Source: an uncultured virus (IMG/VR IMGVR_UViG_3300027884_000001)
Lineage: Duplodnaviria > Heunggongvirae > Uroviricota > Caudoviricetes
DNA length: 64,000 nucleotides
Strand: one strand, 5' to 3'
IMG/VR virus record: IMGVR_UViG_3300027884_000001
Part shown: positions 1-64,000 of the stretch, piece by piece
How positions within the stretch are numbered: the first letter of the stretch is position 1
Layout: each line of letters starts with the position of its first letter
Notes under the pieces: generated by a model
Databases searched by the model: none
What the model was told of the DNA's origin: nothing
Seen by the model: only the letters and a program-made list of their open reading frames with translations
Translations under genes and position numbers: made by a program

Positions 1-39
1 CCTTCTTGACGCCCCCCCCCTCGGGCGGATGATGGCTGC

Positions 40-294
40 ATGAGTTTCGAGGCCAGGTACTACGAGCGACTGCATGCGGGTGTTGGCGCACTCATCGACT
101 GGATCTGCCCACACGACGGACAGCATCAAGTTGTCAACGGCAAGTGCGAATCGATCGTGCCGGTCCCCGGCCAGTGCCCGCCTGGAACGGTTGGCACAGT
201 TATCAATGGACGCTTCGTGTGCGCTCCCGTTACGGTGCCGCAGCCCTCCGCCCCTATTGCTCGTGGCGGCCGCTTGCCTCGAGCGCGATACTAG
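40..294 (+). CDS. small Cys/Pro-rich putative virion protein
   Basis: 84 aa ORF; N-terminus MSFEARYYERLHAGVGALIDW shares motifs with ORFs at 12765, 11947 and 8484. Confidence 0.6.
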   Translation: MSFEARYYERLHAGVGALIDWICPHDGQHQVVNGKCESIVPVPGQCPPGTVGTVINGRFVCAPVTVPQPSAPIARGGRLPRARY

Positions 295-305
295 AACCAG
301 CTGGC

Positions 306-342
306 TTGCAGAAACGGCCAGCTCGGGCGTATTCTGCGACCC
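306..342 (+). promoter_or_regulatory. sigma70-like promoter, probably leaderless
   Basis: TTGCAG-18 nt-TATTCT-7 nt-ATG(343); no Shine-Dalgarno. Confidence 0.5.
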
Positions 343-879
343 ATGGCCACTCGCCGCAGCAAGTCAAGGTCTTCGCGTCGCTCCACCGTTCGCCGAGGGC
401 CTCGCGGCTCTCGAGGACCGAAGGGGTCCGAGACGGGTATCTGGATCGGCGCGCTCGCCCTGGCCGCGGCCGCAGCCGTGGGGACGGCTGTCTACCTGAC
501 CGAGAAGAAGGCCAGCGCCGCAGCCCCGCCGCCGGGCGTGCTTCCCGCCCCCAGTCCGAACCCGAACCCGACTCCGGGACCGGCGCCTTCGGCACTTCCG
601 CAGACCGGCGACGTGTACAGCGCGCTCTCGTCCGCGCAGCAGGCGGCCGTCAACTCCGCCCTGTACGCGTACGTCGTGCAGGGTTACGGCGGCTGCCCTC
701 AGGTGTTCCAGAATGGCATGGCCGATGTCACTTCGGCCGGCATCACGAGTGCAGCGGCGTTGAGTGATGCGAACACTCGCGCGGCAGCCGTCGACTGCTA
801 CCAGACCGCCCTGAATCTGCAGCCGGCGAGTCTCGGCGTCCTGGACTTGGCGACGTACCGCTCGCTCGTGGGAGTCTGA
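343..879 (+). CDS. membrane-anchored protein with peptidoglycan-binding-like C-terminus
   Basis: Basic N-terminus, TM helix IWIGALALAAAAAVGTAVYL, Pro linker; C-terminal AAAVDCYQTALNL..GVLDLATYRSL resembles the PG_binding_1 pattern. Confidence 0.65.
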   Translation: MATRRSKSRSSRRSTVRRGPRGSRGPKGSETGIWIGALALAAAAAVGTAVYLTEKKASAAAPPPGVLPAPSPNPNPTPGPAPSALPQTGDVYSALSSAQQAAVNSALYAYVVQGYGGCPQVFQNGMADVTSAGITSAAALSDANTRAAAVDCYQTALNLQPASLGVLDLATYRSLVGV

Positions 880-882
880 GTC

Positions 883-1662
883 GTGGCGTCGATCGTCACG
901 CACGCGCGACGCTCTCTCAAGCATCCGACCACCAAGCGCGTCGGGTGGATCGTTGCCCTTGGCGCGGCGGCCGCGGCAGCCGTGGGCGCCACGATCTACT
1001 TCTCGGAGAAGAGCGCGAGCGCGGCTGGCACGTCGTGGGTCCAGATGCAGCCGGAGAACACGAACATGGCCGGCCTGGCGAGCGTGATGCTGCCGCCGAA
1101 CGCTGTGTTCGCGATCAGTGACGTCGCGACCGATCCGCAACTGTCGACGCTCACGAACTTCCTCAACAGCGCCGTCAGCGCGGGACAGATCGTCTCGCCG
1201 CAAGCCTACGTCGCGGGGCAAGCGGCTCCGTCTGGCTACCCGAGCGACGGTCTCGGCACCAACGGCTACCGAGCCACCGGAGTCGTAGGCAGCACCACGA
1301 CGCTCTCGGTACCTGTGTCGCAGACGACGACCGTCTGGATGAAGCAGATGCCGACGCAGAACTTCTTGGCGCTCATCACCGATCCTGCGAGCGTCACGCA
1401 GTACCAGACCGCCGTGGCCAACGCGATTGCCGCCGGCAACGGCAACATGCTCGTGGCCGCAACCCAGCCGGTGCCCACGTACTCGTCGTCGGATGTGGAT
1501 GGCAACCCGGCCAACCCTAAGTGGGTCGCGCTGCTGTCGTTGTTCCAGCAGTACGTCGATTCGGGCGGACCGCTGAAGGCGGTGCTTCCAGGCTTCCCGA
1601 CGTCGCTGCGCACCGACGGCGTGCTCGACTACGCGACGGCGCTCGTACTGATGAACCAGTAG
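883..1662 (+). CDS. membrane-anchored putative virion protein, paralog of 1677 ORF
   Basis: N-terminal TM helix; shares DGLGTxGYRAxGVV with next ORF; C-terminal TDGVLDYATALVL is PG-binding-like. Confidence 0.7.
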   Translation: MASIVTHARRSLKHPTTKRVGWIVALGAAAAAAVGATIYFSEKSASAAGTSWVQMQPENTNMAGLASVMLPPNAVFAISDVATDPQLSTLTNFLNSAVSAGQIVSPQAYVAGQAAPSGYPSDGLGTNGYRATGVVGSTTTLSVPVSQTTTVWMKQMPTQNFLALITDPASVTQYQTAVANAIAAGNGNMLVAATQPVPTYSSSDVDGNPANPKWVALLSLFQQYVDSGGPLKAVLPGFPTSLRTDGVLDYATALVLMNQ

Positions 1663-1676
1663 AGGAAACGACAACG

Positions 1677-2213
1677 ATGCCCTCCATCGTCACAAGCTCG
1701 AAGCGTCTCGCCAAGCATCCGGCGACGCGCGGTCTCGCGTGGATCATCGGTCTCGGAGTGGCCGCGGCCGCTGCAATCGGCGGCGTCATCTACTACGACG
1801 AGAAGAGTTCGAAGGCGTCGACGCTTCCGGTGCCTCCGGGCCCCGCGCCCGCTGGTCAGAATCCGGTCTGGTCGCTGCTCACGCCGGTGGCCAACCCGAG
1901 CCTACCCGGCTCGTACATGGTCACGATCCCGGCCGGATCGTCGTTCGCGTTCTCGGACGTGTCCAATGACCCGAACCTGCCGCAGATCGTTGCCGGGATG
2001 AACGCCGCGGCGAGCGGGGGAGCCATCACAGGCGCTCAGGTGTACCAGCCAGGAACGGCGGCACCGAGCTTCTGGCCGAACGACGGGCTCGGAACCGCTG
2101 GGTACCGCGCGTCCGGCGTCGTCAGCTCGGCGCTCAACCTGTCGCTCGGTGCGCTCACCACCCAATCGCCGACGCTCACGCCGATGGTGTGGATCGTCAC
2201 AGGGTACCAGTGA
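1677..2213 (+). CDS. membrane-anchored putative virion protein, paralog of 883 ORF
   Basis: AGAGGA before ATG 1677; MPSIVTSSKRLAKHP vs MASIVTHARRSLKHP. Confidence 0.7.
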   Translation: MPSIVTSSKRLAKHPATRGLAWIIGLGVAAAAAIGGVIYYDEKSSKASTLPVPPGPAPAGQNPVWSLLTPVANPSLPGSYMVTIPAGSSFAFSDVSNDPNLPQIVAGMNAAASGGAITGAQVYQPGTAAPSFWPNDGLGTAGYRASGVVSSALNLSLGALTTQSPTLTPMVWIVTGYQ

Positions 2214-2710
2214 AACGCACGACCGAGCGCGCTCTCTGGATCGGCGGATCCGCGGTCGCTGCCGCGGGCCTGGTGACAGGGATCGTCCTGCTATCGCGCA
2301 AGTCTGCAGCGGCACCTGCGCCAGCGGTTCCAGCGGGCGGCGCGATCACCGCGACGGGACCCACAGGGACGACGACACCCGTCGCGTACCCGCAGCTGGT
2401 CCTCACACAGGGTCACCGCTACTGGATGATCCTCACGTGCACCGTGGAGACAGCGGCTCCGGCGCTGTCCGCGGGCGCGCAGGCCAACGTTCTGTCGACG
2501 GCGCCCGTGGGGCCGCTGCTCGTTTTCGGCGGAACCTCGAAGGCGCGAGGCTGGAAGGTTCTGTTTCTGTACACGGGACCCACGACCCCGGCGGCCGTGA
2601 GCGCATCGACGCTCTTCGGCGCGATTCCCACCAACTGCAGTTCGACGCTCACGGATCTGGGCCCCCCGCCGCCCGCCAACGTCAACGCGATCAGTCAGAC
2701 AGGCGCGTGA
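2210..2710 (+). CDS. membrane-anchored hypothetical protein
   Basis: GTG overlaps upstream TGA; N-terminal TM helix and Ala/Pro linker. Confidence 0.6.
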   Translation: MKRTTERALWIGGSAVAAAGLVTGIVLLSRKSAAAPAPAVPAGGAITATGPTGTTTPVAYPQLVLTQGHRYWMILTCTVETAAPALSAGAQANVLSTAPVGPLLVFGGTSKARGWKVLFLYTGPTTPAAVSASTLFGAIPTNCSSTLTDLGPPPPANVNAISQTGA

Positions 2711-2711
2711 A

Positions 2712-2984
2712 ATGAGCGCAACGCTCTGGTCATGGCACAGCGGCAACCAGGCGCTGGTGACGCCCGTGCCGACACCAGACGGCAAGGTCGCGTTCCCGGC
2801 GTTCCCCGTGAGCTTTCTCCGTGCGCTCGGCTGGAACGTCGACGAGGATGCGATGCGCAGAGCGCTACCTCGGTTCGACGAGGGACCGAAGCTCGTGTCG
2901 AGCGCGAAGGACGACGACATCAAGACGGCTGCGGCTCAAGCCGGCCAAGCAAGAGGGTTCGACCGGCGTCTGCGGGGACGGTAG
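2712..2984 (+). CDS. hypothetical protein
   Basis: Fits operon packing. Confidence 0.5.
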   Translation: MSATLWSWHSGNQALVTPVPTPDGKVAFPAFPVSFLRALGWNVDEDAMRRALPRFDEGPKLVSSAKDDDIKTAAAQAGQARGFDRRLRGR

Positions 2985-2993
2985 TCTGGCGTC

Positions 2994-4697
2994 ATGGCTG
3001 CCGCATTCGGTCTGCGCAGGTACGACGTCGGTCTCGGCGACGCCAGCATCGGCTACGACTGGGGCGTTGCTCGAGGCCGCGCCGCGGGCGTCAAGACGAC
3101 ACACGACGCGTACCCTGCAGGTGCGCCAGGAATCCGCCGGTCGCTCGAGGAGATGGCGCGTCTGATGCGGGAGGCGCGTCTGGATCCGGCCGTCAATGGC
3201 TACGCGGCGGACGTGCTCAAGGCTGCAGGGATCGACGGGCGCAACCGAGCCAAGTGGACCGCGTTCCAGGTCGCTCAGACGCTGCTCGACAACGTGCGCT
3301 CGGTGGTCATCTACAGCCCGGACGCGGCCGGCGCCGAGGTCATCACGAGCCCCGCGGGCCAGCTCTGTCTGCGACCGGGTCTCTGCATCCGCAAGGAAGA
3401 CTGCGACGGACTGAGCACCCTGCTCGGCGCGCTTCTGATGTGCGTCGGCTTCCGCGTGTGGATCGTCAAGCAGTCCTGGGGTCCCACGCAGCAGGAGCAC
3501 GTTCTCATCGCCGTCGAGGACGAGTCGGGCAAGAAGCTCAAGTGCGATCCGTCGCACGCGACGATGCCTGTGGGTAAGGGCGTGCCGGCGCAGTCCGAGA
3601 TCTTCGTCGATCCGCTCGACACGGTCGGCTCCATCGGCGTGTCCGGAGCCGAGATCGTGACGTTCGGGGCGCTGCCTGGTAGCGTGAGCGACATGCAGGG
3701 CCTCGGTAAGGGTGGCGGTGGTGGCGGCGGCCACGGGGGCGGCGGCGGGGGCTGGCACGGTGGTGGCGGTGGCGGCTGGCATGGCGGTGGGGGTGGTGGC
3801 GGGGGATGGCACGGGGGCCACGGCGGGGGTCCTGGCGTACGCACGTTCCACGGCGGTCAATGGTGGCTGTGGAACGATGGCGCCTGGATCGTAGACGTCG
3901 GTGGATGCACGTCCTGCCAGCAGTGGGGAAACCCCATCGCGCCCTCGAGCGCTCTCTTGGCGGACGCGCAGGCGCATCTGGCTGCCAGCGGTGGTTCGCC
4001 GATCAGCAACTGCTGGACCGATGGTGCGACGTACCTCTACACGAGCGAGAACAGCAACGTCGTCGTGCGGCGATGCGTCTCGACGCGCGCCCCGGGCGTG
4101 AGCGGTCTGGCGCGGCGAGGACAGATCAACGATCAGTTGGCGCCCGCGGGCGTCGGTGCGCTTGTGACGAGCGCTCAGATCCAGGTGGACATCCAGAACA
4201 CGTCGACGTTGATGGACGCGACAAACGTGGGCGTGCAGGCGTGCGCGGGTCTGGCGCAGTCGGACGTGCAGACGTGGGCGGGCATCTACGCGGCGTGGCA
4301 GCTGTGGCTCTCGGGCCTCAACGAGTGCGTCGCAGACTCGGTGCCGAGCATCCACACGGCCTGCGTGAACCCGCCGTACAGCTACACGCTGTCGGAGGAG
4401 TGGGCAGCGGCCGACGCGGGCCTGACGGGCTACCAAGCGACAGCAAGAACGTGGCAGGCCAAGATCAAGATGGCGTGCCCGAGCTATCAACCCACACCTC
4501 CGTTGCCGTCACCGATCGCTCCGCCTGCGCCAACAACCCCGACGTCGTGGGTCGACGACGCGAAAACAGTGGCTGGTCTCGTTGGAGGCACGGTCGGAGT
4601 GCTCGTGGTCGGCTACGGCGTCTACCGGGTCATCCAGTTCGCTGGCGACAAGGCCAATGCACGCGCGTCAGCAGCCAAGACGGTGAAGGCGGCGTGA
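2994..4697 (+). CDS. transglutaminase-like Cys protease domain protein with Gly/His-rich linker and C-terminal TM anchor
   Basis: EDCDGLSTLLGALL...EHVLIAV...KCDPS gives a Cys-His-Asp triad with transglutaminase-like spacing; C-terminal hydrophobic helix. Confidence 0.75.
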   Translation: MAAAFGLRRYDVGLGDASIGYDWGVARGRAAGVKTTHDAYPAGAPGIRRSLEEMARLMREARLDPAVNGYAADVLKAAGIDGRNRAKWTAFQVAQTLLDNVRSVVIYSPDAAGAEVITSPAGQLCLRPGLCIRKEDCDGLSTLLGALLMCVGFRVWIVKQSWGPTQQEHVLIAVEDESGKKLKCDPSHATMPVGKGVPAQSEIFVDPLDTVGSIGVSGAEIVTFGALPGSVSDMQGLGKGGGGGGGHGGGGGGWHGGGGGGWHGGGGGGGGWHGGHGGGPGVRTFHGGQWWLWNDGAWIVDVGGCTSCQQWGNPIAPSSALLADAQAHLAASGGSPISNCWTDGATYLYTSENSNVVVRRCVSTRAPGVSGLARRGQINDQLAPAGVGALVTSAQIQVDIQNTSTLMDATNVGVQACAGLAQSDVQTWAGIYAAWQLWLSGLNECVADSVPSIHTACVNPPYSYTLSEEWAAADAGLTGYQATARTWQAKIKMACPSYQPTPPLPSPIAPPAPTTPTSWVDDAKTVAGLVGGTVGVLVVGYGVYRVIQFAGDKANARASAAKTVKAA

Positions 4698-5221
4698 TGA
4701 GTCGCGCCCGCACACTCGGAGCCGCCGCGGACGACGTGTTCGCGCAGGCGCGCGTGGACTTGTCGAGCACTGTCGGCGCGCAGATCGTCGCTGGCGATAC
4801 GGCGCTCAACGCCGGACAGTACTCTTCGGCCGTCACGGCCTACCAGCAAGCGGGCCAGGTGGGCGCTACGGTCGTCGGACCGGAGATCGATGGCGTCGGT
4901 TACTCCAACGCCACGCAGGGCTACACGCAGCAGGCCTGGCAGCTCAATACGTCGCTCGCTGCGATTCCGGCGGCCAGCGCCACGCAGGCCAACGCGATCA
5001 CTGCGCAGGCTCTCGCGTACAAGATGCAGCAGCTGTACTTGAGCGGGATCGATGCTGGAGACCGAGCCGCGAATCCGCCGTCGAGCGCCTGGCCGGTCCT
5101 GATCACGCTGGCTGGGATCGGTGTCGCTGGCGGCGTCATCCTCGGCTTCATGGATCTGCATCACAAGAGGACGACGATGCGTGCATCGCGCGCGCCGACG
5201 CGTCGCTACTCGACCAGGTGA
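4697..5221 (+). CDS. C-terminally anchored membrane protein, paralog of a domain in 12765 ORF
   Basis: ATG overlaps upstream TGA; shares YTQQAW motif; TM helix plus basic tail. Confidence 0.7.
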   Translation: MSRARTLGAAADDVFAQARVDLSSTVGAQIVAGDTALNAGQYSSAVTAYQQAGQVGATVVGPEIDGVGYSNATQGYTQQAWQLNTSLAAIPAASATQANAITAQALAYKMQQLYLSGIDAGDRAANPPSSAWPVLITLAGIGVAGGVILGFMDLHHKRTTMRASRAPTRRYSTR

Positions 5222-5225
5222 CGAC

Positions 5226-5714
5226 GTGCTCGCAGCGTTCGGCGACGACGTAGGCTTCACGCTCGTAAGCGGCAAGCGCCGACGTGTGGATGCGCCACGA
5301 ACGGCGCTCATGTTCTTCGACGACGACGGCAAGTCGTGGCCGAGCTGCAGTCTTCTCATTGCACGCCTCCAGATGCGCGGTACGCGCCCAGCGACCGACG
5401 ATGAGATGAAAGGTTTGCCTGGGCAGTGGCTCGGCAAAAACTACGAAGGCGCGCGCAGTACGGTTGATCTTCCGCCGAAGTTGCTGAGCGACTGGACGCT
5501 CGTCGGATCGCTCGCGCGCATCTGGTACTTCAGGATCGGCGACTACGCTCCAGGCTTCTTCAAGCACGCATTCAACAAGCCGACAGGTCTACGCAGGCTC
5601 GTGTTCCTCGTGAAGGGCAAGCGCGAAGTCTTGCTGTACCAGAGGCGCTCAATGTTCCGCGTGGAGCTTGGAAAAGGCTGCACGATCACGCGTTCTGGGC
5701 TCGAAGTGCCGTGA
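5226..5714 (+). CDS. hypothetical protein
   Basis: In-frame GTG after AGGTGA; start uncertain. Confidence 0.55.
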   Translation: MLAAFGDDVGFTLVSGKRRRVDAPRTALMFFDDDGKSWPSCSLLIARLQMRGTRPATDDEMKGLPGQWLGKNYEGARSTVDLPPKLLSDWTLVGSLARIWYFRIGDYAPGFFKHAFNKPTGLRRLVFLVKGKREVLLYQRRSMFRVELGKGCTITRSGLEVP

Positions 5715-5746
5715 ATCCAGTCGTTCCGGCGATCGTCTAACGGGAC

Positions 5747-6418
5747 ATGAAGTGGGGACGCGTCGGTAGGCGGCCGAAGGATCTTCCGCTCGAAGAGCTT
5801 GCGAAATTGTACGAAGGCGGATGCAGCAAAGAAGAACTGGCCCTGCGCTACCGCACGAGTGCCGCTACCGTCGGCAACTACTTGCGCAAAGCGTGGAAGC
5901 TGTTCCCGCCGAGCGAATGGGGGCACATGGGTCAAGACTGGAGACCAGTCGTTGGTTACGAGCGCCTGTACGAAGTCTCCGAGTACGGTCTCGTCAGGTC
6001 TCTTGGACGCATTCGCTTCGTGCGTCGCTACGGCATGACCCGAAAGTACATGATCGTTCCGCTAACGCGCGACGGCGTCGCGACATCGATCTCGGTTCAC
6101 AAGATCGTGGCGGAAGCATTTCTGGGTCCGCGTCCGCTCGGTCACGAGATCAACCACAAGGACGGGAACACGTGCAACAACCACTGGAAGAACCTGGCGT
6201 ACGTGTCGCCAGAGGACAACATGGCGCATGCAACGTCGATGGGACTGATTCTGCGTGGTGAGAATCATCCACACGCGAGATTGAGGGAGATCGACGTCTG
6301 GGCGATGCGTACGCTCCGCGCGTGCGGATGGTCGCACGCAAAGATCTCCAAGGAATTCGGGATCGCAGAGAACTACGCGATGCAGATTACGTCGCGCAAA
6401 GCGTGGGCACACGTGTAG
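5747..6418 (+). CDS. NUMOD4/HNH homing endonuclease
   Basis: WRPVVGYERLYEVSEYGLVRS (NUMOD4) and VHKIVAEAFLG...INHKDGNTCNNHWKNL (HNH). Confidence 0.9.
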   Translation: MKWGRVGRRPKDLPLEELAKLYEGGCSKEELALRYRTSAATVGNYLRKAWKLFPPSEWGHMGQDWRPVVGYERLYEVSEYGLVRSLGRIRFVRRYGMTRKYMIVPLTRDGVATSISVHKIVAEAFLGPRPLGHEINHKDGNTCNNHWKNLAYVSPEDNMAHATSMGLILRGENHPHARLREIDVWAMRTLRACGWSHAKISKEFGIAENYAMQITSRKAWAHV

Positions 6419-6459
6419 AGCACTTGTGCAAGCTGGCTCATTGAGCGACACTGCTTCCG

Positions 6460-8316
6460 ATGGGCGTCAGCTACTTGGACATCTTGGCGAAGAACCGCGA
6501 CGACGCTCCTGAGCACGCCGCGACGCCCGTTTTGCACCACGGAAAACGCCGAAAAACAGCCAAGAAGAGGCGTTCAGCGAGCCGGCTGGCAAAATCGACC
6601 ACGAAACGCTTGACGAACCGCAAGCGCAAGCGTGAGAATGCACATCAGCGCAACGTTTCGGAACGAGGTGGATCACAAGGCAGAGCGACTCGACGGACGC
6701 GCACAAGGCGCGCACTCGGAACCGCAAAGCAAGGGATCCACAAGATGGCGACCAAGGCTCGTAGGAAGGCAGCACGGAAGGCAGCGCGTCGTTCACACGC
6801 GGCCAAGGAGACCACGCGTCGTCGCAAGCGCCGCAGCAGCGCAGCTGCCGAAGCGCCCAAGCGTCGCCGCCGCAGCTCCCGTCGTCGCGCGGCAGCAGCC
6901 GAGCCCAAGCGCCGCAAGCGCCGCAGCTCCAAGCGCCGTCGCCACAAGGTGAAGGCGCACTCGGTGCGTCGTCATCGGGTCCGCTCGCACATGAGCAACG
7001 AGACGCCGAAGAAGCGCCGTCGCTCGCGCAAGCGCCGCAGCAGCGGTCGTCGCCGCCTGTCGATGAAGAAGAGCGCGGTCGCCGCGCGTCGTCGTCGCCG
7101 GAGCCACGCCGCAGCAGCGGAGTCGCCCAAGAAGCGCCGTCGCAGCAGCCGCAAGCGCCGCAGTTCGGGTCGTCGTCACCGCGTGCGCGGGCACACGGTC
7201 CGTCGTCGTGGCCGCACGCACCGCGTGCGTGCTCATCTCAGCCGCGAGACACCGCGCAAGCGCCGCCGCAGCCGCCGTCGCAGCCGTAGGGCGATGACGC
7301 ATCACCGCTCGCACCGGCGCTACAGCCGCCGTCGCAGCGGAGCGATGGAGAACCCGCTGAGCGGCATGGAGATCGCGGTCGGCGCCGTCACCGGTGTCGT
7401 CGGCTTCATCTCCGCCGACGCTCTCGACCGCGTCCTGGCCACGCACGCTCTCGGAGCGAGCGCGTCCGGCGCGACCGGGTCGGATGGCAAGCCGCTCTAC
7501 GGCGACACCCCGACGACCACGGGCGCCTACGCGGGTCTGTACAACGCCACCGCCGTCCTCGCCCCCATGAACGGGTGGCGCTGGCTGGCGGGCGCAGGGA
7601 TCACCATCACGCCGTTCGTCATCGCTGCCTTCATCAAGAGCCCCGTGGGCCGCAGCTCGCTGCAGTTCTTCGGGTTCGGCGCTGGCGTTCGGATCCTCGG
7701 CAAGGCCGTCACCGACCTCATGGCCAAGTTCTTCGGTCGCACCAGCTGGGGCGCCCGGATGTACGACGGCGAGGCGCGCGCGGCTGCGCTCAAGAACGGC
7801 GGCGACACGTCGCTCTACCCGACGTCGGGTCTCGGCTCTTTGCCGACCGGCGTGGGAAGCGCGTGCAACTGCGCCAACTGCACCACCGGCGTCGGCTCCT
7901 GCTGCCGCTTGACGGGCAGCCAGGCGCTCCCTCCGCCCGCGGGCGTTCCGCAGGCGTCGGGTCAGCCGACCAACACCGTGACACCGACGCCGATGCCGGC
8001 TCTGCCGATGCCGTCGCCGATGCCCGTCATCCCGCCCGCGTCCTCGACGCCCGCGCCGATGCCGGTCCCCGTCACGGCACCGCCGGTGTTCACGATGCCG
8101 CCGGGTGGAATGCGGCCGCCGCTGTCCTACAGCCCGCAGCCGGCACCGCGCCAGCCCATCCAGGGCCGGTTCCAGAGTCCGCCCGTCTTCGCGCCGCCTC
8201 CGGGCAGCGTGCTTGCGGCCGGAACGCAGGGTCTGCCCGAGGGCGTGGGCGCACCGAACGGGGCTCGCAAGAGCGCGTACCACTGGGGGAGCGATTCGGA
8301 CAAGGCGGCCGAGTAA
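6460..8316 (+). CDS. Arg/Ser-rich protamine-like protein with TM segments and Pro-rich tail (putative DNA-condensing core protein)
   Basis: About 200 aa R/K/S/H-rich repeats, then hydrophobic segments, CNCANC..CC and Pro-rich tail; alternative start ATG 6745. Confidence 0.7.
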   Translation: MGVSYLDILAKNRDDAPEHAATPVLHHGKRRKTAKKRRSASRLAKSTTKRLTNRKRKRENAHQRNVSERGGSQGRATRRTRTRRALGTAKQGIHKMATKARRKAARKAARRSHAAKETTRRRKRRSSAAAEAPKRRRRSSRRRAAAAEPKRRKRRSSKRRRHKVKAHSVRRHRVRSHMSNETPKKRRRSRKRRSSGRRRLSMKKSAVAARRRRRSHAAAAESPKKRRRSSRKRRSSGRRHRVRGHTVRRRGRTHRVRAHLSRETPRKRRRSRRRSRRAMTHHRSHRRYSRRRSGAMENPLSGMEIAVGAVTGVVGFISADALDRVLATHALGASASGATGSDGKPLYGDTPTTTGAYAGLYNATAVLAPMNGWRWLAGAGITITPFVIAAFIKSPVGRSSLQFFGFGAGVRILGKAVTDLMAKFFGRTSWGARMYDGEARAAALKNGGDTSLYPTSGLGSLPTGVGSACNCANCTTGVGSCCRLTGSQALPPPAGVPQASGQPTNTVTPTPMPALPMPSPMPVIPPASSTPAPMPVPVTAPPVFTMPPGGMRPPLSYSPQPAPRQPIQGRFQSPPVFAPPPGSVLAAGTQGLPEGVGAPNGARKSAYHWGSDSDKAAE

Positions 8317-8483
8317 GGTCGTCGACGGAAGTGACGGGCACTGGGGCCCGCCCGCAAGGGCCCCATCGTTGTCAGCGCAACGAGTCGAGTAGGTAAGCAA
8401 CACCAGAGGATCGCGGTCTCAGTCGGCAACCCCCGTCGCAAGGGCCCTTAGGGCGTGCGCGGTCACCGAAAGAGAACACGACC

Positions 8484-9854
8484 ATGGCTACGAAGCAGAA
8501 CAAGTACAGGCTGATCGATCGGCCCACGCCGTCGCCGATGCGCACCATCGGTCTTGGCATGGCGCCCAACCACAGCAAGATCGCAGCGGGTCTCGCCGCC
8601 GGCACCCCGGGTGCAGGCATCGGCGCCCTCATTGACTGGGTCAAGGACTCGGTCAACTGCCCGATCTTCAACATGCCGACCATCGAGCAGGTTCGGTGGG
8701 GCATGGACGGCGCGCAGAGCGACGCGTCCGTGAAGAAGAACTTCGGCGCGGAGATCGACCTCTTCGGATCCGGCAAGGACCCGCAGGGCATCGACTACGT
8801 CGAGACGACGATGGCCCTCGCAGGCGAGACGCAGACGTACATGCTCGCGTGCGCCATCTTCTTCCACGTCGAGCCCGAGCCCCTGTGCTTCACGGCGTTC
8901 GGCAACAGCTGGCAGCCCCTGGGCGGCCCGACGACGGTGCAGGCGGCGGGCAACGTGCCCATCTCGCCCGACGTCTTCACGTTCAACGACTTCACCAACG
9001 GCGCGCTGGGCTCGGGCACCGCGACGGGGACCTTCTTCGGTCCCGCGGTGATGGAGCACGGCTGGTGGGCGAACTACGCCGCCTGGCACATGGTGCGCGG
9101 CTACAACATGCGCTGGAAGATCGGCCAGCACACCAACATCCTCGACGAGGTTCTCCGGCACACGGCGTACATGCCGACCAACGCGCAGGAGGGCTCGGCC
9201 TCCAACAGCGAGGTCGACATCGTCCAGTTCGTCAACCGGATGAACAACTACTACGTCGGCAAGGGCTCGACGCAGCAGTTCCTCAAGGTCAACCGCATCC
9301 GCATCGGATCGGTCCTCGGAACCGCAGGCACCAACCTCGGCATCTTCCGTCCGTCCAACGACGACATCCTCGTCGGTGCGACATACGGCGGCATGGACCT
9401 GCGGTCGCTCCTCAAAGGCAACAGCGAGTTCCGCAAGCTGACGCTGCCGTACGTGATCAAGCCGGGCGTCCCCATCGGTCTCGTCGCGCAGGCCAACGAC
9501 ACCGACCAGATCGACACGATGCAGGCGTACCTGTCGCTCACGCAGATCGGCAACCAGTACGGCGGCGGCGTCTTCCCGCCCGTCGTCACCGACACCCCCG
9601 CGGCGACCACGCCCTGGGACGGCACCAACGCGACGCCGGTGGGTCTCGAGCGCACGCTCGACGGCTTCAACGTCGCGCAGCAGGTCGGAACGGGTCGGTC
9701 GGTCTACAAGAGCGGCACGCTCAAGATCAGCCAGGGCATCAAGGGCTTCGAGGTGTCCGAGGATTGGTACACGATCCTCCAGAACAACCCGGATCTCAAG
9801 GAGCTGGTCATGGGCGAGTGCTCGATCCGCTTCGCCCAGCAGGGCGCGGGCTGA
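8484..9854 (+). CDS. putative major capsid protein (single jelly-roll-like, large)
   Basis: Strong C/G-ending codon bias, no TM helix; motifs ETTMALAGETQTYMLACAIFFHV, FRKLTLPYVIKPGVPIGL and KISQGIKGF recall vertical SJR capsid strands; ORF certain, fold inferred. Confidence 0.55.
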   Translation: MATKQNKYRLIDRPTPSPMRTIGLGMAPNHSKIAAGLAAGTPGAGIGALIDWVKDSVNCPIFNMPTIEQVRWGMDGAQSDASVKKNFGAEIDLFGSGKDPQGIDYVETTMALAGETQTYMLACAIFFHVEPEPLCFTAFGNSWQPLGGPTTVQAAGNVPISPDVFTFNDFTNGALGSGTATGTFFGPAVMEHGWWANYAAWHMVRGYNMRWKIGQHTNILDEVLRHTAYMPTNAQEGSASNSEVDIVQFVNRMNNYYVGKGSTQQFLKVNRIRIGSVLGTAGTNLGIFRPSNDDILVGATYGGMDLRSLLKGNSEFRKLTLPYVIKPGVPIGLVAQANDTDQIDTMQAYLSLTQIGNQYGGGVFPPVVTDTPAATTPWDGTNATPVGLERTLDGFNVAQQVGTGRSVYKSGTLKISQGIKGFEVSEDWYTILQNNPDLKELVMGECSIRFAQQGAG

Positions 9855-9891
9855 TCGGGGGCTGGAAGGGAAACGAGCCGAGGGCTAGCCC

Positions 9892-10671
9892 ATGAGCGAC
9901 AACGTCGTCAGCTTCAGCACCGAGCAGTTCGATCAGCTACTCGGTGTCTTGCAGCAGCGCGGTGGGGCGGCGCCGGGACCTGCGGGTCTCGGGGCCGACC
10001 CGTCCGCGGGTCTTGCAGGCGCTCCGCGCGTGCTGGGCCTGGGCTGCGGCGACGGAGGCATGGGCTCGCTCGCGGCCAGCGTCTACACGATGCTGGCCAT
10101 GGGCAGCCCGCGTCTTGCTCTGGCCAAGGCCAAGGGCATCCCGCTGGCGCCGTACATGATCAACGTGCGGGCCACGTTCCCAGACACGTCGACGTCGATC
10201 GTGCCGGACGTCGGCAGCGACGTGAAGATCACGCAGGACACGTTCATCGACTCGATGATCGTGCGCACGGAGAACCAGTCGGTCACGGCCAACCAGAACC
10301 AGTTCCAGGCCCAGAGCGACTTCTACTACGGCATCCAGAGCGGCATCGAAGTCACTCTCGACGTCCAGGGCGCGCCCCGCTACGCGGTGGCCCCCAAGTT
10401 CATGCCTGTGAGTAACCTCATGGACGCCATCAACGGCGGCGCGCATCGGGGCATGGGCTGGATCCTGACCTACCAGCAGCAGCTCTTCATGAGCTTCCAG
10501 GCCAAGGTCACGATTCCGACCGCTCCCATCGAGGTCATCTGCACGTTCAGCGGATGGGTCCCGGTGTGGGACGAGCTGGTCGCGATGACCAACCGCGAAG
10601 CCATCAAGCAGCTGCGTGAGGACTGCGGGTTCCAGATCGACGATTCGTACGCCAAGCGCTGCTGCCGGTGA
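9892..10671 (+). CDS. putative second capsid protein (single jelly-roll-like, small)
   Basis: Alternating beta strands: YMINVRATF, KITQDTFIDSM, IEVTLDV..RY, FMPVSNL, IEVICTFSGW; directly follows 8484 ORF. Confidence 0.55.
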   Translation: MSDNVVSFSTEQFDQLLGVLQQRGGAAPGPAGLGADPSAGLAGAPRVLGLGCGDGGMGSLAASVYTMLAMGSPRLALAKAKGIPLAPYMINVRATFPDTSTSIVPDVGSDVKITQDTFIDSMIVRTENQSVTANQNQFQAQSDFYYGIQSGIEVTLDVQGAPRYAVAPKFMPVSNLMDAINGGAHRGMGWILTYQQQLFMSFQAKVTIPTAPIEVICTFSGWVPVWDELVAMTNREAIKQLREDCGFQIDDSYAKRCCR

Positions 10672-10706
10672 GGGCTCGCGCGCGCGGCGCGTAAGGGCAA
10701 GGACCG

Positions 10707-11552
10707 ATGAGCGCGCGCAACAGACGCTGGGAGATCGCGACAACCGGATTCGACGAGTACCTGCAGCTACTCGGCGGCGATCCGTACAGCGCCAACGGCG
10801 CCTCGACCTCGGTCGGGCTGCGTGTGCCGACGCTGGCGACGCCCACGGTGGCCCTCGGCGGTCTCACGAGCCGCTACCTCTTCCTGCTGGCGAGCTTCTC
10901 GGTGCCCGAGGGCGGCCGGGTGCGTATTCGCGGCTACCGGCAGATGGTCACGATCGGCTACAAGCAGGTCGAGGGCGAGGGCGGGTCGGCAACCACGTAC
11001 ATCGTCGAGCAGCTCGTCACGAGCCCATTCTGGCGGTTCAACGACGGCAACATCAGCTGGCACATCCACCGCATCGGTTCGCCGAACGCGCAAGGCGTCC
11101 CGCAGGTACCTGGCAACGGACCGGCGGACATGTCGAGCTTCAAGCAGTACTGGGCGGACGGTCCAGCACTGCTTTACGGTCCGCCTGCTCCCGCTCGCCC
11201 CGCGGGCGACATCTACACGAACCTCGGGAGCTACGCGCCGCCAAATGCAGGCAAGCCGTACGGCCAGCCTGTCGCGAGCAAGCAAGGCACCTTCTACGAT
11301 CTCCGGTCGCCGTGGGAGACCGACCGCGCTTGGGACGCGCTCGACATTCCGATCGACGGTCCGGAGACCATCGGGTTTTTCGCGAGCGTGCGACAGACCA
11401 ACCCGTCGACGCGCGTCGCGCTCACGCCACCGAGCCCCACGTTCTACTCGGGCGGCCTGTCGGCCGAGGAGCAGTTCCTGCTCAACTTCCCTGGCGCGAT
11501 CTACTGGCGCGTCGCGGGCTCGCTCATCGTAGAAGAAGGCGAGACGCCGTAA
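10707..11552 (+). CDS. putative virion structural protein
   Basis: AAGGA RBS; beta-rich soluble protein in the structural operon. Confidence 0.6.
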   Translation: MSARNRRWEIATTGFDEYLQLLGGDPYSANGASTSVGLRVPTLATPTVALGGLTSRYLFLLASFSVPEGGRVRIRGYRQMVTIGYKQVEGEGGSATTYIVEQLVTSPFWRFNDGNISWHIHRIGSPNAQGVPQVPGNGPADMSSFKQYWADGPALLYGPPAPARPAGDIYTNLGSYAPPNAGKPYGQPVASKQGTFYDLRSPWETDRAWDALDIPIDGPETIGFFASVRQTNPSTRVALTPPSPTFYSGGLSAEEQFLLNFPGAIYWRVAGSLIVEEGETP

Positions 11553-11950
11553 TGGGCGACCTCGCCAAGCTTCTCATGCCGCGGCTTCATCAGAACATGC
11601 CGCGACCGGACGTGCAGAGCAGCGCGGTGGGTGTCGGCGACGCGGGCAGCCCCGTGCTCGACCACCTGAGCGACGCCGTCGCGCAGCTGTCGACCATCAA
11701 CGCCTACTTCGCGGTCATCGCGGCAGGCGGCGCGCCCACGGCGACGCAGCTCGCGGACGCGCAGTCGGCGCTCGGCGCCATCGGAGCCGATCTGCGTGCC
11801 ATGCAGGCGCAGCCGCAGCCGCCTTCGGGCAGCCAGGTCTGGGTGAGCGCGCCGGCCGCGGCGGGCCTCGCGGGCATGTCAGCCGTCGTCGGCGGCGTCA
11901 TCGGATGGTTCGCGAAGGGATCGACGACGAAGAAAGGCAGTCGCCGATGA
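11552..11950 (+). CDS. small C-terminally anchored membrane protein
   Basis: ATG overlaps upstream TAA; helical body, TM helix, basic tail. Confidence 0.65.
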   Translation: MGDLAKLLMPRLHQNMPRPDVQSSAVGVGDAGSPVLDHLSDAVAQLSTINAYFAVIAAGGAPTATQLADAQSALGAIGADLRAMQAQPQPPSGSQVWVSAPAAAGLAGMSAVVGGVIGWFAKGSTTKKGSRR

Positions 11951-12768
11951 CCGCGTCGTTCGAGTCTCGTCGGTATGAGCGTCGCGCAGGGCTCGGCGGT
12001 GGCGTGAGTCAGTCGATGCTCGCCATGCTGAGCGGCGTGGTCAACGAGGCGTCGCTTCTCAAGAGTCTATGGATGAGCGCGCAGAAGGCGGCGTCGCTTC
12101 CGAGCTACGATCCATGCTTCGGAAACGGACCGGCATGGCTAGCGCAGTCGCTGGCAGCCATCAGTTCGTACGCGTGCCTGCTCGCGGTCAACGCATCCGG
12201 TGTCGCGAACACTGTGTCCGAAGCGTGCAACGGTGTCGGGGCCGATCATGCGGCCAATGCGCGCGCAGCCGAGTCGCAGGCTTGCACCATGGGATCGCAG
12301 TGCACCGGCAACGAGTTCGGTAACCCCACCGGGACCATCTACGTCACCGGCGAGAACAGTCAGTCCTGTCTCGATCCGGCGTACTACCAGTGCGTCAGCG
12401 CGCAGGTGACTGCAGCGCTGAAAGCCGTGAGTGAAGCCACGAACGTGGTCACAGCGTGCACGGCAGCAGCGCGCGCGTCCACGCAACAGCCAGCTCCCGC
12501 TCCAAGGGTCAAGATCAAGCCGCTCCCGCCTCCACCTTGTCCCAGGGGTCAGTTTCGCCAGCACACCGGCGGCCCATGTCTGAGTATCAAACCGCTCGGC
12601 GCTGGCGCTCTGCCGTCGTGCCGCCTCGTGTCGGCGATCATTCCATCGGCGACAGCGGCTCGGTACGAGCGCAGACACGAAGAGCGCATCGCTAAGATCG
12701 CGGGTCTCGGCGCGATCAGCGGTCAAGACAGCGTTCTGGGAATGTTCGGCCTACGGAGGCAGCGATGA
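11947..12768 (+). CDS. Cys-rich putative virion protein
   Basis: ATGA overlap; FESRRYERRAGLG leader. Confidence 0.6.
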   Translation: MTASFESRRYERRAGLGGGVSQSMLAMLSGVVNEASLLKSLWMSAQKAASLPSYDPCFGNGPAWLAQSLAAISSYACLLAVNASGVANTVSEACNGVGADHAANARAAESQACTMGSQCTGNEFGNPTGTIYVTGENSQSCLDPAYYQCVSAQVTAALKAVSEATNVVTACTAAARASTQQPAPAPRVKIKPLPPPPCPRGQFRQHTGGPCLSIKPLGAGALPSCRLVSAIIPSATAARYERRHEERIAKIAGLGAISGQDSVLGMFGLRRQR

Positions 12769-13829
12769 GCACGTTCGCAGCGAGGTACTACGAGTCGCGT
12801 CACGCTCAGCCGGCAGTGCCAGCGAAAGCGTGCGGTCTCGGTGACGGCGAGTGCTGCGGCGTATGCGCGAAGGGCGGCGACTGCGAGGGTGCCGGCGCGA
12901 TCTATCGGGGACCCAACGGCGATGGGATGGGTCTTGCCGCAACGGCCATCGAGTACGGCAAGCGAGCTGGCGCAGCTGGTTCCGATGGCGTCGGAGATCT
13001 GCTCGACATCATGAAAGAGGGTCCTCATGGAATGGGCGCTGGCGCTGGCGGCGCGGCACATCCGCTCGAGGAAATGACTTTGGTGTACGATCAGTACGCG
13101 ACCCGGCGTCTGGCTCCGCGACATCCCGGTATGCGCGGATTGCCTGGTGGCCTGGGGACGCTTCCACAGCTGCAGACAGCGCTGTCGGGCCTGCAGGGCC
13201 AGCAGACAGGTGACGCTGCGGCTTCGTTCTACGCGAGCAAGCAGGCCGGTGACACGTACAAGACAGCTGGCGACGGCGGTCAGGCCGGCGCGTACGACTC
13301 CGCTGTCGATGCGTACAAGGCTGCAGCGCAGGGATCGGTCAGCAGTACGGGAGTCAGTGGCGAGCTGACGAGCGCCGACGCGACGACCACGGCGTCGACG
13401 TACACGCAGCAGGCGTGGGCCATCAACGCGCTCCTGAACTCGTCGGCCATCAACTCGACCAACTCGACAGGCACAGCGGCCACGCAGAGCGATGCGCAGC
13501 AGGCGCAGGGCTACGTGACGCAGATGCTCAACTTCTACATCAAGGGCGCGCAGGCCGCGATTGCGGCCAACCAGGCGCCGTCGCCTCCCGGGCCGCCGCC
13601 AGCGCCGACGCCCGCACCGATCGTCCCGTCGCCGACGCCAGCGGCTACGAGCGCGTCGACGAATTACACCAAGCCGATCCTTGTGTCAGCTGGCTTGCTG
13701 GGAGCAGGCCTTGTAGGCTGGGCGCTCTACAAGAGGTACGGCAACCCACTGTCGCGATCGTCTTCTCGAGCGTGGACACGGGTGCCGTCGGGGCGCACGG
13801 CGCACAGCGCCCGAACGGTTCGGCCATAG
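12765..13829 (+). CDS. C-terminally anchored membrane protein with RYYE leader
   Basis: GGAGG RBS, ATGA overlap; CCGVC cluster; domain shared with 4697 ORF; TM helix plus basic tail. Confidence 0.7.
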   Translation: MSTFAARYYESRHAQPAVPAKACGLGDGECCGVCAKGGDCEGAGAIYRGPNGDGMGLAATAIEYGKRAGAAGSDGVGDLLDIMKEGPHGMGAGAGGAAHPLEEMTLVYDQYATRRLAPRHPGMRGLPGGLGTLPQLQTALSGLQGQQTGDAAASFYASKQAGDTYKTAGDGGQAGAYDSAVDAYKAAAQGSVSSTGVSGELTSADATTTASTYTQQAWAINALLNSSAINSTNSTGTAATQSDAQQAQGYVTQMLNFYIKGAQAAIAANQAPSPPGPPPAPTPAPIVPSPTPAATSASTNYTKPILVSAGLLGAGLVGWALYKRYGNPLSRSSSRAWTRVPSGRTAHSARTVRP

Positions 13830-13841
13830 GGAGAGTCTGTC

Positions 13842-14327
13842 ATGCGAAGCCACGGCAACGGTCACCACAGCCCGCAGGAAGAAACGCTGGCCATGATCGC
13901 CTTGGGGGGCGGCGGCAGTGGCCCGCTCCTCGCTGCGCACTCGTCGGCCGACAACGCTGCGCTCGTGACGTCGTCGGGCACCACGCCGGTCGTACTGGCG
14001 TCGGTCACCGTCACGCCCAGGGTCTCCGGCAAGTTTCAGCTCGTGGGCACCGCCATCGTGGTCTGCGCCTCGGATTCGCCGACGACCCAGATCCTGGGCT
14101 TCGGTCACGCTGGCGTCAGTGATTACGCCCAGGGAGGATACTCGGTGCCCGGCCTGAGCACGTCGACGCCGTCGCTTACGGCCGACAACCACCTGACGGG
14201 TCAGGTGTTTCCTCTCGGCGTACCGGTCACGATCACGTTCCTGCTGACGACGAGCGTCGGTGGCGGCACGAGCCTGACCGTGGCCGCACACAACGCGCAG
14301 CTGTCCGTCGTCGAGATGATGAACTGA
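13842..14327 (+). CDS. beta-rich putative spike/penton-like protein
   Basis: GGGAGA RBS; VTPRVSGKF matches LTPKLSGYI and LTAKASGLF of the next two ORFs. Confidence 0.6.
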   Translation: MRSHGNGHHSPQEETLAMIALGGGGSGPLLAAHSSADNAALVTSSGTTPVVLASVTVTPRVSGKFQLVGTAIVVCASDSPTTQILGFGHAGVSDYAQGGYSVPGLSTSTPSLTADNHLTGQVFPLGVPVTITFLLTTSVGGGTSLTVAAHNAQLSVVEMMN

Positions 14328-14355
14328 GGCTCTCGAGCCAGAAAGAAAGGGGCCT

Positions 14356-15003
14356 GTGGGACGTAGATCACTTGTTCGTCGCGAAGCGATGATCGCGGAC
14401 ACGATCTCCGCGATCGGCATGGCGAGCGACGACTCGCTCGGCAACTTCTGGCAGGTCCTCAGTCCGCTGGTCGCCAACCAGACGGGCGCCGCCAACAACA
14501 TCGTCGCGGCCGTTCTGCTGACGCCGAAGCTATCCGGCTACATCGACGTCGACATCAATGTCGGATGGAGCGACAGCACGGCGGGCGACGACGTGCAATG
14601 GCAGCTCAACACGCGTCAGGTGAACGTGGCAGGCCAGGTCTTCACGGTCGGCGGCACGACCCCGGCGGCATCTGGATACGGCGGAGCAACCGCTGGAGGC
14701 GGCGACTCTGGCTTCGTTCAGACGGCAGCGAACGGCATGACCGTGTCGGCGCCTGCAGGTGGCGCCACGGGACCGACGCTGGTCGAGACGAAGATGGTGG
14801 CCACCGTCGCCGGGCTTCTGACAGCCAACGGCTCGTCGAGTCAGGGCTACGACTTCCACAGCGCTCTCGACACCAACGGGACAGGCGTGCCGTTCACTCT
14901 CGGCAAACAGGTCGTCGCGTATCTCAGCGTCCTGTCGGGCGGAGCCAACACGATCGAGATCCCGCGGATGTCGTTCCGATTGCGCGAGATTCCGTGGCGC
15001 TAA
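14356..15003 (+). CDS. beta-rich putative spike/penton-like protein
   Basis: GCCAGAAAGAAAGGG leader shared with 15051 ORF; paralogous motif GDDVQW. Confidence 0.6.
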   Translation: MGRRSLVRREAMIADTISAIGMASDDSLGNFWQVLSPLVANQTGAANNIVAAVLLTPKLSGYIDVDINVGWSDSTAGDDVQWQLNTRQVNVAGQVFTVGGTTPAASGYGGATAGGGDSGFVQTAANGMTVSAPAGGATGPTLVETKMVATVAGLLTANGSSSQGYDFHSALDTNGTGVPFTLGKQVVAYLSVLSGGANTIEIPRMSFRLREIPWR

Positions 15004-15050
15004 GCCACCAGCAGATGTGAACGGCCACAAGGCCAGAAAGAAAGGGACCC

Positions 15051-15620
15051 ATGCGTCATAATCTGAATCGAAGAGCGGTCATCGCCGAGTCATTGGCGGA
15101 GATCGATGAGCTGCCCGACCAGGCACTCACCAACCGCGGAGAGGTGACCGGCAACTCGCCGCACATCCCGCTCGCGGACACCATCACCGCTGTACTCGGC
15201 GTGAAGCTCACGGCGAAGGCGTCCGGCCTCTTCGTCCTGTACGTGCACGGCCTTGCAGCGGCCGCAGCCGCGGGCGACGTCGTGACGTGGACGGTCGACA
15301 CGTACACGGACGCGGTCGTCGGCACGCCGCTCACGCTTCCGGGCAACGCCGCTCCTGTCGGAGTCAACTGCGTCAGCGACAACAGCGGCGCCGGCATCGC
15401 ACCCAGCGCTGGAGCGACGGCCGCTCAGGTCATCACGGCAGACGCTGTGACGTTGGGTACCGCTGCTGTCGGCGACAAGTTCATGTGGGGCGGCATCGTC
15501 ACCGCCAACAACGCCGCTGTACCCAAGGGCAGCACGTTCTACGCGACGCTGTCGATCACCGACTCGGTCGCTGCGCGCGCCGTGACGCAGGCATCGGTGT
15601 CGGCCTACGAGCTGCCGTAA
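15051..15620 (+). CDS. beta-rich putative spike/penton-like protein
   Basis: Same leader; paralogous motif GDVVTW. Confidence 0.6.
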   Translation: MRHNLNRRAVIAESLAEIDELPDQALTNRGEVTGNSPHIPLADTITAVLGVKLTAKASGLFVLYVHGLAAAAAAGDVVTWTVDTYTDAVVGTPLTLPGNAAPVGVNCVSDNSGAGIAPSAGATAAQVITADAVTLGTAAVGDKFMWGGIVTANNAAVPKGSTFYATLSITDSVAARAVTQASVSAYELP

Positions 15621-15642
15621 GCAGAGTCGTTGTCGAGCGAGG

Positions 15643-15677
15643 GCCGGCCCGCAGAGCGATCTGCGAGCCGGCTTTTT
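15643..15677 (+). terminator. intrinsic terminator ending the structural operon
   Basis: GCCGGCccGCAGA-gcga-TCTGCgaGCCGGC followed by TTTTT, between convergent genes. Confidence 0.75.
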
Positions 15678-15681
15678 CGTG

Positions 15682-16239
15682 TCAGTTGCAGACGACCGTG
15701 AGCTGACCGCCGACGTCCGAGCATGAGAAGGCGCCAGCGCCGCTGCAGATGTTGCCGGCCATGGCGACGAGATACGGCGCCAGGCACGCGCAGTTGTAGG
15801 TGGCGCACGTATCGCACGCGGACGGTGTCTGCCCATTCGGGTTCCATTGCCCCGTCGGTCCGCCGGCCGGCTCCCGAAGGCAGAAGTTGCCGAGAGGCGT
15901 GGTCGGTCCCCCATTCGGCCCTGTCCCGCACTGAAACGTGGACGGAGCGCACGACCCCTCCGCAGGTGCGTCCGTCGACGTCTCCGGCAGCGGACCGCTG
16001 TCGGTCGCGACGCCGCTGTCGTGTCCACCGTCGTGTCCAACGATTCCGGAGTCGTCGTGAGGCTTTGCGTCCGCTTTGGCGTCCGACGTGTCCGAGTCGT
16101 TGTCCGCGCCGCTGTCCTGGTCACCAGCCTCGCTGACGACGTCGTCGCCCGCCTCGCTCGAGGCGCGCAGAAGATCGGTCGTGAACGGGTCGCCGCCGCA
16201 GCCGACGAGAAGGAACAGAGAGAAGAGAGAGAGTTTCAT
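15682..16239 (-). CDS. lipoprotein with acidic DSG-type linker and Cys-rich C-terminal domain
   Basis: MKLSLFSLFLLVGC lipobox. Confidence 0.75.
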   Translation of the reverse strand: MKLSLFSLFLLVGCGGDPFTTDLLRASSEAGDDVVSEAGDQDSGADNDSDTSDAKADAKPHDDSGIVGHDGGHDSGVATDSGPLPETSTDAPAEGSCAPSTFQCGTGPNGGPTTPLGNFCLREPAGGPTGQWNPNGQTPSACDTCATYNCACLAPYLVAMAGNICSGAGAFSCSDVGGQLTVVCN

Positions 16240-16287
16240 GTCGCACATCCTTTTCGTTGCGCTTGATTCACTGCAGCACGAACTACC

Positions 16288-16665
16288 TCATCGGAACGCC
16301 AGCGTGCCCACGTCGCATTCGATCGGCGGCAGCACGCGGGCGAGCTGCCTCTTCCAGTGGTCGACCTCGTCTTCTGCGGCGCCGATCTCGTAGTGGAAGT
16401 TCCACTTCCAGTGGTCGAAGCCGGCCGCTTTGGCGCGCGGCCAGTCGTCGAAGACCTGGACGATGTAGTGACCGCGGGAGCCGACGCGTAGACCACCGAG
16501 CGTCGTCTCGAGCTGCCACCCGTAGGCGTTCGGAGCCGCGACGGCGCCGATGCCCTTCAGGTGTTCGACGACGAGCTTGTCGAAGTGTACCTCGGCGGCC
16601 ATGCCAGCCTTGGTGAGACGGTCGCCGACGCGAAGGCGCTTGCCGTTGACGATGACGGTGCTCAC
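16288..16665 (-). CDS. hypothetical protein
   Basis: Overlap-coupled leftward operon. Confidence 0.6.
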   Translation of the reverse strand: MSTVIVNGKRLRVGDRLTKAGMAAEVHFDKLVVEHLKGIGAVAAPNAYGWQLETTLGGLRVGSRGHYIVQVFDDWPRAKAAGFDHWKWNFHYEIGAAEDEVDHWKRQLARVLPPIECDVGTLAFR

Positions 16666-16850
16666 GGCGTCACCTTCCAGCTGCCGACGACCTTGCCGTC
16701 GTCGTCACGCAGCTGACCGGATGCGCCCGCGAGCGACTCGTAGCCGAATCGGTCAGCCAACGGTTTGTCGGCGAGATCGGCCAGTAGGACGCGCACGTCC
16801 TTCTCGGTCACGACTGTGTCACCGAGGTCGATGGTCAGGACGCACTTCAC
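16662..16850 (-). CDS. hypothetical protein
   Basis: GTGA overlap; C-terminal LRDDDGKVVGSW. Confidence 0.6.
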   Translation of the reverse strand: MKCVLTIDLGDTVVTEKDVRVLLADLADKPLADRFGYESLAGASGQLRDDDGKVVGSWKVTP

Positions 16851-17101
16851 GACTGCACCTCGACTCCGCGAGCGCGGATCGCATCGACGACGCCGCGGTT
16901 GTACTCCCGACACGCGTTCCCCCACGTCGCGTCGCCGCTCTCGTCGTCAGCCACGCCCCACGCGAGTCGGCACGCGTGACCTCCCATCGCGTTGATTGTC
17001 GCGTCGTCCCAGCCCGTCGCCGGGATCGGGTCAACGTCCGTGAGGTCCCAGTCCTGCCCGTCCACAAGCCCCGCTGCGTATGCTGCCGCTGTCGTCGTCA
17101 T
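16847..17101 (-). CDS. hypothetical protein
   Basis: GAGG RBS, ATGA overlap. Confidence 0.6.
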   Translation of the reverse strand: MTTTAAAYAAGLVDGQDWDLTDVDPIPATGWDDATINAMGGHACRLAWGVADDESGDATWGNACREYNRGVVDAIRARGVEVQS

Positions 17102-17460
17102 GTCGTCACCTCTGCCCGCTCGTCGGCATCGAATTTGGCGAGCGCGGCGATCTGATCGCTCAGCACCACGGCCCACGCGCCTGCGCCCTGCCAGTCGCCA
17201 CCGATTCCGAGCAGGTTACCGTCCGCGTCTACCAGGACGTCGATCTCCTCGCTACTGCGGCGAGCATGTACGACGGTCCACCCGTCCGCCCTTGCGGCCT
17301 CGACCGCCGCGTCAATCGTGTCCTGGCCAGGGACGTCGGTGTACGGGGCGTAGCCGCATCCGCGATCGTTGCCGTACTTGTAGAGTCTCACCGCGTCGCG
17401 CATCGTGATCGTCGTCTTGTGCTGGGTCGGAGCGAAGTGAGCTGAGCGGGCCATGGTCAT
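17098..17460 (-). CDS. hypothetical protein
   Basis: GGAGG RBS; first gene after TTGACA promoter. Confidence 0.6.
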   Translation of the reverse strand: MTMARSAHFAPTQHKTTITMRDAVRLYKYGNDRGCGYAPYTDVPGQDTIDAAVEAARADGWTVVHARRSSEEIDVLVDADGNLLGIGGDWQGAGAWAVVLSDQIAALAKFDADERAEVTT

Positions 17461-17471
17461 CACCTCCACAA

Positions 17472-17503
17472 GTCACTGTAGTGACGTTTGCGTCACCTGT
17501 CAA
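17472..17503 (-). promoter_or_regulatory. sigma70 promoter with palindromic operator
   Basis: TTGACA-17 nt-TACAGT; GTCACTGTAGTGAC overlaps the -10. Confidence 0.75.
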
Positions 17504-17546
17504 CACGACCTGGCAACCCTGCAAAACACGCTGTTTTCGCCATGTC

Positions 17547-17581
17547 TTGCGCCGGGCCAACCTCGGCGCTACGTCACGCCC
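17547..17581 (+). promoter_or_regulatory. leaderless promoter of groES operon
   Basis: TTGCGC-17 nt-TACGTC-6 nt-ATG; same hexamers and spacing at 22640-22674. Confidence 0.55.
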
Positions 17582-17959
17582 ATGACCACGTCCAGCGCCA
17601 CTGTACCGTCCACCCTGCCTTTGCCGCCGTTCACGCTCCTGGCTGACCGCGTCTTGATCCTGCCAGACAAGGAGCCGGAGATGAGCCGTGGCGGGATCAT
17701 CATCCCCGAGACAGCCAACCGTCACGGCGACCGCGAGCTACTCACGGGCCGCGTCGTCAAGGTCGGTCCTGGAATGCTCATGGCCAACGGCGATCGGTTT
17801 CCGATGGCGGACTGCAAGATCGGTGACCGCGTCGCCTACTACAAGCACGGCACGGTCGTGGTGAAGATCGAAGAGGTGAAGTACCTGTCGATGCGCGACG
17901 ACAACGTGCACGCGGTGCTGGAGCCCGAGCCTGGCGACGAAGGGTATGTGGCGCCGTGA
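17582..17959 (+). CDS. groES: co-chaperonin GroES (Cpn10) family protein
   Basis: LADRVLI..E..SRGGIIIPETA...GRVVKVGPG...KIGDRV...YLSMRDDNVHAVLE. Confidence 0.9.
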   Translation: MTTSSATVPSTLPLPPFTLLADRVLILPDKEPEMSRGGIIIPETANRHGDRELLTGRVVKVGPGMLMANGDRFPMADCKIGDRVAYYKHGTVVVKIEEVKYLSMRDDNVHAVLEPEPGDEGYVAP

Positions 17960-18279
17960 CAACCCCGAGCCTTGCTCTGACGACCGTCCTGAACGTTGGC
18001 GCTCACCGCTTCGAACTTCTCGGCTACCACTGCCGCGATCTGTTCGTGAACTTGATCCCGTGCGTTGGCGGCTGGCTCGTGCAGGGGTTCTCAAAGTCGG
18101 ACATCGAGTGTCCTGAATGCGACGCACCAGCGAAAATGTACTGGACGCAAGACGGTAAGTGGGTCGAACAGGTGTACGTCGGTCCAGGTCGCGAAGCGCC
18201 CGACGGCGCAGTCTGGTCGTTCGATGAGCTGGCGAGACAACTGCCGCTGGCTGTCGCGGCTGCGAAGGAGGCGCCGTGA
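17956..18279 (+). CDS. hypothetical protein (CxxC)
   Basis: GTGA overlap. Confidence 0.55.
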   Translation: MTTPSLALTTVLNVGAHRFELLGYHCRDLFVNLIPCVGGWLVQGFSKSDIECPECDAPAKMYWTQDGKWVEQVYVGPGREAPDGAVWSFDELARQLPLAVAAAKEAP

Positions 18280-18659
18280 GCAGAGAGCACGACAAGAGGT
18301 TCGATGAGCACCGGCGCAAGCTCCGATTGCGTGAGCACGACGTCGTCGTGGGACTCACGTCCGCGACCGCGCGCCTCATCGGGTGCGCCGTACGCGATAG
18401 CGACGAGAGGGCGCTCGTCTCTGGAGCGTCGGGTCTCACGCAAGCCATTCATGGGCTCGAGACGTTCCGTGGCGCGGCTGGTTCAGACATCGGAATGGAA
18501 GAATCACTCATCGCCGTGCAGCAGATGATCCAGTGGATCAAGTCGCGCAACTACACGGCCGCGAGTGACGCGCTGGCCAAACGTCTGACGCAAGACGGGT
18601 TCATCGAGTCGATGGACGAGGCTCGCAAGGAACTCGGCTACAGGACGCCGCCGTCGTGA
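18276..18659 (+). CDS. hypothetical protein
   Basis: AAGGAGG RBS, GTGA overlap. Confidence 0.6.
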   Translation: MSREHDKRFDEHRRKLRLREHDVVVGLTSATARLIGCAVRDSDERALVSGASGLTQAIHGLETFRGAAGSDIGMEESLIAVQQMIQWIKSRNYTAASDALAKRLTQDGFIESMDEARKELGYRTPPS

Positions 18660-18853
18660 AGGTCATCGTCCGTCGCGGGTCCAGGGCGAAATGGAAGCGT
18701 CGATGCGAGTGCGACAAGTGCGGGTCGACGCTGGAAGTTGTCTTCGCAGACCTGAAACTCGTCGTCGATGTGCGCGAAGGCGACGCATACACTTTCCAGT
18801 GTCCCGTGTGCGGTCGCCAAACGTGGCTCGCGGCGGCCTTGGCGCCATCGTGA
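18656..18853 (+). CDS. zinc-ribbon protein
   Basis: CDKC...CPVC. Confidence 0.65.
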   Translation: MKVIVRRGSRAKWKRRCECDKCGSTLEVVFADLKLVVDVREGDAYTFQCPVCGRQTWLAAALAPS

Positions 18854-18949
18854 TCGCTCGCATCCTGAACCCAGGCCTCATCGCGGGCCTGCTCGGCGCG
18901 GCAGCTTGCCTCGCGGCGCTCGCGTACAGCTGCTGGTAGACTCGCATGC

Positions 18950-19162
18950 ATGGGAAGCACGCTCCGCAACGACACCAGCATCGCCGTCTTTGCCAGCCGG
19001 CTGGCAAAGTGCATGGAGAAGCGCAAAGACCTGACCTTCGGACAGCTGCTCTACGAAGCGCTGCAACAGGGCGATCAGCCGGTTGACGCCGCACTGAACC
19101 TGCGTAGGTTCACCGACACGCAGCTGATCGAAGCAGTCGAGAGGTTCGTACTCAAGGGGTGA
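18950..19162 (+). CDS. hypothetical protein
   Basis: DLTFGQLL motif; fits operon. Confidence 0.55.
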   Translation: MGSTLRNDTSIAVFASRLAKCMEKRKDLTFGQLLYEALQQGDQPVDAALNLRRFTDTQLIEAVERFVLKG

Positions 19163-19167
19163 TTGTC

Positions 19168-19704
19168 ATGGCGAGGCCGAAGAAGAAGAGCGTCGAGAGA
19201 AAAGCGGTTCCGAAGACCAAGGCGCGCGAATTGATCGGAACGGCGGTCGGCGCGGCCGTGGGCTCGGTCATCGGTCGACTCTTCGCCGAGGACCCGGACG
19301 GGTTCGTGAAGATCGTGATGGATAACGTCGGCAAGCTACAGGCGACTGGCGCATGGAACATCCCCGGCGCGCCCGTCGGGGAACCGATGCAGCCCGATCC
19401 GCACGAGCACGACTGGTTCAAGGGCGGCCGCGCCGCAGCGCAATGGCTCGCCGCGCCGGAAGACCACAAGGACCACGCGTTCGCGATGGGCTTCGACGCG
19501 CAGCCTGGCAGATCGGCCTGTGGTGCGCTCTACTTGAAGGAGCCTTTCTACCTGCTCGCCTCAAAGGGGCGGTGTTCCGAATGCGAAAAGGTTCTCGTCG
19601 ACAACAACTACGACATCAGCGATGTGCGACCGCGGCCGCCGGGATCGAGCGGGGCTTCCGCGCCACATGGGAAGAGATCTCGCTCGAAGAAAGCGAAAGG
19701 ATAG
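19168..19704 (+). CDS. hypothetical protein with hydrophobic segment and Zn-binding-like motif
   Basis: GTAVGAAVGSVIG; HA...ACG...RCSEC. Confidence 0.55.
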   Translation: MARPKKKSVERKAVPKTKARELIGTAVGAAVGSVIGRLFAEDPDGFVKIVMDNVGKLQATGAWNIPGAPVGEPMQPDPHEHDWFKGGRAAAQWLAAPEDHKDHAFAMGFDAQPGRSACGALYLKEPFYLLASKGRCSECEKVLVDNNYDISDVRPRPPGSSGASAPHGKRSRSKKAKG

Positions 19705-19713
19705 GTCGCGGTC

Positions 19714-20094
19714 ATGGCGTTCACCTGCCCTCGATGCGGTGGCCACGCGTTCCGATCTATCACTCTCCGCGATGGGTCGATCGAGCGCGAGTGCAGGGGC
19801 ACGATCGTCGACAGCTTGGAAGTATCGCTCGTCAAGGACGACGCTCCGCAGCCGTTGCCGTCGAACTCTGTGGCCGTGGGTCGACCGGGCCTGTTGCGAG
19901 CAAAACGCGCCGCCACGCGTGACGCGGCGCTGGCGCTCTACGAGCAGTCGACCGCGCCGCCACCGCCGCCGGACGCGCCGCCCGTTCCACCCATCCCGAC
20001 ACACACGCACCGGCACCAGCGCGCATGCATTTTCATCTGGCCTGCATCTGACGACGGGCTCTACGGTGTCGAGGCTTCTGAAGTAGCGAGCTAG
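19714..20094 (+). CDS. zinc-ribbon hypothetical protein
   Basis: MAFTCPRCGG. Confidence 0.5.
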   Translation: MAFTCPRCGGHAFRSITLRDGSIERECRGTIVDSLEVSLVKDDAPQPLPSNSVAVGRPGLLRAKRAATRDAALALYEQSTAPPPPPDAPPVPPIPTHTHRHQRACIFIWPASDDGLYGVEASEVAS

Positions 20095-20131
20095 CTGGCT
20101 GTAGAGACGGAGTTGCGCTAGGTTGGCGGCC

Positions 20132-20977
20132 ATGAATTCCGCTACCGCAGCCGTGTACCTCGTCGCTCTCGCCCTGGCGATCAAGATCGCCCTCGGGGCC
20201 GTCCAGAGCGGCACATTCAACCAGATCCTGGCCAAGTTCTCGATCCCACCGATCCCGACAGCTGTCTTCCCATGGGTAGGCGCAGGGCTCGGTCTGGCCG
20301 CCGGCATCGTGAAGTCGGAACAGGCTGGATCCACGCTGAGCTACGCGGTGGCGCAGTCCATCGTGACGCTCCTGACGGGCAGCGCGGCAGCGATGCACCT
20401 GGAGTTCATCAGCGGCCGAGACCCGGTCGTCGGCTGGAAGAAGAAGAGCGGCGGCAACGGCGGCGGCAGCGTCATCGTGAAGGTCGATCCTGTGACGGAA
20501 GAGGCCAAGAAGGTCCCGCCGGTTCCGCCGGTGGCGGGCGCGATGTGGGGCGCGCAGTGGACGCGGCGCGCAGCCGTCTCTGCAGCGCTCGGTCTGTCGA
20601 TGATGCTCGTAGCGTGCGGCTGGTGGAACTCCGGCGGCGGCGGTCAGGTGGTCACCGCAACCGAACAGCAGGTCGCGTGCGTCCTGGCGCAGGTCGAGGT
20701 TGGCAACGTCGATCCGATCGCGGTAGCTGGCGCTTGCCTCGGCGGCACGCTCGCCGACTTCGTGAAGATCGTCGAGTCGATCTTCGCGTACTACACGACA
20801 CCCGCGCCGCTTCCCGACGCCGGCCCCGCGCCGCTCGTCGCGGGCGGGCTCTGCGGGGCCGATGGCGCGGCGCCACCGTACCCTGGCGCACCGAAGTGCT
20901 TGCCGTTCGCGGTGCTCGCGAACCTTCACACGATGCATGACCAGGCCAAGACTGCGGTCGCCGGAGGTGCAAAATGA
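20132..20977 (+). CDS. multi-pass membrane protein with internal lipobox-like segment (holin/spanin candidate)
   Basis: Three N-terminal hydrophobic helices; internal LSMMLVAC; directly upstream of a peptidase. Confidence 0.55.
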   Translation: MNSATAAVYLVALALAIKIALGAVQSGTFNQILAKFSIPPIPTAVFPWVGAGLGLAAGIVKSEQAGSTLSYAVAQSIVTLLTGSAAAMHLEFISGRDPVVGWKKKSGGNGGGSVIVKVDPVTEEAKKVPPVPPVAGAMWGAQWTRRAAVSAALGLSMMLVACGWWNSGGGGQVVTATEQQVACVLAQVEVGNVDPIAVAGACLGGTLADFVKIVESIFAYYTTPAPLPDAGPAPLVAGGLCGADGAAPPYPGAPKCLPFAVLANLHTMHDQAKTAVAGGAK

Positions 20978-22017
20978 GACGCGTCGTCTACGGTCGAGTG
21001 ATCGGAGCTTGCAGGCTGCCGCAGCAGCACACGCTTCTTCACGCTCCCAAGTTCAAGACGTTTCTCAAAGCTGGAGCGATCCCGTCGTCGCCGGCCGACA
21101 TCGACTGGTCATCGGCCGCGATCACCGTCATCGAAGACATCGAGGGCAACGACAAGTGGGGTGACTGCGTCGAGGCCGAAGACGCGCACTACATCGCGGT
21201 GCTCACGGGCAACGCGAACACACTCTTCGCGTACACCGACGCCCAGGCGCTGGCGGACTACAGCGCCATCACGGGCTTCAACCAGAACGACCCGAGCACC
21301 GATCAGGGCACCGATCCCGTAGCGGACCTGAACTACCGCGTGACCAACGGCTACGCGGACGGCAGCAAGGACGCGGGCTGGGCACTCGTCGATGCGACCA
21401 ACCAGGCCGAGGTGCAGTACGCTCTCGCAGAGTTCGGCAACCTCAAGATGTGGTTCGGCATCCCCGACAGCATCGTGAGCAGTATCTCGTCGCTGCAGAG
21501 CGGCTTCGTCTGGGACGTGAGCGAAGGCGCTGCCGACCAGAACAACGGTCACTGCATCGGCTCGTGCGGCTACAATCCGGCTACGATCCTCGCCGTTGGC
21601 GTGACCGCGCAGGGACTGCTCGTGATGACCTGGGGCATGCTTGGCCTCATCACGTGGGCCGCCGTGGCAGCGTGGTTCGTTCCTTCGCAGAGCGGCGGCA
21701 TGGCCGTACGCGTTTCGATGGACTGGGTCAACAAGAAGAGCGACACGGCTCCGAGCGGTCTGGATGCCGTGGCAATGATCACAGCGTTCAACCAGTACTT
21801 CGGCGGCAGCGTCCCGGTGCCGTCGCCTTCGCCGACGCCACCGACGCCGCCAGGACCGACTCCCCCGCCGGTCCCCACGGGACCTCTCACGCTCGCCGCA
21901 GCGCAGGCGGCTGTCGCGACGGCCATCAACGCGGCCGACGCGCTCGAGACGCGGCAGCAGGCCATCGACGCGGCCGACGCGGGGCTCGCCACGCTGACCG
22001 GATGGGCGACGTCGTGA
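20974..22017 (+). CDS. papain-like cysteine peptidase (endolysin candidate)
   Basis: DIDW...GNDKWGDCV...NGHCI...VMTWG; GGAGG RBS. Confidence 0.7.
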   Translation: MRRVVYGRVIGACRLPQQHTLLHAPKFKTFLKAGAIPSSPADIDWSSAAITVIEDIEGNDKWGDCVEAEDAHYIAVLTGNANTLFAYTDAQALADYSAITGFNQNDPSTDQGTDPVADLNYRVTNGYADGSKDAGWALVDATNQAEVQYALAEFGNLKMWFGIPDSIVSSISSLQSGFVWDVSEGAADQNNGHCIGSCGYNPATILAVGVTAQGLLVMTWGMLGLITWAAVAAWFVPSQSGGMAVRVSMDWVNKKSDTAPSGLDAVAMITAFNQYFGGSVPVPSPSPTPPTPPGPTPPPVPTGPLTLAAAQAAVATAINAADALETRQQAIDAADAGLATLTGWATS

Positions 22018-22247
22018 AGCTCGCTCTCTTGACGCTCACGGTCATCGCGTGCCAGCCGTCCTCAGCTCCGGCCGCGATGACCGACCAGAGCGTGTACAAC
22101 GAGCTGGTGGACAGCGGCTGTCTCGCGGCGTCTGACGGGGGCGTCGCTGCGGTCGCAGCGGAGCGCGCATCGCCCAACCCCGCATGGCTCAACTGCCTCT
22201 ACGGGGGCGGATCGATCACCGGCTGCCAGGTTCCCTGCACCAAGTGA
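22014..22247 (+). CDS. small lipoprotein
   Basis: MKLALLTLTVIAC lipobox; GTGA overlap. Confidence 0.65.
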   Translation: MKLALLTLTVIACQPSSAPAAMTDQSVYNELVDSGCLAASDGGVAAVAAERASPNPAWLNCLYGGGSITGCQVPCTK

Positions 22248-22440
22248 GTCGCCGCGTCGCGTATCACGACGTCGGCGCGTTGGTGCCGTGGTGGAAGCTG
22301 ATCCTTGGGTGGCCTGCGGAGCGGATCGGCTGGTACGATCTGCGAGACTGGTGTCTGAGCTTCGAGGTCAAGTCATGTTCATCATCTTCGTAGGAGTCAT
22401 CGTCGTCGGTTTCGTGGTGGTCGCCGCCGCCGGGTGACCC

Positions 22441-22632
22441 GTGGCCGATCGGCGACGCTTCACGCCAGAAGAGACGCCCACCGGGGTGACCTGCCTCGCA
22501 TGTGGGGGCGACTGGCGGAAGGAAAGCGACGACGGCGCCAAACACTCGCTGTCGGTTTGCAACTGGTGCCTGCACGGTTTCATGAACAAGACGCAGGTGG
22601 CCACGTGGAAGGGCCGAAAACGCAAGCCGTAG
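22441..22632 (+). CDS. zinc-finger hypothetical protein
   Basis: CLACGG...CNWC. Confidence 0.55.
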   Translation: MADRRRFTPEETPTGVTCLACGGDWRKESDDGAKHSLSVCNWCLHGFMNKTQVATWKGRKRKP

Positions 22633-22674
22633 TCGCCCCTTGCGCACCGCCGCAGCGGTCGCTACGTCGTAGAT

Positions 22675-23091
22675 GTGACCGAGGAAGCCACAAGAGTCCG
22701 GCGCAAGCCGGCCCGTCGCCGTAGCCGAATGTCTGACAGTCAGGGGCAGAAGCGACCGGTCAGCGCCAAGCGCGCTGCAGCGATCGATGCGTCCGCCTGG
22801 AAGCGAGCCTGCGACGAGATCACGGCGTCGATCCTGTCCGACCAGCTGAAAAAGTCGGGTCGTCTCTGCATCGATCCCGAGATCGTGGCGGGCGCCATGA
22901 AGGATCGTGTTGCCCAGGCTAAGATCGATCTGGGCACGCATGACCCGACAGCGGTCGACTGCTTCTGCCGGCACCACGCCATCATCATGGTCGGGGCGCT
23001 GCAGCAGTCCAAGATGACCGGCTCGAACCCGGGCCACCTCTTCGACGCCGCGCGCGGTCTTCTCGAACGGTACATAGCAGGGAGGAGCTGA
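22675..23091 (+). CDS. hypothetical protein
   Basis: Preceded by TTGCGC-17-TACGTC. Confidence 0.55.
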   Translation: MTEEATRVRRKPARRRSRMSDSQGQKRPVSAKRAAAIDASAWKRACDEITASILSDQLKKSGRLCIDPEIVAGAMKDRVAQAKIDLGTHDPTAVDCFCRHHAIIMVGALQQSKMTGSNPGHLFDAARGLLERYIAGRS

Positions 23092-23288
23092 TGGCTTCAC
23101 GAAGGATCGAATTGCCGCCCGCGTTGACCAACGTCCTCATCGGCCTTGGTAACTTCGCCGGTCGTCACGTGGCCGAAGGTGTCAAGCGCACGCGGTCGAG
23201 CGCCCTCAAGGAAGTGCGCGACATGCTCAAGCGCGCCAGCGAGATCGCCGACGCGGCAGCGAAGGAAGATGACGAGCGCGACGAGTAA
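23091..23288 (+). CDS. hypothetical protein
   Basis: GGAGG RBS, stop/start overlap. Confidence 0.6.
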   Translation: MASRRIELPPALTNVLIGLGNFAGRHVAEGVKRTRSSALKEVRDMLKRASEIADAAAKEDDERDE

Positions 23289-23303
23289 GGAAGGAAGACG
23301 GTC

Positions 23304-23714
23304 ATGAGCGAAGACGAGCGCGACGAACACGAGGAGCACATCAAGAAGCACTTGGCGCAGGCCGAAGCCTCGCTCAAGCGCACGACCGAGCAGATCATGG
23401 GCTCGATGATGGAGCAGATGGCTCCGATGCTCATGGGCAGCCAGATGGTTGGCGACGAGGCGAAGGCGTGGGACGGGTACGTGTGCGCTGTGATGCGCGA
23501 CACAAGTCTCACGACAGCGACCGCCGTGAACATGGCCGATACGCTTCTCGCTGAGCGTCGCCGACGCTTCAACAAGGAAGCGTTCGCCGAGCAAATGCGC
23601 GGCATGCTTCCGAGCGGCCGCGGGCTCTGCGACAAGCCGATCCTGCGAAACAACGGCGACGACACAGGTCATCGGTGTACGCGCAACGCCGATCACCTGC
23701 CGCCCTGCTACTGA
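23304..23714 (+). CDS. hypothetical protein
   Basis: AAGGA RBS; C-terminal C..C..H..C. Confidence 0.6.
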   Translation: MSEDERDEHEEHIKKHLAQAEASLKRTTEQIMGSMMEQMAPMLMGSQMVGDEAKAWDGYVCAVMRDTSLTTATAVNMADTLLAERRRRFNKEAFAEQMRGMLPSGRGLCDKPILRNNGDDTGHRCTRNADHLPPCY

Positions 23715-23726
23715 GAGGCGCGTTCC

Positions 23727-23999
23727 ATGAGCAAAGCGTTCGATCACGCTCAGCACGTCGCCTCGAACATCGTCAAGAAGTACGGCATGCCTGACTGGTT
23801 TCTCGGCACCGGCGTCGACGCGGATGGTCGCGCCATCACGATTCGTGTCGCGCACGGCTTCAGGGACCGCATCGACGAGCCGAAGACAATCGACGGTGTC
23901 CGCATCCGCGTCATCGAGCGCGAGATGGCCAGGCCTCGATCACTCACTCCGGTCGTTCATCAGTACGATGGCCGCAAGCTGCCGAAGATGCTCGGATGA
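23727..23999 (+). CDS. hypothetical protein
   Basis: GAGG RBS. Confidence 0.55.
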   Translation: MSKAFDHAQHVASNIVKKYGMPDWFLGTGVDADGRAITIRVAHGFRDRIDEPKTIDGVRIRVIEREMARPRSLTPVVHQYDGRKLPKMLG

Positions 24000-24463
24000 C
24001 GCCGTTCCGCGCTCACCCGACGATCCGGTGCAAGACCCACGGCGACTTGCGGTGGGGAGGCCACATCGTCTGCACGACGATTCTCGAGGACGGACGTCTC
24101 TGCGGCGCGGCGTACACGACCCGGGATGAGTCGCTGTCGACGCACGCGCCCCCGCGGTGCCGCAGCTGCGGCGAGCGCCTGCTGCCGGTGCCAGGTTCGG
24201 CGGTCAAGGAGCGCAGCACGTACACGGCTCGGGCGTATTGTCCGCTGTGCTTCACCAACACGCCGCGAGCCAAACGTGGGGCGCACGACATGGGCGATCC
24301 CAAGTGCGAAGGCGAAACGTGTCCGTTCCATGGACCGCAGATCAAGAAGCTCCAGCGTCGCGTTCAGCGAGCTGGCTCACATAGCAAGTCTCCAGAGGAG
24401 TCGAAGAGCGTCGAGATCCAGGTGCCCGGTGTGCTCGGCACGTTCGAGGTGTCACGTGGCTGA
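23996..24463 (+). CDS. Cys-rich zinc-binding protein
   Basis: Multiple CxxC/CxxH; ATGA overlap. Confidence 0.6.
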   Translation: MTPFRAHPTIRCKTHGDLRWGGHIVCTTILEDGRLCGAAYTTRDESLSTHAPPRCRSCGERLLPVPGSAVKERSTYTARAYCPLCFTNTPRAKRGAHDMGDPKCEGETCPFHGPQIKKLQRRVQRAGSHSKSPEESKSVEIQVPGVLGTFEVSRG

Positions 24464-24962
24464 CGTACAGATCTGGAGCCGTCCGTCCGGCCTCATCATC
24501 CGTCGCGTGAGCGGATGCGTCTTTCGATCGGCGCAGCCGAAGGATCTGGCCGACTGGGAGTTCATGCGCGACTCGCTCGGCATCGACACGGTCGTCAAGC
24601 TCAACACCGAGAGCGAGGGCAGCGACAAGGGTGGCCGGGCGCTCGGGTTCGCCGTGCACGACTACGCCATCCCGCCCATCGGCGACGGTCCGATCCTCCA
24701 AGAGATCGCGGGCATCTTCGAGCGCCCGAACATGGGCAAGATCGAGGAAGCGATGGAGATCGCCGCCGCTGGCAACTGCCTGGTCCACTGCACGCACGGG
24801 GAAGACCGAACGGGTCTGGTATGCGGCATCTACCGGGTGCGCTACGATGGCTGGAGCACCAAAGAGGCCTGGGACGAGATGATTGCGCTCGGCTACCATC
24901 CGGAGTTCATCGGTCTGGACCGTGCGTGGTTCATGGAGTGCAGCGCAGGGAGAGGGGTATGA
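24456..24962 (+). CDS. protein-tyrosine/dual-specificity phosphatase family protein
   Basis: VFRSAQP...GIDTVVKL...LVHCTHGEDRTG (HCx5R). Confidence 0.85.
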   Translation: MADVQIWSRPSGLIIRRVSGCVFRSAQPKDLADWEFMRDSLGIDTVVKLNTESEGSDKGGRALGFAVHDYAIPPIGDGPILQEIAGIFERPNMGKIEEAMEIAAAGNCLVHCTHGEDRTGLVCGIYRVRYDGWSTKEAWDEMIALGYHPEFIGLDRAWFMECSAGRGV

Positions 24963-25444
24963 CCAAGATCGCAGATGCCACGTGTCCGAGCTGTCACGCG
25001 TCGCTCGAGGTCAACGAGACGATCCATCCCGAGCCGCACGAACTGTCGCGCATCCGGCGCGTCCTGCGACGGGTGGGTCGGTTTCTGATCGCGGTATCGC
25101 AGATCGGTCAGTACGTCCCCGAAGCCACCGAGACACGTCGCGTCGACGAGCCTGTTGTCGATCGTGTTCCACGATGCGGCGTCGTCATCACCAGGGGTCC
25201 AGTCTCTCCGTGGGGCAGCCTGCGCAGATCCGACCGTCGTGTCTGCGACCAGCCAGCGCCGAACTTCCGACGCGCGACCGATCCGAGGCGCTTCGGTCCT
25301 TATACGGACGACGTGAGCCTGGCCGTCTGCGATGAGTGTGCCGCGCGCTGGGTGGCTGGGCTTCCGCGCTGGCGAGACGAGTCCGAGATCCTCGTCGACA
25401 TGCGCGAGAAGAACGGCGCCAGCGACGTTGCAGCCAAGACCTGA
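24959..25444 (+). CDS. hypothetical protein (CxxC)
   Basis: ATGA overlap, GAGGGG RBS. Confidence 0.55.
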   Translation: MTKIADATCPSCHASLEVNETIHPEPHELSRIRRVLRRVGRFLIAVSQIGQYVPEATETRRVDEPVVDRVPRCGVVITRGPVSPWGSLRRSDRRVCDQPAPNFRRATDPRRFGPYTDDVSLAVCDECAARWVAGLPRWRDESEILVDMREKNGASDVAAKT

Positions 25445-25449
25445 TCTCG

Positions 25450-25713
25450 ATGGCCGACGCAGAGATCATCCGGCTCGACATCGTCCGCGCGCAGCGGGCC
25501 CTCGAGAAGTTTCGCGGGCGCCACGATCGCACGGCGGTCGACACGCTCTACGGGCCGGCGAAGCTAGGACTGAGCGAGGCGGAGATCCAGGCGCTGCGTA
25601 CCACGGAGCTGGCAGAAGTGCGTCGGCAGCGGGGCTCGGCGCACTGGAAGGTGACGCTCACGGCGATGGGCCGCAGGGAGCGGGACAAGAAGCAGTCGCG
25701 CCGCGCGGAGTGA
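25450..25713 (+). CDS. hypothetical, possibly winged-helix protein
   Basis: Ends KVTLTAMGR. Confidence 0.45.
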   Translation: MADAEIIRLDIVRAQRALEKFRGRHDRTAVDTLYGPAKLGLSEAEIQALRTTELAEVRRQRGSAHWKVTLTAMGRRERDKKQSRRAE

Positions 25714-25717
25714 CCGG

Positions 25718-25951
25718 CTACGGCTGCACCACCTTCGCCATGGTGGCCGACGAACTTCGCGACAGCTGCATGATGCGCTCGCGTGCGCCATTGGTCGTAG
25801 CGTCGAAAACGAAGACAGAGATTCCGTCGACGAACATCGAGACGTCCCTCGGGAATTCGAGAAGGACGCTCTCCACGAAGTCGCGCGCCCGCGCCTCGCT
25901 CTCGAAGACGACGAGGTATGTGGGGACCTTGTAGCCGTCTCTGTCGTCCAC
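25718..25951 (-). CDS. hypothetical protein
   Basis: 77 aa ORF filling a gap. Confidence 0.5.
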   Translation of the reverse strand: MDDRDGYKVPTYLVVFESEARARDFVESVLLEFPRDVSMFVDGISVFVFDATTNGARERIMQLSRSSSATMAKVVQP

Positions 25952-26021
25952 GCGGCACAGGGTAGCCCGGAAGGGTACGAGCTAGCCTCCAGGCTGGCTG
26001 TTGGGTAGGCTTGGTCCGGAC

Positions 26022-26642
26022 GTGAACTTCGAGGTCCTGCACCGCGACCCGCTCATCCTGTTCGTGCCCGAGTTCGTCTCGGCAGAGGAAGCGGCGTACC
26101 TGATCGCGGCCGGCGACCGCTTCATGGAGCGATCGAAGGTCGTCTGCAACGATCCGGACGGCTGCATCGACGCGCGGCGCACCAGCGAGAGCGCGCACCT
26201 TGGGCTCGACCCGAACGCGGAATCGATCCGGCAGCGCGCGCGCGATTTCTCGAGACTGGCGACCTGCGAGACCCTGCAGGTCGTGCGCTACGACGTCGGG
26301 CAGGAGTTCAAGCCGCACCTGGACCAGTTCGACACGTCGACCGATGTCGGCCGGCGCGAGGTTCGGACCGGCGGACAACGCGGTGCGACATTCCTGGTGT
26401 ACCTCAACGAGCCGGCCGCTGGGGGCGCGACCGTGTTTCCGGAGGTCGGGTTGTCGGTGCTGCCGAAAGCGCGTGCAGCGGTCTTCTGGCGGCACCAGCT
26501 CCCCAACGGCAGGACCGACCCCCGGACGCTCCACGGGGGCGCCCCGGTTACAGCCGGAGTGAAATACGTAATGAACTGCTGGCTGAGGCTTCCGCGCGAT
26601 CCTCAACTAAATCCGCAGCTGTCTCCGTCTAACGTAAGGTGA
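26022..26642 (+). CDS. prolyl 4-hydroxylase-like 2OG-Fe(II) oxygenase
   Basis: RTSE..., ETLQVVRY..GQEFKPHLD, TFLVYLN...GGATVF, LHGGAPV..GVKY..NCW; start uncertain. Confidence 0.9.
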   Translation: MNFEVLHRDPLILFVPEFVSAEEAAYLIAAGDRFMERSKVVCNDPDGCIDARRTSESAHLGLDPNAESIRQRARDFSRLATCETLQVVRYDVGQEFKPHLDQFDTSTDVGRREVRTGGQRGATFLVYLNEPAAGGATVFPEVGLSVLPKARAAVFWRHQLPNGRTDPRTLHGGAPVTAGVKYVMNCWLRLPRDPQLNPQLSPSNVR

Positions 26643-27394
26643 GAGATCCCAACGTGAGGTGTCCGAAGCATCCGGGCAGGCCTGCGAAAACGCGTGGTCT
26701 GTGCGGCTCGTGTTACGAGCGATGGCTTGAGGCGAGAGATCCGGCATACCTGGAACGTCGTCGCGCGAGAAGTAGTGCGCGAGCAAAAATTGAACGGATC
26801 AAGGGTGCGGCTAAGGTGCGCCACACAAAGTGGAGGCATGCACAGTCAGAGACGAAGCGAAGGGCTCGGTGGCTGTGGGCAACGTATCGACTGACCAGCG
26901 GGCAGTACGAGGAACTTCGGGAGGCGCAAGGAGATGCCTGCAAGCTGTGCCGCAAGTCGTTCTCGACGCCGAAGACGATCCATGTCGACCACAAGCACGG
27001 CACGACCATCGTGCGTGGGTTGCTGTGTCACAAGTGCAACCTCGGCCTCGGACATTTTGAGGACAACGCCGATGTTCTGCGTCGTGCCGCCGAATACGTG
27101 GACACGGTCGCCATCGACAACTCGCCGAACAGGAACGCGGTGCCGCGTCACCTGCGCGTTCAGCAGGAACGTTTGCACGCGCGCAAGTACACGTTCTTGG
27201 CAGCCGTTCGCAAGATGTCTGACGACCATGTGAAGGCGCAGACGATTGGACGCGTTCGGGATCTGGTCCGCAGCGGCATGAACATTCGGCAGGCTGGCGA
27301 AGTCGTTGGATCTGATCATGCGTACGGGACACTGTGTCGTTGGATGCGGGAACCGACACCGATCCACGTTGAGGACATCGGCTACGGTTGCTGA
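26639..27394 (+). CDS. endonuclease VII-family homing endonuclease
   Basis: YRLT..QY...Q...CKLC...HVDHKH...VRGLLCHKCNLGLG. Confidence 0.9.
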   Translation: MRDPNVRCPKHPGRPAKTRGLCGSCYERWLEARDPAYLERRRARSSARAKIERIKGAAKVRHTKWRHAQSETKRRARWLWATYRLTSGQYEELREAQGDACKLCRKSFSTPKTIHVDHKHGTTIVRGLLCHKCNLGLGHFEDNADVLRRAAEYVDTVAIDNSPNRNAVPRHLRVQQERLHARKYTFLAAVRKMSDDHVKAQTIGRVRDLVRSGMNIRQAGEVVGSDHAYGTLCRWMREPTPIHVEDIGYGC

Positions 27395-27517
27395 AAACGG
27401 CTCCCACAACAGCCAGCTGGCACGCAGATCAACCCCCAGTTGCAGCCCAGGGGTGTCTAGGGGTACGCTCTGACGCATGAGCCCGAAGGTTACAGGCGCC
27501 CTCAGTGGCGGACTGGC

Positions 27518-27994
27518 GTGCCAGGTTACGTCGACATGTCAGAGAGTACGCGTCGCAAGATAAGCGAATCGCGCACGCCAGAAGAGTGGCGTGAACACTC
27601 GTTGCGAACTGCAGCCGCGCTTACACCAGAACAACGGCGAGAGAAGTCGCTGCGTGGAGCGGCATCTCAGACGGCGGAGCAGCGTCGCGAAAAAGCGCTG
27701 AAAGGTGCGGCAGCGCAAACGCCAGCGCAGCGCAGCGCCAAGGCGACCAAACGCTGGATCGGCGCGACGCTCGAGGAGCGCGAAAAGGCCGCGGAGCGGG
27801 CACGAAACATTCACCCGGATGTTCGACTTGCGATGGCGCACAAGCAGTGGCGCACGAAGTACGCGACGATGTTGCCAGAACAGCAGCAAGCGTTCGACGC
27901 TCCGAAAAGACGTCTCATGCGCTTCAAGCGTGCGGTCACGAAGCTGGCGGCCAAGCCGGTCGCACCGGTAGAAGATCTGGGCTACGGGTGCTGA
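27518..27994 (+). CDS. basic repeat protein (NUMOD3-like DNA-binding repeats)
   Basis: MSESTRRKISES and 15-aa TPEQRREKxLxGAA repeats. Confidence 0.55.
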   Translation: MPGYVDMSESTRRKISESRTPEEWREHSLRTAAALTPEQRREKSLRGAASQTAEQRREKALKGAAAQTPAQRSAKATKRWIGATLEEREKAAERARNIHPDVRLAMAHKQWRTKYATMLPEQQQAFDAPKRRLMRFKRAVTKLAAKPVAPVEDLGYGC

Positions 27995-27996
27995 CG

Positions 27997-29460
27997 ATGA
28001 CCGAGCCGCTCATCGCCTGCACGACGCCAACGCTCAACCGGCCCGAGACGCACGAGTCGCTCTATCAGACGTTCGTCAACCAGGATTGGCCGAACAAAAT
28101 ACTTCTGGTTCTTGACGAGAGCGCCACGCCGTCACCGTTCTTTTCGAGGTGCATGGATGCGCGCGTGCAGTACGTGCACGCGCCGAGTTCTCGCGGGGAC
28201 GTGACACGTATCGGCTCTGCAAGGAATCGACTGTGTCAGATGGCGAGAAAAGTCGGCGCGTCGTTCGTGGCGCATATGGACGACGATGACACGTACGCGA
28301 GAGGCTATTTGACTCGCATGCGAGAGCGACTCGGCAGCGCCAGCCTCGTCAAACTCGCCATCTTCCGACTTCTTGTCGACGGCGGCGAGTCTTCTGGAAC
28401 GCTGTGGCAGTGGGACGTGCGGTCGATGGGCGGCACGCACTACGCGCTGCAGGGAAGTAGGACGCCGGAAAGTGTCGACGTACCTGCGGACGACGATCCT
28501 GTGTACGCCGAAGCGATGAGGTTCGGCTACGGTTTCTCCTATTTTTTCCGTCTGGACGTCGCCCTGCGCTTCCCGTTTCCCGCCGAGGGCACCGAGGACT
28601 ACCCGTGGGTGCGAACGCTGCGTGAGAACGGTCATCGCGTCGTAGAGGTCGACGACTTCGCCGACGGATGCCTGCATGTGGTGCACGACGGCTCGAATTC
28701 GATGCTTTGGCCCCAGTTCTACCTGGGAAAGCACGCTCCGGGGGTAGGGTCCGAGCCTGTGTCGCTGCGTTCTTTCGCCCGCTGGCGTATGCTTGGGGCC
28801 GTGAGCCAGATGTACGAACTGCCGCAGGGCAAGGACATCCAGGTCGAGCCCGGGGTGACCTACCAGATCGTCGCCAAGATCAAGAACAACCACACGCTCA
28901 AGAGCGTCACGGTGCGCGCCGAGTCGTGGGGGCTGGTCGTGTCTGGCGCGCAGGACAACGTCAACGCTGCCGACCTCGGCGTGAAGCCAGCGCCCAACGG
29001 GTACCGTCTGGTGCAGGTCATGGGGACGTCGAACAAGTCGATGAAGGTACCCTGGAAGGGAAACAAGCTCGTGTCGCTCCTCGACAAGTCAAGCATGGTG
29101 CGCGCGTGGAGCGACAAGGCTCCCGCGGCAGTCCAGATCAACCCGCAGCTCACGCCCGCGGCCGCTGGTGTCGGCAGCGTCGACTTCAACAGTCCAGCTT
29201 GCTGCAAGAACTTCGCGTGGACGTCGACCATGGGTCCTCGAGTGCGTGGTCATCATCCATCGTGTCCGAAGGTCTACCGTCAGCCGAGCAACTGCTACGG
29301 CGAGATCGGCGGCGACCAGATCAACTGGCAGCTGTCGCCGACGCTTCCGGACGGCGGTGGCGGTGGCGGAGGCGGCGGTGGTGGGCGATCGTCATCACCC
29401 GGTCCGTCGCCGTCGCCTCGCGGTGTGTCGCCCGCTCCTCACGGTCTGTCGCGAGTGTGA
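27997..29460 (+). CDS. GT2-like glycosyltransferase with C-terminal extension
   Basis: TPTLNR...QDWPNK..LVLDE...IGSARN...AHMDDDD...EDY. Confidence 0.8.
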   Translation: MTEPLIACTTPTLNRPETHESLYQTFVNQDWPNKILLVLDESATPSPFFSRCMDARVQYVHAPSSRGDVTRIGSARNRLCQMARKVGASFVAHMDDDDTYARGYLTRMRERLGSASLVKLAIFRLLVDGGESSGTLWQWDVRSMGGTHYALQGSRTPESVDVPADDDPVYAEAMRFGYGFSYFFRLDVALRFPFPAEGTEDYPWVRTLRENGHRVVEVDDFADGCLHVVHDGSNSMLWPQFYLGKHAPGVGSEPVSLRSFARWRMLGAVSQMYELPQGKDIQVEPGVTYQIVAKIKNNHTLKSVTVRAESWGLVVSGAQDNVNAADLGVKPAPNGYRLVQVMGTSNKSMKVPWKGNKLVSLLDKSSMVRAWSDKAPAAVQINPQLTPAAAGVGSVDFNSPACCKNFAWTSTMGPRVRGHHPSCPKVYRQPSNCYGEIGGDQINWQLSPTLPDGGGGGGGGGGGRSSSPGPSPSPRGVSPAPHGLSRV

Positions 29461-29462
29461 GT

Positions 29463-29735
29463 ATGAAACCGATCGGCAAGATGGGGGCGTTCACGCTCGT
29501 GACCGCCACGGGGCTCGGCGGGACGATGGTCGCGGCGGTGCTGCTCAACCTGTTGTCCGGACGTCGCGGAACAGAAGAAGACTTCATCGAGGCGCTCGTC
29601 ATCGGCTTGCCTACAGCCATGGCGGCCGGTGGTGTTGCTGCGGCCATCACGCCGTCGCTCGCTGCAGCGCCAGCGACTGGCACCGGCAGGCTTCCGTCGC
29701 AGATCAACGATCAGCTGTCGCCGCGCAGGGGCTAA
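29463..29735 (+). CDS. small two-TM membrane protein
   Basis: Two hydrophobic helices; ends QINDQLSPRRG. Confidence 0.6.
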   Translation: MKPIGKMGAFTLVTATGLGGTMVAAVLLNLLSGRRGTEEDFIEALVIGLPTAMAAGGVAAAITPSLAAAPATGTGRLPSQINDQLSPRRG

Positions 29736-29779
29736 CAATTCCTCTTGCAAGCACGAGCGAGCCATGTCAGGCTCGAATC

Positions 29780-29979
29780 CTACCGATGAGACTCTGGTCA
29801 GCCGCCACATCGATGATTCCGAGCAGGGCGCATAGCTCCTGCGTCGGGACCGATCCGGTGTATGCGCAGCCTGCATTCCAGACCAAGCGCAACTCGGAGG
29901 AAGGTACGTAGGGCGGCCAAGAGATCGACGAAAAAAGCGTCATCTAAGGCCGCTCGGAAGCGATTCCGAGGCGGCCTTT
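29780..29979 (+). ncRNA. candidate structured ncRNA with own promoter and terminator
   Basis: TTGCAA-17-CAGGCT upstream; nested pairings GCCGCC/GGCGGC and TCCGAG/CTCGGA; terminator hairpin at 3' end. Confidence 0.3.
29947..29979 (+). terminator. intrinsic terminator-like hairpin
   Basis: AGGCCGCTCGGAA-gcga-TTCCGAGGCGGCCTTT. Confidence 0.6.
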
Positions 29980-30008
29980 CTCGTCTAACCAGCATGGGAT
30001 CACGCGAC

Positions 30009-30091
30009 GGTGGGCGATTAGCAGCAGGGCAGCTGCGGCGGGTTGTAGCCCCGTTTCCTCTGGAGGAGCCGTTCGACTCGGCCGCCCATCA
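30009..30091 (+). tRNA. tRNA-Tyr(GUA), apparent 8/4 fold
   Basis: GGTGGGCG/CGCCCATC acceptor; loop TT-GTA-GC; long variable arm; 4-bp T stem. Confidence 0.75.
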
Positions 30092-30095
30092 CGAG

Positions 30096-30707
30096 GTGCA
30101 CGATGAAGCGGACCAAACAGGCGCGCACACGCCAGAAGGGAGCGTAACTCAATTGGCAGAGGCCGGGCTTTTACCCCGTCGCGATCTCGGTTCGACTCCG
30201 GGCGCTCCCACGAAGCGGTGCGGCAAGTGCGGCGATGATAAACTGTTCGATGAGTTCGCGAAGAACAAGAGAAAGAATGACGGACGACAGCAGTGGTGCA
30301 GAGCGTGCCATCACGCGCATCACGTCGACTATTACCCGAAGAACAAGAAGCGCTTCCGAGACTACGACCACGCTCTCAGAGAGCGTCTGCGCGCGATCGT
30401 TTTCGCGCATCTAATGACCAACGCTTGCGTTGATTGCGGTGAGAAGGATCCGATCGTTTTGGATTTCGATCATGTCCGAGGCGTGAAAGCGTTCAACATC
30501 GCGGTTGCTACCGCGAACGGAGCTGTGTCGACCCGAACGCTGATGGAAGAAATTAGCAAGTGTGAGATCCGCTGTGCCAACTGTCATCGTCGAAAAACAT
30601 CGGCTGAGGGATTTCATTGGAAGACGCAACGGGTCGCTAGCTCTAAGGCGGAGCAGCAGTCTCTTACACTGTCGGGCGCGGTTCGATTCCGCGGCGACCC
30701 ACACTGA
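30096..30707 (+). CDS. HNH endonuclease overlapping two tRNA-Lys genes
   Basis: CGKC...WCRAC...CVDCGE.D..VLDFDH...KCEIRCANCHR; start codon uncertain. Confidence 0.75.
   Translation: MHDEADQTGAHTPEGSVTQLAEAGLLPRRDLGSTPGAPTKRCGKCGDDKLFDEFAKNKRKNDGRQQWCRACHHAHHVDYYPKNKKRFRDYDHALRERLRAIVFAHLMTNACVDCGEKDPIVLDFDHVRGVKAFNIAVATANGAVSTRTLMEEISKCEIRCANCHRRKTSAEGFHWKTQRVASSKAEQQSLTLSGAVRFRGDPH
30138..30210 (+). tRNA. tRNA-Lys(UUU)
   Basis: GGGAGCG/CGCTCCC; loop CT-TTT-AC; TTCGACT T loop. Confidence 0.85.
30631..30701 (+). tRNA. tRNA-Lys(CUU)
   Basis: GGGTCGC/GCGACCC; loop CT-CTT-AC. Confidence 0.85.
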
Positions 30708-30781
30708 TCCGGTGTCGGCCAACGGTAGGCTAGCAGTCTCTGAAGCTGCGCATCTAGGTTCGATTCCTAGGACCGGAACCA
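30708..30781 (+). tRNA. tRNA-Gln(CUG)
   Basis: Canonical cloverleaf; loop CT-CTG-AA; encoded CCA. Confidence 0.9.
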
Positions 30782-30808
30782 CCGTCGCAAGACGGTCGCT
30801 CTTTGACA
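30781..30808 (+). promoter_or_regulatory. boxB-like hairpin plus boxA-like antitermination element
   Basis: ACCGTC-GCAA-GACGGT then CGCTCTTTGACA (rrn boxA consensus TGCTCTTTAACA). Confidence 0.6.
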
Positions 30809-30889
30809 TCCAGACGACACATGACGCGCACCCTCGGTGCGGGCGGTCTCTGTCGAGGTACGACGCGCGGGTCTGTACGACCGCGCCAT

Positions 30890-30961
30890 GGAGTCGAAGC
30901 TCAGTGGCCGAGCAGCGACCTGTTAGATCGACGGAAGTGGGTTCGATTCCCACCGACTCCG
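30890..30961 (+). tRNA. tRNA-Asn(GUU), weak anticodon stem
   Basis: GGAGTCG/CGACTCC; G73; loop CT-GTT-AG. Confidence 0.7.
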
Positions 30962-30967
30962 CAGCGT

Positions 30968-31039
30968 GCCGGATCGTCTCAAGGAGCAACATGGTTTCGT
31001 AGTCCGTGTAGGGCGGGGCGGTACCGCCATCCGGCTCCA
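30968..31039 (+). tRNA. atypical tRNA-Thr(CGU)
   Basis: GCCGGAT/ATCCGGC plus TCCA; T loop GGCGGTA; extended anticodon stem. Confidence 0.6.
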
Positions 31040-31042
31040 TAC

Positions 31043-31121
31043 GTCCCCATCGTCTACGCGCGGCTAGGACACCACCCTCTCACGGTGGGAAACGCGGGTT
31101 CAACTCCCCGTGGGGACGCCA
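31043..31121 (+). tRNA. tRNA-Glu(CUC)
   Basis: GTCCCCA/TGGGGAC; loop CT-CTC-AC; CCA. Confidence 0.9.
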
Positions 31122-31122
31122 C

Positions 31123-31195
31123 GGCGCCTTTTCTCCTGGTGGGGTGGTCGGTTTTTCACATCGACTGTGGCACGGTTCGAATCCGGCAGGCGTCA
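31123..31195 (+). tRNA. tRNA-Glu(UUC)
   Basis: GGCGCCT/AGGCGTC; loop TT-TTC-AC; bulged T stem. Confidence 0.7.
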
Positions 31196-31204
31196 CGAGG
31201 CAAC

Positions 31205-31280
31205 GCACCGAGAGCTAGTGTGGTCATAGCGCGCGGTTGAAGCCCGCGAGAACGTCGTTCGATCCGACGTCGGTGCGCCA
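31205..31280 (+). tRNA. tRNA-Phe(GAA)
   Basis: GCACCGA/TCGGTGC; loop TT-GAA-GC; CCA. Confidence 0.85.
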
Positions 31281-31350
31281 GAGGGAAGTGTTTTTGGTAG
31301 CACACTCCGTTCGGGCCGGAGTAGTGCGGGTTCGATTCCCGCTCCTCTGA
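31279..31350 (+). tRNA. tRNA-Pro(CGG)
   Basis: CAGAGGG/TCCTCTG; loop TT-CGG-GC; overlaps the CCA of tRNA-Phe. Confidence 0.85.
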
Positions 31351-31354
31351 CTAT

Positions 31355-31431
31355 GGCGTGCGTACTCGTTCGGTAACGAGGGTGCTCTGTGAAAGCACGG
31401 AAGCTCGGTTCGACTCCGGCCGCTCGCCCCA
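31355..31431 (+). tRNA. tRNA-His(GUG)
   Basis: G-1:C73; loop CT-GTG-AA; CCA. Confidence 0.85.
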
Positions 31432-31432
31432 T

Positions 31433-31511
31433 CTCCTCGTGCTGGTGGTCCAGCATCGCGTTTCCTAAACGCGAGCCTTGAGCAGACCGTGTTCGATCCA
31501 CGGCGAGGAGA
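31433..31511 (+). tRNA. tRNA-Arg(CCU) with enlarged variable region
   Basis: CTCCTCG/CGAGGAG; loop TT-CCT-AA. Confidence 0.75.
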
Positions 31512-31563
31512 CCGGGCACCCGGCGAGCGCGTGAGCGCGACGACCCGGGCCAGCCCTCAACTT

Positions 31564-31635
31564 GCCTCGTGATGCGACTGGCGTCGCAGTTCCACTGTCT
31601 ATGGAGTGAGAGCGGTTCAATTCCGCTACGAGGCG
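31564..31635 (+). tRNA. tRNA-Asp(GUC)
   Basis: GCCTCGT/ACGAGGC; G73; loop CT-GTC-TA. Confidence 0.85.
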
Positions 31636-31639
31636 CTAC

Positions 31640-31708
31640 GGGTCTGAGGCCATGGTGGCCAACCGGTTTCCAAGTCCGGAGGACAGCGTTCGATTCGCTG
31701 CGGGCCCG
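31640..31708 (+). tRNA. tRNA-Trp(CCA)
   Basis: GGGTCTG/CGGGCCC; G73; loop TT-CCA-AG. Confidence 0.75.
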
Positions 31709-31813
31709 CTACTTCAAGCCGACGATGGCAACGAAGGTTGCGAGCCAAGAAGCTGACGCGAGGAGCGAACGTGGCGCGATGATGCCGCGTGACAGACCGG
31801 AGAGACGGTCCAA

Positions 31814-31884
31814 GGGCCGGTCGTCCAACGCGAAGACACCGCTTTCGCACTGCGGAGATGGGGGTTGGATTCCCCCTCGGTCCA
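31814..31884 (+). tRNA. tRNA-Ala(CGC)
   Basis: G3:U70; loop TT-CGC-AC. Confidence 0.85.
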
Positions 31885-31889
31885 CTTTC

Positions 31890-31958
31890 GCCCGCGCTCC
31901 CCGGTGGGACGTCCTCGTTGGTATCGAGGTCGCTCGAGTTCGACTCTCGACGCGGGCT
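31890..31958 (+). tRNA. tRNA-Thr(GGU)
   Basis: GCCCGCG/CGCGGGC; loop TT-GGT-AT. Confidence 0.8.
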
Positions 31959-31963
31959 CTGTT

Positions 31964-32034
31964 GCCCGGCGAAGCTTCATGGTGAGGCGCTCGGTCTGTA
32001 CCCGAGACGTGCCGTTCGATTCGGACGCTGGGCT
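31964..32034 (+). tRNA. tRNA-Thr(UGU)
   Basis: GCCCGGC/GCTGGGC; loop TC-TGT-AC (C33). Confidence 0.7.
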
Positions 32035-32097
32035 CTGCCTCTTGTGATGCCTAGAAGTACCCGGTGCGCGACTGCTGCAGCAGCGTGGCACCGGCTT

Positions 32098-32168
32098 GCG
32101 ACCGCCGTCTGATGGTCAGACCTCAGGTTTCCACCCTGATGAAGCGTGTTCGATTCACGTCGGTCGCT
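32098..32168 (+). tRNA. tRNA-Gly(UCC)
   Basis: GCGACCG/CGGTCGC; U73; loop TT-TCC-AC. Confidence 0.85.
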
Positions 32169-32174
32169 CTGCTT

Positions 32175-32246
32175 GCGGGTGAGACGGCAAGGTGCCGTAC
32201 TTCGTCGCCAACGAAGCCCAGGCGCGTTCGATTCGCGTCACCCGCT
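32175..32246 (+). tRNA. tRNA-Gly(GCC)
   Basis: GCGGGTG/CACCCGC; U73; loop TC-GCC-AA (C33). Confidence 0.8.
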
Positions 32247-32248
32247 CC

Positions 32249-32368
32249 GGCGCTGCACCTGCGTCTAACAGGCGCGGGTGGCGAGACTCCGAAAGGGCTC
32301 GCCGGTGCACGCGTTGCGTCCGAAGGAGCGTGGAGCGGCCGCTCACGACGCGTGCACCGCTTACGCCG
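32249..32368 (+). ncRNA. candidate multi-stem structured RNA within the tRNA array
   Basis: Three hairpins, including a GAAA-capped stem and CGGTGCACGCGTTG/CGACGCGTGCACCG, closed by GGCG/CGCC. Confidence 0.4.
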
Positions 32369-32373
32369 ACTGT

Positions 32374-32445
32374 GAGCCCGAGTTCAAGCGGACGGGTGAG
32401 ATTGCAACCCTCACCGGGTCGGGGCGGTTCCGACCGGGCTCTCCA
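32374..32445 (+). tRNA. atypical tRNA-Cys(GCA)
   Basis: GAGCCCG/CGGGCTC plus U73 and CCA; loop TT-GCA-AC; T loop GGCGGTT. Confidence 0.65.
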
Positions 32446-32446
32446 T

Positions 32447-32517
32447 GCGCTCGTCCTGGCGGCTCCAGGCGTGGGACTTCTAAGCCCGTCGACTCGGTTC
32501 AACTCCGAGCGAGCGCA
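32447..32517 (+). tRNA. tRNA-Arg(UCU)
   Basis: GCGCTCG/CGAGCGC; loop CT-TCT-AA. Confidence 0.8.
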
Positions 32518-32518
32518 C

Positions 32519-32589
32519 CTCGCTGTTCTGGTGGATCCAGATCGCGGTTTCCGAAACCGCGCACCCGTGTTCGATTCACGGCAGCGAGG
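32519..32589 (+). tRNA. tRNA-Arg(CCG)
   Basis: CTCGCTG/CAGCGAG; loop TT-CCG-AA. Confidence 0.8.
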
Positions 32590-32636
32590 CCGACGGTTGG
32601 TTTGCATCGTTCGCGGTGCCGGCCTTCCGTCTCCAT

Positions 32637-32707
32637 GCCCCCGTCCTGACGGATTCAGGCGCAGGTCTACGAAGCCTGTTGTCTAGGTTCGACTCCTAGC
32701 GGGGGCG
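32637..32707 (+). tRNA. tRNA-Arg(ACG)
   Basis: GCCCCCG/CGGGGGC; loop CT-ACG-AA. Confidence 0.85.
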
Positions 32708-32708
32708 C

Positions 32709-32782
32709 CGCACGGATGGAGCAACGGTGGCTTGCCGCGCTCATAACGCGGACATCAGTCGGTTCAACTCCGACCCGTGCAA
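32709..32782 (+). tRNA. tRNA-Met(CAU), initiator-like
   Basis: C1:A72 mismatch; loop CT-CAT-AA; anticodon stem GCG/CGC instead of GGG/CCC. Confidence 0.8.
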
Positions 32783-32783
32783 A

Positions 32784-32852
32784 CGCAGCGACGTCAGGGA
32801 CGAGGCGGCCCTCATAAGGCTGACCGCAAGGGTTCGACTCCCTTCGCTGCGA
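32784..32852 (+). tRNA. tRNA-Met/Ile2(CAU)
   Basis: CGCAGCG/CGCTGCG; loop CT-CAT-AA. Confidence 0.75.
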
Positions 32853-32853
32853 C

Positions 32854-32921
32854 CCGAGGCTACCTGGCGGGAGCATGCGCCCCACACGCGCGCGCGAGGC
32901 GTTCGATTCGCCTGCCTCGGA
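32854..32921 (+). tRNA. degenerate tRNA-Val(CAC)
   Basis: CCGAGGC/GCCTCGG; loop CC-CAC-AC; poor D arm. Confidence 0.55.
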
Positions 32922-32922
32922 C

Positions 32923-32993
32923 TGGCGCGTGCGGCTGGTCGCTGCAGGACGCCTTATAGACGTCCGCTCTGGGTCCGATTCCCAGCGCGCCTA
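32923..32993 (+). tRNA. tRNA-Ile(UAU), atypical
   Basis: GGCGCG/CGCGCC with U1:U72; loop CT-TAT-AG closed by C.A. Confidence 0.6.
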
Positions 32994-32994
32994 C

Positions 32995-33066
32995 GCGCGA
33001 CTCGCCGTCTGGTGACGGCACCGGCTCGACAAGCCGGCGAGCGGGGTCCGATTCCCCGGTCGCGCA
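32995..33066 (+). tRNA. tRNA-Val(GAC)
   Basis: GCGCGAC/GTCGCGC; loop TC-GAC-AA (C33). Confidence 0.8.
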
Positions 33067-33077
33067 CGAAGTGAAAC

Positions 33078-33149
33078 GGGACTGGATGGTCCGGTTGACC
33101 GAAGCCGCCTGATAAGCGACTCGGCCGGGTTCGACTCCCGGCAGTCCCA
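33078..33149 (+). tRNA. tRNA-Ile(GAU)
   Basis: GGGACTG/CAGTCCC; loop CT-GAT-AA. Confidence 0.8.
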
Positions 33150-33162
33150 CAACCTCTGCTAC

Positions 33163-33723
33163 ATGGAGATCGTCATGGAACCGCGAACGCTCGTCTTGTC
33201 CCCTTGGATGGCCCCGAACCGCATAGCCACGTGGCAGCAGGCGATCGTGCTCGTGTACCTGAACAAGGTCGACGTGCTCGAGGAGTACGACGCCGAGGAG
33301 CACGCTCCGGCCTCGAGTGCGCGGTGGTCGATCAAGATCCCTGCGGTCCTGCGCATCCGCAAGACGATCGACATGCACAAGTCGAGCGTGAAGTTCTCGC
33401 GCTCGAACATGCTCGCTCGTGATGGCTCGAGGTGCTGCTACTGCCCGCCGAGCGTGGCGCGCAAGCCGGCCAAGGACCTCACCTACGACCACGTGCTGCC
33501 GCGTTGCCGCGGTGGCAAGACGTGCTGGGAGAACATCGTGATGGCGTGCCGTCCGTGCAACCGGCGCAAGGACAAGAAGACGCCGAAGGAAGCGGGCATG
33601 ACGATGCACTTCAAGCCGCACAAGCCAGCGTCGCTGGCTCTCACGGGTCCGCTTCTGATCGACACGAGCAAGATCCACCCGTTGTGGGTCCCGTACATGA
33701 CAGGCGCCGAAGCAACGGGCTAG
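33163..33723 (+). CDS. HNH endonuclease (McrA-like)
   Basis: TLVL...PAVLRI...FSRSNMLARDG.RCCYC...LTYDHVLPR.RGG...WENIVMACRPCNRRK; start may be ATG 33175. Confidence 0.9.
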   Translation: MEIVMEPRTLVLSPWMAPNRIATWQQAIVLVYLNKVDVLEEYDAEEHAPASSARWSIKIPAVLRIRKTIDMHKSSVKFSRSNMLARDGSRCCYCPPSVARKPAKDLTYDHVLPRCRGGKTCWENIVMACRPCNRRKDKKTPKEAGMTMHFKPHKPASLALTGPLLIDTSKIHPLWVPYMTGAEATG

Positions 33724-33731
33724 GCACCCAC

Positions 33732-33817
33732 GGCAGCTACTGCTGAATGGTCGGCAATCCGGTTCGAACCCGGAGGCGTGGCGATGAGTCACGGGCGTTC
33801 GATTCGTCTAGCTGCCG
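33732..33817 (+). tRNA. tRNA-Ser(CGA), 8/4-compatible fold
   Basis: GGCAGCTA/TAGCTGCC; G73; loop TT-CGA-AC; long variable arm. Confidence 0.85.
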
Positions 33818-33821
33818 CTAT

Positions 33822-33904
33822 GGAGAGTGAAGAGCGTGTGGACGCTCACTCGGTTGCTACCCGAGGAAGCTGAAAGGCTAGCGGTTCGACTCCGCCTCTC
33901 TCCG
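33822..33904 (+). tRNA. tRNA-Ser(GCU), 8/4 fold with 6-bp D stem
   Basis: GGAGAGTG/CTCTCTCC; GAGCGT-gtgg-ACGCTC D arm; loop TT-GCT-AC; 4-bp T stem. Confidence 0.85.
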
Positions 33905-34116
33905 CTACTTGCGCGTCGGCCTGAACCCAGCAGCCTCGTAGAAGCTCATCGCTGGCACGACTCCGCGACGCTGCCGCGGTCGGCCGTTGGTGTGCTGCCT
34001 CACCCAGCTGTAAGCCAAAACTCCATCACGCACGCGCGGCAGGCGATCGTACGCGAGCCGTAGACGCAACCGGTGGCAGGGTGGGCTGCGGGATCACCGC
34101 AGAAGTTGCAGTTCAT
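33905..34116 (-). pseudogene. small zinc-finger ORF, apparently frameshifted
   Basis: MNCNFC...CRAC..FW stops at 34000; protein-like WVRQHTNG...SFYEAAG continues in another frame. Confidence 0.35.
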
Positions 34117-34140
34117 GATGTGCCTCGCTTTCGATCTTTG

Positions 34141-34221
34141 TGCGCAGAAGAGGACTTGAACCTCCACGGTGCTACCCGCCACGGTCTGAACGTGGTGCGT
34201 CTGCCATTCCGCCACCTGCGC
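34141..34221 (-). tRNA. tRNA-Leu(CAG)
   Basis: Canonical Leu D arm GGCGGAATGGCAGACGC; loop TT-CAG-AC; long variable arm. Confidence 0.9.
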
Positions 34222-34240
34222 GTCGTTTCACTTCGTGTCG

Positions 34241-34321
34241 TGCGAACGAGAGGATTCGAACCTCCACGGTGCTACCCGCCAGCCCCTCAAGCTGGTGCGT
34301 CTGCCGTTCCGCCACGTTCGC
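34241..34321 (-). tRNA. tRNA-Leu(GAG)
   Basis: Near-duplicate of Leu(CAG); loop TT-GAG-GG. Confidence 0.9.
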
Positions 34322-34322
34322 G

Positions 34323-34393
34323 TCCGGGGAGCGGGGGTCGAACCCGCGTTCTGGGATCCAAAGGCCCATGTCCTACCGTTGGACGATCCCCGA
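34323..34393 (-). tRNA. tRNA-Gln(UUG)
   Basis: TCGGGGA/TCCCCGG; loop CT-TTG-GA. Confidence 0.85.
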
Positions 34394-34394
34394 G

Positions 34395-34469
34395 TGCACA
34401 GCCCGCGACTCGAACGCGGATACCGCTCGTTTTGAGCGAGCGAGGTCTGCCAATTGCTCTCAGCTGTGC
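34395..34469 (-). tRNA. tRNA-Leu(CAA) lacking long variable arm
   Basis: GCACAGC/GCTGTGC; loop CT-CAA-AA; 5-nt variable loop. Confidence 0.75.
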
Positions 34470-34608
34470 GTGTGTCGCGTGCCGATGCCAGCCTTAGCCT
34501 TGTTGGGCTAGGCGCCATCGGCAGACGAAGCAACAGCGAGCGGTTCACGACGGTGAAGATACCCCGCTTCTCGCCGGGCGCAAGCTCGTCGTGGTATCGA
34601 TCGATCAC

Positions 34609-34917
34609 ATGAGCAAGCTGACGCCGGCACGCATCGCCGATCTTCGCGCCATCGGCAACCCCGTCTTCGACGAGCTGCTCGACGTTTTGCATGATCAGAC
34701 CGAGGAGTACGACCGCTGGATCTCGGAACTCGAGGGTCCAACGCCGCGGGAGCTTCTCGATCGCATCGCGAAGGCCATCGACTCGCTCGGCACGGCGCGA
34801 CCCGCGATCCACTGGGTCATCAACCATGCGCCCAGGTTCGACGCCCACGACCAGATGCACGCCGAGATCGCGTTGGAGCATGTCGTGGAAGCGCTCAAGG
34901 TCCTGCGCGGCACGTAG
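34609..34917 (+). CDS. hypothetical protein
   Basis: Helical ORF with typical codon usage. Confidence 0.55.
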   Translation: MSKLTPARIADLRAIGNPVFDELLDVLHDQTEEYDRWISELEGPTPRELLDRIAKAIDSLGTARPAIHWVINHAPRFDAHDQMHAEIALEHVVEALKVLRGT

Positions 34918-34989
34918 CCAGCGTTTCCGACCCCTTTTCGCCACTCCTACCCTAGGGTCCACGGGTCGTTTAGACTGCCGTTGGAGCCT

Positions 34990-35328
34990 ATGACCACCGA
35001 AGTCGACCTCTCCAACCAAGACGGCGTCATCATCTCGTCGGCGGCTGTCGACGACACGTTGTGGGCGCAGCAGGGGCCCCAGATCACGGCCCTGGCAACG
35101 TCCAAGGGGTTTTACGTCGACACCAACCTCGGCGACCCGCCTGAGCGCAACGTCAACTCCTGGGCGGACGCGAGCGCGTGGATCAACGGGACGGCTGCAG
35201 CGGACAACACGACGTACAAGGCGGCTGCATCGACGTCGACGACCTCGAAGGTTCTGGTCATCGGCGCCGCGGTAGCTGCCGGTCTCGGCTTGCTCGCGCT
35301 CTTACTGTCGACGCGACCGAAGAGCTAG
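34990..35328 (+). CDS. C-terminally anchored membrane protein
   Basis: C-terminal VLVIGAAVAAGLGLLALLL plus basic tail. Confidence 0.6.
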   Translation: MTTEVDLSNQDGVIISSAAVDDTLWAQQGPQITALATSKGFYVDTNLGDPPERNVNSWADASAWINGTAAADNTTYKAAASTSTTSKVLVIGAAVAAGLGLLALLLSTRPKS

Positions 35329-35365
35329 CCAGCTAGCTGGCTCGGTCCATGCTCTTCACGGGAGT

Positions 35366-35563
35366 ATGACTGTCATCGGCCTGATCGTTCTGCTCGTGGT
35401 CGTACTGGTATGCCTGTGGCTGGTGAACAAGTACCTGCCCATGCCCATCTCGATGATCTGCAACGTAGTCATCGTGCTGGCCACGGTACTCTTGCTGCTC
35501 AACGCCGTCGGGCTCTTCGACAACGGCTTCTTCACGCATCCTGTGTTCGCACGTCGCCGCTAG
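35366..35563 (+). CDS. small two-TM membrane protein (Thivi_2564-like)
   Basis: LWLVNKYLPMP...NVVIV...LL..VGL pattern; GGGAG RBS. Confidence 0.65.
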   Translation: MTVIGLIVLLVVVLVCLWLVNKYLPMPISMICNVVIVLATVLLLLNAVGLFDNGFFTHPVFARRR

Positions 35564-35574
35564 CGATCGTGCAT

Positions 35575-37878
35575 TCAGCGAACGACGTCGAGCCAGCTGT
35601 GGTGCGCCGCCGGCTTGCCGCCGACAGTCTCCCAACTCATCCACTGGGCTCGCGCGCGCCCGACGACGTCCTTGGGCTCGTAGAACTTGTTGCCCTTGAG
35701 GAACGCATCCTCGGCCGCTTCGTACGCCTTGAGGTGTTCCTCGCTGAGAGTGCCGTCAGGTCTTTTGTTCCACGTCTTGCCGACCTTGTTCGCGTCGCTG
35801 CCGAACATCCTGTCGAGCAGTCTCGAGTCCAAACAGACCGTGTCTTGACCGAGAAGCGCCAGCGTGAAGCTCACCTTCGCCAGGCCCAGGCCGTGCGGCA
35901 GCTTGTTCTCGACGGCCAGGTAGCGACGTAGCTCGCGGTCCTTGAGCTTCTTCTTGCCGATCGCGTTGTGGACGGTGGGAGCCCAGGCCGAGACGTTCAG
36001 GACCGTGTCGCCCATGCCGTTCTGCATGCCCTGGAAGCAGCTCTTGACCGCTTCGAGGTCCCACGGCTCGAATTCGGCGCCTGGACGGTCCCCCCACAGC
36101 TCCTTGAGGCAGTCGAAGCGGCGCTCGGCGACGTCGATCTGCACGCGGATAGTGCTGATCGCGAAGATCGAGCAGAGACGGATGGTCTCGACGCTCGGAA
36201 CGCGGTCCCGGTGTTTCATGAGCTGCGGGCGGACCTCGGTGTAGCCGGTCACGAACGGCTCGCCGGTGGCCAGGGTCTCGATCGGGGTGAACTTGGCTCC
36301 CTGGGGGGCGTAGCGGTGAGCTTTCGGCGCTTCCTCTGCGCCCGTGTCCATCTTCCCAAGCCGCGCTCCGCACTTCGCTAGCTTGCGTGCGCACTCAGGT
36401 CCGACGGGGAACATTCCCATGTAGCCTGGCGCGTCCTCTGGGGTAGGCGAATCGGACAGCATCTCGAAACGCGACCCACCCTCGATGACCGTGGCCCACT
36501 CCGCGTCGTTCTCGTTCTTGATCGTGAGACCGCATACGACGCACGACCCCGGCGTGTGTTCGGTACGCTTCCTGTACAGCGGTCCGCTGAATGGGCGCGG
36601 ACAATCGCCGTCTGCTTCTTCCGCCCCCGTGTCCACGTACACCTGGTTCTTCTCCAGCTCATCGCTCCTGTCACCGATCCACTCGGCCGCGCCGACACCT
36701 TCCTCGAACATCCCAGGCAACTCGAGCTGCTCAGGCACACGCTCGTCGTCGATGACCTTGGCCTTGGGCCGCGCGGGCGGACTCGAGGAGCCGATGTCGA
36801 AGACCTTGTAGAGGATGCCGCCAGAATCGCTGTCCACGTAGCCGACGTTGCCCGCGTGGACGTCGATCGCGTAGACGCCGTGGTCACGAAGCTCCCGCAG
36901 CGCGTCGGCGACACCTTCGACCAGGTAGACGTCCTCCATCATGTCGACGCGTCGAAGCTCGTGTCCCTGCTGCCGCAGCGTTCGCTCGAGGTTGATCGAC
37001 GCGTTCTTGAGTTTCTCGCGCTGCGCGGCGCGGTCCAGACGAGCCAGCGAGCGCGGGTACGTGTGCGTCTGCTCCTTGAACTCGTTGACCAGGTTCGACA
37101 GCTCGTCGGCGCTCTTGCTGTCCGGCAGCGGCTGCACGCGCTCGCTGTAGAGAACGCCCACTGGGTACCGACGCTTGATGACCGTCGTGGCGCGCACGCC
37201 GCGGATGAACCAGCTCTCGTAGATGCGAGCGACGTGCTTCAATCGCTTGCCCTTGAGGATCGAACCCGCCTGCACTTCGCTCGGGTCGCTCGTGATCTTG
37301 ATGACCGTGTGGTCATCGAGCAGCGCGGCTGTGCCGAACGTTCCAGCGCCAAGGATCGTCCCCACGTCTCGCAGACCGAGCGCGTACAGCGTGCGCACAA
37401 TCGTTTCGACGCGCGGATCGTGCTGAAACTCATACGGGTCGCCGTCGCTCTCCACGTTCGCGAGGAAGGTCGCGGCGTACTCCTCGAGCGAGGTGAGATC
37501 GCGGTCGTACCAGCCGACGCGGTGCAAGCTCGGGGCACGGTCTTCGCGGGCATCCTGCAGACCGCATGGGAAGCAGGAGTGGTCGACTCCGTGTTGCATC
37601 ATGTGCCGCCGCTCGTCAGGATGCAGATGCGGAGCGCGGCGTAGCGACCGCATGTGCTCCGCCGCCATCCGCATCTCTTGCTCGTTCTCAACGAGGTCGA
37701 CGCCGAAGTACACGGCCGCCGGATCGATGTTCACGACGCCATCAACGTCGGCTACCGCGAACGGAACGACCTTCTGGTCGACCAGGTTGTAGCCGACGGT
37801 CTGGCCGTTGCCGTCGGTGCCCGCGACGAGAGGGACGGTGTCGCTGCCGACGCGGACCAATACGACGGGAAGGCTCAT
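35575..37878 (-). CDS. multidomain protein: kinase-like domain, CxxC domain and HhH-GPD/glycosylase-like domain
   Basis: LGAGTFG...VIKIT...E...DVHAGNV...VFDIG; C-terminal GLGLAKVSFTLALLG...CLD. Confidence 0.75.
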   Translation of the reverse strand: MSLPVVLVRVGSDTVPLVAGTDGNGQTVGYNLVDQKVVPFAVADVDGVVNIDPAAVYFGVDLVENEQEMRMAAEHMRSLRRAPHLHPDERRHMMQHGVDHSCFPCGLQDAREDRAPSLHRVGWYDRDLTSLEEYAATFLANVESDGDPYEFQHDPRVETIVRTLYALGLRDVGTILGAGTFGTAALLDDHTVIKITSDPSEVQAGSILKGKRLKHVARIYESWFIRGVRATTVIKRRYPVGVLYSERVQPLPDSKSADELSNLVNEFKEQTHTYPRSLARLDRAAQREKLKNASINLERTLRQQGHELRRVDMMEDVYLVEGVADALRELRDHGVYAIDVHAGNVGYVDSDSGGILYKVFDIGSSSPPARPKAKVIDDERVPEQLELPGMFEEGVGAAEWIGDRSDELEKNQVYVDTGAEEADGDCPRPFSGPLYRKRTEHTPGSCVVCGLTIKNENDAEWATVIEGGSRFEMLSDSPTPEDAPGYMGMFPVGPECARKLAKCGARLGKMDTGAEEAPKAHRYAPQGAKFTPIETLATGEPFVTGYTEVRPQLMKHRDRVPSVETIRLCSIFAISTIRVQIDVAERRFDCLKELWGDRPGAEFEPWDLEAVKSCFQGMQNGMGDTVLNVSAWAPTVHNAIGKKKLKDRELRRYLAVENKLPHGLGLAKVSFTLALLGQDTVCLDSRLLDRMFGSDANKVGKTWNKRPDGTLSEEHLKAYEAAEDAFLKGNKFYEPKDVVGRARAQWMSWETVGGKPAAHHSWLDVVR

Positions 37879-38091
37879 GAATGCACCCAGCTTGCCTCTT
37901 CCAGCTCCGAGATCCACTCGCCGCAGCGGCTGCAGTCCCACCACTCTGGAAAACGGCTGCGGTCACGTACGTCGTCGGTGCGGCGCAGGCACCGCTCGCA
38001 GACCGGCAGACACCCGATGCGTCGTACGGCGGCCGCCATGCGGTTCCAGAGGCTCACATGCGGAGACTACCTCAGGTGCTACGCTCGCTCC

Positions 38092-38220
38092 ATGGCGAAC
38101 CACAAGCGTGGACGGGCCAAGAACCGGCGTGCAGGCTGCCTGATGTGCAAGCCGTGGAAGGCGAACGGAGCCAAGCAGAAGGATCCTGCGCGCGAGCGTC
38201 GCAAGCTGCAGGCCGACTAG
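38092..38220 (+). CDS. small basic CxxC peptide
   Basis: MANHKRGRAKNRRAGCLMCKPWKANG. Confidence 0.5.
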   Translation: MANHKRGRAKNRRAGCLMCKPWKANGAKQKDPARERRKLQAD

Positions 38221-38438
38221 AGAACCCACACCGTCAGCTGCGCCGTAACGCCGACGCCCCATTCCAGCTTACCGTTGTCGCCTTCCGGATCGACGAAGGC
38301 CGCTGGCCTGACGCCGACGTGGACGTAGTCGGTGTTCACGACGCGACCTGTCGTGGACCAGTTCTGCAACAGTGAGCTGGCTGGCTGACCGTCAGCGTGC
38401 TGCGTCGTGAGCGCGAGCGAGACCCAGAGCCACTTCAC
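38217..38438 (-). CDS. hypothetical secreted/beta-rich protein
   Basis: GTG overlaps TGA of the +1-frame extension of the upstream gene. Confidence 0.5.
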   Translation of the reverse strand: MKWLWVSLALTTQHADGQPASSLLQNWSTTGRVVNTDYVHVGVRPAAFVDPEGDNGKLEWGVGVTAQLTVWVL

Positions 38439-40241
38439 TCGGCTGCCTGCCTCTTCCTACGAACTCGCCGCACGATCTTCGCCTGCGGCGTCAGGTACTC
38501 CCACGAGCCAGCGCAGCCCTGGCCGTTGCACGTCTTACCTTCCCAGTACTTGATCGCCATCTTCACGAACTCTTCGCGCTTCGTGAGATCGACGTCGCGG
38601 TACCTGCCGCCCGTTTTGCTGATCCCAGACGTCGAAGGTCTTGTCCGCGATCTCGCCGAACCATGCGCCGTCGAATGGTCCGCTCACATGCCCGATCGGT
38701 TCGACTTCGTACGTGAACGGTCCGTCGCCACCGCCGCCAGCGTCCTTGAGCAGCTTGATGTCGCGCACCATGAAGACCGAGTCGTAGTGCGATACTTGCG
38801 ACGTCGGACGCAGCGCCTCGACGAGCTTCTCGATGGGATGATCTGGCCGTTGGACGTTGTAGTTGCCCTGCAAGACCGTCCCGACGGGCAGATCGTTCCA
38901 GGACCCGTGGTAGAAGCCGGTCGTTTCGCCGCGGACGATGCGACTACGTTCGTGATGAGCTTCTGAAGCGGTGCGTGTCGCGCTGCCGTACAGATCGATC
39001 GCCCCATCGAGTGAGATGGGTACGCGGTATCCCTGACCGTTCTCGTCGAGCAACGTACGCGGCATGTCCTTCAGCCGGATCCCGGTCCGCGGCGAGATGA
39101 CCGACTCGCTGCGACCCTCGACCCGCATCAGCCGGATCGCGATCGGCACCACATTGCCGCCGGCTTTCTTCACCGCGGCCGCCCGATGCCGTCCCTCGTG
39201 CTCCAGCACCTGGCCCGTGGCGACGTCTACGCTCAGGTACGGCGGCACACGAGCTGGTCGCGCGTTGTACTCCGCGAGCGGCGCGGCCGTGCGCATGATC
39301 TCGTCGTACGAGTTCACATTGCCGCTACCAGAGAGCATCAGCGACGTCAGCTGCAAGAATCTCGTCGGAGGCATCTGGATGAAACCGACCGCCTTGATGT
39401 CGCGCGCGGTCTCGATCTGCTCGGGCGTGAGAACCAACTCGGCTTGCCGCGGTCCTTCGCCGCCTATCTCCTCGACCTGCACACCCTCTTCCGTCATCCC
39501 CCGCGGCGCCGTCTCCGTCTCGAGCGGCAGCTCCCCGGGGTTCGCGGTATCCGGGCTGCTCGAGGAGCCGATGTCGAACAGCTTGTAGACGCCGTCGCGG
39601 CGATGGAAGCCAATGTTTCCAGCGTGCACGTCGATGCCGTAGACCCTGTGATCGCGAAGCTCGTGCAACCCGTCCGCAACCTCGACAGCGAGTTTGCTGC
39701 CGACGTCGCGCAACTGCCGCTCCAGCGCCGTCGACGCGGCGTACAGCGTCGCGCGCGCGTCAGCGCGGCTCATCTTCACGAGCTTCCACGGCGTGGCGTT
39801 GTACGTCTCGCGGATCTTGCTCCAAAGGATCGTGACGGCGTTTCCGTCGGGCGCCGCACCCACCGGCTCGACGCGCTCCATCAGCAGCATCCCTACGCGG
39901 TGCTCTACGCCGGTGTTCCACTTGACGACGCGCGTCCGCCGCACGAACCACGACCCGTCGATGTGCACGACGTGCGGCAGATGCTGTCCACGCAGCACCG
40001 AGCCAGCTTCGACCTCGCTCTCGTCGGTCGTGAGCTTGACGACGCGGCCGTCTTGTGTCGCTCCGGCCATCCCGAACGACCCGCCGCCGAGGATCTCGAC
40101 CTCGTGAACGCCCGCGGCGCGCATCGCTCGACCGATCCGCCGCGTGCGCAGATCCTCGGTGTAATCCGGCGATTCCACGCCCAGCATGCCGGTCTCGGCG
40201 GCGGTCAGGAATGCTGCGGCAAAGGCTTCCGGCGTACCCAC
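38435..40241 (-). CDS. multidomain protein: kinase-like, ParB-like and ADP-ribosyltransferase-like domains (frameshift near 38615)
   Basis: LGGGSFG..VKLT..DVHAGNI..LFDIG; EHEGRHRAAA; FYHGS...VFM...YEVEP; 0-frame stop at 38535, +1 frame continues YW.G..WEYL to 38435. Confidence 0.7.
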
Positions 40242-40273
40242 GGCGGCTCTCTGCCAGCCAGCTTACAAGAGAA

Positions 40274-40302
40274 TTGCTCAGCCAGGAGGCTAGCTGTAGG
40301 AT
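40274..40302 (+). promoter_or_regulatory. repeated fibre-gene promoter, copy 1
   Basis: TTGCTC-AGCCAGGAGGCTAGCTG-TAGGAT, 6 nt before ATG. Confidence 0.7.
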
Positions 40303-40308
40303 AGCCGC

Positions 40309-41775
40309 ATGCGAAGCCGCCATCTACGACAGGACTACGGGACACTTTCGACACTGATCGGACTCGCCCTGGGCGATGGCGGCAGTGGTGGTCAGGGCGA
40401 CTTTGCGTCGCAGCTGGTTTGGTACGTCGACCCGCAGAACCCTGCGGCCAACGACGAGAACGATGGCAAGACGGCTCTGACGCCGCTCAAGACGCTCGCT
40501 GAGGTGGCTACGCGGCTCTCGGTCGCGTCGATGGTGAACTACACCATCAACCTGATGTCGAACACGAACTCGACCGACACGTTCGACTACAACCCGCACC
40601 TCAATGGCCAGGGCCTGACGGGCGGCGGCGGCATCGACGTCGGCGTCACGTCGTTCGTAAACATCGTCGGTCGCCAGACGGTCGCCGGCAGTGGGGTGGT
40701 CACGAGCGCTACAGGCACCACGCCGGCCACCAACACGCAGGCCTCGCTCGACGTAGCGGGCGTCGTGTGGACGCCGCTTCTTGGTTCGCTCGTTGTCATG
40801 ACGAGCGGCGCGCTCGCCGGATACCAGGCGTACGTCATCAAGGATCTCGGTTCGAACACCGCTCGCATGTCCGACTGGTGGAACCCCACGGGCGTGACTC
40901 CTGGCGGATCCGGAAGCAACGGCACGTTCGCGGCCATCGGCGCGGCGCCGGCCCCCGGCGACACGTACAACATCGTCACGCTCACGCAGTTCAACGCGAC
41001 CTACCGCAACGCCGGCAACCCGGCTCGCGTGCAGATCAACTTCCAGAACCTGCAGTTCACGGCCGCAGCGAACATCACTGTTGAGGGAGCGACCAACAGC
41101 TTCATCACGTGCCAGATGCTCTGCAACCTCATCGCGGTCATGTGGGTCAACGAGTTCGCGCAGTACTACGGCTGCCTGCTCAACACCGTCAGCGCGCAGC
41201 TGCTCAACTTCGACATGCGCCTGCGGTTCATCGGGTCGGCTCTACTCAACACGTCGGTCCAGGCGTTCAACACCGGCCGCGCGGAGTTCATCAACACCGT
41301 CGTGCAAGGCGGCTCGGTGTTCGTCGGTCGCGGCTTCACCGGATTGCCAGGTGACACGTCCGAGCTTGGAGGCCAGATCGCGATCTTCGCTCAGGCGCCC
41401 GGCGCCCCGACCAACCAGTCGATCGGTCTCGGGATCTTCGATTCGCCCGCGCAAGGATTCTCTGCCGTGCGCGGCGGCATCCTCGGCATCGACGCTCCTC
41501 TGTACGGATCTGGCAACACCACGTACGGTTTGACCGTGAGCGACGGCGGCGCGATCATGGTGCGCACCGGCGTGTCGCCGACGATCACCGGGACGACCGC
41601 TGCGCTGCAGCTCGAGGGCGCGGCCACAGCCATCCCGCCGTTGGTCGCCGGTACGACGGTCCCCGCCGCGTCGGCGCTCGCCACGTGGGCGCAGTGGGCA
41701 GCGGGTCCGTTCAGCGGCAACGTGATGGACTACACGGCCGGATCGAAGATCATCACCGTCGCCGCCCCGGTCTGA
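40309..41775 (+). CDS. putative spike/receptor-binding protein (beta-helix-like)
   Basis: N-terminal RHLRQDYG motif; WYVDP...DENDG.T...PLKT; paralog of 44631 ORF. Confidence 0.7.
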   Translation: MRSRHLRQDYGTLSTLIGLALGDGGSGGQGDFASQLVWYVDPQNPAANDENDGKTALTPLKTLAEVATRLSVASMVNYTINLMSNTNSTDTFDYNPHLNGQGLTGGGGIDVGVTSFVNIVGRQTVAGSGVVTSATGTTPATNTQASLDVAGVVWTPLLGSLVVMTSGALAGYQAYVIKDLGSNTARMSDWWNPTGVTPGGSGSNGTFAAIGAAPAPGDTYNIVTLTQFNATYRNAGNPARVQINFQNLQFTAAANITVEGATNSFITCQMLCNLIAVMWVNEFAQYYGCLLNTVSAQLLNFDMRLRFIGSALLNTSVQAFNTGRAEFINTVVQGGSVFVGRGFTGLPGDTSELGGQIAIFAQAPGAPTNQSIGLGIFDSPAQGFSAVRGGILGIDAPLYGSGNTTYGLTVSDGGAIMVRTGVSPTITGTTAALQLEGAATAIPPLVAGTTVPAASALATWAQWAAGPFSGNVMDYTAGSKIITVAAPV

Positions 41776-41796
41776 ACCAGCCAGCTCGCAGGAGCA

Positions 41797-41825
41797 TTGC
41801 TGAGCCAGGCAGCTGGCTGTAGGAT
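41797..41825 (+). promoter_or_regulatory. repeated fibre-gene promoter, copy 2
   Basis: TTGCTG-AGCCAGGCAGCTGGCTG-TAGGAT. Confidence 0.7.
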
Positions 41826-41834
41826 GGATCCGCC

Positions 41835-43580
41835 GTGCGAGAACGACATCTGCGCAAGGACTACGGCGCGCTGTCGGAACTCATCGGTATCGCCGCGGGC
41901 ACGGGCGGCGGCGGATCTACGGGCGCGACGGGACCCGCCGGACCTACCGGGCCGACTGGACCTACAGCGCCGGGTCCGACGGGCGCCACGGGCGCGCCAG
42001 GGCCCACTGGGGCCACTGGAGCGACGGGACCCACCGGACCGACGGCGCCTGGACCCACGGGCCCTACGGGGTCTCCTGGAGCGACCGGACCGACCGGTCC
42101 TGCGGGCGCCACCGGGGCGCAGGGAGCGACTGGACCGACGGGCGCTGCTGGGTCGACAGGACCGACTGGAGCCCCTGGAGCCACCGGAGCGGCCGGCCCT
42201 ACGGGTCCGACCGGGCCAGCTGGCGCAACAGGACCCACAGGTCCCGCTGGATCGACTGGACCGACCGGTCCTGCGGGCGCGACGGGTCCTGCCGGAGCAA
42301 CTGGCCCTACCGGGGCAGCTGGCGCGACGGGACCCACTGGCCCCGCGGGCGCGACCGGCACGGCCGGTGCGACAGGAGCCCAAGGCGCGACAGGTCCGGC
42401 CGGACCGACGGGTCCCACTGGAGCTGTGGGCGCCACCGGATCGATCGGGCCAACAGGTCCAACCGGCGCCGTGGGCGCGACAGGTCCCACGGGTCCGACT
42501 GGGCCCACCGGACCAACCGGCGCGTCCGGCGTCGCCAACGTCACAGCTGGGCTCGCGGTCAATCGTCCTGTCGCTCCAACGGCATCCGGCGGCATCTACG
42601 GCTGCACCGACATCCCGGTCATGTACCTGTGCCCACCTGGAGGCACGGGATGGCTGCAGTTCGCCAGTCAGTACATGCCCGCCGGAGCGAGTGCTGCCGG
42701 CTACACGATGGTCGGCAACCCCACGAGCACGCTCACGCTCGTGCAGCTCGCTGACACCATCCGCGCCGTCACGACGCTCATCGCTGGCACGACGCTAGGT
42801 ATTGGTCCGACGACCGGCAACTACGCCGCGCTGATCCAATCCAACGCGCTTGGACCGACGGCGCCGTGGACCGTGAACCTGATCGCGACATTCAACGGTT
42901 CGGTGTTCTCTCAGTACCCCGGGATCGGTGTCGTCGTCGCCAACGGACTGACGGGCGCGACGACGGGCGGTCCGGCATCGACCGGCTTCGGCATGATGGC
43001 GTACGACGACGAGAACAACGCGCCGTTCGTGTTCCTGGATGAGTTCGGGATCGGCGCGACGCGGATCTCGGCGGTCTCGGCGGCCAACAACAACATCAGC
43101 AACTTCATCCACGGCACCGGACGTCTCCACCTGCGTCTACTCAACGACCAGGTCAACATGCACTTCCAGGCGTCGACCGACGGGTACCACTACACCGACG
43201 TCGGCGCGACAGCGTGTCCGACCGGACTGACGGCATGGGGCTTTGCGCTCGGTACCGACGTCGCTAACGGCACGGTGTTCGGTATGGGGCTCATCCACGA
43301 GAACTCTTTGAGCGCCCCGACGCAGTACCCTGTTGCGACCTCTACAGGCGTGACGTTCCCGACGATTCTCGGTCTCGGAACGACGCACTCCATCTTGCCT
43401 GGTGACGTCGTGGCGATCCATGGAATGACCGGCAACACCGCCGTCAACACGGGCGCCGCGCTCGGCACGCTTGCAAGCGGCGTCATCGTGTCCGCTGTTG
43501 GAGCGACGTCGATCACGCTCGGCATCACAGGTAACGGCACCGGCAACCCTGGAGGAACAGTCACGCTTCTTTCGCGGTGA
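41835..43580 (+). CDS. collagen-like fibre protein
   Basis: About 200 aa of GPT/GAT/GPA triplets and a beta-rich C-terminal head. Confidence 0.85.
41921..42531 (+). repeat. coding Gly-X-Y 9-bp repeat tract
   Basis: GGN-CCN/GCN-ACN periodicity. Confidence 0.85.
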
Positions 43581-43609
43581 TTGCTGAGCCAGCCGGCTGG
43601 CTGTAGGAT
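43581..43609 (+). promoter_or_regulatory. repeated fibre-gene promoter, copy 3
   Basis: TTGCTG-AGCCAGCCGGCTGGCTG-TAGGAT. Confidence 0.7.
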
Positions 43610-43618
43610 GGGGACCAC

Positions 43619-44617
43619 ATGCGGGATAGGCAGCAACGCAGAGACTACGGGTCGCTCAGCGATCTCGTTGCCGCCACGCATTCTGGTGGTGCTACAGGCG
43701 CAACTGGAGCAACCGGCGCCACAGGGCCGACTGGTCCTACAGGACCGACCGCCGTTGGACCGACGGGACCCACGGGGCCCACTGGAGCGATGGGACCTAC
43801 GGGCCCGGGCGCTGGTGCTACCGGCGCCACCGGACCGACGGGACCCACGGGACCGACAGGGCCTACAGCAGTCGGTCCTACAGGTCCAACGGGAGCGCAA
43901 GGCCCCACCGGACCGACGGGCCCGACTGGACCGACGGCAGTTGGCGCCACCGGGCCGGCAGGTCCGACGGGCGCCACGGGTCCTGCAGGACCAACAGGTC
44001 CGACCGGCGCTGGCGCGACAGGTCCGGCCGGACCAACAGGACCCGCTGGGGCAACAGGGCCCGCTGGCGCGACAGGAACCCAGGGCGCGACTGGTGCGCA
44101 GGGGGCAACAGGACCGACCGGACCGACCGGTGCGCAGGGGCCGACTGGACCGACAGGTATTTCTGGCGCTGCTGGACCGATGGGACCCACGGGCCCGACT
44201 GGCGGACTGCTGCAGACCGCGTTCGCGGGGATCACGACAGTCGTTCTCGCTGTCGGCGGTACGAGTGTACTGACGGGCGGGCCGATCTCGATGACACCCG
44301 GATCGACCACCGACAAGATCTCGATGTTGGGCAACGGGTACGTTTTCACCGGGACCACATCAACGAACGGTCAGCTGACCGTCTCGATGCTTGTCGACGG
44401 CAGCATCGTGACCGAGCAGATCCTTCAAATTCCGCCCGGGTTCACCGGCTTCAGTAACGCCGGGGTCGCGTTCTCGATGGGCTGGCAGGCGACAGGTCTC
44501 ACCGGCGGGACAGCACACACCTTCGATCTGAAGGCGGGCGCGATCGGCGCCACCGGCGCCACCGTCACGATGGTCTCGCAATCCGGCGGCCTACTCCTGA
44601 CGCGCAGCTCGGTGTGA
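43619..44617 (+). CDS. collagen-like fibre protein
   Basis: About 170 aa of Gly-X-Y and a small beta-rich C-terminal domain. Confidence 0.85.
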
Positions 44618-44630
44618 GCGGAGAACGGTC

Positions 44631-46004
44631 ATGCGACACAGACATCTACGCAAGGACTACGGCGCCCTTTCCGAGCTGATCGCAATCGGCGGCGCTGGCG
44701 GAGGCGACTTCCCGTCTCCCGTCGTACCGAACCCGAGCTGGCTGCAAGCCAACTGGTACGTCAATCCGGTCACCGGAAGCGACAGCGCGTCGGGAACGTC
44801 TCCCGCGACGGCCGTCAAGACGATCATGGGCGGCATCGTGGCACGGTGGGGAACGACCGAGCCGATCCTCAAGCAGAGCACTACAATCTTTCTTCTCGCG
44901 GCCGAGACACTAAACCAAGAAGCGATCGTGCTGGCGCCCGTGATGGTATTCGGGACCGTCTTCGGACTCGTCGGCACACCGACGCCCATCGCATCGTTCG
45001 CGCTCGGCGTGGTCACGCCGAAAAACAGATCCACGCCGCAGCTGCTCACCGCAGCTGGTTTCACCGCGGCGGGACTGGCCGTCGGTCAGATCGTAGTCAA
45101 CATCACGCGCGGCAATTCGCATGCGATCATCGAAAACCTTGCCGGCGGCGTGGCGACACTCTCGCAACCACTGCAACCATTGACGATCGCCGATGCGGCA
45201 TCGTTCCCACCACCGCTACCGGAAGAAGTCGACACGTGGGCCACAACTGACGCCGTGGCAGTGATTGCGCCGCTGCTCATCAACATCAAGGAATACAACC
45301 CACGGGGCGGCGATACAACAGACGGCACCCATGGAGGGAACTGGTGGATGCAGGGCGTCCACATTGCTGACACTTCTGGCACCGACGGAAACTCGACCTT
45401 GACGATGGGGTCGACAGACTGTCTCGGCTACGTGATCGACTCCTACGTGTCGCCATTTCTCATCATTGGTCAGATCGGCGCCGAGGGCGTCGACAGCAAC
45501 TACGTGGTGGGGTGCTACTGCGGCGGAGGCGTCTCGATTCAGTACGGACAGGTCGTCGGCGGAGTGGTCGCGCTCTTCGGACTCGGCTTTGGTCCCTACG
45601 GCGGCGTGGACGGCGACGCGATCTGCATCACGATCGATTGCTTCGACGCGCCGTGTTTCGTCGGAATGGCCTACGTGCAAACAGGAACGCTTCAGGTTGG
45701 AAACAACGGCATGTTGAAGCTCGACCCGATCAACAGTGTGACGCCGACCTATTCGGCGTTTCTGTGGGGACCAGCCGGCCTAGACGTCGCTGACAACGGG
45801 TACTTTGAGAACACCACAGGAGTTTCGTACGTCACTCGCGTCCTGCTCAAGGGCGCTCTGACGATCAACGGCAACGCCACCGGCACGAGCTACGCAGCAG
45901 GCGTGTGGACCGACGGCATCGCGGTGACGCAAGCCAACATCGACGCTCACGACGGTCTACAGAACCCGCGTACGGGCGCGAAGTACTACAACGCGGCAGG
46001 TTGA
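44631..46004 (+). CDS. putative spike/receptor-binding protein (beta-helix-like)
   Basis: RHLRKDYG N-terminus; WYVNPVTGSD..SGTSP..AVKT; GGAGA RBS. Confidence 0.7.
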   Translation: MRHRHLRKDYGALSELIAIGGAGGGDFPSPVVPNPSWLQANWYVNPVTGSDSASGTSPATAVKTIMGGIVARWGTTEPILKQSTTIFLLAAETLNQEAIVLAPVMVFGTVFGLVGTPTPIASFALGVVTPKNRSTPQLLTAAGFTAAGLAVGQIVVNITRGNSHAIIENLAGGVATLSQPLQPLTIADAASFPPPLPEEVDTWATTDAVAVIAPLLINIKEYNPRGGDTTDGTHGGNWWMQGVHIADTSGTDGNSTLTMGSTDCLGYVIDSYVSPFLIIGQIGAEGVDSNYVVGCYCGGGVSIQYGQVVGGVVALFGLGFGPYGGVDGDAICITIDCFDAPCFVGMAYVQTGTLQVGNNGMLKLDPINSVTPTYSAFLWGPAGLDVADNGYFENTTGVSYVTRVLLKGALTINGNATGTSYAAGVWTDGIAVTQANIDAHDGLQNPRTGAKYYNAAG

Positions 46005-46126
46005 TCGCAGCAAGCGCTCGACCGCATCGCGGCGAACACGACGAACGCGCACCCTATCCCTTGACCGCGTACGGATCGAAGATCGCTGGCACACTGCGCG
46101 CGGCGGCGGCGTCCTGCGTATCTTGG

Positions 46127-46435
46127 CTAGACACGGCTACGACGCCTTGATCGTGCGCGAGCAACAGCACGTTTGTACGTGGCTGCCGAATCGTTTTCGG
46201 TCAAGAGCTTGCGCCAGCGACGCACCGTCTTCGCAGCATCCGTAACCATCGCGCTCATTGCGTCGCGTGACCGTGCAGGCCTTACGTTCGCCAATTCTTG
46301 GAGGACGTTCACGAGCAAGAATTCGCGCGCTGACAGTCGATTTCTGATCGCTCCACGCATCGCGTCGGTGTAGTCGTTCGTTGACGCGATCAGTCCGAGC
46401 GTGAACATGTTGTCGAGTTCTGCTTCGTCGTTCAT
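46127..46435 (-). CDS. hypothetical protein downstream of recombinase
   Basis: ATGA overlap with recombinase stop. Confidence 0.55.
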   Translation of the reverse strand: MNDEAELDNMFTLGLIASTNDYTDAMRGAIRNRLSAREFLLVNVLQELANVRPARSRDAMSAMVTDAAKTVRRWRKLLTENDSAATYKRAVARARSRRRSRV

Positions 46436-47433
46436 GGTGACCCTTTCTTGCCAGGCATGAAGCCGCTCGTCGCGTTGTCGACGAACACGGTGGCGTGCCG
46501 GATGTATTCCATTAGCTGCTTGATACTCTTGTGACCGGTCTGCTTCATGATCGATTCGAGGCTCTTGCCCTGGCGCGCAGCTGTCGTCACGAACCCGGCC
46601 CGCATCGAGTGACCTGAGAAGTCGTCAGCGTCCAGACCGATGCTAGCTACCGTTTCCTTCACGATTCGAGCGACCGCGCGATCGTTCAGACGTCGATCGA
46701 TCGCGCGGCCACGCACGACAGGACGGAAGATAGGTCCGGAGATGATGCTCGCTGCGTCCGTCCATTCGCCAAGGGCCCGGATCGGACACTCTTCGCTGTT
46801 ATTCTGCGCCAAGATGCCAACCGTGCGACCATCGCCTTCCTGATCCGTCTTACTCTTCGGCAGGTAGACCTGGAGTCCAGCATCGGTCACCTGTAGCGTC
46901 TCGACATCGAGCCCCACGAGTTCCGAACGACGGAACCCACCCATCACGCCGACGAGCAGCAGCGCACGATCACGCGTTGCCTTGAGGTCGTGACCGAGGT
47001 TCGATACGATCTTGGCGACCTCCACGTCGGTCAGCGGACGTTTTCGAACGACAAGACGAGCGTTGTCGCGTCTGATTCCCTTGAGGACCTGAGCGATCCG
47101 GTACGGTCGCAGTCCTGGCGGCCACGTCTCCGGCGCGCTCGAACGCAGCGTAGCCAGCAGCCCGCTGTAGACGCGTGCGATCGAGCCAGGGGCGCAGCCC
47201 TCGTCGGCCAGGACCGCGAGATAGTTGGCCACCACAACGTCGTCCGCACGCCCCGCTTCTACCCCCTCGGAGAGGCACCAGGCCTCGAAGGAGCGCCAGT
47301 CAGAGGCGTAGGCGCGGCTGGTATTAGGGCTCCTGAGAGTCGCGCGGAGCTGCCGGACTCGCTCGCTTTCCTGCAGCGTTGTAATTGTACTGCAAGTATC
47401 GAGAATTATTGAGGAATCTGGCGTTTCTGCCAC
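46432..47433 (-). CDS. tyrosine recombinase (Cre/Xer-like integrase or resolvase)
   Basis: RDRALLL...GFRRSEL...KSKTDQ...SGHSMRAG...TGH...YIR catalytic residues. Confidence 0.93.
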   Translation of the reverse strand: MAETPDSSIILDTCSTITTLQESERVRQLRATLRSPNTSRAYASDWRSFEAWCLSEGVEAGRADDVVVANYLAVLADEGCAPGSIARVYSGLLATLRSSAPETWPPGLRPYRIAQVLKGIRRDNARLVVRKRPLTDVEVAKIVSNLGHDLKATRDRALLLVGVMGGFRRSELVGLDVETLQVTDAGLQVYLPKSKTDQEGDGRTVGILAQNNSEECPIRALGEWTDAASIISGPIFRPVVRGRAIDRRLNDRAVARIVKETVASIGLDADDFSGHSMRAGFVTTAARQGKSLESIMKQTGHKSIKQLMEYIRHATVFVDNATSGFMPGKKGSP

Positions 47434-47497
47434 GTGTCCGATACCTGGAGTTTATCGGTCATCGCTCCTCTAGTCCAGGGTCCTGTAGGCTCTACCC

Positions 47498-47656
47498 ATG
47501 GCCACCATCGCTATCCCGCTCCTCGTCGCCGTCGTCGGAGCCCTCGTCTACGCGCTCTCGTCCAACGCCAAGGTCGCGCGCATGGGGGAGATCGCGTTCT
47601 TCGTCGGGCTGCTCTGGCTGGTCTATCAGCTCGGCTCGAGGCAGCTGCACTTCTAG
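47498..47656 (+). CDS. small two-TM membrane protein
   Basis: MATIAIPLLVAVVGALVYAL...GEIAFFVGLLWLVY; TAGGCT 6 nt upstream. Confidence 0.6.
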   Translation: MATIAIPLLVAVVGALVYALSSNAKVARMGEIAFFVGLLWLVYQLGSRQLHF

Positions 47657-47898
47657 GGCGTCTCGGCGGGCCACGCTTCGATCCCGTTGTCTTCCAGAAT
47701 CTCGACGCATAGAAGGATGCACGCGTCGCAGATCGTCACGAGCGGCCCCTGGACGATGTAGCGCACCGGGTCGGGTCGGAAGCCGGAGACGGGCTCGCCG
47801 CGCTTCTTGCCGCAGAACGAGCATGTTGCGTCGGGCGGCGCGGTCGGCAGCGGGTACGGGCCAGACGTCACGGCTTCCTCAGCCGAAACTCGTACCAC
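47653..47898 (-). CDS. ClpX-type C4 zinc-finger protein
   Basis: CSFCGK...IVQGP.VTICDACI.LC.EIL; start may be GTG near 47871. Confidence 0.75.
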   Translation of the reverse strand: MVRVSAEEAVTSGPYPLPTAPPDATCSFCGKKRGEPVSGFRPDPVRYIVQGPLVTICDACILLCVEILEDNGIEAWPAETP

Positions 47899-48236
47899 GG
47901 CGGCGGCCCGAACTCTATGAATGACGTCAGGGTCTGCTCAGTCAGGTACTCGCATGCCCCGATCTCCTCGCAGTCGCACTTGCCCAGCAGGTGCCGCGTC
48001 GACTCGAGCACGGCTGCTTCCAGCTCGGCGATGCGAGCGACGGCGCGTTCGGCCATCTGCACCGTGCTCTCGTAGGCCATCGCGCTCTCTGGAAATGGTC
48101 CCGTCTTCAGCTGCGGCGGACCGAGAACCTCGCGCAGACGAGCGTGCGCCTCGTTGAGCGTCTTCGTCAACCCGTCGCCTTCGCGCCAGTAGGCGACTTC
48201 GCGTTCAAGCTCGGCGATGCGCTCGTCGCTCGTCAT
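47868..48236 (-). CDS. hypothetical protein
   Basis: AGGAG RBS; RIAELE coiled-coil motifs. Confidence 0.55.
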   Translation of the reverse strand: MTSDERIAELEREVAYWREGDGLTKTLNEAHARLREVLGPPQLKTGPFPESAMAYESTVQMAERAVARIAELEAAVLESTRHLLGKCDCEEIGACEYLTEQTLTSFIEFGPPPWYEFRLRKP

Positions 48237-48735
48237 CGTTTTCGCTCCTGCACGAGAGCTGCGAGCTGCTTCGGGTCCTCGATGACGCGCTTGTACTCGT
48301 CCCACGTCATGCCGAGGTACTTGTGGAGCGACATGTCGAAGCCGGCGCCGTCGTGCCACGCTTCGACCGCGTCGTCGAAGCCATCATGTAGGTCGGGCGC
48401 GCGACCGAGGGCGAGAAGCTCGTCACCCTCGACGGAGTCGCCCGCGGAGCGACGACTCCAGCGATCATCTCGGCGACCGCCTTACCGCCATCCGCCAGCG
48501 GCTCCCCATTCAGCGCCGCCACCAGCGCGTCCCGTAGCTCGTTCATGGCCGCTGCGACACGCGCCACAGGGTCCTGCGCCACGCGACCAGCAACAGGGAG
48601 CGCGGCGTCACGAACGGCCGGATGGAGCCCCCCTCGGCGGCGGTGAAAGCCGGGACACCCACATCCGTGCTCGCAGCGGCCCACGTGCGTGGCCTGCTCG
48701 TGGACGCACCCGCAGAGGGGCGGCCGGCGCTTCAC
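48233..48735 (-). CDS. hypothetical protein, apparently frameshifted near 48450
   Basis: N-terminal C.C.H...C.C; alternative frame gives WHDG...SLHKYLGMTWDEYK ending in ATGA overlap with next gene. Confidence 0.45.
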
Positions 48736-49013
48736 TGGCGCCCCCTCTGCGGCGCCGCGTCAGCCAGGAAACGCTCCCCGGCGGGCGTCAGGGTGAACCG
48801 AGCCATCGAGCGCCTGCCCGCCCTCTGCAGCAGCCCGTGCCGCACCAGGTAGCCGGTGACCTTACCGACCCCGCTGAGCGTCCTGCGCTCGACCCCGGCG
48901 CCAAGCGTCGACGGCCACTTACGGGCGAACTCCGCCAGGGTCGGCCCGTCAGCTCCCCCCGCACGGACGATGCGGAGCGCCTCCAGGATCGTGTCACGCG
49001 TCGGATCCATCAT
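48732..49013 (-). CDS. winged-helix-like protein
   Basis: LVRHGLL...FTLTPAG. Confidence 0.5.
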   Translation of the reverse strand: MMDPTRDTILEALRIVRAGGADGPTLAEFARKWPSTLGAGVERRTLSGVGKVTGYLVRHGLLQRAGRRSMARFTLTPAGERFLADAAPQRGRQ

Positions 49014-49215
49014 GACGGGGTCACTCCGCTAAGGTCGAACATCCAGCAAGCATCCGGCGAGCGTCGCCGGTGTAGTAGGAGACGGCCCCTGGAACGGTCC
49101 CTGGCACGGTCCTGACCTGGAACGCAGACACGACCCCCGGGCCCTGAGGACCCAAGAGAGGCTACGGGGTAGGTTCCGGGGTCCGAAAACAGTCTCTGAA
49201 GCGAACTCATGGGCC

Positions 49216-49749
49216 TCAGACGACCTCGCGGATGTCGCCTGCCTGCTCAATGAAGCACCGGACGCCGTGATGGCGCGCGAAACTCAGGGCGTCGACGTCG
49301 AAACGGCTCCGGGCGACCAGCCAGGCCTCGCTCGGGTACCAATCGGCGTCCTGGAGCGTCCGGACGTCCTCGACCTGGTTGACGAGCTTCCAGACGACGT
49401 CGCGTCGAACCGTGGCGTCGCCGCTCTTGCACTCCACCCAGACGTGCCGCGGACCGAAGTACATGACGCAGGCCAGGACGAACATGATGGCCGCGAACGT
49501 CAGGAGCGCGGTCTGAGCCACCATGTTGGTGTCGTCGGCGTACGAGACCACGATCCCGACGATCGCCGCGACGATGGAGAGCTGCGACGTCAGTTTCCAG
49601 CGCGGGTTCGAGACGATCGCGTGCACGTCGACCTCGTGACCGTGCGCAGCGACGCGGCCGCGCTGTCGGACGCGCTTCTCGGTGAACCGCGCGCCGCGCT
49701 TTCGCAGCCAGCGCTCGACCGCGTTCTCGAACGTCACACCGTCGTTCAT
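49216..49749 (-). CDS. Mrr-like PD-(D/E)XK nuclease with inserted TM hairpin
   Basis: FE..V...L...G; HEVDV; two hydrophobic helices; VECK; FDVDALSFA...GV. Confidence 0.7.
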   Translation of the reverse strand: MNDGVTFENAVERWLRKRGARFTEKRVRQRGRVAAHGHEVDVHAIVSNPRWKLTSQLSIVAAIVGIVVSYADDTNMVAQTALLTFAAIMFVLACVMYFGPRHVWVECKSGDATVRRDVVWKLVNQVEDVRTLQDADWYPSEAWLVARSRFDVDALSFARHHGVRCFIEQAGDIREVV

Positions 49750-50171
49750 CGCTCCCTCCACGCTTGAACTTCTTGGATCAGGTTCTCGAACATGTCCGTC
49801 GTCTCACGCTGATGCAGCTCGTCTTGCCAGCGCGCGTTCTCGTTGCCGAAAATGTGGCGATAGAAGAGCGGCTCCCGACGCCGACGTTCTTCCAGGAGCC
49901 TATTGGCGGCGACGAGGTTCACAGGCTCCGGCTTGACCTCATCGTCCTCACGCTTCTGCTCGTGCATCTCGTCTGCCTTATGCAGCTCGTCCTGGAGATC
50001 TTCGATCTTCGTTTCGCACCGCTCGTGCAGTCGCGGATCGTAGAGCTTCTCCAGACCGTCCTGCAGGGCCTCAAAGAGCGCACGTTCGCGGTCGGTCGCC
50101 GGCAAGCCACCGATCGGCTTCTGCGCTTCGAGGTACGCGCGCGTGATCGGGCTCGCCTTCGGGTTGTCCAT
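49746..50171 (-). CDS. hypothetical protein
   Basis: Overlap-coupled operon. Confidence 0.55.
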   Translation of the reverse strand: MDNPKASPITRAYLEAQKPIGGLPATDRERALFEALQDGLEKLYDPRLHERCETKIEDLQDELHKADEMHEQKREDDEVKPEPVNLVAANRLLEERRRREPLFYRHIFGNENARWQDELHQRETTDMFENLIQEVQAWRER

Positions 50172-50182
50172 CGTCGCCACGC

Positions 50183-50485
50183 TCACGCTCGCGCCGACTT
50201 CGACCGCGCTCGCGCTCGCGACCGCGCGCGCTTGACGCGTCGCTCTTCCCACTCCGCGCGCTCCTTGGCTGTGGGCACGTACTGCAGCCCACTGAGACCC
50301 TTGAGGATGGATGGGTACTTCGCGAGCCACCGCATGAGCGTGCGGACGCTGACGTCCAGCTCCTCGGCGGCCCGCACGCGGTGTCCGCGATGCTTCTTGA
50401 TCGCTGCCTGGCACGTCAACACGAACTTGCCGTTGTCGACGTACTGCAGCGAGCCCAGCGCCTTGTTGTTCGGTGCGATCTGCAT
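50183..50485 (-). CDS. Fis-type HTH DNA-binding protein
   Basis: AIKKHRGHRVRAAEELDVSVRTLMRWL; start uncertain. Confidence 0.7.
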   Translation of the reverse strand: MQIAPNNKALGSLQYVDNGKFVLTCQAAIKKHRGHRVRAAEELDVSVRTLMRWLAKYPSILKGLSGLQYVPTAKERAEWEERRVKRARSRARARSKSARA

Positions 50486-50525
50486 GATGGTCCCTTCCTC
50501 GTTGCCCGTCTCGAGCCCTGCCACG

Positions 50526-51107
50526 CTACTTCAACTCTCCATCCTCGGGCTTGGCCGGTGCCGGAGGCAGCAGCTTGGCGACACGCGGATCGTCCGACAG
50601 CGCCTTGAGCGCAGGACTGACCGTCTTGGCGTACCAGTCGCGCCACTGCTTGTCCGGACCATGATCCGGAAGCTTGGCGATGTTCACCATCTCGGAGTTC
50701 TTCTGCAGAGCCGCGTGCGCGCTGTTGACCCGACGCACGTTGCCAGGCAGCGACGACTTGACCAGGTCCAGATCGTCGACGGTGGCGCGTGCTCCGACAC
50801 CGCTGACGTTGCGAATGTCGCGCTTGTACTTCTTCTGCAGGATCGGCCTGCATCCTGGCAGCTTGCGTCGTAGCGTATCAACGTCCTCGTTGGCCATCCG
50901 GGGCGTGTGACTGAAGCCCATGATGTACTTGAGGATGATGTTGTACGGGATGATCGCGTACGGGTTCTTCTTCGCTGCCCAGTCGAGAAGAAACGCGATC
51001 CGATGCGAGATCGACATCGTCATGTCGATCTTGAAGCCCCTGAAGAACCCGTTCCAGTCACTGACCGTGCTGCCAGTTGCACTATTGCTATTCATGCTCG
51101 TCTCCAT
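50526..51107 (-). CDS. hypothetical protein
   Basis: Protein-like ORF in leftward operon. Confidence 0.6.
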   Translation of the reverse strand: METSMNSNSATGSTVSDWNGFFRGFKIDMTMSISHRIAFLLDWAAKKNPYAIIPYNIILKYIMGFSHTPRMANEDVDTLRRKLPGCRPILQKKYKRDIRNVSGVGARATVDDLDLVKSSLPGNVRRVNSAHAALQKNSEMVNIAKLPDHGPDKQWRDWYAKTVSPALKALSDDPRVAKLLPPAPAKPEDGELK

Positions 51108-52080
51108 GGTTGTCTGACTCCTCGTTCGTCGTTGCGCTGTCTTTCGCTTGGTAGCTCTCTTCGATGGTTCGCATCGCTTCGACGACGGCGTCGTAACGAT
51201 CGTGCGACGCGTCTCCGGTGACGTCCGGATGGTATTCACGCGCCAGCCGTCGGAAGTTCTTCTTCGCCGCCATGTACATCGCGTGACTCGCGTGCTCACC
51301 GATCGCGGGCGGGTCCACGCTCAGCAGCTGACACGCTGCACGAAGCTTCTTGCGATCGGCCGAGCCGCGCGTCACCGGTGCGTTGTTCAGCGACGCGTTC
51401 TGCTTGGCGTTGCGGATCCGGCCGTTGAGCAGCGAGATCATGCTGCTGATCTCGACCTCGATCTGCGACCGCAGACTCTCGCGCATACGCATGTCGCCGA
51501 TGCTTTGTAGCTCCGCGTCGACGACGCGCTTGACGGCCGCGCGAACAGCGCCCCACAGCTCCCGCGACGACTGTACGCGTTTCGCCACGTTGGCCGGATC
51601 TCGCCGATCTCGCTTCGGTCTGGTGCCTATCGCGAATCCCTTCGGACGCGCTGGTCGTTTGCGGAACGTACCTTCCGCCGTTTCGTGTTTCTGCCACGTG
51701 TCGTACTCGGCCAGCTCCCGCACAATCGCTTCCTTGAGCGAGCACGTCTCGGCGATGCTTCGGATGCGTGCGCGCTGCAGGATCTGCAAGCCGCTCCGGA
51801 CAAGCATCCGTTCCGGGCCGTCGATACGGTCCCACAAGATCTGCGAGTCCGGCTCTGCCATCCAGATGGATGTCCGCGCTTCCGACGTACGGTACGCGAC
51901 CTGAAGTGTACGATGGAGCCACGTGCGGCATCCGCCCGCCTGACGCTCGCCACGCGGCACCAGATCCCACATCCAGCTCTCGATCTGGGCACGCTCACGA
52001 TGCGTGGTCGCGTACGACCAGAGCGCCTTGAGGTTCTCCATGTCGAGCTTCGGATTGACAGCATCGCTCATGATCATCAC
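51088..52080 (-). CDS. C-terminal J-domain (DnaJ-like) protein
   Basis: KKNFRRLAREYHPD. Confidence 0.75.
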   Translation of the reverse strand: MMIMSDAVNPKLDMENLKALWSYATTHRERAQIESWMWDLVPRGERQAGGCRTWLHRTLQVAYRTSEARTSIWMAEPDSQILWDRIDGPERMLVRSGLQILQRARIRSIAETCSLKEAIVRELAEYDTWQKHETAEGTFRKRPARPKGFAIGTRPKRDRRDPANVAKRVQSSRELWGAVRAAVKRVVDAELQSIGDMRMRESLRSQIEVEISSMISLLNGRIRNAKQNASLNNAPVTRGSADRKKLRAACQLLSVDPPAIGEHASHAMYMAAKKNFRRLAREYHPDVTGDASHDRYDAVVEAMRTIEESYQAKDSATTNEESDNHGDEHE

Positions 52081-53191
52081 CTGGACGGCTCCTCTTCGAT
52101 CGGCTTGAGGCCCAGCTCACGCTCCAGACGCGAGAAGCGCGCGTCCATGCGAGACAAGATGTCGACAAACTGCATCATCCGCGTAGCGATCATCGCGAGC
52201 ATCTCGAGCGGGTTGCCGTCGATGGCCTGCGTCTCGTCCTGCTTGTCCGGCGCAGCAAGATCGGTCGGCGCCTCGATCTGCGGCTCGGGCTTCGGCGGCG
52301 ACATGTCCGGCGGCGCGTCCACCACACGATGCGATGTCCCCGGCCACACGAGAACCGCGATCTGTTCCTGCGTGAGCGATCTCACGAAGTCGCGCAGATT
52401 CTCGGGCACGACGTACCACGCGCTCGTTCCCATGCCACGCTTGACGATGTATCCGGCGTCACGTATCCGGTACGCAATCGCGTACATGTTGCCCGCGATC
52501 ACGTTGCTGATGTGAGCGATGCGAAGTTTCTCTCCGCGAGCGCCGCGATCGAGCCACACGCGCACGTCTGCCATGAGCTTGGCATCCCGAGCTGCCTTCG
52601 ACCTCGGGAGCGGAGTGGGCGGATGCGACTTTCGACGCATCGGCGGCGGTACATCATCGTCGTTGTCAGCCACTTTCTCCGGCTCCTTCTCTGTCGACTC
52701 GTCGACCGGTGGCGGCGTGAACCTGAACTCGTCAAGGTCGAATCCAGGCTCGCGCTTCAGGATCTGCCGTTCTTCTTCGGTGACGTCCGTGAGAGCGAAC
52801 GCCACGATCTCCCCGTCCGTCACATCCGTGCGAGCTAGCTCCTTGAGCTTCGATGTCGCGGTAGCGCCGCCGGCCGCTCCTTCCTTGACCACGATCAAGC
52901 TTCGCGTCTTGAGTCGCTCGACAATCTCTTGGCGTCGGTGGCTAGACAGATTCGCGGTGGGCGTCATCTGCGATGTCGGTACACGCTCGCCACCGACGAC
53001 GAGACGCGCGAACCAGTGACGCAGGTCCGCCAACAACATGTCGTGGTCGTACGGGATCAGCTTCGGCGTCGGCTCCTCGACGACGCCCGACTTGGCGAGC
53101 GCTTGCGCCAGCTGGTTGCCTCGAAGCGGTGCCGACTTGCCGTGTCGGTACGAGTCCGGACGCCCTTTGCGATCGTTCAATGCCATGGTCA
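52077..53191 (-). CDS. hypothetical protein, possibly DNA-binding
   Basis: Long ORF; start inferred at MTMALND. Confidence 0.55.
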
Positions 53192-53196
53192 TGGTC

Positions 53197-53595
53197 CTAG
53201 ACTTCCTTCGCGGTCTTCTTGTCGACGGCGCGCCTGCGCTTGTTGCCGAGCCTGGTCCATGTCTTACGGTTGCGGCGCAGGATCTTCTCGGTGGATCCGA
53301 ACTGATGCCGCTGGACCACTGCCGAGCGAATCTCTCGCGTCTCGGTCTTCTTCCGAGGACGTCGTCGCGCTCCCGCCTTCGGGTGCGCACGACCCAAGCG
53401 CTTCGCCGTGTGCTCTCGTCCGTCGTCGGTGATGCGGTACTTGCCGTGGCCATCGCCCTCTGCATATCCGATACGCACCAGGTCCCGGTACGGATGCCGT
53501 CCGGCCGGCGACAAGCGGCAGTCGTACCAACCGTCGTGACTCTCCAGCTCTCTCAGAGCTGCCAGCTGGCTGGCTGTTAGCACAGGCCTGGTCAT
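53197..53595 (-). CDS. basic winged-helix-like protein
   Basis: LTASQLAAL...LVRIGYA...YRITDDG. Confidence 0.55.
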   Translation of the reverse strand: MTRPVLTASQLAALRELESHDGWYDCRLSPAGRHPYRDLVRIGYAEGDGHGKYRITDDGREHTAKRLGRAHPKAGARRRPRKKTETREIRSAVVQRHQFGSTEKILRRNRKTWTRLGNKRRRAVDKKTAKEV

Positions 53596-53927
53596 ACCGT
53601 CTCCCACGCGACTTGATACGTCGACGCCGTGACCTTCCGAAAGTCTTCCATGTACGCGCGCACTTGCTCACGCGTGAGGAACTCGTGAATCGTTTCGTAG
53701 TCGATGAACGACGGGAACTGCGTCTTCGTGGGATCCACGATCGCGTCGTCTGGCGTGACGCACCAGAAGTGTCCGCAGCGTCCCCAGTCCCGGTCGTACA
53801 CGTAGCCGTGCACCAGACGCAGCTCCGGAAACGCGTCCTGCATCGCCTCGCACGCTTCCAGACACAGGCCCGACACCTTACCTTCGCGCTCGGTGACGTA
53901 CTGCGAGATCCATGTGTCGTAGTTCAC
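53592..53927 (-). CDS. small Cys-His-Asp (transglutaminase-like) protein
   Basis: GLC...FPELRLVHG...HFWC...IVDPT..QF. Confidence 0.6.
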   Translation of the reverse strand: MNYDTWISQYVTEREGKVSGLCLEACEAMQDAFPELRLVHGYVYDRDWGRCGHFWCVTPDDAIVDPTKTQFPSFIDYETIHEFLTREQVRAYMEDFRKVTASTYQVAWETV

Positions 53928-54109
53928 GTCGCGACCCCTTCCTGCGCCATGTACTCGCGGATGAAGATCACCAGCGCGCGCACCATGCGCCAGCCGGCTT
54001 TCGGTTCGCCCTTCTCGATGAACGCGTCCAGCTCTTCGTTGGTCAGCGTGGCGATGTCCACGTTGACGAGCTTGCCGCCACGCTTGATGCGGACGTAGAT
54101 CCCCGTCAC
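53924..54109 (-). CDS. hypothetical protein
   Basis: GIYVRIKRGGK..NVDI..LT. Confidence 0.55.
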   Translation of the reverse strand: MTGIYVRIKRGGKLVNVDIATLTNEELDAFIEKGEPKAGWRMVRALVIFIREYMAQEGVAT

Positions 54110-54360
54110 GCCGCCCTCTTCGCGAGAACAAACCGACCGTCGACGACCTCAATGGGCGCGTCGTCTTCCTCGCGTGTCAGCTGGAAGCCGTCGCGGAACA
54201 ACCGCCGAGCCGTCTCGATCTCGTACCGGTACTCGACGTACATGATGCCGTCTACCCACGTGGCCGCGAAGAGCTTGCGCATCCGCGCCGCCGCCTTCTC
54301 GCTCGTCGGCCGGAAGCTCCACATACTGCCGTGACCGATCTTGTTGATCTGGACCTTCAT
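54106..54360 (-). CDS. hypothetical protein
   Basis: GGAGG RBS after TTGACA promoter. Confidence 0.6.
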   Translation of the reverse strand: MKVQINKIGHGSMWSFRPTSEKAAARMRKLFAATWVDGIMYVEYRYEIETARRLFRDGFQLTREEDDAPIEVVDGRFVLAKRAA

Positions 54361-54392
54361 CACCCACCTCCGAAACCGTTGCGCTGTTTTCG

Positions 54393-54421
54393 AACCTACT
54401 GACTCACCAGTCACGTGTCAA
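54393..54421 (-). promoter_or_regulatory. sigma70 promoter with GTGAC half-site
   Basis: TTGACA-CGTGACTGGTGAGTCAG-TAGGTT. Confidence 0.65.
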
Positions 54422-54426
54422 CAATG

Positions 54427-56754
54427 TCACTTGCTCTTCTTCGGCGCCGCCGGGATGTCCGGACGCCAGTCGCAGTCATGTTCTTCCAGGTTCGAGATGG
54501 CCCGGTACGGCACGTCCTCCGTCCCGTCTTTTTTGATCCCGGCTACCGAGAACTTGCCTCGGTCGCAGTACCCGACCCGCCAGAGCGAACCTTTCTTGTA
54601 GACCGTCTTCTTGTCGTTCATGCGGCACTCGCGGTGAAGCTCGAATGCCTGACCGACAAGCGCGAGCTTGCGCTTGCGCTCCCGGTACTCCCAGCTGCCG
54701 CCAGGCGTGCGCGGCTTGGGTGCCGGCATCTCTTCGCGCTCGCGCACCTTGCGGTTGCCCGCGTGGTACTCCTCGGCCTCGAGCAGCAGCGGCGCCCACT
54801 TGAGGTAGTTCTCACGCGTGCGCGGATCGTCGAAGAACTGCTTGAAGTCGCCAGGCTTGTACGCCTCGACATTGAAGAGCGCGTCGCGCTTGACGCTGAT
54901 GCGAGTCGCAAAGTGACGCTTGTGCTCGTCGCCGTCCCGATAGAATGTCTGCGTTCGGATCCACTCGAAGACGCACGCGCCGCTGCGCTTGATGCGCGCC
55001 ACGTGTGCGAACTTGCCCGGTCCATTGTCGTCGATGTTGCGGTAGCGACGACGCTCATGGTGGGGACGACGGTACGAGGCGACCATCTCTCCAGACTCGT
55101 CCTCGTCTCGGTTCGCGCGTTTCCACACGCGCTCCTGCCCGAGCACGATCGTTCCCTCGACGATCCCGGCGTTGCGCCGGGCCCGGTACGCATCGAAGTC
55201 CGGCGCGTCGCCCGACACGAGCGCCTTGCCGAGGTCGTAGACCAGCTCCAGGGCCTGAACGAAGCTGGCCGCGTTCCAGAGCACCCACGGCGGGTGCGGG
55301 TGCATGACCGGCGAGCGATCGAGAATTCCCTGCAGTACCAGCACGAGCCTGTTGTGCGCTGCGATCTGCTTCTGGATGTAGTTCGCGATGTCGTCGTAGA
55401 AGACGTTGTCTCGGTCGAAGAGAGCGTAGCCTGGCGCGCGACTTTGCGGCTCTCTGGGTAGCTCCAGGAACGGGTCCCGCTCGCCCTTCGGCTTCTTCTT
55501 GTTCTCGGCGATCAGTCGTTTCGCTTCGGGCAGCTTCACGTCGCGCCACTCTTTGTGGGCGCGCGCATCGTCCTCGATCAGTCCCTGGTACTGGCGATCC
55601 GGAATGAGGATCTGGACCTTCTTTCCGGTGATGTCGTCCCAGTCGTCGTCGTCCTCATCTTGGTTGCTGCCGAAGTTGTAGCGACGCGGACCTTCCTCGT
55701 CGTCGCTATCGAACGCCTGGACTTTCGCCCACAGCTTGCCGGTCAACATCTCGCGCTCGTCGACGTCAGGGAAGAGCGGGTTCTCGAACCGGATCTCGGT
55801 CGCGAGCCGGTACATGCGCTGGCCGTTGCGCATGTAGAGGTACGTGTACTTGTCCATCTGTTCGAGCTGCATGAAACGGATGTACTCGCCCCACGTCGAC
55901 GCGTGACGCTCCTTGCGATGCCGCCGCACCTGGAACGCCAGGATGCAGCGCGGGAACGGCAGCAGACGATCGCGGTTCCTAGCCTTCGCCATCCACTTGT
56001 CGAACGCCCTGATGTCCTTGAACTCCATTCCGCCGGTCTCGTAGGCGGCCAGACATTCCTCGTCCATGTACGCGCGGCGCTGGAACAGATGGATCTTGGT
56101 CGTCAGTGGCGCTGGTTCGCCGTCCGCGATCTGGACGATTTCCTCGGTGAGCCCAGCGTAGAGCTGCACCGAGAAGATACGGTCCTCCACCGACTTGATC
56201 GCTGGCTTGAGCGAGCCTGCCTGCGCCTTGAGCGGGATGAGCCGCGCCTTCATCCACCGCGCGAGCGCCGCGTGCTCACCCTTGATCTCCTCGAAGAGCG
56301 ACGGGAGCGTCTCGTCCTTGGCCTTGACCAGGGCCGTCTTGTACGCGTCCATCGGCTCGTCGCGGCGCAGCGTGAGCGCTTGCGTCTCCGAGCCCGTCGT
56401 CAGTGCCGGGTTGACGCCGACGCCTAGCTGCGCCGTGACCTGCCGCACCTTCTCCATCAGCTCGTAGGTGCGCCGCTGATGCGTGCCGACGTAGCCCATG
56501 ATCACCATGTCGGGATCCGGCTCGAAGGTGCAGAGGTCGAAAAACTCGTCCTGGTGGACGCGACGAGCCCAGCGCACACCCTTGAGCCGCACGTAGTTCG
56601 ATCCCATGTGCACGACGCAGCCAAGCCATCGCTCGCTCTTGCCGTTGACCCAGTACCAGCGTCCGACCTGCGGCGCGTGCGGATCCTCGTACGGCACCTG
56701 CTCGGCTGGCTTGGTGTCGTCGACGACAGCGACGATGGCTTTGTCGTCACTCAT
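54427..56754 (-). CDS. large hypothetical protein (about 775 aa)
   Basis: Long ORF with ATGA overlap; no family recognised. Confidence 0.75.
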   Translation of the reverse strand: MSDDKAIVAVVDDTKPAEQVPYEDPHAPQVGRWYWVNGKSERWLGCVVHMGSNYVRLKGVRWARRVHQDEFFDLCTFEPDPDMVIMGYVGTHQRRTYELMEKVRQVTAQLGVGVNPALTTGSETQALTLRRDEPMDAYKTALVKAKDETLPSLFEEIKGEHAALARWMKARLIPLKAQAGSLKPAIKSVEDRIFSVQLYAGLTEEIVQIADGEPAPLTTKIHLFQRRAYMDEECLAAYETGGMEFKDIRAFDKWMAKARNRDRLLPFPRCILAFQVRRHRKERHASTWGEYIRFMQLEQMDKYTYLYMRNGQRMYRLATEIRFENPLFPDVDEREMLTGKLWAKVQAFDSDDEEGPRRYNFGSNQDEDDDDWDDITGKKVQILIPDRQYQGLIEDDARAHKEWRDVKLPEAKRLIAENKKKPKGERDPFLELPREPQSRAPGYALFDRDNVFYDDIANYIQKQIAAHNRLVLVLQGILDRSPVMHPHPPWVLWNAASFVQALELVYDLGKALVSGDAPDFDAYRARRNAGIVEGTIVLGQERVWKRANRDEDESGEMVASYRRPHHERRRYRNIDDNGPGKFAHVARIKRSGACVFEWIRTQTFYRDGDEHKRHFATRISVKRDALFNVEAYKPGDFKQFFDDPRTRENYLKWAPLLLEAEEYHAGNRKVREREEMPAPKPRTPGGSWEYRERKRKLALVGQAFELHRECRMNDKKTVYKKGSLWRVGYCDRGKFSVAGIKKDGTEDVPYRAISNLEEHDCDWRPDIPAAPKKSK

Positions 56755-57389
56755 CGCGCTGAATGCCTTCCCTGCTCTTCGAGACGCTCTCGCTCGTGCT
56801 TCACACCGAACGCCACGGCCTCGCGCGCGCGATCCGCCTTGCGAGCGATCCAGTTGCGCTGCACCTGACACGCTCGCAGGTAGCCACGCAGGATCCACCG
56901 ATCCTTAGCGCTGATACCGCGTCCGCACATCGCTGGCAGACCGAAGTGTGTCGGCGGCAGGTAGCCGAGCCGCATGAACGCCTCGCAGATCTCCCAGCTC
57001 AGGTCCATGCCGCCGCCGGAGAGCGCGAGCGCCGCCTTGTTGTCGTCGCCGCCGAACCTCACGATGACGAGCGGCAGATGCTTGATGGCCAGGCACGCCT
57101 TGGCGATGTCGGTCGGAAACGCTGGCAGCGGGTAGTAGTAGTTCATCATCGGACCTTCGGTCTCGGCGACATCGCCGTCGCACTCGGTCTTGGCGCAGTC
57201 GCTGTGCATGCACCCGCCGCCGCTGTTGACGACGCCGTACTTGCCGCACTTGCCGCACTCGACCGCGTCCCACCACTCCCAATCGCCGTCGCCGTCACCG
57301 ACCTGGTGAGCGGTCCAGTCGTACTCGATCGGCTTCACGTCGATCGCTGCGCTGCTCATGTCTCCTGTGAACTGTCGCTTGCGTTTCAT
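56751..57389 (-). CDS. hypothetical protein
   Basis: PMMNYYYPLP...LALSGGGMDLSWEICEAF; GGGAG RBS. Confidence 0.7.
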   Translation of the reverse strand: MKRKRQFTGDMSSAAIDVKPIEYDWTAHQVGDGDGDWEWWDAVECGKCGKYGVVNSGGGCMHSDCAKTECDGDVAETEGPMMNYYYPLPAFPTDIAKACLAIKHLPLVIVRFGGDDNKAALALSGGGMDLSWEICEAFMRLGYLPPTHFGLPAMCGRGISAKDRWILRGYLRACQVQRNWIARKADRAREAVAFGVKHERERLEEQGRHSAR

Positions 57390-57877
57390 CGTCGAATCTC
57401 CCTTTGGTAGGCCTCGTTGAGCATGTCGAGCATCCGCTCATCGCTGAACTCGAACGGACGGCAGCCGAAATCTTTGGTCAGCGCACGAGCAGATTCAGGA
57501 CTACTCGTGTCACGCACCCGGATGCCGACGATCCTGTCGCCGCTGAAGAGCACCGAGATCTCTGGCTCGCCGCCACCACGGTGCATGAGGACCGCGTAGG
57601 CAATCGCATTGTCGTCTGGGTCGCCGTTACTGTGATACAGCACCTCCGGCAGCGACGGATCGCGTGGCGGCGTCTGAGCGCAGGCCTTGAGATACGCCTC
57701 CATCGCCTTGTCGCGCCGACGCAGCTTCTCGCGAAGGTCATCGAGGTCCGCTGGCTGCACGATGACGCTGTACCTGCCGTCACGTTGGCAGCGGTTACTA
57801 AGCTTCTGCGCGCTGTTGCACACGAGCGCTTCTGCGTCGCCAAGCTCCCGCTTTGCCAGCTCGAGATCAGTGCCCAC
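57386..57877 (-). CDS. hypothetical protein
   Basis: Operon packing; GGAG RBS. Confidence 0.5.
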   Translation of the reverse strand: MGTDLELAKRELGDAEALVCNSAQKLSNRCQRDGRYSVIVQPADLDDLREKLRRRDKAMEAYLKACAQTPPRDPSLPEVLYHSNGDPDDNAIAYAVLMHRGGGEPEISVLFSGDRIVGIRVRDTSSPESARALTKDFGCRPFEFSDERMLDMLNEAYQREIRR

Positions 57878-58133
57878 GGCTGACCGACTCCCGCCGCGAG
57901 TGCAGCACGTGTCCGAGTGCGCGCCCAAACGTCGCCGTCCACCGGCGCCACGCAAACTGCGTGCAGTAACAGTCAGCCAGCTTGCAGTTACCGTGACCGT
58001 CGCCAGCGACAGCGTAGTCGGCGTGCTCGGAGCCGGTACCGTCACCGGTGTGGCCGCAGGTGCAGATGCTCTTGAACGAGAGCCAGTTGCGGCAGAGCCG
58101 CTGAGCCGGGGAGAGATCGAATGCGATGGCCAT
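57867..58133 (-). CDS. Cys/His-rich small protein
   Basis: CTCGH...H...C...DCYC; GGAGG RBS. Confidence 0.55.
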   Translation of the reverse strand: MAIAFDLSPAQRLCRNWLSFKSICTCGHTGDGTGSEHADYAVAGDGHGNCKLADCYCTQFAWRRWTATFGRALGHVLHSRRESVSRGH

Positions 58134-58260
58134 GATGTCCTCCGTGTTGCGCTTGGGTTCGTGAGACTGAGGGGCCGCGCGAGTCGCGCCCGTTGCGCTG
58201 TGATGGGTCACCGCTGGCGCGGTCGACCACCTCCGACGCTTGTCGCGCGGCCTCCGAGGC

Positions 58261-58614
58261 TCACGACGTCTTCCTGACCGGCGTGAACGTCTTGTAGAAC
58301 TCGGCGAAGGTCATGAAACCGCGGACGCCGCCGTAGTGCCGGTACGACACGCCTTTGGGCTCGACGGCGGTCACCTTGATGCGCGACGGCACCTTGTTCG
58401 CCTTGTGCTGCCAGATGTCGCCGACAACAGGATCCTGCTGCTCGCCCTGCTCGAGGACGATGATGATGTGCGATCCGCACGGGCACTGACGCTGCTCGTG
58501 CACCTCGCCCCACTCCATCGAGTAGACCTTCTTGTCCGGCAGCGCTTCCCACTGGTCGCGGTTGTAGACCTTGCCGCACGAGCACCGCTTGATGAAGACC
58601 TGCGGCGCGTTCAC
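58261..58614 (-). CDS. zinc-ribbon hypothetical protein
   Basis: CSCGK.Y...W..L...RQCPCGS. Confidence 0.6.
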   Translation of the reverse strand: MNAPQVFIKRCSCGKVYNRDQWEALPDKKVYSMEWGEVHEQRQCPCGSHIIIVLEQGEQQDPVVGDIWQHKANKVPSRIKVTAVEPKGVSYRHYGGVRGFMTFAEFYKTFTPVRKTS

Positions 58615-58889
58615 AGCACACCTTCCGGATCTGCGACGATGTCACCTGTCTCGAGGTCGACGACGCCGACGAAGACGTAGCGCCAGCCGATCGCGTGCTG
58701 CGTATCCGGGCACCTCGCGGGCGGGGTTTTGAACGTACAGTCCGGCCCGTACTTGATGAACTGCAGATGGCCGATGTTGCTCGAGGACAGGTCGTGGTTC
58801 TGGTAGCAGGCCCACGAGCCGCCACGCTCCCGCATCTGCGCCAGCGCCTCGTCGGTTGGCCGCTCGTTGCCGAGGATCTTGGCGGTCAC
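58611..58889 (-). CDS. hypothetical protein
   Basis: WACYQNHDLSS...PDT...IGWRY. Confidence 0.6.
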   Translation of the reverse strand: MTAKILGNERPTDEALAQMRERGGSWACYQNHDLSSSNIGHLQFIKYGPDCTFKTPPARCPDTQHAIGWRYVFVGVVDLETGDIVADPEGVL

Positions 58890-59116
58890 GACGCCACCGC
58901 TTCCACGCCGATGCGCCATCCGAGCACGCTCGTCGCGAAGACGACCCCGACGCTGGGACTGCGCACGCGCGCCTGGTCTCCGGTGTCGACCGCTCGCTCT
59001 GCGGCCGCCTGCAACGCCTTGTCGCGTGCGGACTCGGTGCGCCCGTGGAAGGTCTGGTGATGCGTCCAGCGCCAGCCGTTGTCCCTGTTGCGGATCTCTA
59101 CGATGAATGTTGCCAT
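58886..59116 (-). CDS. hypothetical protein
   Basis: AAGGAGG RBS. Confidence 0.6.
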   Translation of the reverse strand: MATFIVEIRNRDNGWRWTHHQTFHGRTESARDKALQAAAERAVDTGDQARVRSPSVGVVFATSVLGWRIGVEAVAS

Positions 59117-59129
59117 GACGAGCCTCCTT

Positions 59130-60578
59130 TCAGATCTTGTCGAACACCAGGTCCACCGCCGCGGTGTCCCGGCTCACGTCGTCGATGCGAGCCACCTCGT
59201 GGCAGTACGTCTTGAGCGTTGCCTCGCCGCTGCCGCCGATGAGCACCCCGTAGACGTGCGCGCCGAGCTTGTTGGCGCGCGCCAGAAGCGCTGCAGCGCC
59301 GTCGCTGCGGGCCACGGCATCGGTCACCAGGACCACGTCCGCCTTGTGGAACACCGTCTGCTTCTCGATGAAGTCCAGCGCGGCGACGATCGGGACGTCG
59401 AAGTCGGTGCCCCCGAACGGCTCTCGCGCCAGCAGGTCCAGAAGCTTGACCGGGTCGACCAGGTCCGCCTTCGGCGCGCGTAGCTCCTCGACGACCGCGC
59501 CGTTGAAGAGGATGACGCCGAAGGAGCGCTTGTCGCGGCGCGCGCTGTCGAGCAGTGCCAAACAGACAGCCTTGCCCCAGGTGTCCTTGTCGCCGTGCAT
59601 CGAGCCCGAGATGTCGAGCGCGATGACGATCGGACCCTTCGCAGACTTCTCGGTGCCGCGCAGCTTGTAGCCGAGCGCGGACCGCTCGATGACGCGGCGA
59701 AGCAGGTCGGTCGCGCGCGTTGGGTCGCCGAGCGCGGACAGCTCGGTCGGCAGCAAGCGCGCGACGTCGCCCGTCTGCTCGACGCCCACCAGCTCCGACC
59801 GCGCGTACTCCGACCGCGTGGCCCGCTTGGCGCGCGCGGTGGCCTGCAGACGCCCGGCCAGCTCGATGATCTTCTGGAGCTTGGCCGAGTTCTTGACCTT
59901 GCGAGCCAGCGCCAGCGCGACGCCCGGGTTGATGGTGCCGCCGGCCGCCGTTCCGGGTCCGTATCCGAGCGCCGCGGCAGCCGCCTGGGCGTCGTCGATG
60001 GCCTCCTGCGCGCTCTCAATCGCCCCGCGCAGCGCCTGGCGGACCTTGCTCTCATCCAGGCCCACGGCCTGCGCCGCGACGCCCTCGGCAGCCTTGTAGG
60101 CCTCGCCTGCGGCCGTCCCGACCTGCTCGGGGCCGACCGCGCCCTGCTCGGCGAGGTCCTTCATCCCGTCGAGGATGCGGTCCGCGGCGTCAGCGTCCGG
60201 CGGGGGAGCGTCCGGACCACGGTCCGGAAGCGCGCTCGCGACGCTCTCGCCGATGGCGGTCGCTGCCATCCCAGACCAGAGCGGGTCGCGAAGCGTCTGC
60301 TTGCGCAACGTGTCAAACTCGGGCAGCTCCGAGGCCAGATCGTGCAGCTTGGCCCGGACCGCAGCGGCCGCGCCGCGCTGCTCGGCAGGCACCTCATTGG
60401 GCGACTCCGAGTAGAGGCGGTGGTACAGCTCCGGCACGAACCCGTCGCCGAACCCGGCGACCTTGGTCTCGCCCAGCGCCGAGACGCGGGCGACCTCGGG
60501 GGTCGCCGTCGCGTACTCGGCCAAAAGCGAGCGGTGCCACTCGGGCACTTGGAAGCAGCTTTCGCGGGGGGTGGTCAT
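59130..60578 (-). CDS. ViaA-like VWA domain protein
   Basis: GDVARLLPTEL; KGPIVIALDISGSM (MIDAS); GGTDF; DVVLVTD. Confidence 0.88.
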   Translation of the reverse strand: MTTPRESCFQVPEWHRSLLAEYATATPEVARVSALGETKVAGFGDGFVPELYHRLYSESPNEVPAEQRGAAAAVRAKLHDLASELPEFDTLRKQTLRDPLWSGMAATAIGESVASALPDRGPDAPPPDADAADRILDGMKDLAEQGAVGPEQVGTAAGEAYKAAEGVAAQAVGLDESKVRQALRGAIESAQEAIDDAQAAAAALGYGPGTAAGGTINPGVALALARKVKNSAKLQKIIELAGRLQATARAKRATRSEYARSELVGVEQTGDVARLLPTELSALGDPTRATDLLRRVIERSALGYKLRGTEKSAKGPIVIALDISGSMHGDKDTWGKAVCLALLDSARRDKRSFGVILFNGAVVEELRAPKADLVDPVKLLDLLAREPFGGTDFDVPIVAALDFIEKQTVFHKADVVLVTDAVARSDGAAALLARANKLGAHVYGVLIGGSGEATLKTYCHEVARIDDVSRDTAAVDLVFDKI

Positions 60579-60594
60579 GGCAGTTGCCTCACGA

Positions 60595-60626
60595 GTCACT
60601 GTAGTGACGATTGCGGCACGTGTCAA
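60595..60626 (-). promoter_or_regulatory. sigma70 promoter with palindromic operator
   Basis: TTGACA-17-TACAGT; GTCACTGTAGTGAC identical to the 17472 copy. Confidence 0.75.
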
Positions 60627-60628
60627 CT

Positions 60629-61798
60629 CTACAGGTCGATCCCCGCTGCCCTGGCAGCCAGCTTGCTCGTCTCCTTGCGGATCTCAGCCACCTCGGCGCG
60701 AGCCGAGACGACCTTGCGCGTCGACGGCAGACCCTCGAGTCGCGTGGCGATGTCCTTGAGGTCCTGGTTGACGCTCGAGATCCTCGACAAGAACTTCGTC
60801 TTCGAGTCGGGGTTCTTCGGGTCGATGACCGGCAGCGTCGCGCGCAGCTCCTTGGCCGAGTCCAGATCCCGCACCGCTTGCGCGCCGGCAGGGTTGACCG
60901 TCTCCTGAATGATGCGCGCGACGTTCGTGCGCTCGTCCGGAGTCCTCCAGAGCACGTCTTCCAGGCACTCCAGGTCCTCGGGCTCGGCGACGTCGCGTCC
61001 CTCGAGATGCGCGGTGGCGCGCACGAGCGACACGCACTGCCTCCAGCGACGGTCAGAGACCTTGAAGCCCGCGTCGCGCACCTTGTAGCGCAGATCTACG
61101 AGCGCGGTCTGCACGTCGGCCGGCAGCATGACGGCGCGAACCTTGGCCTGCTCGGCCTTGAGGTCGATCTTGACCGTCGGAGCGACCGGCGTGGGGTTGA
61201 AGACCATCGCCTGGAACGCGTCGCGGTCGCCGACGTACTGAGTGACCACGCGGACCAGGAACCGGTCGTACAGCGCCGCCAGCTCGCTCTCGCTCTCCGG
61301 CAGCTCGTTCGAGGCGCCTGCCAGCGAGACCAGCGGGACGTTGGTCGGCTTGCCGTCGTCGTGGAACACACGCTCGTTGGTGATGGTCAGGAGCGCGTTG
61401 AGGATGCCGGAGTTGCTCTTCCAGATCTCGTCGAGGAACGCGACCTCGGCGCCCGGTAGATACGAAGAGCGCGTGGTCCGCGTGTAGCGGTCGTCCTGCA
61501 GGCCCTTGATCGACAGCGGCCCGAAGACCTCTTCCGGGGTCGTGAACCGAGTCATCAGGTACTCCCAGTACGACAGGCCCAGCGCCTGAGCGAAACACCG
61601 GATCAGAAGCGACTTGCCCGTGCCGGGCTCGCCGAGGATGAAGACGTGCTCACCGGCCAGAAACGCCCGCGCGATGGCGCGGATGACGCTCTTGCGCTCG
61701 GCGAACGAGACGTTGAGCTGGTCGCAGAGCGCCGCCATCGTGCCGACGGGCGCGGAAGCCTTGGAAACCGCTGCAGTGACACTGGATCGAGCCGCCAT
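60629..61798 (-). CDS. RavA/MoxR-family AAA+ ATPase
   Basis: GEPGTGKS; YLMTRFTTPEEVFGP; FLDEIWK; ASNELP; LYDRF; SDRRW; AGGAGG RBS. Confidence 0.92.
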   Translation of the reverse strand: MAARSSVTAAVSKASAPVGTMAALCDQLNVSFAERKSVIRAIARAFLAGEHVFILGEPGTGKSLLIRCFAQALGLSYWEYLMTRFTTPEEVFGPLSIKGLQDDRYTRTTRSSYLPGAEVAFLDEIWKSNSGILNALLTITNERVFHDDGKPTNVPLVSLAGASNELPESESELAALYDRFLVRVVTQYVGDRDAFQAMVFNPTPVAPTVKIDLKAEQAKVRAVMLPADVQTALVDLRYKVRDAGFKVSDRRWRQCVSLVRATAHLEGRDVAEPEDLECLEDVLWRTPDERTNVARIIQETVNPAGAQAVRDLDSAKELRATLPVIDPKNPDSKTKFLSRISSVNQDLKDIATRLEGLPSTRKVVSARAEVAEIRKETSKLAARAAGIDL

Positions 61799-61823
61799 GG
61801 GACACCTCCTGTTGCGCTGAAAC

Positions 61824-61853
61824 TCACTATAGTGACGCAATCGTCACCGTCAA
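61824..61853 (-). promoter_or_regulatory. sigma70 promoter with operator variant
   Basis: TTGACG-16-TATAGT; CTCACTATAGTGAC. Confidence 0.65.
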
Positions 61854-61963
61854 GCGCGAGAAAGCTCTTTTCTGCCAGCTGGCTGGCTGTTAGATGTGCG
61901 GGCGGTCGATCCCGCGTACTTTGCGGTGCAAACAGCCAGGCTAACAATTCTGCCAGCTCACTG

Positions 61964-61995
61964 TTGACACATGCCGTAAACGTCACTAATGTGAC
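61964..61995 (+). promoter_or_regulatory. sigma70 promoter with operator variant
   Basis: TTGACA-17-TAATGT; GTCACTAATGTGAC. Confidence 0.7.
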
Positions 61996-62036
61996 TTTCA
62001 AGCGCAACGGATCTCGGTTCGGACGGAGGTGTTCTC

Positions 62037-63020
62037 ATGGCACGCAAAGCAAGGGCAACGGTTCGGGCGGCAGCAGACAAGGCTCGCGAGGCGCTTCTGG
62101 CGTCGGCGGGCAAGATCGACTCGGACGACGACCGTCTCGGCGACCTGGTCCTTTACGATCTGGTCCCTGGCTTCCGCAAGTCGGTCGGTGCGGTGTCCAA
62201 GGTCTTCGAGGCGCACGGCATGGACCCGAAGGCGGTCCTGCCGATGCCGCCAGACTGGGGCGTCGCGTTTGGACGGGCGCTCGAGAAGGTGGGCGCGCGC
62301 ATCCGTGTGCAGGGCTACAAGCTCATCCCGGCCAAGGACGGCCCCAAGGGCGAGCGCCGCATCGCGGTGGTCGCGGTCCACGCCAACAAGACCGTCACGA
62401 CCGACGACTTGGCGACCATCTGCTGCCCTACGAGCAAGGACAACAAGCCGCCGTTCATCGAGCGCGGTGAGGTCCGTAAGGCGCGCACGCTCGCCTACGA
62501 GGTCGTCAAGGAGACCAAAGGCCTCTACGAGGTCTACACGACCGACGACATCCGCGTGGCCGTCGTCGAGCACATCGATCGATGGTTCGGGCTGCCGCTC
62601 CGGAAGCAGCCGCCGTACGTGGCCTACTGGGTCCCGGCGGCAGGTTCCAAGGAGATCCGCAACCTGCGAGCTGCGGTCGAGGAGTGCGGCGCGGGCGAGA
62701 TCGAGCTGTTCACCGGCTACGGCAGCGACCGCGAGAGCAAGCGCGCGATCGTCAACACCGTCAACAAGGGGCTCGAGAGCCAGCTCAACGAGTTCAAGGC
62801 CGACGTACAGACCTACCTCGACAAGGATGCGATCTCGACGCGCGTCTCGACGATGGAGGAGCTGATCGAGGAGTCCAAGCGGCTGCGTGAGCGCGCGGGC
62901 CTGTACCGCAGCATCCTGGGCGCCGCGGTCGAGAGCGTCGATTCGCAGTACAAGGCGGTCGAGAAGAAGGTCAAGAAGCACCTCGGCATCGTCGAGGATG
63001 CGCACGCCGAGGTCGCGTGA
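62037..63020 (+). CDS. hypothetical protein
   Basis: GGAGG RBS; 327 aa, helical C-terminus; divergent from AAA/VWA pair. Confidence 0.75.
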   Translation: MARKARATVRAAADKAREALLASAGKIDSDDDRLGDLVLYDLVPGFRKSVGAVSKVFEAHGMDPKAVLPMPPDWGVAFGRALEKVGARIRVQGYKLIPAKDGPKGERRIAVVAVHANKTVTTDDLATICCPTSKDNKPPFIERGEVRKARTLAYEVVKETKGLYEVYTTDDIRVAVVEHIDRWFGLPLRKQPPYVAYWVPAAGSKEIRNLRAAVEECGAGEIELFTGYGSDRESKRAIVNTVNKGLESQLNEFKADVQTYLDKDAISTRVSTMEELIEESKRLRERAGLYRSILGAAVESVDSQYKAVEKKVKKHLGIVEDAHAEVA

Positions 63021-63244
63021 GCGACACGGCACGCAAGCGCTTCCATGTGTACGACCGCGAGGGGTTTCTCGCGGCGTACACGGACATGAAGGTCGCGTGT
63101 CGCCAGGCCGCGATCGGTGCGCACCGTCACCGCCAGGAGCGACACGTCTACAAGACGGGACCGTGCGCCGTATCGACGCTCGTGGCCATCTACAACACCC
63201 TGGGCCTCGACATCACCGCATCCGTGAAAGCGAGTCAGCGATGA
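63017..63244 (+). CDS. hypothetical protein
   Basis: GTGA overlap, GAGG RBS. Confidence 0.55.
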   Translation: MSDTARKRFHVYDREGFLAAYTDMKVACRQAAIGAHRHRQERHVYKTGPCAVSTLVAIYNTLGLDITASVKASQR

Positions 63245-63804
63245 AAACGGTAGAAGTCGTACGCAAGCCGATCACGACGTACGTGTCCGACGTCGTCCCC
63301 GAGGTCGTCGGCGTCGGGGAGATGGCTGCGAGCACCATCGCCTGGGCAGACGCGAACCCTGTCGTCTGGAAGATCGTCATGGGAACGCGCTCGAAGGTGT
63401 TCGGGAAGAATGCGAGCGCGTACATGGGGTACGAGCGAGGCGACTCGTCGACCGCCGTTCTTGCTCGCGTTTCGTACCTGAAGGACGTAACCAGTGCGCC
63501 CGATACGACATCGCCGCATGAGACGCTCGGCGCGCTTCAACGTTGCCGAGTCATCCCGAACATCTTCGTCTGGCGCGCCCGCTTCACGATCCAGCACTAC
63601 ACTGACAAGGGCTTCAAGGGCGGTCTCTTCCAGCAGTTCGACGGGACGTACGACCGCGGCTCCATGTACCTCGACTACACGCCGAAGCTTCTCGACGAGG
63701 TCGTGAAGCACTTCCTCGAGTGGTGCGACCTCGGCTACAAGTTCCCGACGGCCGCCGTCAAACTCGACAAGAACGTCATCAAGACGTTCAAGGTGGCGCC
63801 GTGA
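63241..63804 (+). CDS. hypothetical protein
   Basis: ATGA overlap; MKTVEVV start. Confidence 0.6.
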   Translation: MKTVEVVRKPITTYVSDVVPEVVGVGEMAASTIAWADANPVVWKIVMGTRSKVFGKNASAYMGYERGDSSTAVLARVSYLKDVTSAPDTTSPHETLGALQRCRVIPNIFVWRARFTIQHYTDKGFKGGLFQQFDGTYDRGSMYLDYTPKLLDEVVKHFLEWCDLGYKFPTAAVKLDKNVIKTFKVAP

Positions 63805-64000
63805 GCCGCGTTCGTCAGGTTCGCTGGGCTTGTCCTGCCGGCCATCCCGCCGTGCTCGGCCCCAGCAAGCCGCGTCGCATGTCGACGTGTCGCTACTGCC
63901 TCCTCTGCTCGTCGCATGCCGCGCAGCTTGTCGAGCGCACGGCGCCGGCCCTGGAGAGGCAGCGCGACGAGCGCGCGCAGAAGCTGGTCGCTCGGCGCGC

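Follow-up and report, generated by a model that had tools for sequence, protein, structure and literature searches.

Six copies of an eight-residue peptide

The window analysed here, a 64,000-nucleotide stretch of DNA from an uncultured virus of the Caudoviricetes, carries six copies of a short peptide tag, in and around genes for a 567-residue membrane protein, a prolyl hydroxylase, a glycosyltransferase-like protein and small membrane proteins. The features are listed by position:

2994..4697, +, 567-residue carrier protein: predicted transglutaminase-fold N-domain, tag, C-terminal membrane helix
4122..4145, +, tag copy 1, QINDQLAP; predicted disordered inter-domain linker of the 567-residue protein
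4146..4157, +, AGVG, second conserved linker element (G-hydrophobic-G) of the 567-residue protein
26022..26642, +, collagen-type prolyl 4-hydroxylase (2OG-Fe(II) oxygenase; PF13640) with a substitute C-terminal tail
26585..27396, +, inserted cassette: substitute hydroxylase tail plus endonuclease VII; break at L009 9308/9309 (blastn)
26604..26627, +, tag copy 2, QLNPQLSP; in the substitute hydroxylase tail, with recoded codons (CAA CTA AAT ...)
26639-27394, +, endonuclease VII (homing-endonuclease-like) gene; PF02945, E 3.8e-22; phrog_2914
27425..27448, +, tag copy 3, QINPQLQP; untranslated relic of the original hydroxylase tail
27477..27563, +, truncated start of a small Gly-zipper membrane protein gene (orthologue in L009)
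27988..29460, +, glycosyltransferase-like protein with two tag copies; GT-A/GT2-like domain
29134..29157, +, tag copy 4, QINPQLTP, then AAAGVG; glycosyltransferase-like protein
29317..29340, +, tag copy 5, QINWQLSP; after the Cys-rich module of the glycosyltransferase-like protein
29463..29735, +, ORF for a 90-residue protein with two predicted membrane helices and the tag at its end
29700..29723, +, tag copy 6, QINDQLSP; three residues before the stop of the 90-residue protein

A search of the six-frame translation with the pattern Q[IL]N.QL.P returned six matches (4122, 26604, 27425, 29134, 29317 and 29700), with the peptides and coordinates that an earlier note on this DNA had listed. All are on the + strand and they are spread over three window frames. 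Looser patterns added zero copies in the window, where the string IN.QL is confined to five of the six. The sole near-miss, QINFQ, lies at 41032. Six-frame residue frequencies give a chance expectation of 0.0006 copies against the six observed, and 0 of 60 first-order Markov simulations yielded any copy. Five copies are in frame with ORFs of coding-type GC3; that at 27425 lies in a 21-codon open stretch without a start codon. The copies had been described as sitting in unrelated loci: the carriers are indeed otherwise unrelated, but the loci are not scattered, since five of the six copies fall within 3.1 kb, in one gene cluster.

Carriers of the tag

The 567-residue protein consists, in order, of an N-domain (residues ~40-210), a Gly-rich linker, a beta domain, the tag linker, a helical domain and a membrane helix. 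Residues C137, H169 and D185 of the N-domain are invariant, and C137 opens a helix (137-150) in the AF2 model. Pfam Transglut_core (PF01841) matched 11 of 23 family members (best E 8.2e-5); the window's own protein had no match at E ≤ 1. Structural comparison with VIA-align gave factor XIII (Z 10.0, 150 residues aligned, rmsd 3.9), the putative protease 3kd4 (Z 9.7) and TG2 (Z 9.2), and the structural matches also include the proteases 3isr, LapG and PeiP. The modelled N-domain thus has a papain-like transglutaminase fold with a Cys-His-Asp triad, and may cross-link or cleave proteins. It shares 33% identity with SSIP-1 gp34, whose annotation reads 'structural protein', and the gene immediately precedes a block with synteny in relatives of 76-78 kb; the protein is probably structural, from a conserved gene block.

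The hydroxylase matched PF13640 at 53.1 bits (cut-off 27; E 6.7e-14). Among 49 sequences its His-x-Asp...His iron triad (H106/D108/H178) is invariant and the 2OG-binding K188 is at least 90% conserved. With its AF2 model (pLDDT 91.9), Foldseek found human C-P4H-II (7zsc, E 4e-18), more weakly PHD2 (~1e-8), and also algal P4H 3gze (TM 0.80), B. anthracis P4H and chlorovirus vCPH (3itq and 5c5t). The model therefore points to a double-stranded beta-helix fold closest to peptidyl-prolyl hydroxylases.

Relative to L009, a related locus, the tag copy at 26604 lies inside the insertion at 26585-27396. Beyond it, window positions 27397-27518 match L009 9309-9431 with 90% identity. In L009 the hydroxylase is intact, and its end there reads ...RLPQQPAGTQINPQLQPRAP*; the homology stops at 27518, the start of ORF 27518-27994. 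By this alignment, and lacking a start codon, the copy at 27425 is a leftover, no longer translated, of the tail that the hydroxylase once had, and not the independent orphan that it had been taken for. As read from the sequences, the endonuclease VII gene displaced the original tail, and the insertion brought a recoded substitute that is still tagged. The tail is needed, since the cassette that cut it off supplies a new tagged tail with different codons. This amounts to a natural experiment, the hydroxylase having lost its tag to a mobile endonuclease and regained one with the replacement tail. The L009 orthologue of the truncated Gly-zipper gene is intact (78 residues, ending AINPQLAPR*).

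The glycosyltransferase-like protein has a GT-A/GT2-like domain, a beta domain, the tag, a Cys-rich module, the second tag and a low-complexity tail. Its scores for PF20691 (26.2 bits, cut-off 27.5) and PF00535 (20.4 bits, cut-off 23.3) fell slightly short; five homologues carry precomputed PF00535, and the DDDD motif (D98-D101) is nearly invariant. The untagged orthologues in L011 and L014 have a membrane helix and a basic tail at the C-terminus. In another clade, a different tail, GYAAAIFG, stands in the tag's place and is common to the glycosyltransferase and the adjacent membrane protein, these being its only two copies in that clade's 79.8-kb record. The carriers had been proposed to be modifying enzymes; enzymes do carry the tag, but not exclusively, since small membrane proteins carry it too.

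Placement of the tag and its conservation in relatives

The tag always stands behind a folded module, in a disordered linker or 1-10 residues before a stop codon. Terminal copies (n = 24) have 1-10 residues to the stop (median 3) and no helix. Of the 29 internal ones, 26 show G[VLFMIA][GAS] 0-10 residues further on (median 3). The AGVG said to follow two of the window's copies is found at 4122 (APAGVG) and at 29134 (TPAAAGVG), and G386 and G388 of the 567-residue protein are at least 90% conserved in alignment A1, untagged members included. In the AF2 models the tag occupies a low-confidence linker or tail, with pLDDT below 50 in the 567-residue protein (residues 366-388) and about 60 in the hydroxylase. 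Such values are typical of short linear motifs, and the models predict that the tag is disordered on its own. We also considered a sortase/exosortase-type sorting signal, which would need a hydrophobic helix and a basic tail behind the motif, and rejected it: the stop comes 1-10 residues after the terminal copies, and there is no helix in between.

The tag was kept at the same place in 15 of 22 metagenomic homologues of the 567-residue transglutaminase-fold protein, and it is dispensable in the seven that lack it. Ten of 16 aligned glycosyltransferase homologues have it directly after the ...AWSD domain end; six of these ten have the second copy, in five cases 1-4 residues from the stop. Among prolyl 4-hydroxylases it was present in 19 of 22 viral but 0 of 98 cellular-type enzymes. 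Tagged small membrane proteins include P0162 (84% identical to the 90-residue protein, ending ...RLPSTPQINDQLSPRRT) and small proteins of L009 and L015. There are 52 independent instances outside the window, across four protein families, at positions conserved amid hypervariable flanks. The earlier note had staked its proposal on the motif not being absent from homologues in related viruses, and homologues in all four families have it. We conclude that Q-[ILV]-N-x-Q-L-x-P is a short linear peptide tag and that it is restricted to a single clade of large uncultivated viruses. The hydroxylase, too, is missing from three complete relatives that have no tag, and motif-negative glycosyltransferase loci have neither. 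P0014, an untagged homologue of the 567-residue protein, and P0055, a tagged hydroxylase, each come from a contig of length 141,694.

Selection on the peptide rather than the DNA

Across 13 DNA instances (the window and three relatives), Leu is written with four codons and Pro, Asn and Gln with two each, while every non-synonymous position of the tag's N, Q, L and P is fixed. The DNA thus varies at synonymous sites and two free codons only, instead of being conserved regardless of codon position, and the suggestion that varying codons reflect protein-level selection holds. Judged from these sequences, the tag is a real protein-level feature under peptide-level purifying selection.

The contrary reading, that a DNA-level element (a homing-endonuclease target, or a recombination or regulatory site) is conserved and the peptide incidental, is close to refuted already. 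The DNA core CAGATCAACNNNCAGYTG is enriched (5 matches with at most 2 mismatches vs. 0.19 expected; 0 of 100 shuffles gave 5), every copy is on one strand, the endonuclease VII gene has a copy on either side and there is one ahead of an HNH gene. However, all five in-gene copies are read in the same phase, the confinement of variation to synonymous sites and free codons speaks against such an element, and the copies at 26604 and 27425 differ at 7 of 24 bases with the peptide kept, as it is by homologues across 50-90% protein identity; spacing to endonuclease genes is inconsistent, in a region rich in such genes anyway. It is also very improbable that the tag is a functionless hitch-hiker, a tail segment spread among gene ends by recombination near mobile endonuclease genes and so far undecayed. 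That the gene cluster is a hot-spot of insertions and replacements, and that one copy is a dead relic, would suit this history, but the fixed positions are kept in four families despite divergence that randomised the flanking linkers, the 52 instances outside the window weigh against it, and the substitute hydroxylase tail was recoded with the tag still present.

Discussion

Our best guess, to which we give a probability of about 0.4, is that the tag is a docking or co-localisation signal read by one shared partner; this is the most economical interpretation. The earlier note had proposed a docking tag that recruits enzymes to the virion or to a shared partner, and it is borne out in part, namely for selection on the protein. 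The tag is appended behind folded modules (prolyl hydroxylase, glycosyltransferase-like, transglutaminase-fold and small membrane proteins), on the side of the membrane occupied by soluble enzymes, and a single putative partner reading it would bring these proteins together, by docking or co-localisation, at a membrane-associated site or where virions are assembled. We infer both the signal and the place. A role in localisation is suggested because untagged glycosyltransferases have a membrane anchor or the other shared tail, GYAAAIFG, instead, and docking is supported by the position of the 567-residue protein upstream of the syntenic block and by the match of its N-domain to the SSIP-1 virion protein. 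Since all carriers bear the same tag and form no complementary pairs, docking needs an extra partner to be postulated. The search for a capsid protein was negative, with no match for 8484-9854 in Pfam, PHROGs, PDB or the Atlas. The untagged homologues of the 567-residue protein (7 of 22) count against docking, the clade-level co-occurrence of tag and hydroxylase fits a modification site equally well, and the two tags per polypeptide, together with the G-hydrophobic-G conserved behind internal ones, are a hint of processing as opposed to plain docking.

Such a modification site, in which the hydroxylase hydroxylates the tag's invariant Pro, the neighbouring glycosyltransferase may then glycosylate the hydroxyproline, and the enzymes themselves carry the site, seems to us unlikely. 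Pro is present in 57 of 57 instances, although the search pattern required it, and is preceded by T, S or A in 43 of 57; [A/S/T]-Pro dipeptides are sites of plant and algal hydroxylases and the HIF site LxxLAP ends in L-x-P, and the tag resembles both. By TM-score the hydroxylase model comes nearest to 3gze (0.80), the structure of the algal enzyme with a (Ser-Pro)5 peptide, the hydroxylase's catalytic residues are intact, and the hydroxylase, small tagged protein and glycosyltransferase genes are adjacent. Hydroxylase and tag are jointly absent from the three complete relatives and the motif-negative glycosyltransferase loci, and all copies lie in accessible disordered segments. Yet a collagen-like fibre gene (41835-43580) is the obvious default substrate, and we know of no collagen-type hydroxylase that requires four fixed residues upstream of Pro, which also speaks against the tag as its site. 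Moreover, in 19 of 22 cases the tag is found on the tail of the enzyme itself, a clade lacking the hydroxylase has the Pro-free GYAAAIFG where the tag would be, AF2 leaves the enzyme's own tail outside the active site (pLDDT ~60), and the co-occurrence comes from very few independent lineages.

We are likewise doubtful that the tag is a substrate handle for the transglutaminase-fold domain of the 567-residue protein, whether (a) as a Gln-donor, its invariant Gln forming a cross-link with Lys on a virion or scaffold protein, or (b) as a recognition element, a cysteine protease or transpeptidase cutting at G-hydrophobic-G to leave modules with a C-terminal tag. The predicted fold and invariant Cys, His and Asp of the N-domain would suit this, as would the Gln fixed in all instances, though again required by the search pattern. 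The distance from internal tags to G[VLFMIA][GAS] equals the terminal tail length (1-10, median 3), so that cleavage there would make every copy terminal, and the enzyme's linker has the element conserved at 90% or above, untagged members included. The tag also resembles the factor XIII Gln-donor substrates NQEQVSPL and NPEQTPVL (PMC8773154), but the likeness to these peptides spans few residues only. Relatives whose complete genomes have no tag still encode the transglutaminase-fold protein, whose core function must then be independent of it; such a domain in a virion could more simply serve to hydrolyse the cell wall at entry, AF2 does not dock the linker onto the domain, and the sister clade's GYAAAIFG has no Gln. 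A combined scheme is quite unlikely: the domain would cut polyprotein-like carriers at G-hydrophobic-G, leaving each module with a terminal tag, and then staple them (hydroxylase, glycosyltransferase, small membrane proteins and the 567-residue protein itself) via Gln, as acyl donor, onto a virion or scaffold lysine. If true, it would be an enzyme-driven counterpart of capsid cross-linking and a natural 'Q-tag'.

Sequence alone was enough to detect the tag, in a group of viruses with hardly any annotated genes. Identifying its reader would assign functions to several orphan genes and reveal how a bacterial virus deploys a prolyl hydroxylase and a glycosyltransferase. Shared short peptides load enzymes into encapsulins, microcompartments and some phage heads, and are useful engineering handles; if the tag is an enzyme substrate, it would offer a new peptide tag for hydroxylation, glycosylation or ligation.

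Comparison with known systems

The peptides of encapsulin cargo loading, phage T4 capsid targeting and microcompartment encapsulation have ~8-15 residues, occur on unrelated enzymes and share one shell or scaffold partner. Like them, the tag is short, common to unrelated enzymes and terminal, behind a flexible linker, with a putative partner. Its sequence is unrelated to theirs, however, its carriers include membrane proteins, and it also stands between modules, followed by G-hydrophobic-G; packaging of these carriers, known from their sequences, is hypothetical.

Prolyl-hydroxylase sites include LxxLAP of HIF, the Skp1 Pro that is hydroxylated and then glycosylated, and plant and algal [A/S/T]-Pro. 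The tag shares with these an invariant Pro after Leu-x or T/S/A in disordered segments, and P4H and glycosyltransferase-like genes lie beside the carriers here. Unlike in HIF, the enzyme is collagen-type by fold and itself carries the site; modification is hypothetical.

Sortase LPXTG and exosortase PEP-CTERM are C-terminal sorting signals cut by transpeptidases, and LapG is a transglutaminase-like protease. As in these systems, diverse proteins have a short conserved motif close to the C-terminus with a brief, variable tail behind it, and a membrane-anchored Cys-His-Asp enzyme is encoded in the genome. The tag differs from sortase and exosortase signals in having no hydrophobic helix and basic tail, with only 1-10 residues after it, and from LapG substrates in that a di-alanine site is not consistently present.

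The factor XIII peptides (PMC8773154) share N...Q-hydrophobic-[S/T]-P with the tag, and a tagged transglutaminase-fold protein is encoded in the same genome; the tag's spacing is off by one residue, the activity of the viral domain may be that of a protease or hydrolase, and the cross-link is hypothetical. The motif itself is new; the kind of thing that it represents is known.

Tag copies and their surroundings

All six peptides listed in the earlier note as QINxQLxP (here the tag, Q-[ILV]-N-x-Q-L-x-P) are present, at 4122, 26604, 27425, 29134, 29317 and 29700, all on the + strand, and a relaxed pattern found no further copies in the window. Six-frame residue frequencies predict 0.0006 copies, and none of 60 Markov simulations contained any. 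At the DNA level, the core of the tag has 5 matches vs. 0.19 expected, and at least 5 were reached in 0 of 100 shuffles. Five copies lie in the frame of credible genes (2994-4697, 26022-26642, two in 27988-29460, and 29463-29735); the sixth, at 27425, lies in a frame without a start codon. Five of the six fall inside 3.1 kb.

Profile, catalytic residues and fold all identify the hydroxylase (26022-26642) as a peptidyl-prolyl 4-hydroxylase of the collagen type. In the 567-aa protein (2994-4697), the N-domain adopts a transglutaminase/papain-like fold in which Cys, His and Asp are invariant. It shares 33% identity with gp34 of Salisaeta icosahedral phage 1 (SSIP-1), annotated as a structural protein; a search of PDB sequences with the 567-aa family profile gave no match. 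Directly downstream of this gene, the block 5121-11552 is syntenic and 33-64% identical in relatives of 76-78 kb. None of the carriers has a visible N-terminal signal peptide, and the positive-inside rule, applied by eye, would place the tags of the membrane proteins on the side shared with the soluble enzymes.

In every case a folded module precedes the tag. For the 567-aa protein, AF2 modelling gives the following parts.

Residues 40-210: transglutaminase-fold domain
Residues 214-280: disordered Gly-rich linker
Residues 281-365: beta domain
Residues 366-388: tag segment, pLDDT <50
Residues 393-494: helical bundle
Residues 518-566: C-terminal membrane helix

The linker includes a long Gly run broken by His and Trp (GGGGGGHGGGGGGWHGGGGGGWHGG...; residues ~233-280, window 3690-3830), which is also present in the homologue P0012; the glycosyltransferase tail likewise has a poly-Gly run. 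For the hydroxylase, mean pLDDT is 91.9, and confidence drops only in the tagged tail (~60). The tag segment is of low confidence in both models, with no docking in cis seen in either; by itself, then, the tag is a disordered linear motif.

After the 24 terminal copies come 1-10 residues (median 3); of the 29 internal copies, 26 have G[VLFMIA][GAS] 0-10 residues downstream (median 3). Because this G-hydrophobic-G element is at least 90% conserved in the 567-aa family, members without the tag included, the AGVG that the earlier note saw after two copies belongs to a second conserved element of the linker.

Selection on the peptide and an inserted cassette

The proposal of protein-level selection with varying codons held up. 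Across 13 instances compared as DNA, taken from the window and three related metagenome loci, N, Q, L and P are fixed at every non-synonymous position; Leu uses four codons, Pro two, and Asn and Gln both of theirs, while variation in the two x codons is unrestricted. All five genic copies share a common phase. Exact scans for the DNA motif returned 3 single matches in IMG/VR, in unrelated contexts, and 63 single matches in GTDB genomes. These 63 are attributed to chance, since apart from one HNH gene the matched genomes encode no relative of any window ORF. The tag is kept as a peptide; a role as a DNA element is so improbable that it is close to excluded.

The copy at 27425, described earlier as an orphan, turns out to be the displaced former tail of the hydroxylase, now untranslated. 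Blastn against L009, a related locus of 84% identity, matched L009 8167-9308 to window 25442-26584 and L009 9309-9431 to window 27397-27518, and the intact L009 hydroxylase ends in ...RLPQQPAGTQINPQLQPRAP before the stop. Together these place an 812-bp insertion at 26585-27396 of the window. It contains a substitute hydroxylase tail, ending in ...PRDPQLNPQLSPSNVR before the stop, and an endonuclease VII gene (PF02945, E 3.8e-22), so that the mobile cassette re-supplies the tag in other codons (CAA CTA AAT...). Of all the arguments that the hydroxylase requires the tag, the strongest is that the recoded substitute tail is again tagged. A functionless hitch-hiker is very unlikely and also close to excluded.

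The next gene in L009, for a small membrane protein, is interrupted at window 27518 by another ORF. Further on, window 29456-34904, with the 90-aa tagged gene, a tRNA array and HNH genes, is missing from L009.

27518-27994: 158-aa ORF with repeated ...EQRREK... helices, in place of the body of the L009 small membrane-protein gene
30016-34469: tRNA array (29 genes, 25 on + followed by 4 on -; 13 confirmed by Rfam)
29862-30707 and 33163-33723: HNH endonuclease ORFs within the tRNA array

The 158-aa ORF may be another mobile gene; in the related loci L013/L019, a 63%-identical copy sits immediately ahead of the glycosyltransferase. The HNH ORF 29862-30707, in the form listed, runs across three tRNA genes; since its PHROG match is confined to residues 115-263, the true start is probably after 30211.

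Conservation and alternatives in relatives

The motif, whose absence from related-virus homologues the earlier note had named as evidence against its reading, is kept in them. In the 567-aa family (22 homologues, 34-78% identity, tag flanks not alignable), 15 members have [QAS][IV]NxQLxP at the equivalent linker position and 7 do not. Among 16 aligned homologues of the glycosyltransferase-like protein (27988-29460), 10 have a copy directly after ...AWSD, where the beta domain ends. Six of them have a further copy, which in five lies 1-4 residues ahead of the stop. The tag was not found in the six most distant homologues, nor in the homologue P0041. A tagged C-terminal extension is present in 19/22 proteins of the viral hydroxylase clade (51-90% identity); the three untagged members, two of them obvious fragments, end no later than the final strand of the domain. 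The 98 cellular-type hydroxylases listed (≤42% identity) end with the catalytic domain, and the tag is present in 0 of them. The 90-aa membrane protein (29463-29735) keeps the tag in its one close homologue (84%), and L009 and the related locus L015 encode further small, Gly-rich membrane proteins that end in ...AINPQLAPR and ...SVNDQLMPR.

The full set numbers 57 instances, 52 of which come from outside the window. Because N, Q, L and P were required by the search pattern, their invariance in this set is in part a product of the search. Elsewhere in the peptide, Q fills position 1 in 48 instances, I fills position 2 in 40, and T, S or A fills position 7 in 43.

Tag and hydroxylase are missing together from several relatives. 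For the 567-aa protein, the relatives in IMG/VR (L005-L008) have no tag in their 20-kb loci or whole records and no hydroxylase. Three complete relatives with a transglutaminase-fold protein have neither a tag-like pattern anywhere nor a hydroxylase. Loci of glycosyltransferase orthologues at 38-43% identity also lack both; in two of them, the glycosyltransferase C-terminus is a membrane helix with a basic tail. In another clade (L013 = L019, record G005), the glycosyltransferase ends in ...HGYAAAIFGRRVR before the stop, and the next gene encodes an N-terminally anchored membrane protein with the C-terminus ...QGYAAAIGVGR.

L013 11108-11709 (same in L019): sister-clade shared tail GYAAAI(F)G, two carriers

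The 79.8-kb record has no copies of this tail beyond these 2, and a fused homologue, P0040, has GYAAAIFG internally. A membrane anchor or another shared tail in relatives implies that the same problem has been solved otherwise, which points to localisation as the role of the tag.

Virus and gene setting

The window (GC 62-68%) appears to be a segment of the genome of a large uncultivated virus. It has long co-directional ORF blocks with coding-type GC3, and its genes include several HNH and endonuclease VII genes, a collagen-like 'tail fibre' protein and a GroES-like protein; most ORFs had no match in Pfam or PHROGs. Contigs encoding identical or close proteins reach 148,729 bases, and remoter IMG/VR relatives are records of 76-80 kb with direct terminal repeats. 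Window 26000-30000 had no blastn match in a phage collection.

8484-9854: 456-aa ORF, GC3 0.94, the highest among long ORFs
17453-17959: GroES-like ORF
24126-24962: tyrosine/dual-specificity phosphatase-like ORF, upstream of the hydroxylase cluster and conserved in L009
51088-52080: DnaJ-like ORF
59130-61840, - strand: MoxR-like AAA+ ATPase (phrog_19600, E 4.5e-76) beside a VWA-domain protein

The 8484-9854 product, a candidate major virion protein, is 41-55% identical in all four IMG/VR relatives and matched nothing in Pfam, PHROGs, PDB or Atlas. The Terminase_6N and HK97 Phage_capsid profiles had no match in four relatives (records G001, G003, G004 and G005), three of which are complete with terminal repeats.

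Function of the tag

Our main reading, at a probability of roughly 0.4, is that the tag would serve as a shared recognition peptide for docking or co-localisation. A serious but less likely alternative is that the tag is a site modified by the neighbouring hydroxylase, with glycosylation possibly following. The Pro is invariant (and fixed in the search pattern), T, S or A stands ahead of it in 43/57 instances, carrier genes adjoin the hydroxylase gene, and tag and hydroxylase co-occur at the clade level. However, the hydroxylase bears the tag itself, the tail of the sister clade has no Pro, and the collagen-like fibre (41835-43580) is the obvious default substrate. X-Pro-Gly is the classic collagen hydroxylase site; such triplets are rare in this fibre, where G-P-T and G-A-T predominate among the repeats and Pro comes first after Gly.

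A second serious alternative, about as likely as the first, is that the tag is a substrate handle for the transglutaminase-fold domain. In its favour, the fold matches factor XIII and TG2, the Gln is invariant (again fixed in the pattern), the spacing of G-hydrophobic-G equals the natural tail lengths, and the tag resembles factor XIII substrate peptides (PMC8773154); against it, the same domain also occurs in viruses without the tag.

On inspection, residue pattern or carriers did not fit a beta-clamp or PIP-box binding motif, an amyloid signalling motif, a C-terminal degron, a translational arrest peptide or an Asn autocleavage site.

Comparison with known systems

The literature searched, on phage hydroxylase and glycosyltransferase tags, SSIP-1 gp34 and virion transglutaminase-like proteins, describes no such tag, and within it the motif and its carriers are new. 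By analogy, the tag may be alike in kind to cargo-targeting peptides, to hydroxylase substrate motifs and to transglutaminase substrate motifs. It is also alike in kind to C-terminal sorting signals, although it does not share their architecture of motif, helix and basic tail. A shared short tag is in itself a known kind of device.

Follow-up and report, generated by a model that had tools for sequence, protein, structure and literature searches.

A tRNA gene array was analyzed in a window of 64,000 nucleotides from the circular genome (148.7 kb; 148,729 nt) of an uncultured soil virus. With a probability of roughly 0.65, this array is a back-up tRNA operon of the Polyangiaceae type in a large tail-less virus, with translation controlling its expression through a whiB7-type attenuator. 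From sequence comparison, a promoter-like site, a 41-codon open reading frame (ORF) and a terminator/antiterminator pair appear to be conserved at the head of viral and cellular arrays. This RNA switch is predicted to turn the tRNA genes on, probably only upon ribosome stalling.

The array includes 35 tRNA genes, 31 on the plus strand and four on the minus strand, with 34 anticodons for all 20 amino acids, exactly the count of the preliminary description. With 35 genes in 4.46 kb, it belongs to the viral tRNA gene clusters in the sense of Morgado and Vicente, who require 15 or more tRNA genes at a density of two or more per kb. ARAGORN, which had been proposed as a check, recognized 29 genes in 30016-34469 with default settings. 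The rest of the 148,729-nt genome gave none, nor did 30 shuffles of the array. A lowered threshold added Arg-TCT, His, Thr-TGT and Gly-GCC, and anticodon-anchored parsing added Cys-GCA (32374-32442) and Thr-CGT (30968-31036); for the latter, the assignment is based on synteny with relatives and on the acceptor residues G1-C72/C2-G71/U73. Only 13 of the 35 genes reach the gathering score of Rfam RF00005. Most genes lack an encoded CCA, as already described; it is present in six (Gln-CTG, Thr-CGT, Glu-CTC, Phe, His and Cys). The reported 2-nt overlap of Phe and Pro is real, and it is just the last two letters of the CCA encoded by Phe (N73 of Phe at 31277, start of Pro at 31279).

On the plus strand, the array opens with Tyr-GTA (30009-30091), Lys-TTT (30138-30210), Lys-CTT (30631-30701) and Gln-CTG (30708-30778). 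The run at 30890..32246 follows, with genes starting at 30890 (Asn), 30968 (Thr-CGT), 31043 (Glu-CTC), 31123 (Glu-TTC), 31205 (Phe), 31279 (Pro-CGG), 31356 (His), 31433 (Arg-CCT), 31564 (Asp), 31640 (Trp), 31814 (Ala-CGC), 31890 (Thr-GGT), 31964 (Thr-TGT), 32098 (Gly-TCC) and 32175 (Gly-GCC). The next run, 32374..33149, holds genes starting at 32374 (Cys), 32447 (Arg-TCT), 32519 (Arg-CCG), 32637 (Arg-ACG), 32709 (an initiator-like Met with C1xA72), 32784 (Met), 32854 (Val-CAC), 32923 (Ile-TAT), 32995 (Val-GAC) and 33078 (Ile-GAT). Ser-CGA (33732-33817) and Ser-GCT (33822-33904) end the plus-strand series. The two runs are separated by a structured non-tRNA spacer (32248..32365, plus strand; fold z -2.48), for which searches for a match were empty. 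Four tRNAs of more canonical structure (Leu-CAA, Gln-TTG, Leu-GAG and Leu-CAG) constitute a convergent block on the minus strand (34141..34469). All four have U8, A14, U33 and TTC, and a similar minus block is present in the array of G310, a distantly related virus. A putative promoter for this block was recognized by eye (34556..34583, minus strand; -35 at 34583, -10 at 34561), and no attenuator was seen there.

Two HNH genes lie inside the array on the plus strand. The ORF between the two Lys genes (30213..30707) matches PHROGs phrog_2255 with the e-value 2e-29. Its frame is open through both flanking tRNA genes, its start is uncertain, and it is absent from the same place in G310. The HNH_5 protein encoded at 33163..33723 belongs to a family embedded in the long tRNA arrays of Polyangiaceae and shares 52% identity with the one in G009, a genome used as the proxy host.

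The functional unit begins about 260 nt upstream of the array as previously delimited, with a leader (29745-29982) that had been overlooked. A candidate promoter (29745..29773, plus strand; -35 at 29745, 17-nt spacer, -10 at 29768) was located by regular expression and by eye and is below the threshold of a consensus promoter scan. Inspection by eye revealed similar sites ahead of the leaders of L232, L234 and L150. The leader ORF (29786..29911, plus strand) has 41 codons of 33 types and includes all 20 amino acids, compared with null means of 15.8 and 16.0 (p 0.003 and 0.0025). Its stop codon adjoins the predicted antiterminator strand (29911..29918, plus strand), which pairs over 8 bp with the 5' arm of a terminator-like hairpin (29946..29982, plus strand; -22.8 kcal/mol). 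The hairpin was not called by the terminator scan; its U-tract is imperfect in the window and perfect in L232, L193, L236 and L237. In the folding model, the naked leader adopts the antiterminator (-42.3), whereas the leader masked to 12 nt past the stop adopts the terminator. The antiterminator duplex by itself is not significant in the window (49/300 shuffles), but the duplex with the adjacent stop is (5/300). A soil variant at 29954, found in one contig at depth 4, turns a U.G into C-G in each of the two alternative helices.

The leader hairpin was found in 18 of 80 sequences, and 17 of these 18 lie 10-413 nt before a tRNA; of 55 loci with no more than two tRNAs, just one has it. The stop is within -1 to +10 of the pairing strand in 16 of the 18 leaders. 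The script did not find a suitable ORF in four of the 18, and it missed the register in L232 and L171. Cellular leaders include 12-19 amino-acid types, mostly no different from chance. A blind motif scan of viral contigs revealed nine loci; four head tRNA arrays, and three of these four have leaders with all 20 amino acids.

The array is kin to the long tRNA operons on Polyangiaceae chromosomes, with which it has the HNH family, the opening gene order and the boxA-like site in common. In the window, this site (30798-30808) follows a hairpin (the two together at 30782..30808, plus strand), and 10 of its 11 letters agree with GYTCTTTAANA, the consensus given in PMC5725501. A similar site is observed early in related arrays. 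Among 73 genome loci with a relative of the HNH gene, 16 hold 9-40 tRNAs, and 14 of the 16 are titled as Myxococcota lineages. The Phe-Pro stretch is 74% identical to the G009 array (e-value 2e-25), and G009 also bins a capsid homologue of the same clade as the carrier virus. The cellular arrays sit amid ordinary cellular genes. Scanning of 39 neighboring ORFs revealed Ro60/TROVE in six arrays, EF-Tu in one and RtcB beside one, and L161 has a YrlA RNA. Arrays are present in G000, G310, G312 and unrelated large viruses. Myxobacteria (Polyangiaceae) are likely hosts of the carrier. Like an L-array, the present array is long and non-periodic, and most of its isoacceptors occur in a single copy (34 anticodons for 35 genes); it also has an HNH gene and a patchy, horizontally spread distribution. 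The trn operon of Anabaena PCC 7120 is described as a bacterial L-array in PMC8421152.

The array tRNA genes are aberrant, not decayed. Of the 35, 17 have U8, a residue found in all 30 housekeeping tRNAs of the proxy host G009; U8 and A14 are missing in about half, C33 is observed in four of 35, and T-loops without TTC in five of 35. The anticodon loops differ from the housekeeping tRNAs of the same proxy in 14 of 18. Stem mismatches amount to 3.9%, versus 0.6% in housekeeping tRNAs and 1.4-4.5% in other arrays. Thr-CGT and Cys look marginal, with a T-loop lacking TTC or A58 that is not common to the G310/G312 orthologues, as do the initiator with a flipped C30-G40 and Asp with U37. Nevertheless, pairing is under selection. 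Comparison of 521 stem pairs with the syntenic G310 array (stem-site identity 61%) revealed 218 changed pairs, of which 208 still pair (95%; null 24%, maximum 36%), although the test is partly circular as both gene sets were parsed for best pairing. Both sides are changed with pairing kept in 186, one side in 22, and 10 are broken; against four other arrays, 94-97% are kept. By commonly known rules, identity elements are also retained, namely Ala G3.U70, His G-1/C73, U73 of Gly, Cys and Thr, and the C1xA72 initiator.

Transcription, switching, charging, nuclease escape and the host are inferred as follows. Host RNA polymerase would start upstream of the 41-codon leader. When all leader codons are read briskly, the ribosome would arrive at the stop codon and mask the antiterminator strand, so that the terminator would fold and expression of the plus-strand array would stay low. 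If any charged tRNA is missing, owing to host anticodon nucleases, starvation or late-infection load, an early ribosome stall would allow the antiterminator to form. With the help of the boxA-like site, polymerase may continue through 4 kb of RNA that is mostly untranslated. From it, 31 tRNAs would be released by RNase P, 3' trimming and the CCA-adding enzyme of the host, and their altered loops may protect them from the nucleases. A promoter of their own probably drives the four minus-strand tRNAs. The array serves 89.8% of viral codons; as about 10% are unserved, including GCC, the tenth most used, it would top up and not replace the host pool.

Several other explanations compete with this stall-gated operon. 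The RNAs could serve mainly to divert or sequester anticodon nucleases or Ro60/RNA-repair complexes, as decoys or sponges, with many poor decoders among them. The lost U8 and A14, the C33 and the altered T-loops suit this, as do Ro60 and YrlA encoded with cellular arrays, and PMC8421152 raises the sponge idea and reports cleavage of operonic tRNAs. Of the 26 Anabaena L-array tRNAs, 23 are reported to be charged and on polysomes, and the one-per-anticodon set, with its isotype-specific acceptor identity elements, suits decoding better than decoying; the decoy role is unlikely. The preliminary description instead proposed strong depletion of host tRNA during infection. In such a reading, the virus itself would destroy or exhaust host tRNA and express the array constitutively or late, and the leader would be vestigial or level-setting. 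The near-complete set is consistent with this, and array carriers have genomes of 105-149 kb while arrays were not found in any of the 11 smaller relatives searched (38-78 kb), as would follow from a demand that grows with genome size. The leader geometry and 20/20 composition kept in viruses, the absence of a candidate viral RNase in Pfam scans, and the unserved GCC make such supply quite unlikely.

The array could also be a selfish cassette that owes its spread to the HNH genes, makes little difference to the virus and is at an early stage of decay. This would account for the two HNH genes (with T4 SegB as a precedent cited in PMC8421152), the raised stem mismatches and the patchy distribution; the capsids of G310/G312 are only 33% identical, and the G310 array is nonetheless near-syntenic. 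The kept stem pairs, a mismatch level within the range of the family and the conserved leader argue that this is very unlikely. Finally, a cellular array might have been joined to a viral contig during assembly, given the close kinship to chromosomal arrays and the fact that no single soil contig compared spans the whole stretch. Two other viruses of the same capsid family carry syntenic arrays, the contig ends close into a circle, and Ro60 and cellular flanks are absent; such a chimera is hardly credible.

The carrier is apparently tail-less, judging from its gene content. The earlier interpretation, which raised the case of a jelly-roll virus, is partly supported. Adjacent genes encode a jelly-roll-like protein pair, and no terminase or portal was detected. 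A conserved capsid-like gene trio (456, 259 and 281 aa) is located at 8484..11552 on the plus strand, and the jelly-roll match of the 456-aa protein is weak. Six-frame searches of the carrier with PF03237 and PF05876 for the terminase large subunit were empty, and Walker A occurs only in MoxR and DnaB. Within the limits of profile sensitivity, HK97 capsid, portal and tail core had no Pfam match in 206 proteins and no PHROG match in 53; the exceptions are collagen-repeat "tail fibre" matches and one partial-domain match (L005:6734-7936). The FtsK-HerA/A32 packaging ATPase is a criterion for Varidnaviria and Singelaviria, and a motif scan of eight genomes found no common P-loop gene in the conserved module. 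This virus group was not met in the literature searched.

The reason for tRNA genes in viruses has long been an open question, with codon compensation and defence evasion as the two candidates. With a leader that reports shortage of any charged tRNA, a single reporter would suffice to test this, and such a leader speaks for conditional rescue. Within the literature searched, the carrier would be the first tail-less bacterial virus with a full tRNA array. The array connects viral arrays with chromosomal operons that can be identified, indicates Polyangiaceae as the hosts of a virus group not described so far, and shows that tRNAs without the near-universal U8-A14 pair persist under selection and are undercounted by standard annotation. 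More tentatively, one tRNA operon family, controlled by an all-amino-acid leader attenuator and boxA antitermination, may be common to Polyangiaceae chromosomes, jumbo phages and undescribed large tail-less viruses. The virus might thereby sense any host tRNA attack and answer with unorthodox (U8/A14-less, some C33) yet chargeable, nuclease-resistant tRNAs, a counter-defence borrowed from a host translation-stress operon.

The closest precedent for the leader is the uORF transcription attenuator of mycobacterial whiB7 (PMC10274678). As in that system, a long, amino-acid-diverse uORF ends beside a strand pairing with the terminator 5' arm, and the terminator would form if it is translated and the antiterminator if stalled, here according to the folding model. 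The leader here precedes tRNA genes and not a transcription factor, is not alanine-rich, and is unrelated in sequence. The boxA-like site resembles rrn-type antitermination (PMC5725501) in its letters, the preceding hairpin and the long untranslated RNA, but it follows the fourth gene within a tRNA array.

The carrier resembles vertical jelly-roll prokaryotic viruses (Singelaviria, Portogloboviridae SPV1), as generally known, in adjacent jelly-roll-like proteins, many membrane proteins and the lack of head-tail genes. It differs in its far larger genome (149 kb), its weak 456-aa match and the packaging ATPase not found by the motif scan.

Bacterial L-arrays, as described in PMC8421152, are likewise long, non-periodic and supernumerary with an HNH gene; a stress-inducible role was proposed, and the cellular relatives are linked to RtcB/Ro60. 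Phage tRNA clusters (PMC6409571, PMC10264068), such as the Myxococcus phage Mx1 array, also have 15-37 clustered genes, HNH genes inside and altered anticodon loops. In the published survey of such clusters, only eight of 228 have all 20 isotypes, nearly all are from tailed viruses and one is from a giant virus of eukaryotes, and the search for similar regions in bacteria was negative. In contrast, the present array is in an apparently tail-less virus and has clear chromosomal relatives.

ARAGORN called 29 tRNA genes at 30016-34469, none in the rest of the 148,729-nt record, and none in 30 shuffled copies. Lower thresholds and anticodon-anchored parsing added His, Thr-TGT, Gly-GCC, Arg-TCT, Cys, and Thr-CGT, giving 31 plus-strand and 4 minus-strand genes with 34 anticodons covering all 20 amino acids. 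These counts and the coverage are exactly those of the preliminary description, which was also right that most genes lack an encoded CCA (encoded in 6 of 35) and that Phe and Pro overlap; the overlap is limited to the end of the CCA of Phe.

Only 13 of the 35 tRNAs reach the Rfam cut-off. Script parsing found U8 in 17 of 35, A14 in 17, U33 in 31, and TTC in 30, compared with 30, 30, 28, and 30 of 30 housekeeping tRNAs (parsed out of 54 matches) from G009, a Polyangiaceae genome used as proxy host. Each of the 14 related arrays that were scored shows like deviations, and the Myxococcus phage Mx1 shows milder ones; thus, the odd features are a family trait. Neutral decay was weighed against the syntenic array of G310, another virus of the same capsid family, with 32 orthologous genes and 521 stem pairs: 303 pairs are unchanged, 186 are kept with both sides changed, 22 are kept with one side changed, and 10 are broken. 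Changed pairs are kept in 95% (24% under random placement), and in 94-97% against four other arrays, in a test that is partly circular because both compared sets were parsed for best pairing. Despite this circularity, the pattern of 61% identity and 3.9% mismatches at stem sites is not that of neutral decay. The acceptor identity elements mostly match the established identity rules. Four genes are doubtful: Thr-CGT and Cys lack TTC in the T-loop, the initiator has its middle G-C pair flipped, and Asp carries U37. The array is considered real and under selection.

Several individual genes are unusual. Thr-CGT (30968-31036) and Cys (32374-32442) share a G-rich T-loop and similar T-stems, which suggests that one T-arm was converted or duplicated between them. 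The tRNA-Ile at 32923-32993, present also in G310, has a UAU anticodon, which is rare in bacteria; its codon AUA accounts for just 0.05% of those in the virus. The tRNA-Leu(CAA) (34395-34469) lacks a long variable arm, and short-armed Leu genes occur in Mx1 and the related array L166. In the cellular arrays L161 and L159, C33 replaces U33 in over half of the genes (U33 left in 8 of 19 and 7 of 16). In G312, a further virus of this capsid family, a Gly-type tRNA body (G1-C72, U73; L234 5646-5715) has a UCA anticodon and is labeled SeC by ARAGORN; it is possibly a UGA suppressor or a sequencing error. In the G310 array (L232 8000-12000), the minus-strand Leu/Gln block is split by what looks, by eye, like an insertion element carrying a transposase-like ORF. 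The window spacer between Gly-GCC and Cys (32248-32365) is strongly structured, non-tRNA, and absent from G310, and database searches returned no match to it.

Of 38,677 viral codons, 89.8% are served by the array with standard wobble; Ala GCC/GCT/GCA, Pro CCY/CCA, Ser TCY/TCA, GTA, CTA, and TTA are left unserved. The array is best described as a conditional top-up of tRNA rather than a complete replacement. Of 18 pairs that could be compared with G009 housekeeping tRNAs, 14 differ in the anticodon loop, which would fit the hypothesis that viral tRNAs with altered anticodon loops escape nucleases (PMC10264068). We infer the transcription, switching, processing, and charging of the array, as well as the host.

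The leader upstream of the array contains a promoter-like site, a 41-codon ORF (29786-29911), an 8-nt antiterminator strand abutting the stop of this ORF, and a terminator-like hairpin (29946-29982) with whose 5' arm the strand pairs. The naked leader RNA is predicted to fold into the antiterminator, and RNA masked to 12 nt beyond the stop into the terminator. The hairpin was detected in 18 of 80 sequences, 17 times directly before tRNA genes. The stop codon lies within -1 to +10 of the pairing strand in 16 of the 18 leaders, variable columns of the pairing show several pair types, and 4 of the 18 have no ORF under the rule. For the leader in the window, 49 of 300 shuffles matched the duplex alone and 5 of 300 the duplex plus stop. 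The window ORF covers all 20 amino acids, against null means of 15.8 and 16.0 (p about 0.003). Viral leaders encode 20, 19, 17, 20, and 20 types, and cellular leaders 12-19, mostly within chance. An independent check by motif scanning of viral contigs yielded 9 loci, 4 of them at the head of tRNA arrays. Three of these four leaders (42-56 codons) hold all 20 amino acids, all four arrays have a boxA-like site downstream of the Gln gene, and the capsid family of this virus is absent from all four carriers. In the window, the boxA-like site after the hairpin at 30782 agrees with the published consensus (PMC5725501) at 10 of 11 letters, and was found again in related arrays.

Between Tyr and Lys-TTT, a 14-codon mini-ORF with a Shine-Dalgarno-like site (30103-30147) runs into the Lys gene and is a second, putative translated element; similar mini-ORFs ahead of the first Lys gene were seen by eye in L232, L234, and the related arrays L160, L166, and L172. 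The first HNH frame (29862-30707) is open from an ATG within the leader across the terminator, Tyr, and Lys-TTT, ending inside or after Lys-CTT. Since it spans the terminator and tRNA genes, it would be translated only from unprocessed read-through RNA.

Elsewhere, the conserved virion module of this undescribed virus group (window 2994-11552; 133262-144600 in G000, the whole circular genome) includes GroES and a JAB-domain protein, and no packaging ATPase was found in it across 8 genomes. The very Arg/Lys-rich product of 6460-7345 is possibly a DNA-condensing protein. Collagen fibres encoded beside glycosyltransferase, methyltransferase, and radical-SAM genes (G000 74730-84831; window 27997-29460 and 41835-46004) are likely glycosylated surface fibres. 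A CRISPR array and a Cas12f/TnpB-like gene lie at about 88500-94500 of G000, and G310 encodes a homologue of this protein. No paper on this virus group or on an attenuator-gated tRNA array was found in the openly accessible literature.

The closest relatives of the HNH gene at 33163 are from Polyangiaceae. Loci holding its relative carry 9-40 tRNAs in 16 of 73 genome loci and 5 of 6 viral loci. The cellular arrays are embedded in ordinary gene surroundings. Ro60/TROVE is present in 6 of them, and EF-Tu, RtcB, and a YrlA RNA also occur; the additional EF-Tu gene of L159, a long Polyangiaceae array, is at 3061-4296. The opening order (Tyr)-Lys-Lys-Gln-Asn-Thr is common to the window and many of these cellular arrays, and along the Phe-Pro stretch the window shares 74% identity with the G009 chromosomal array.

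The survey PMC6409571 reports clusters of 15-37 tRNAs in 228 of 13,200 viral genomes, nearly all tailed, with all 20 isotypes in 8 of the 228 and no similar bacterial regions found. The window array is assigned to the L-array type described for Anabaena, in which 23 of 26 genes give charged tRNAs and translational stress triggers induction (PMC8421152). The embedded HNH gene is a feature shared with the Mycobacterium avium arrays, where it is likewise conserved (PMC12803027). The predicted logic of the leader equals that of the whiB7 attenuator (PMC10274678).
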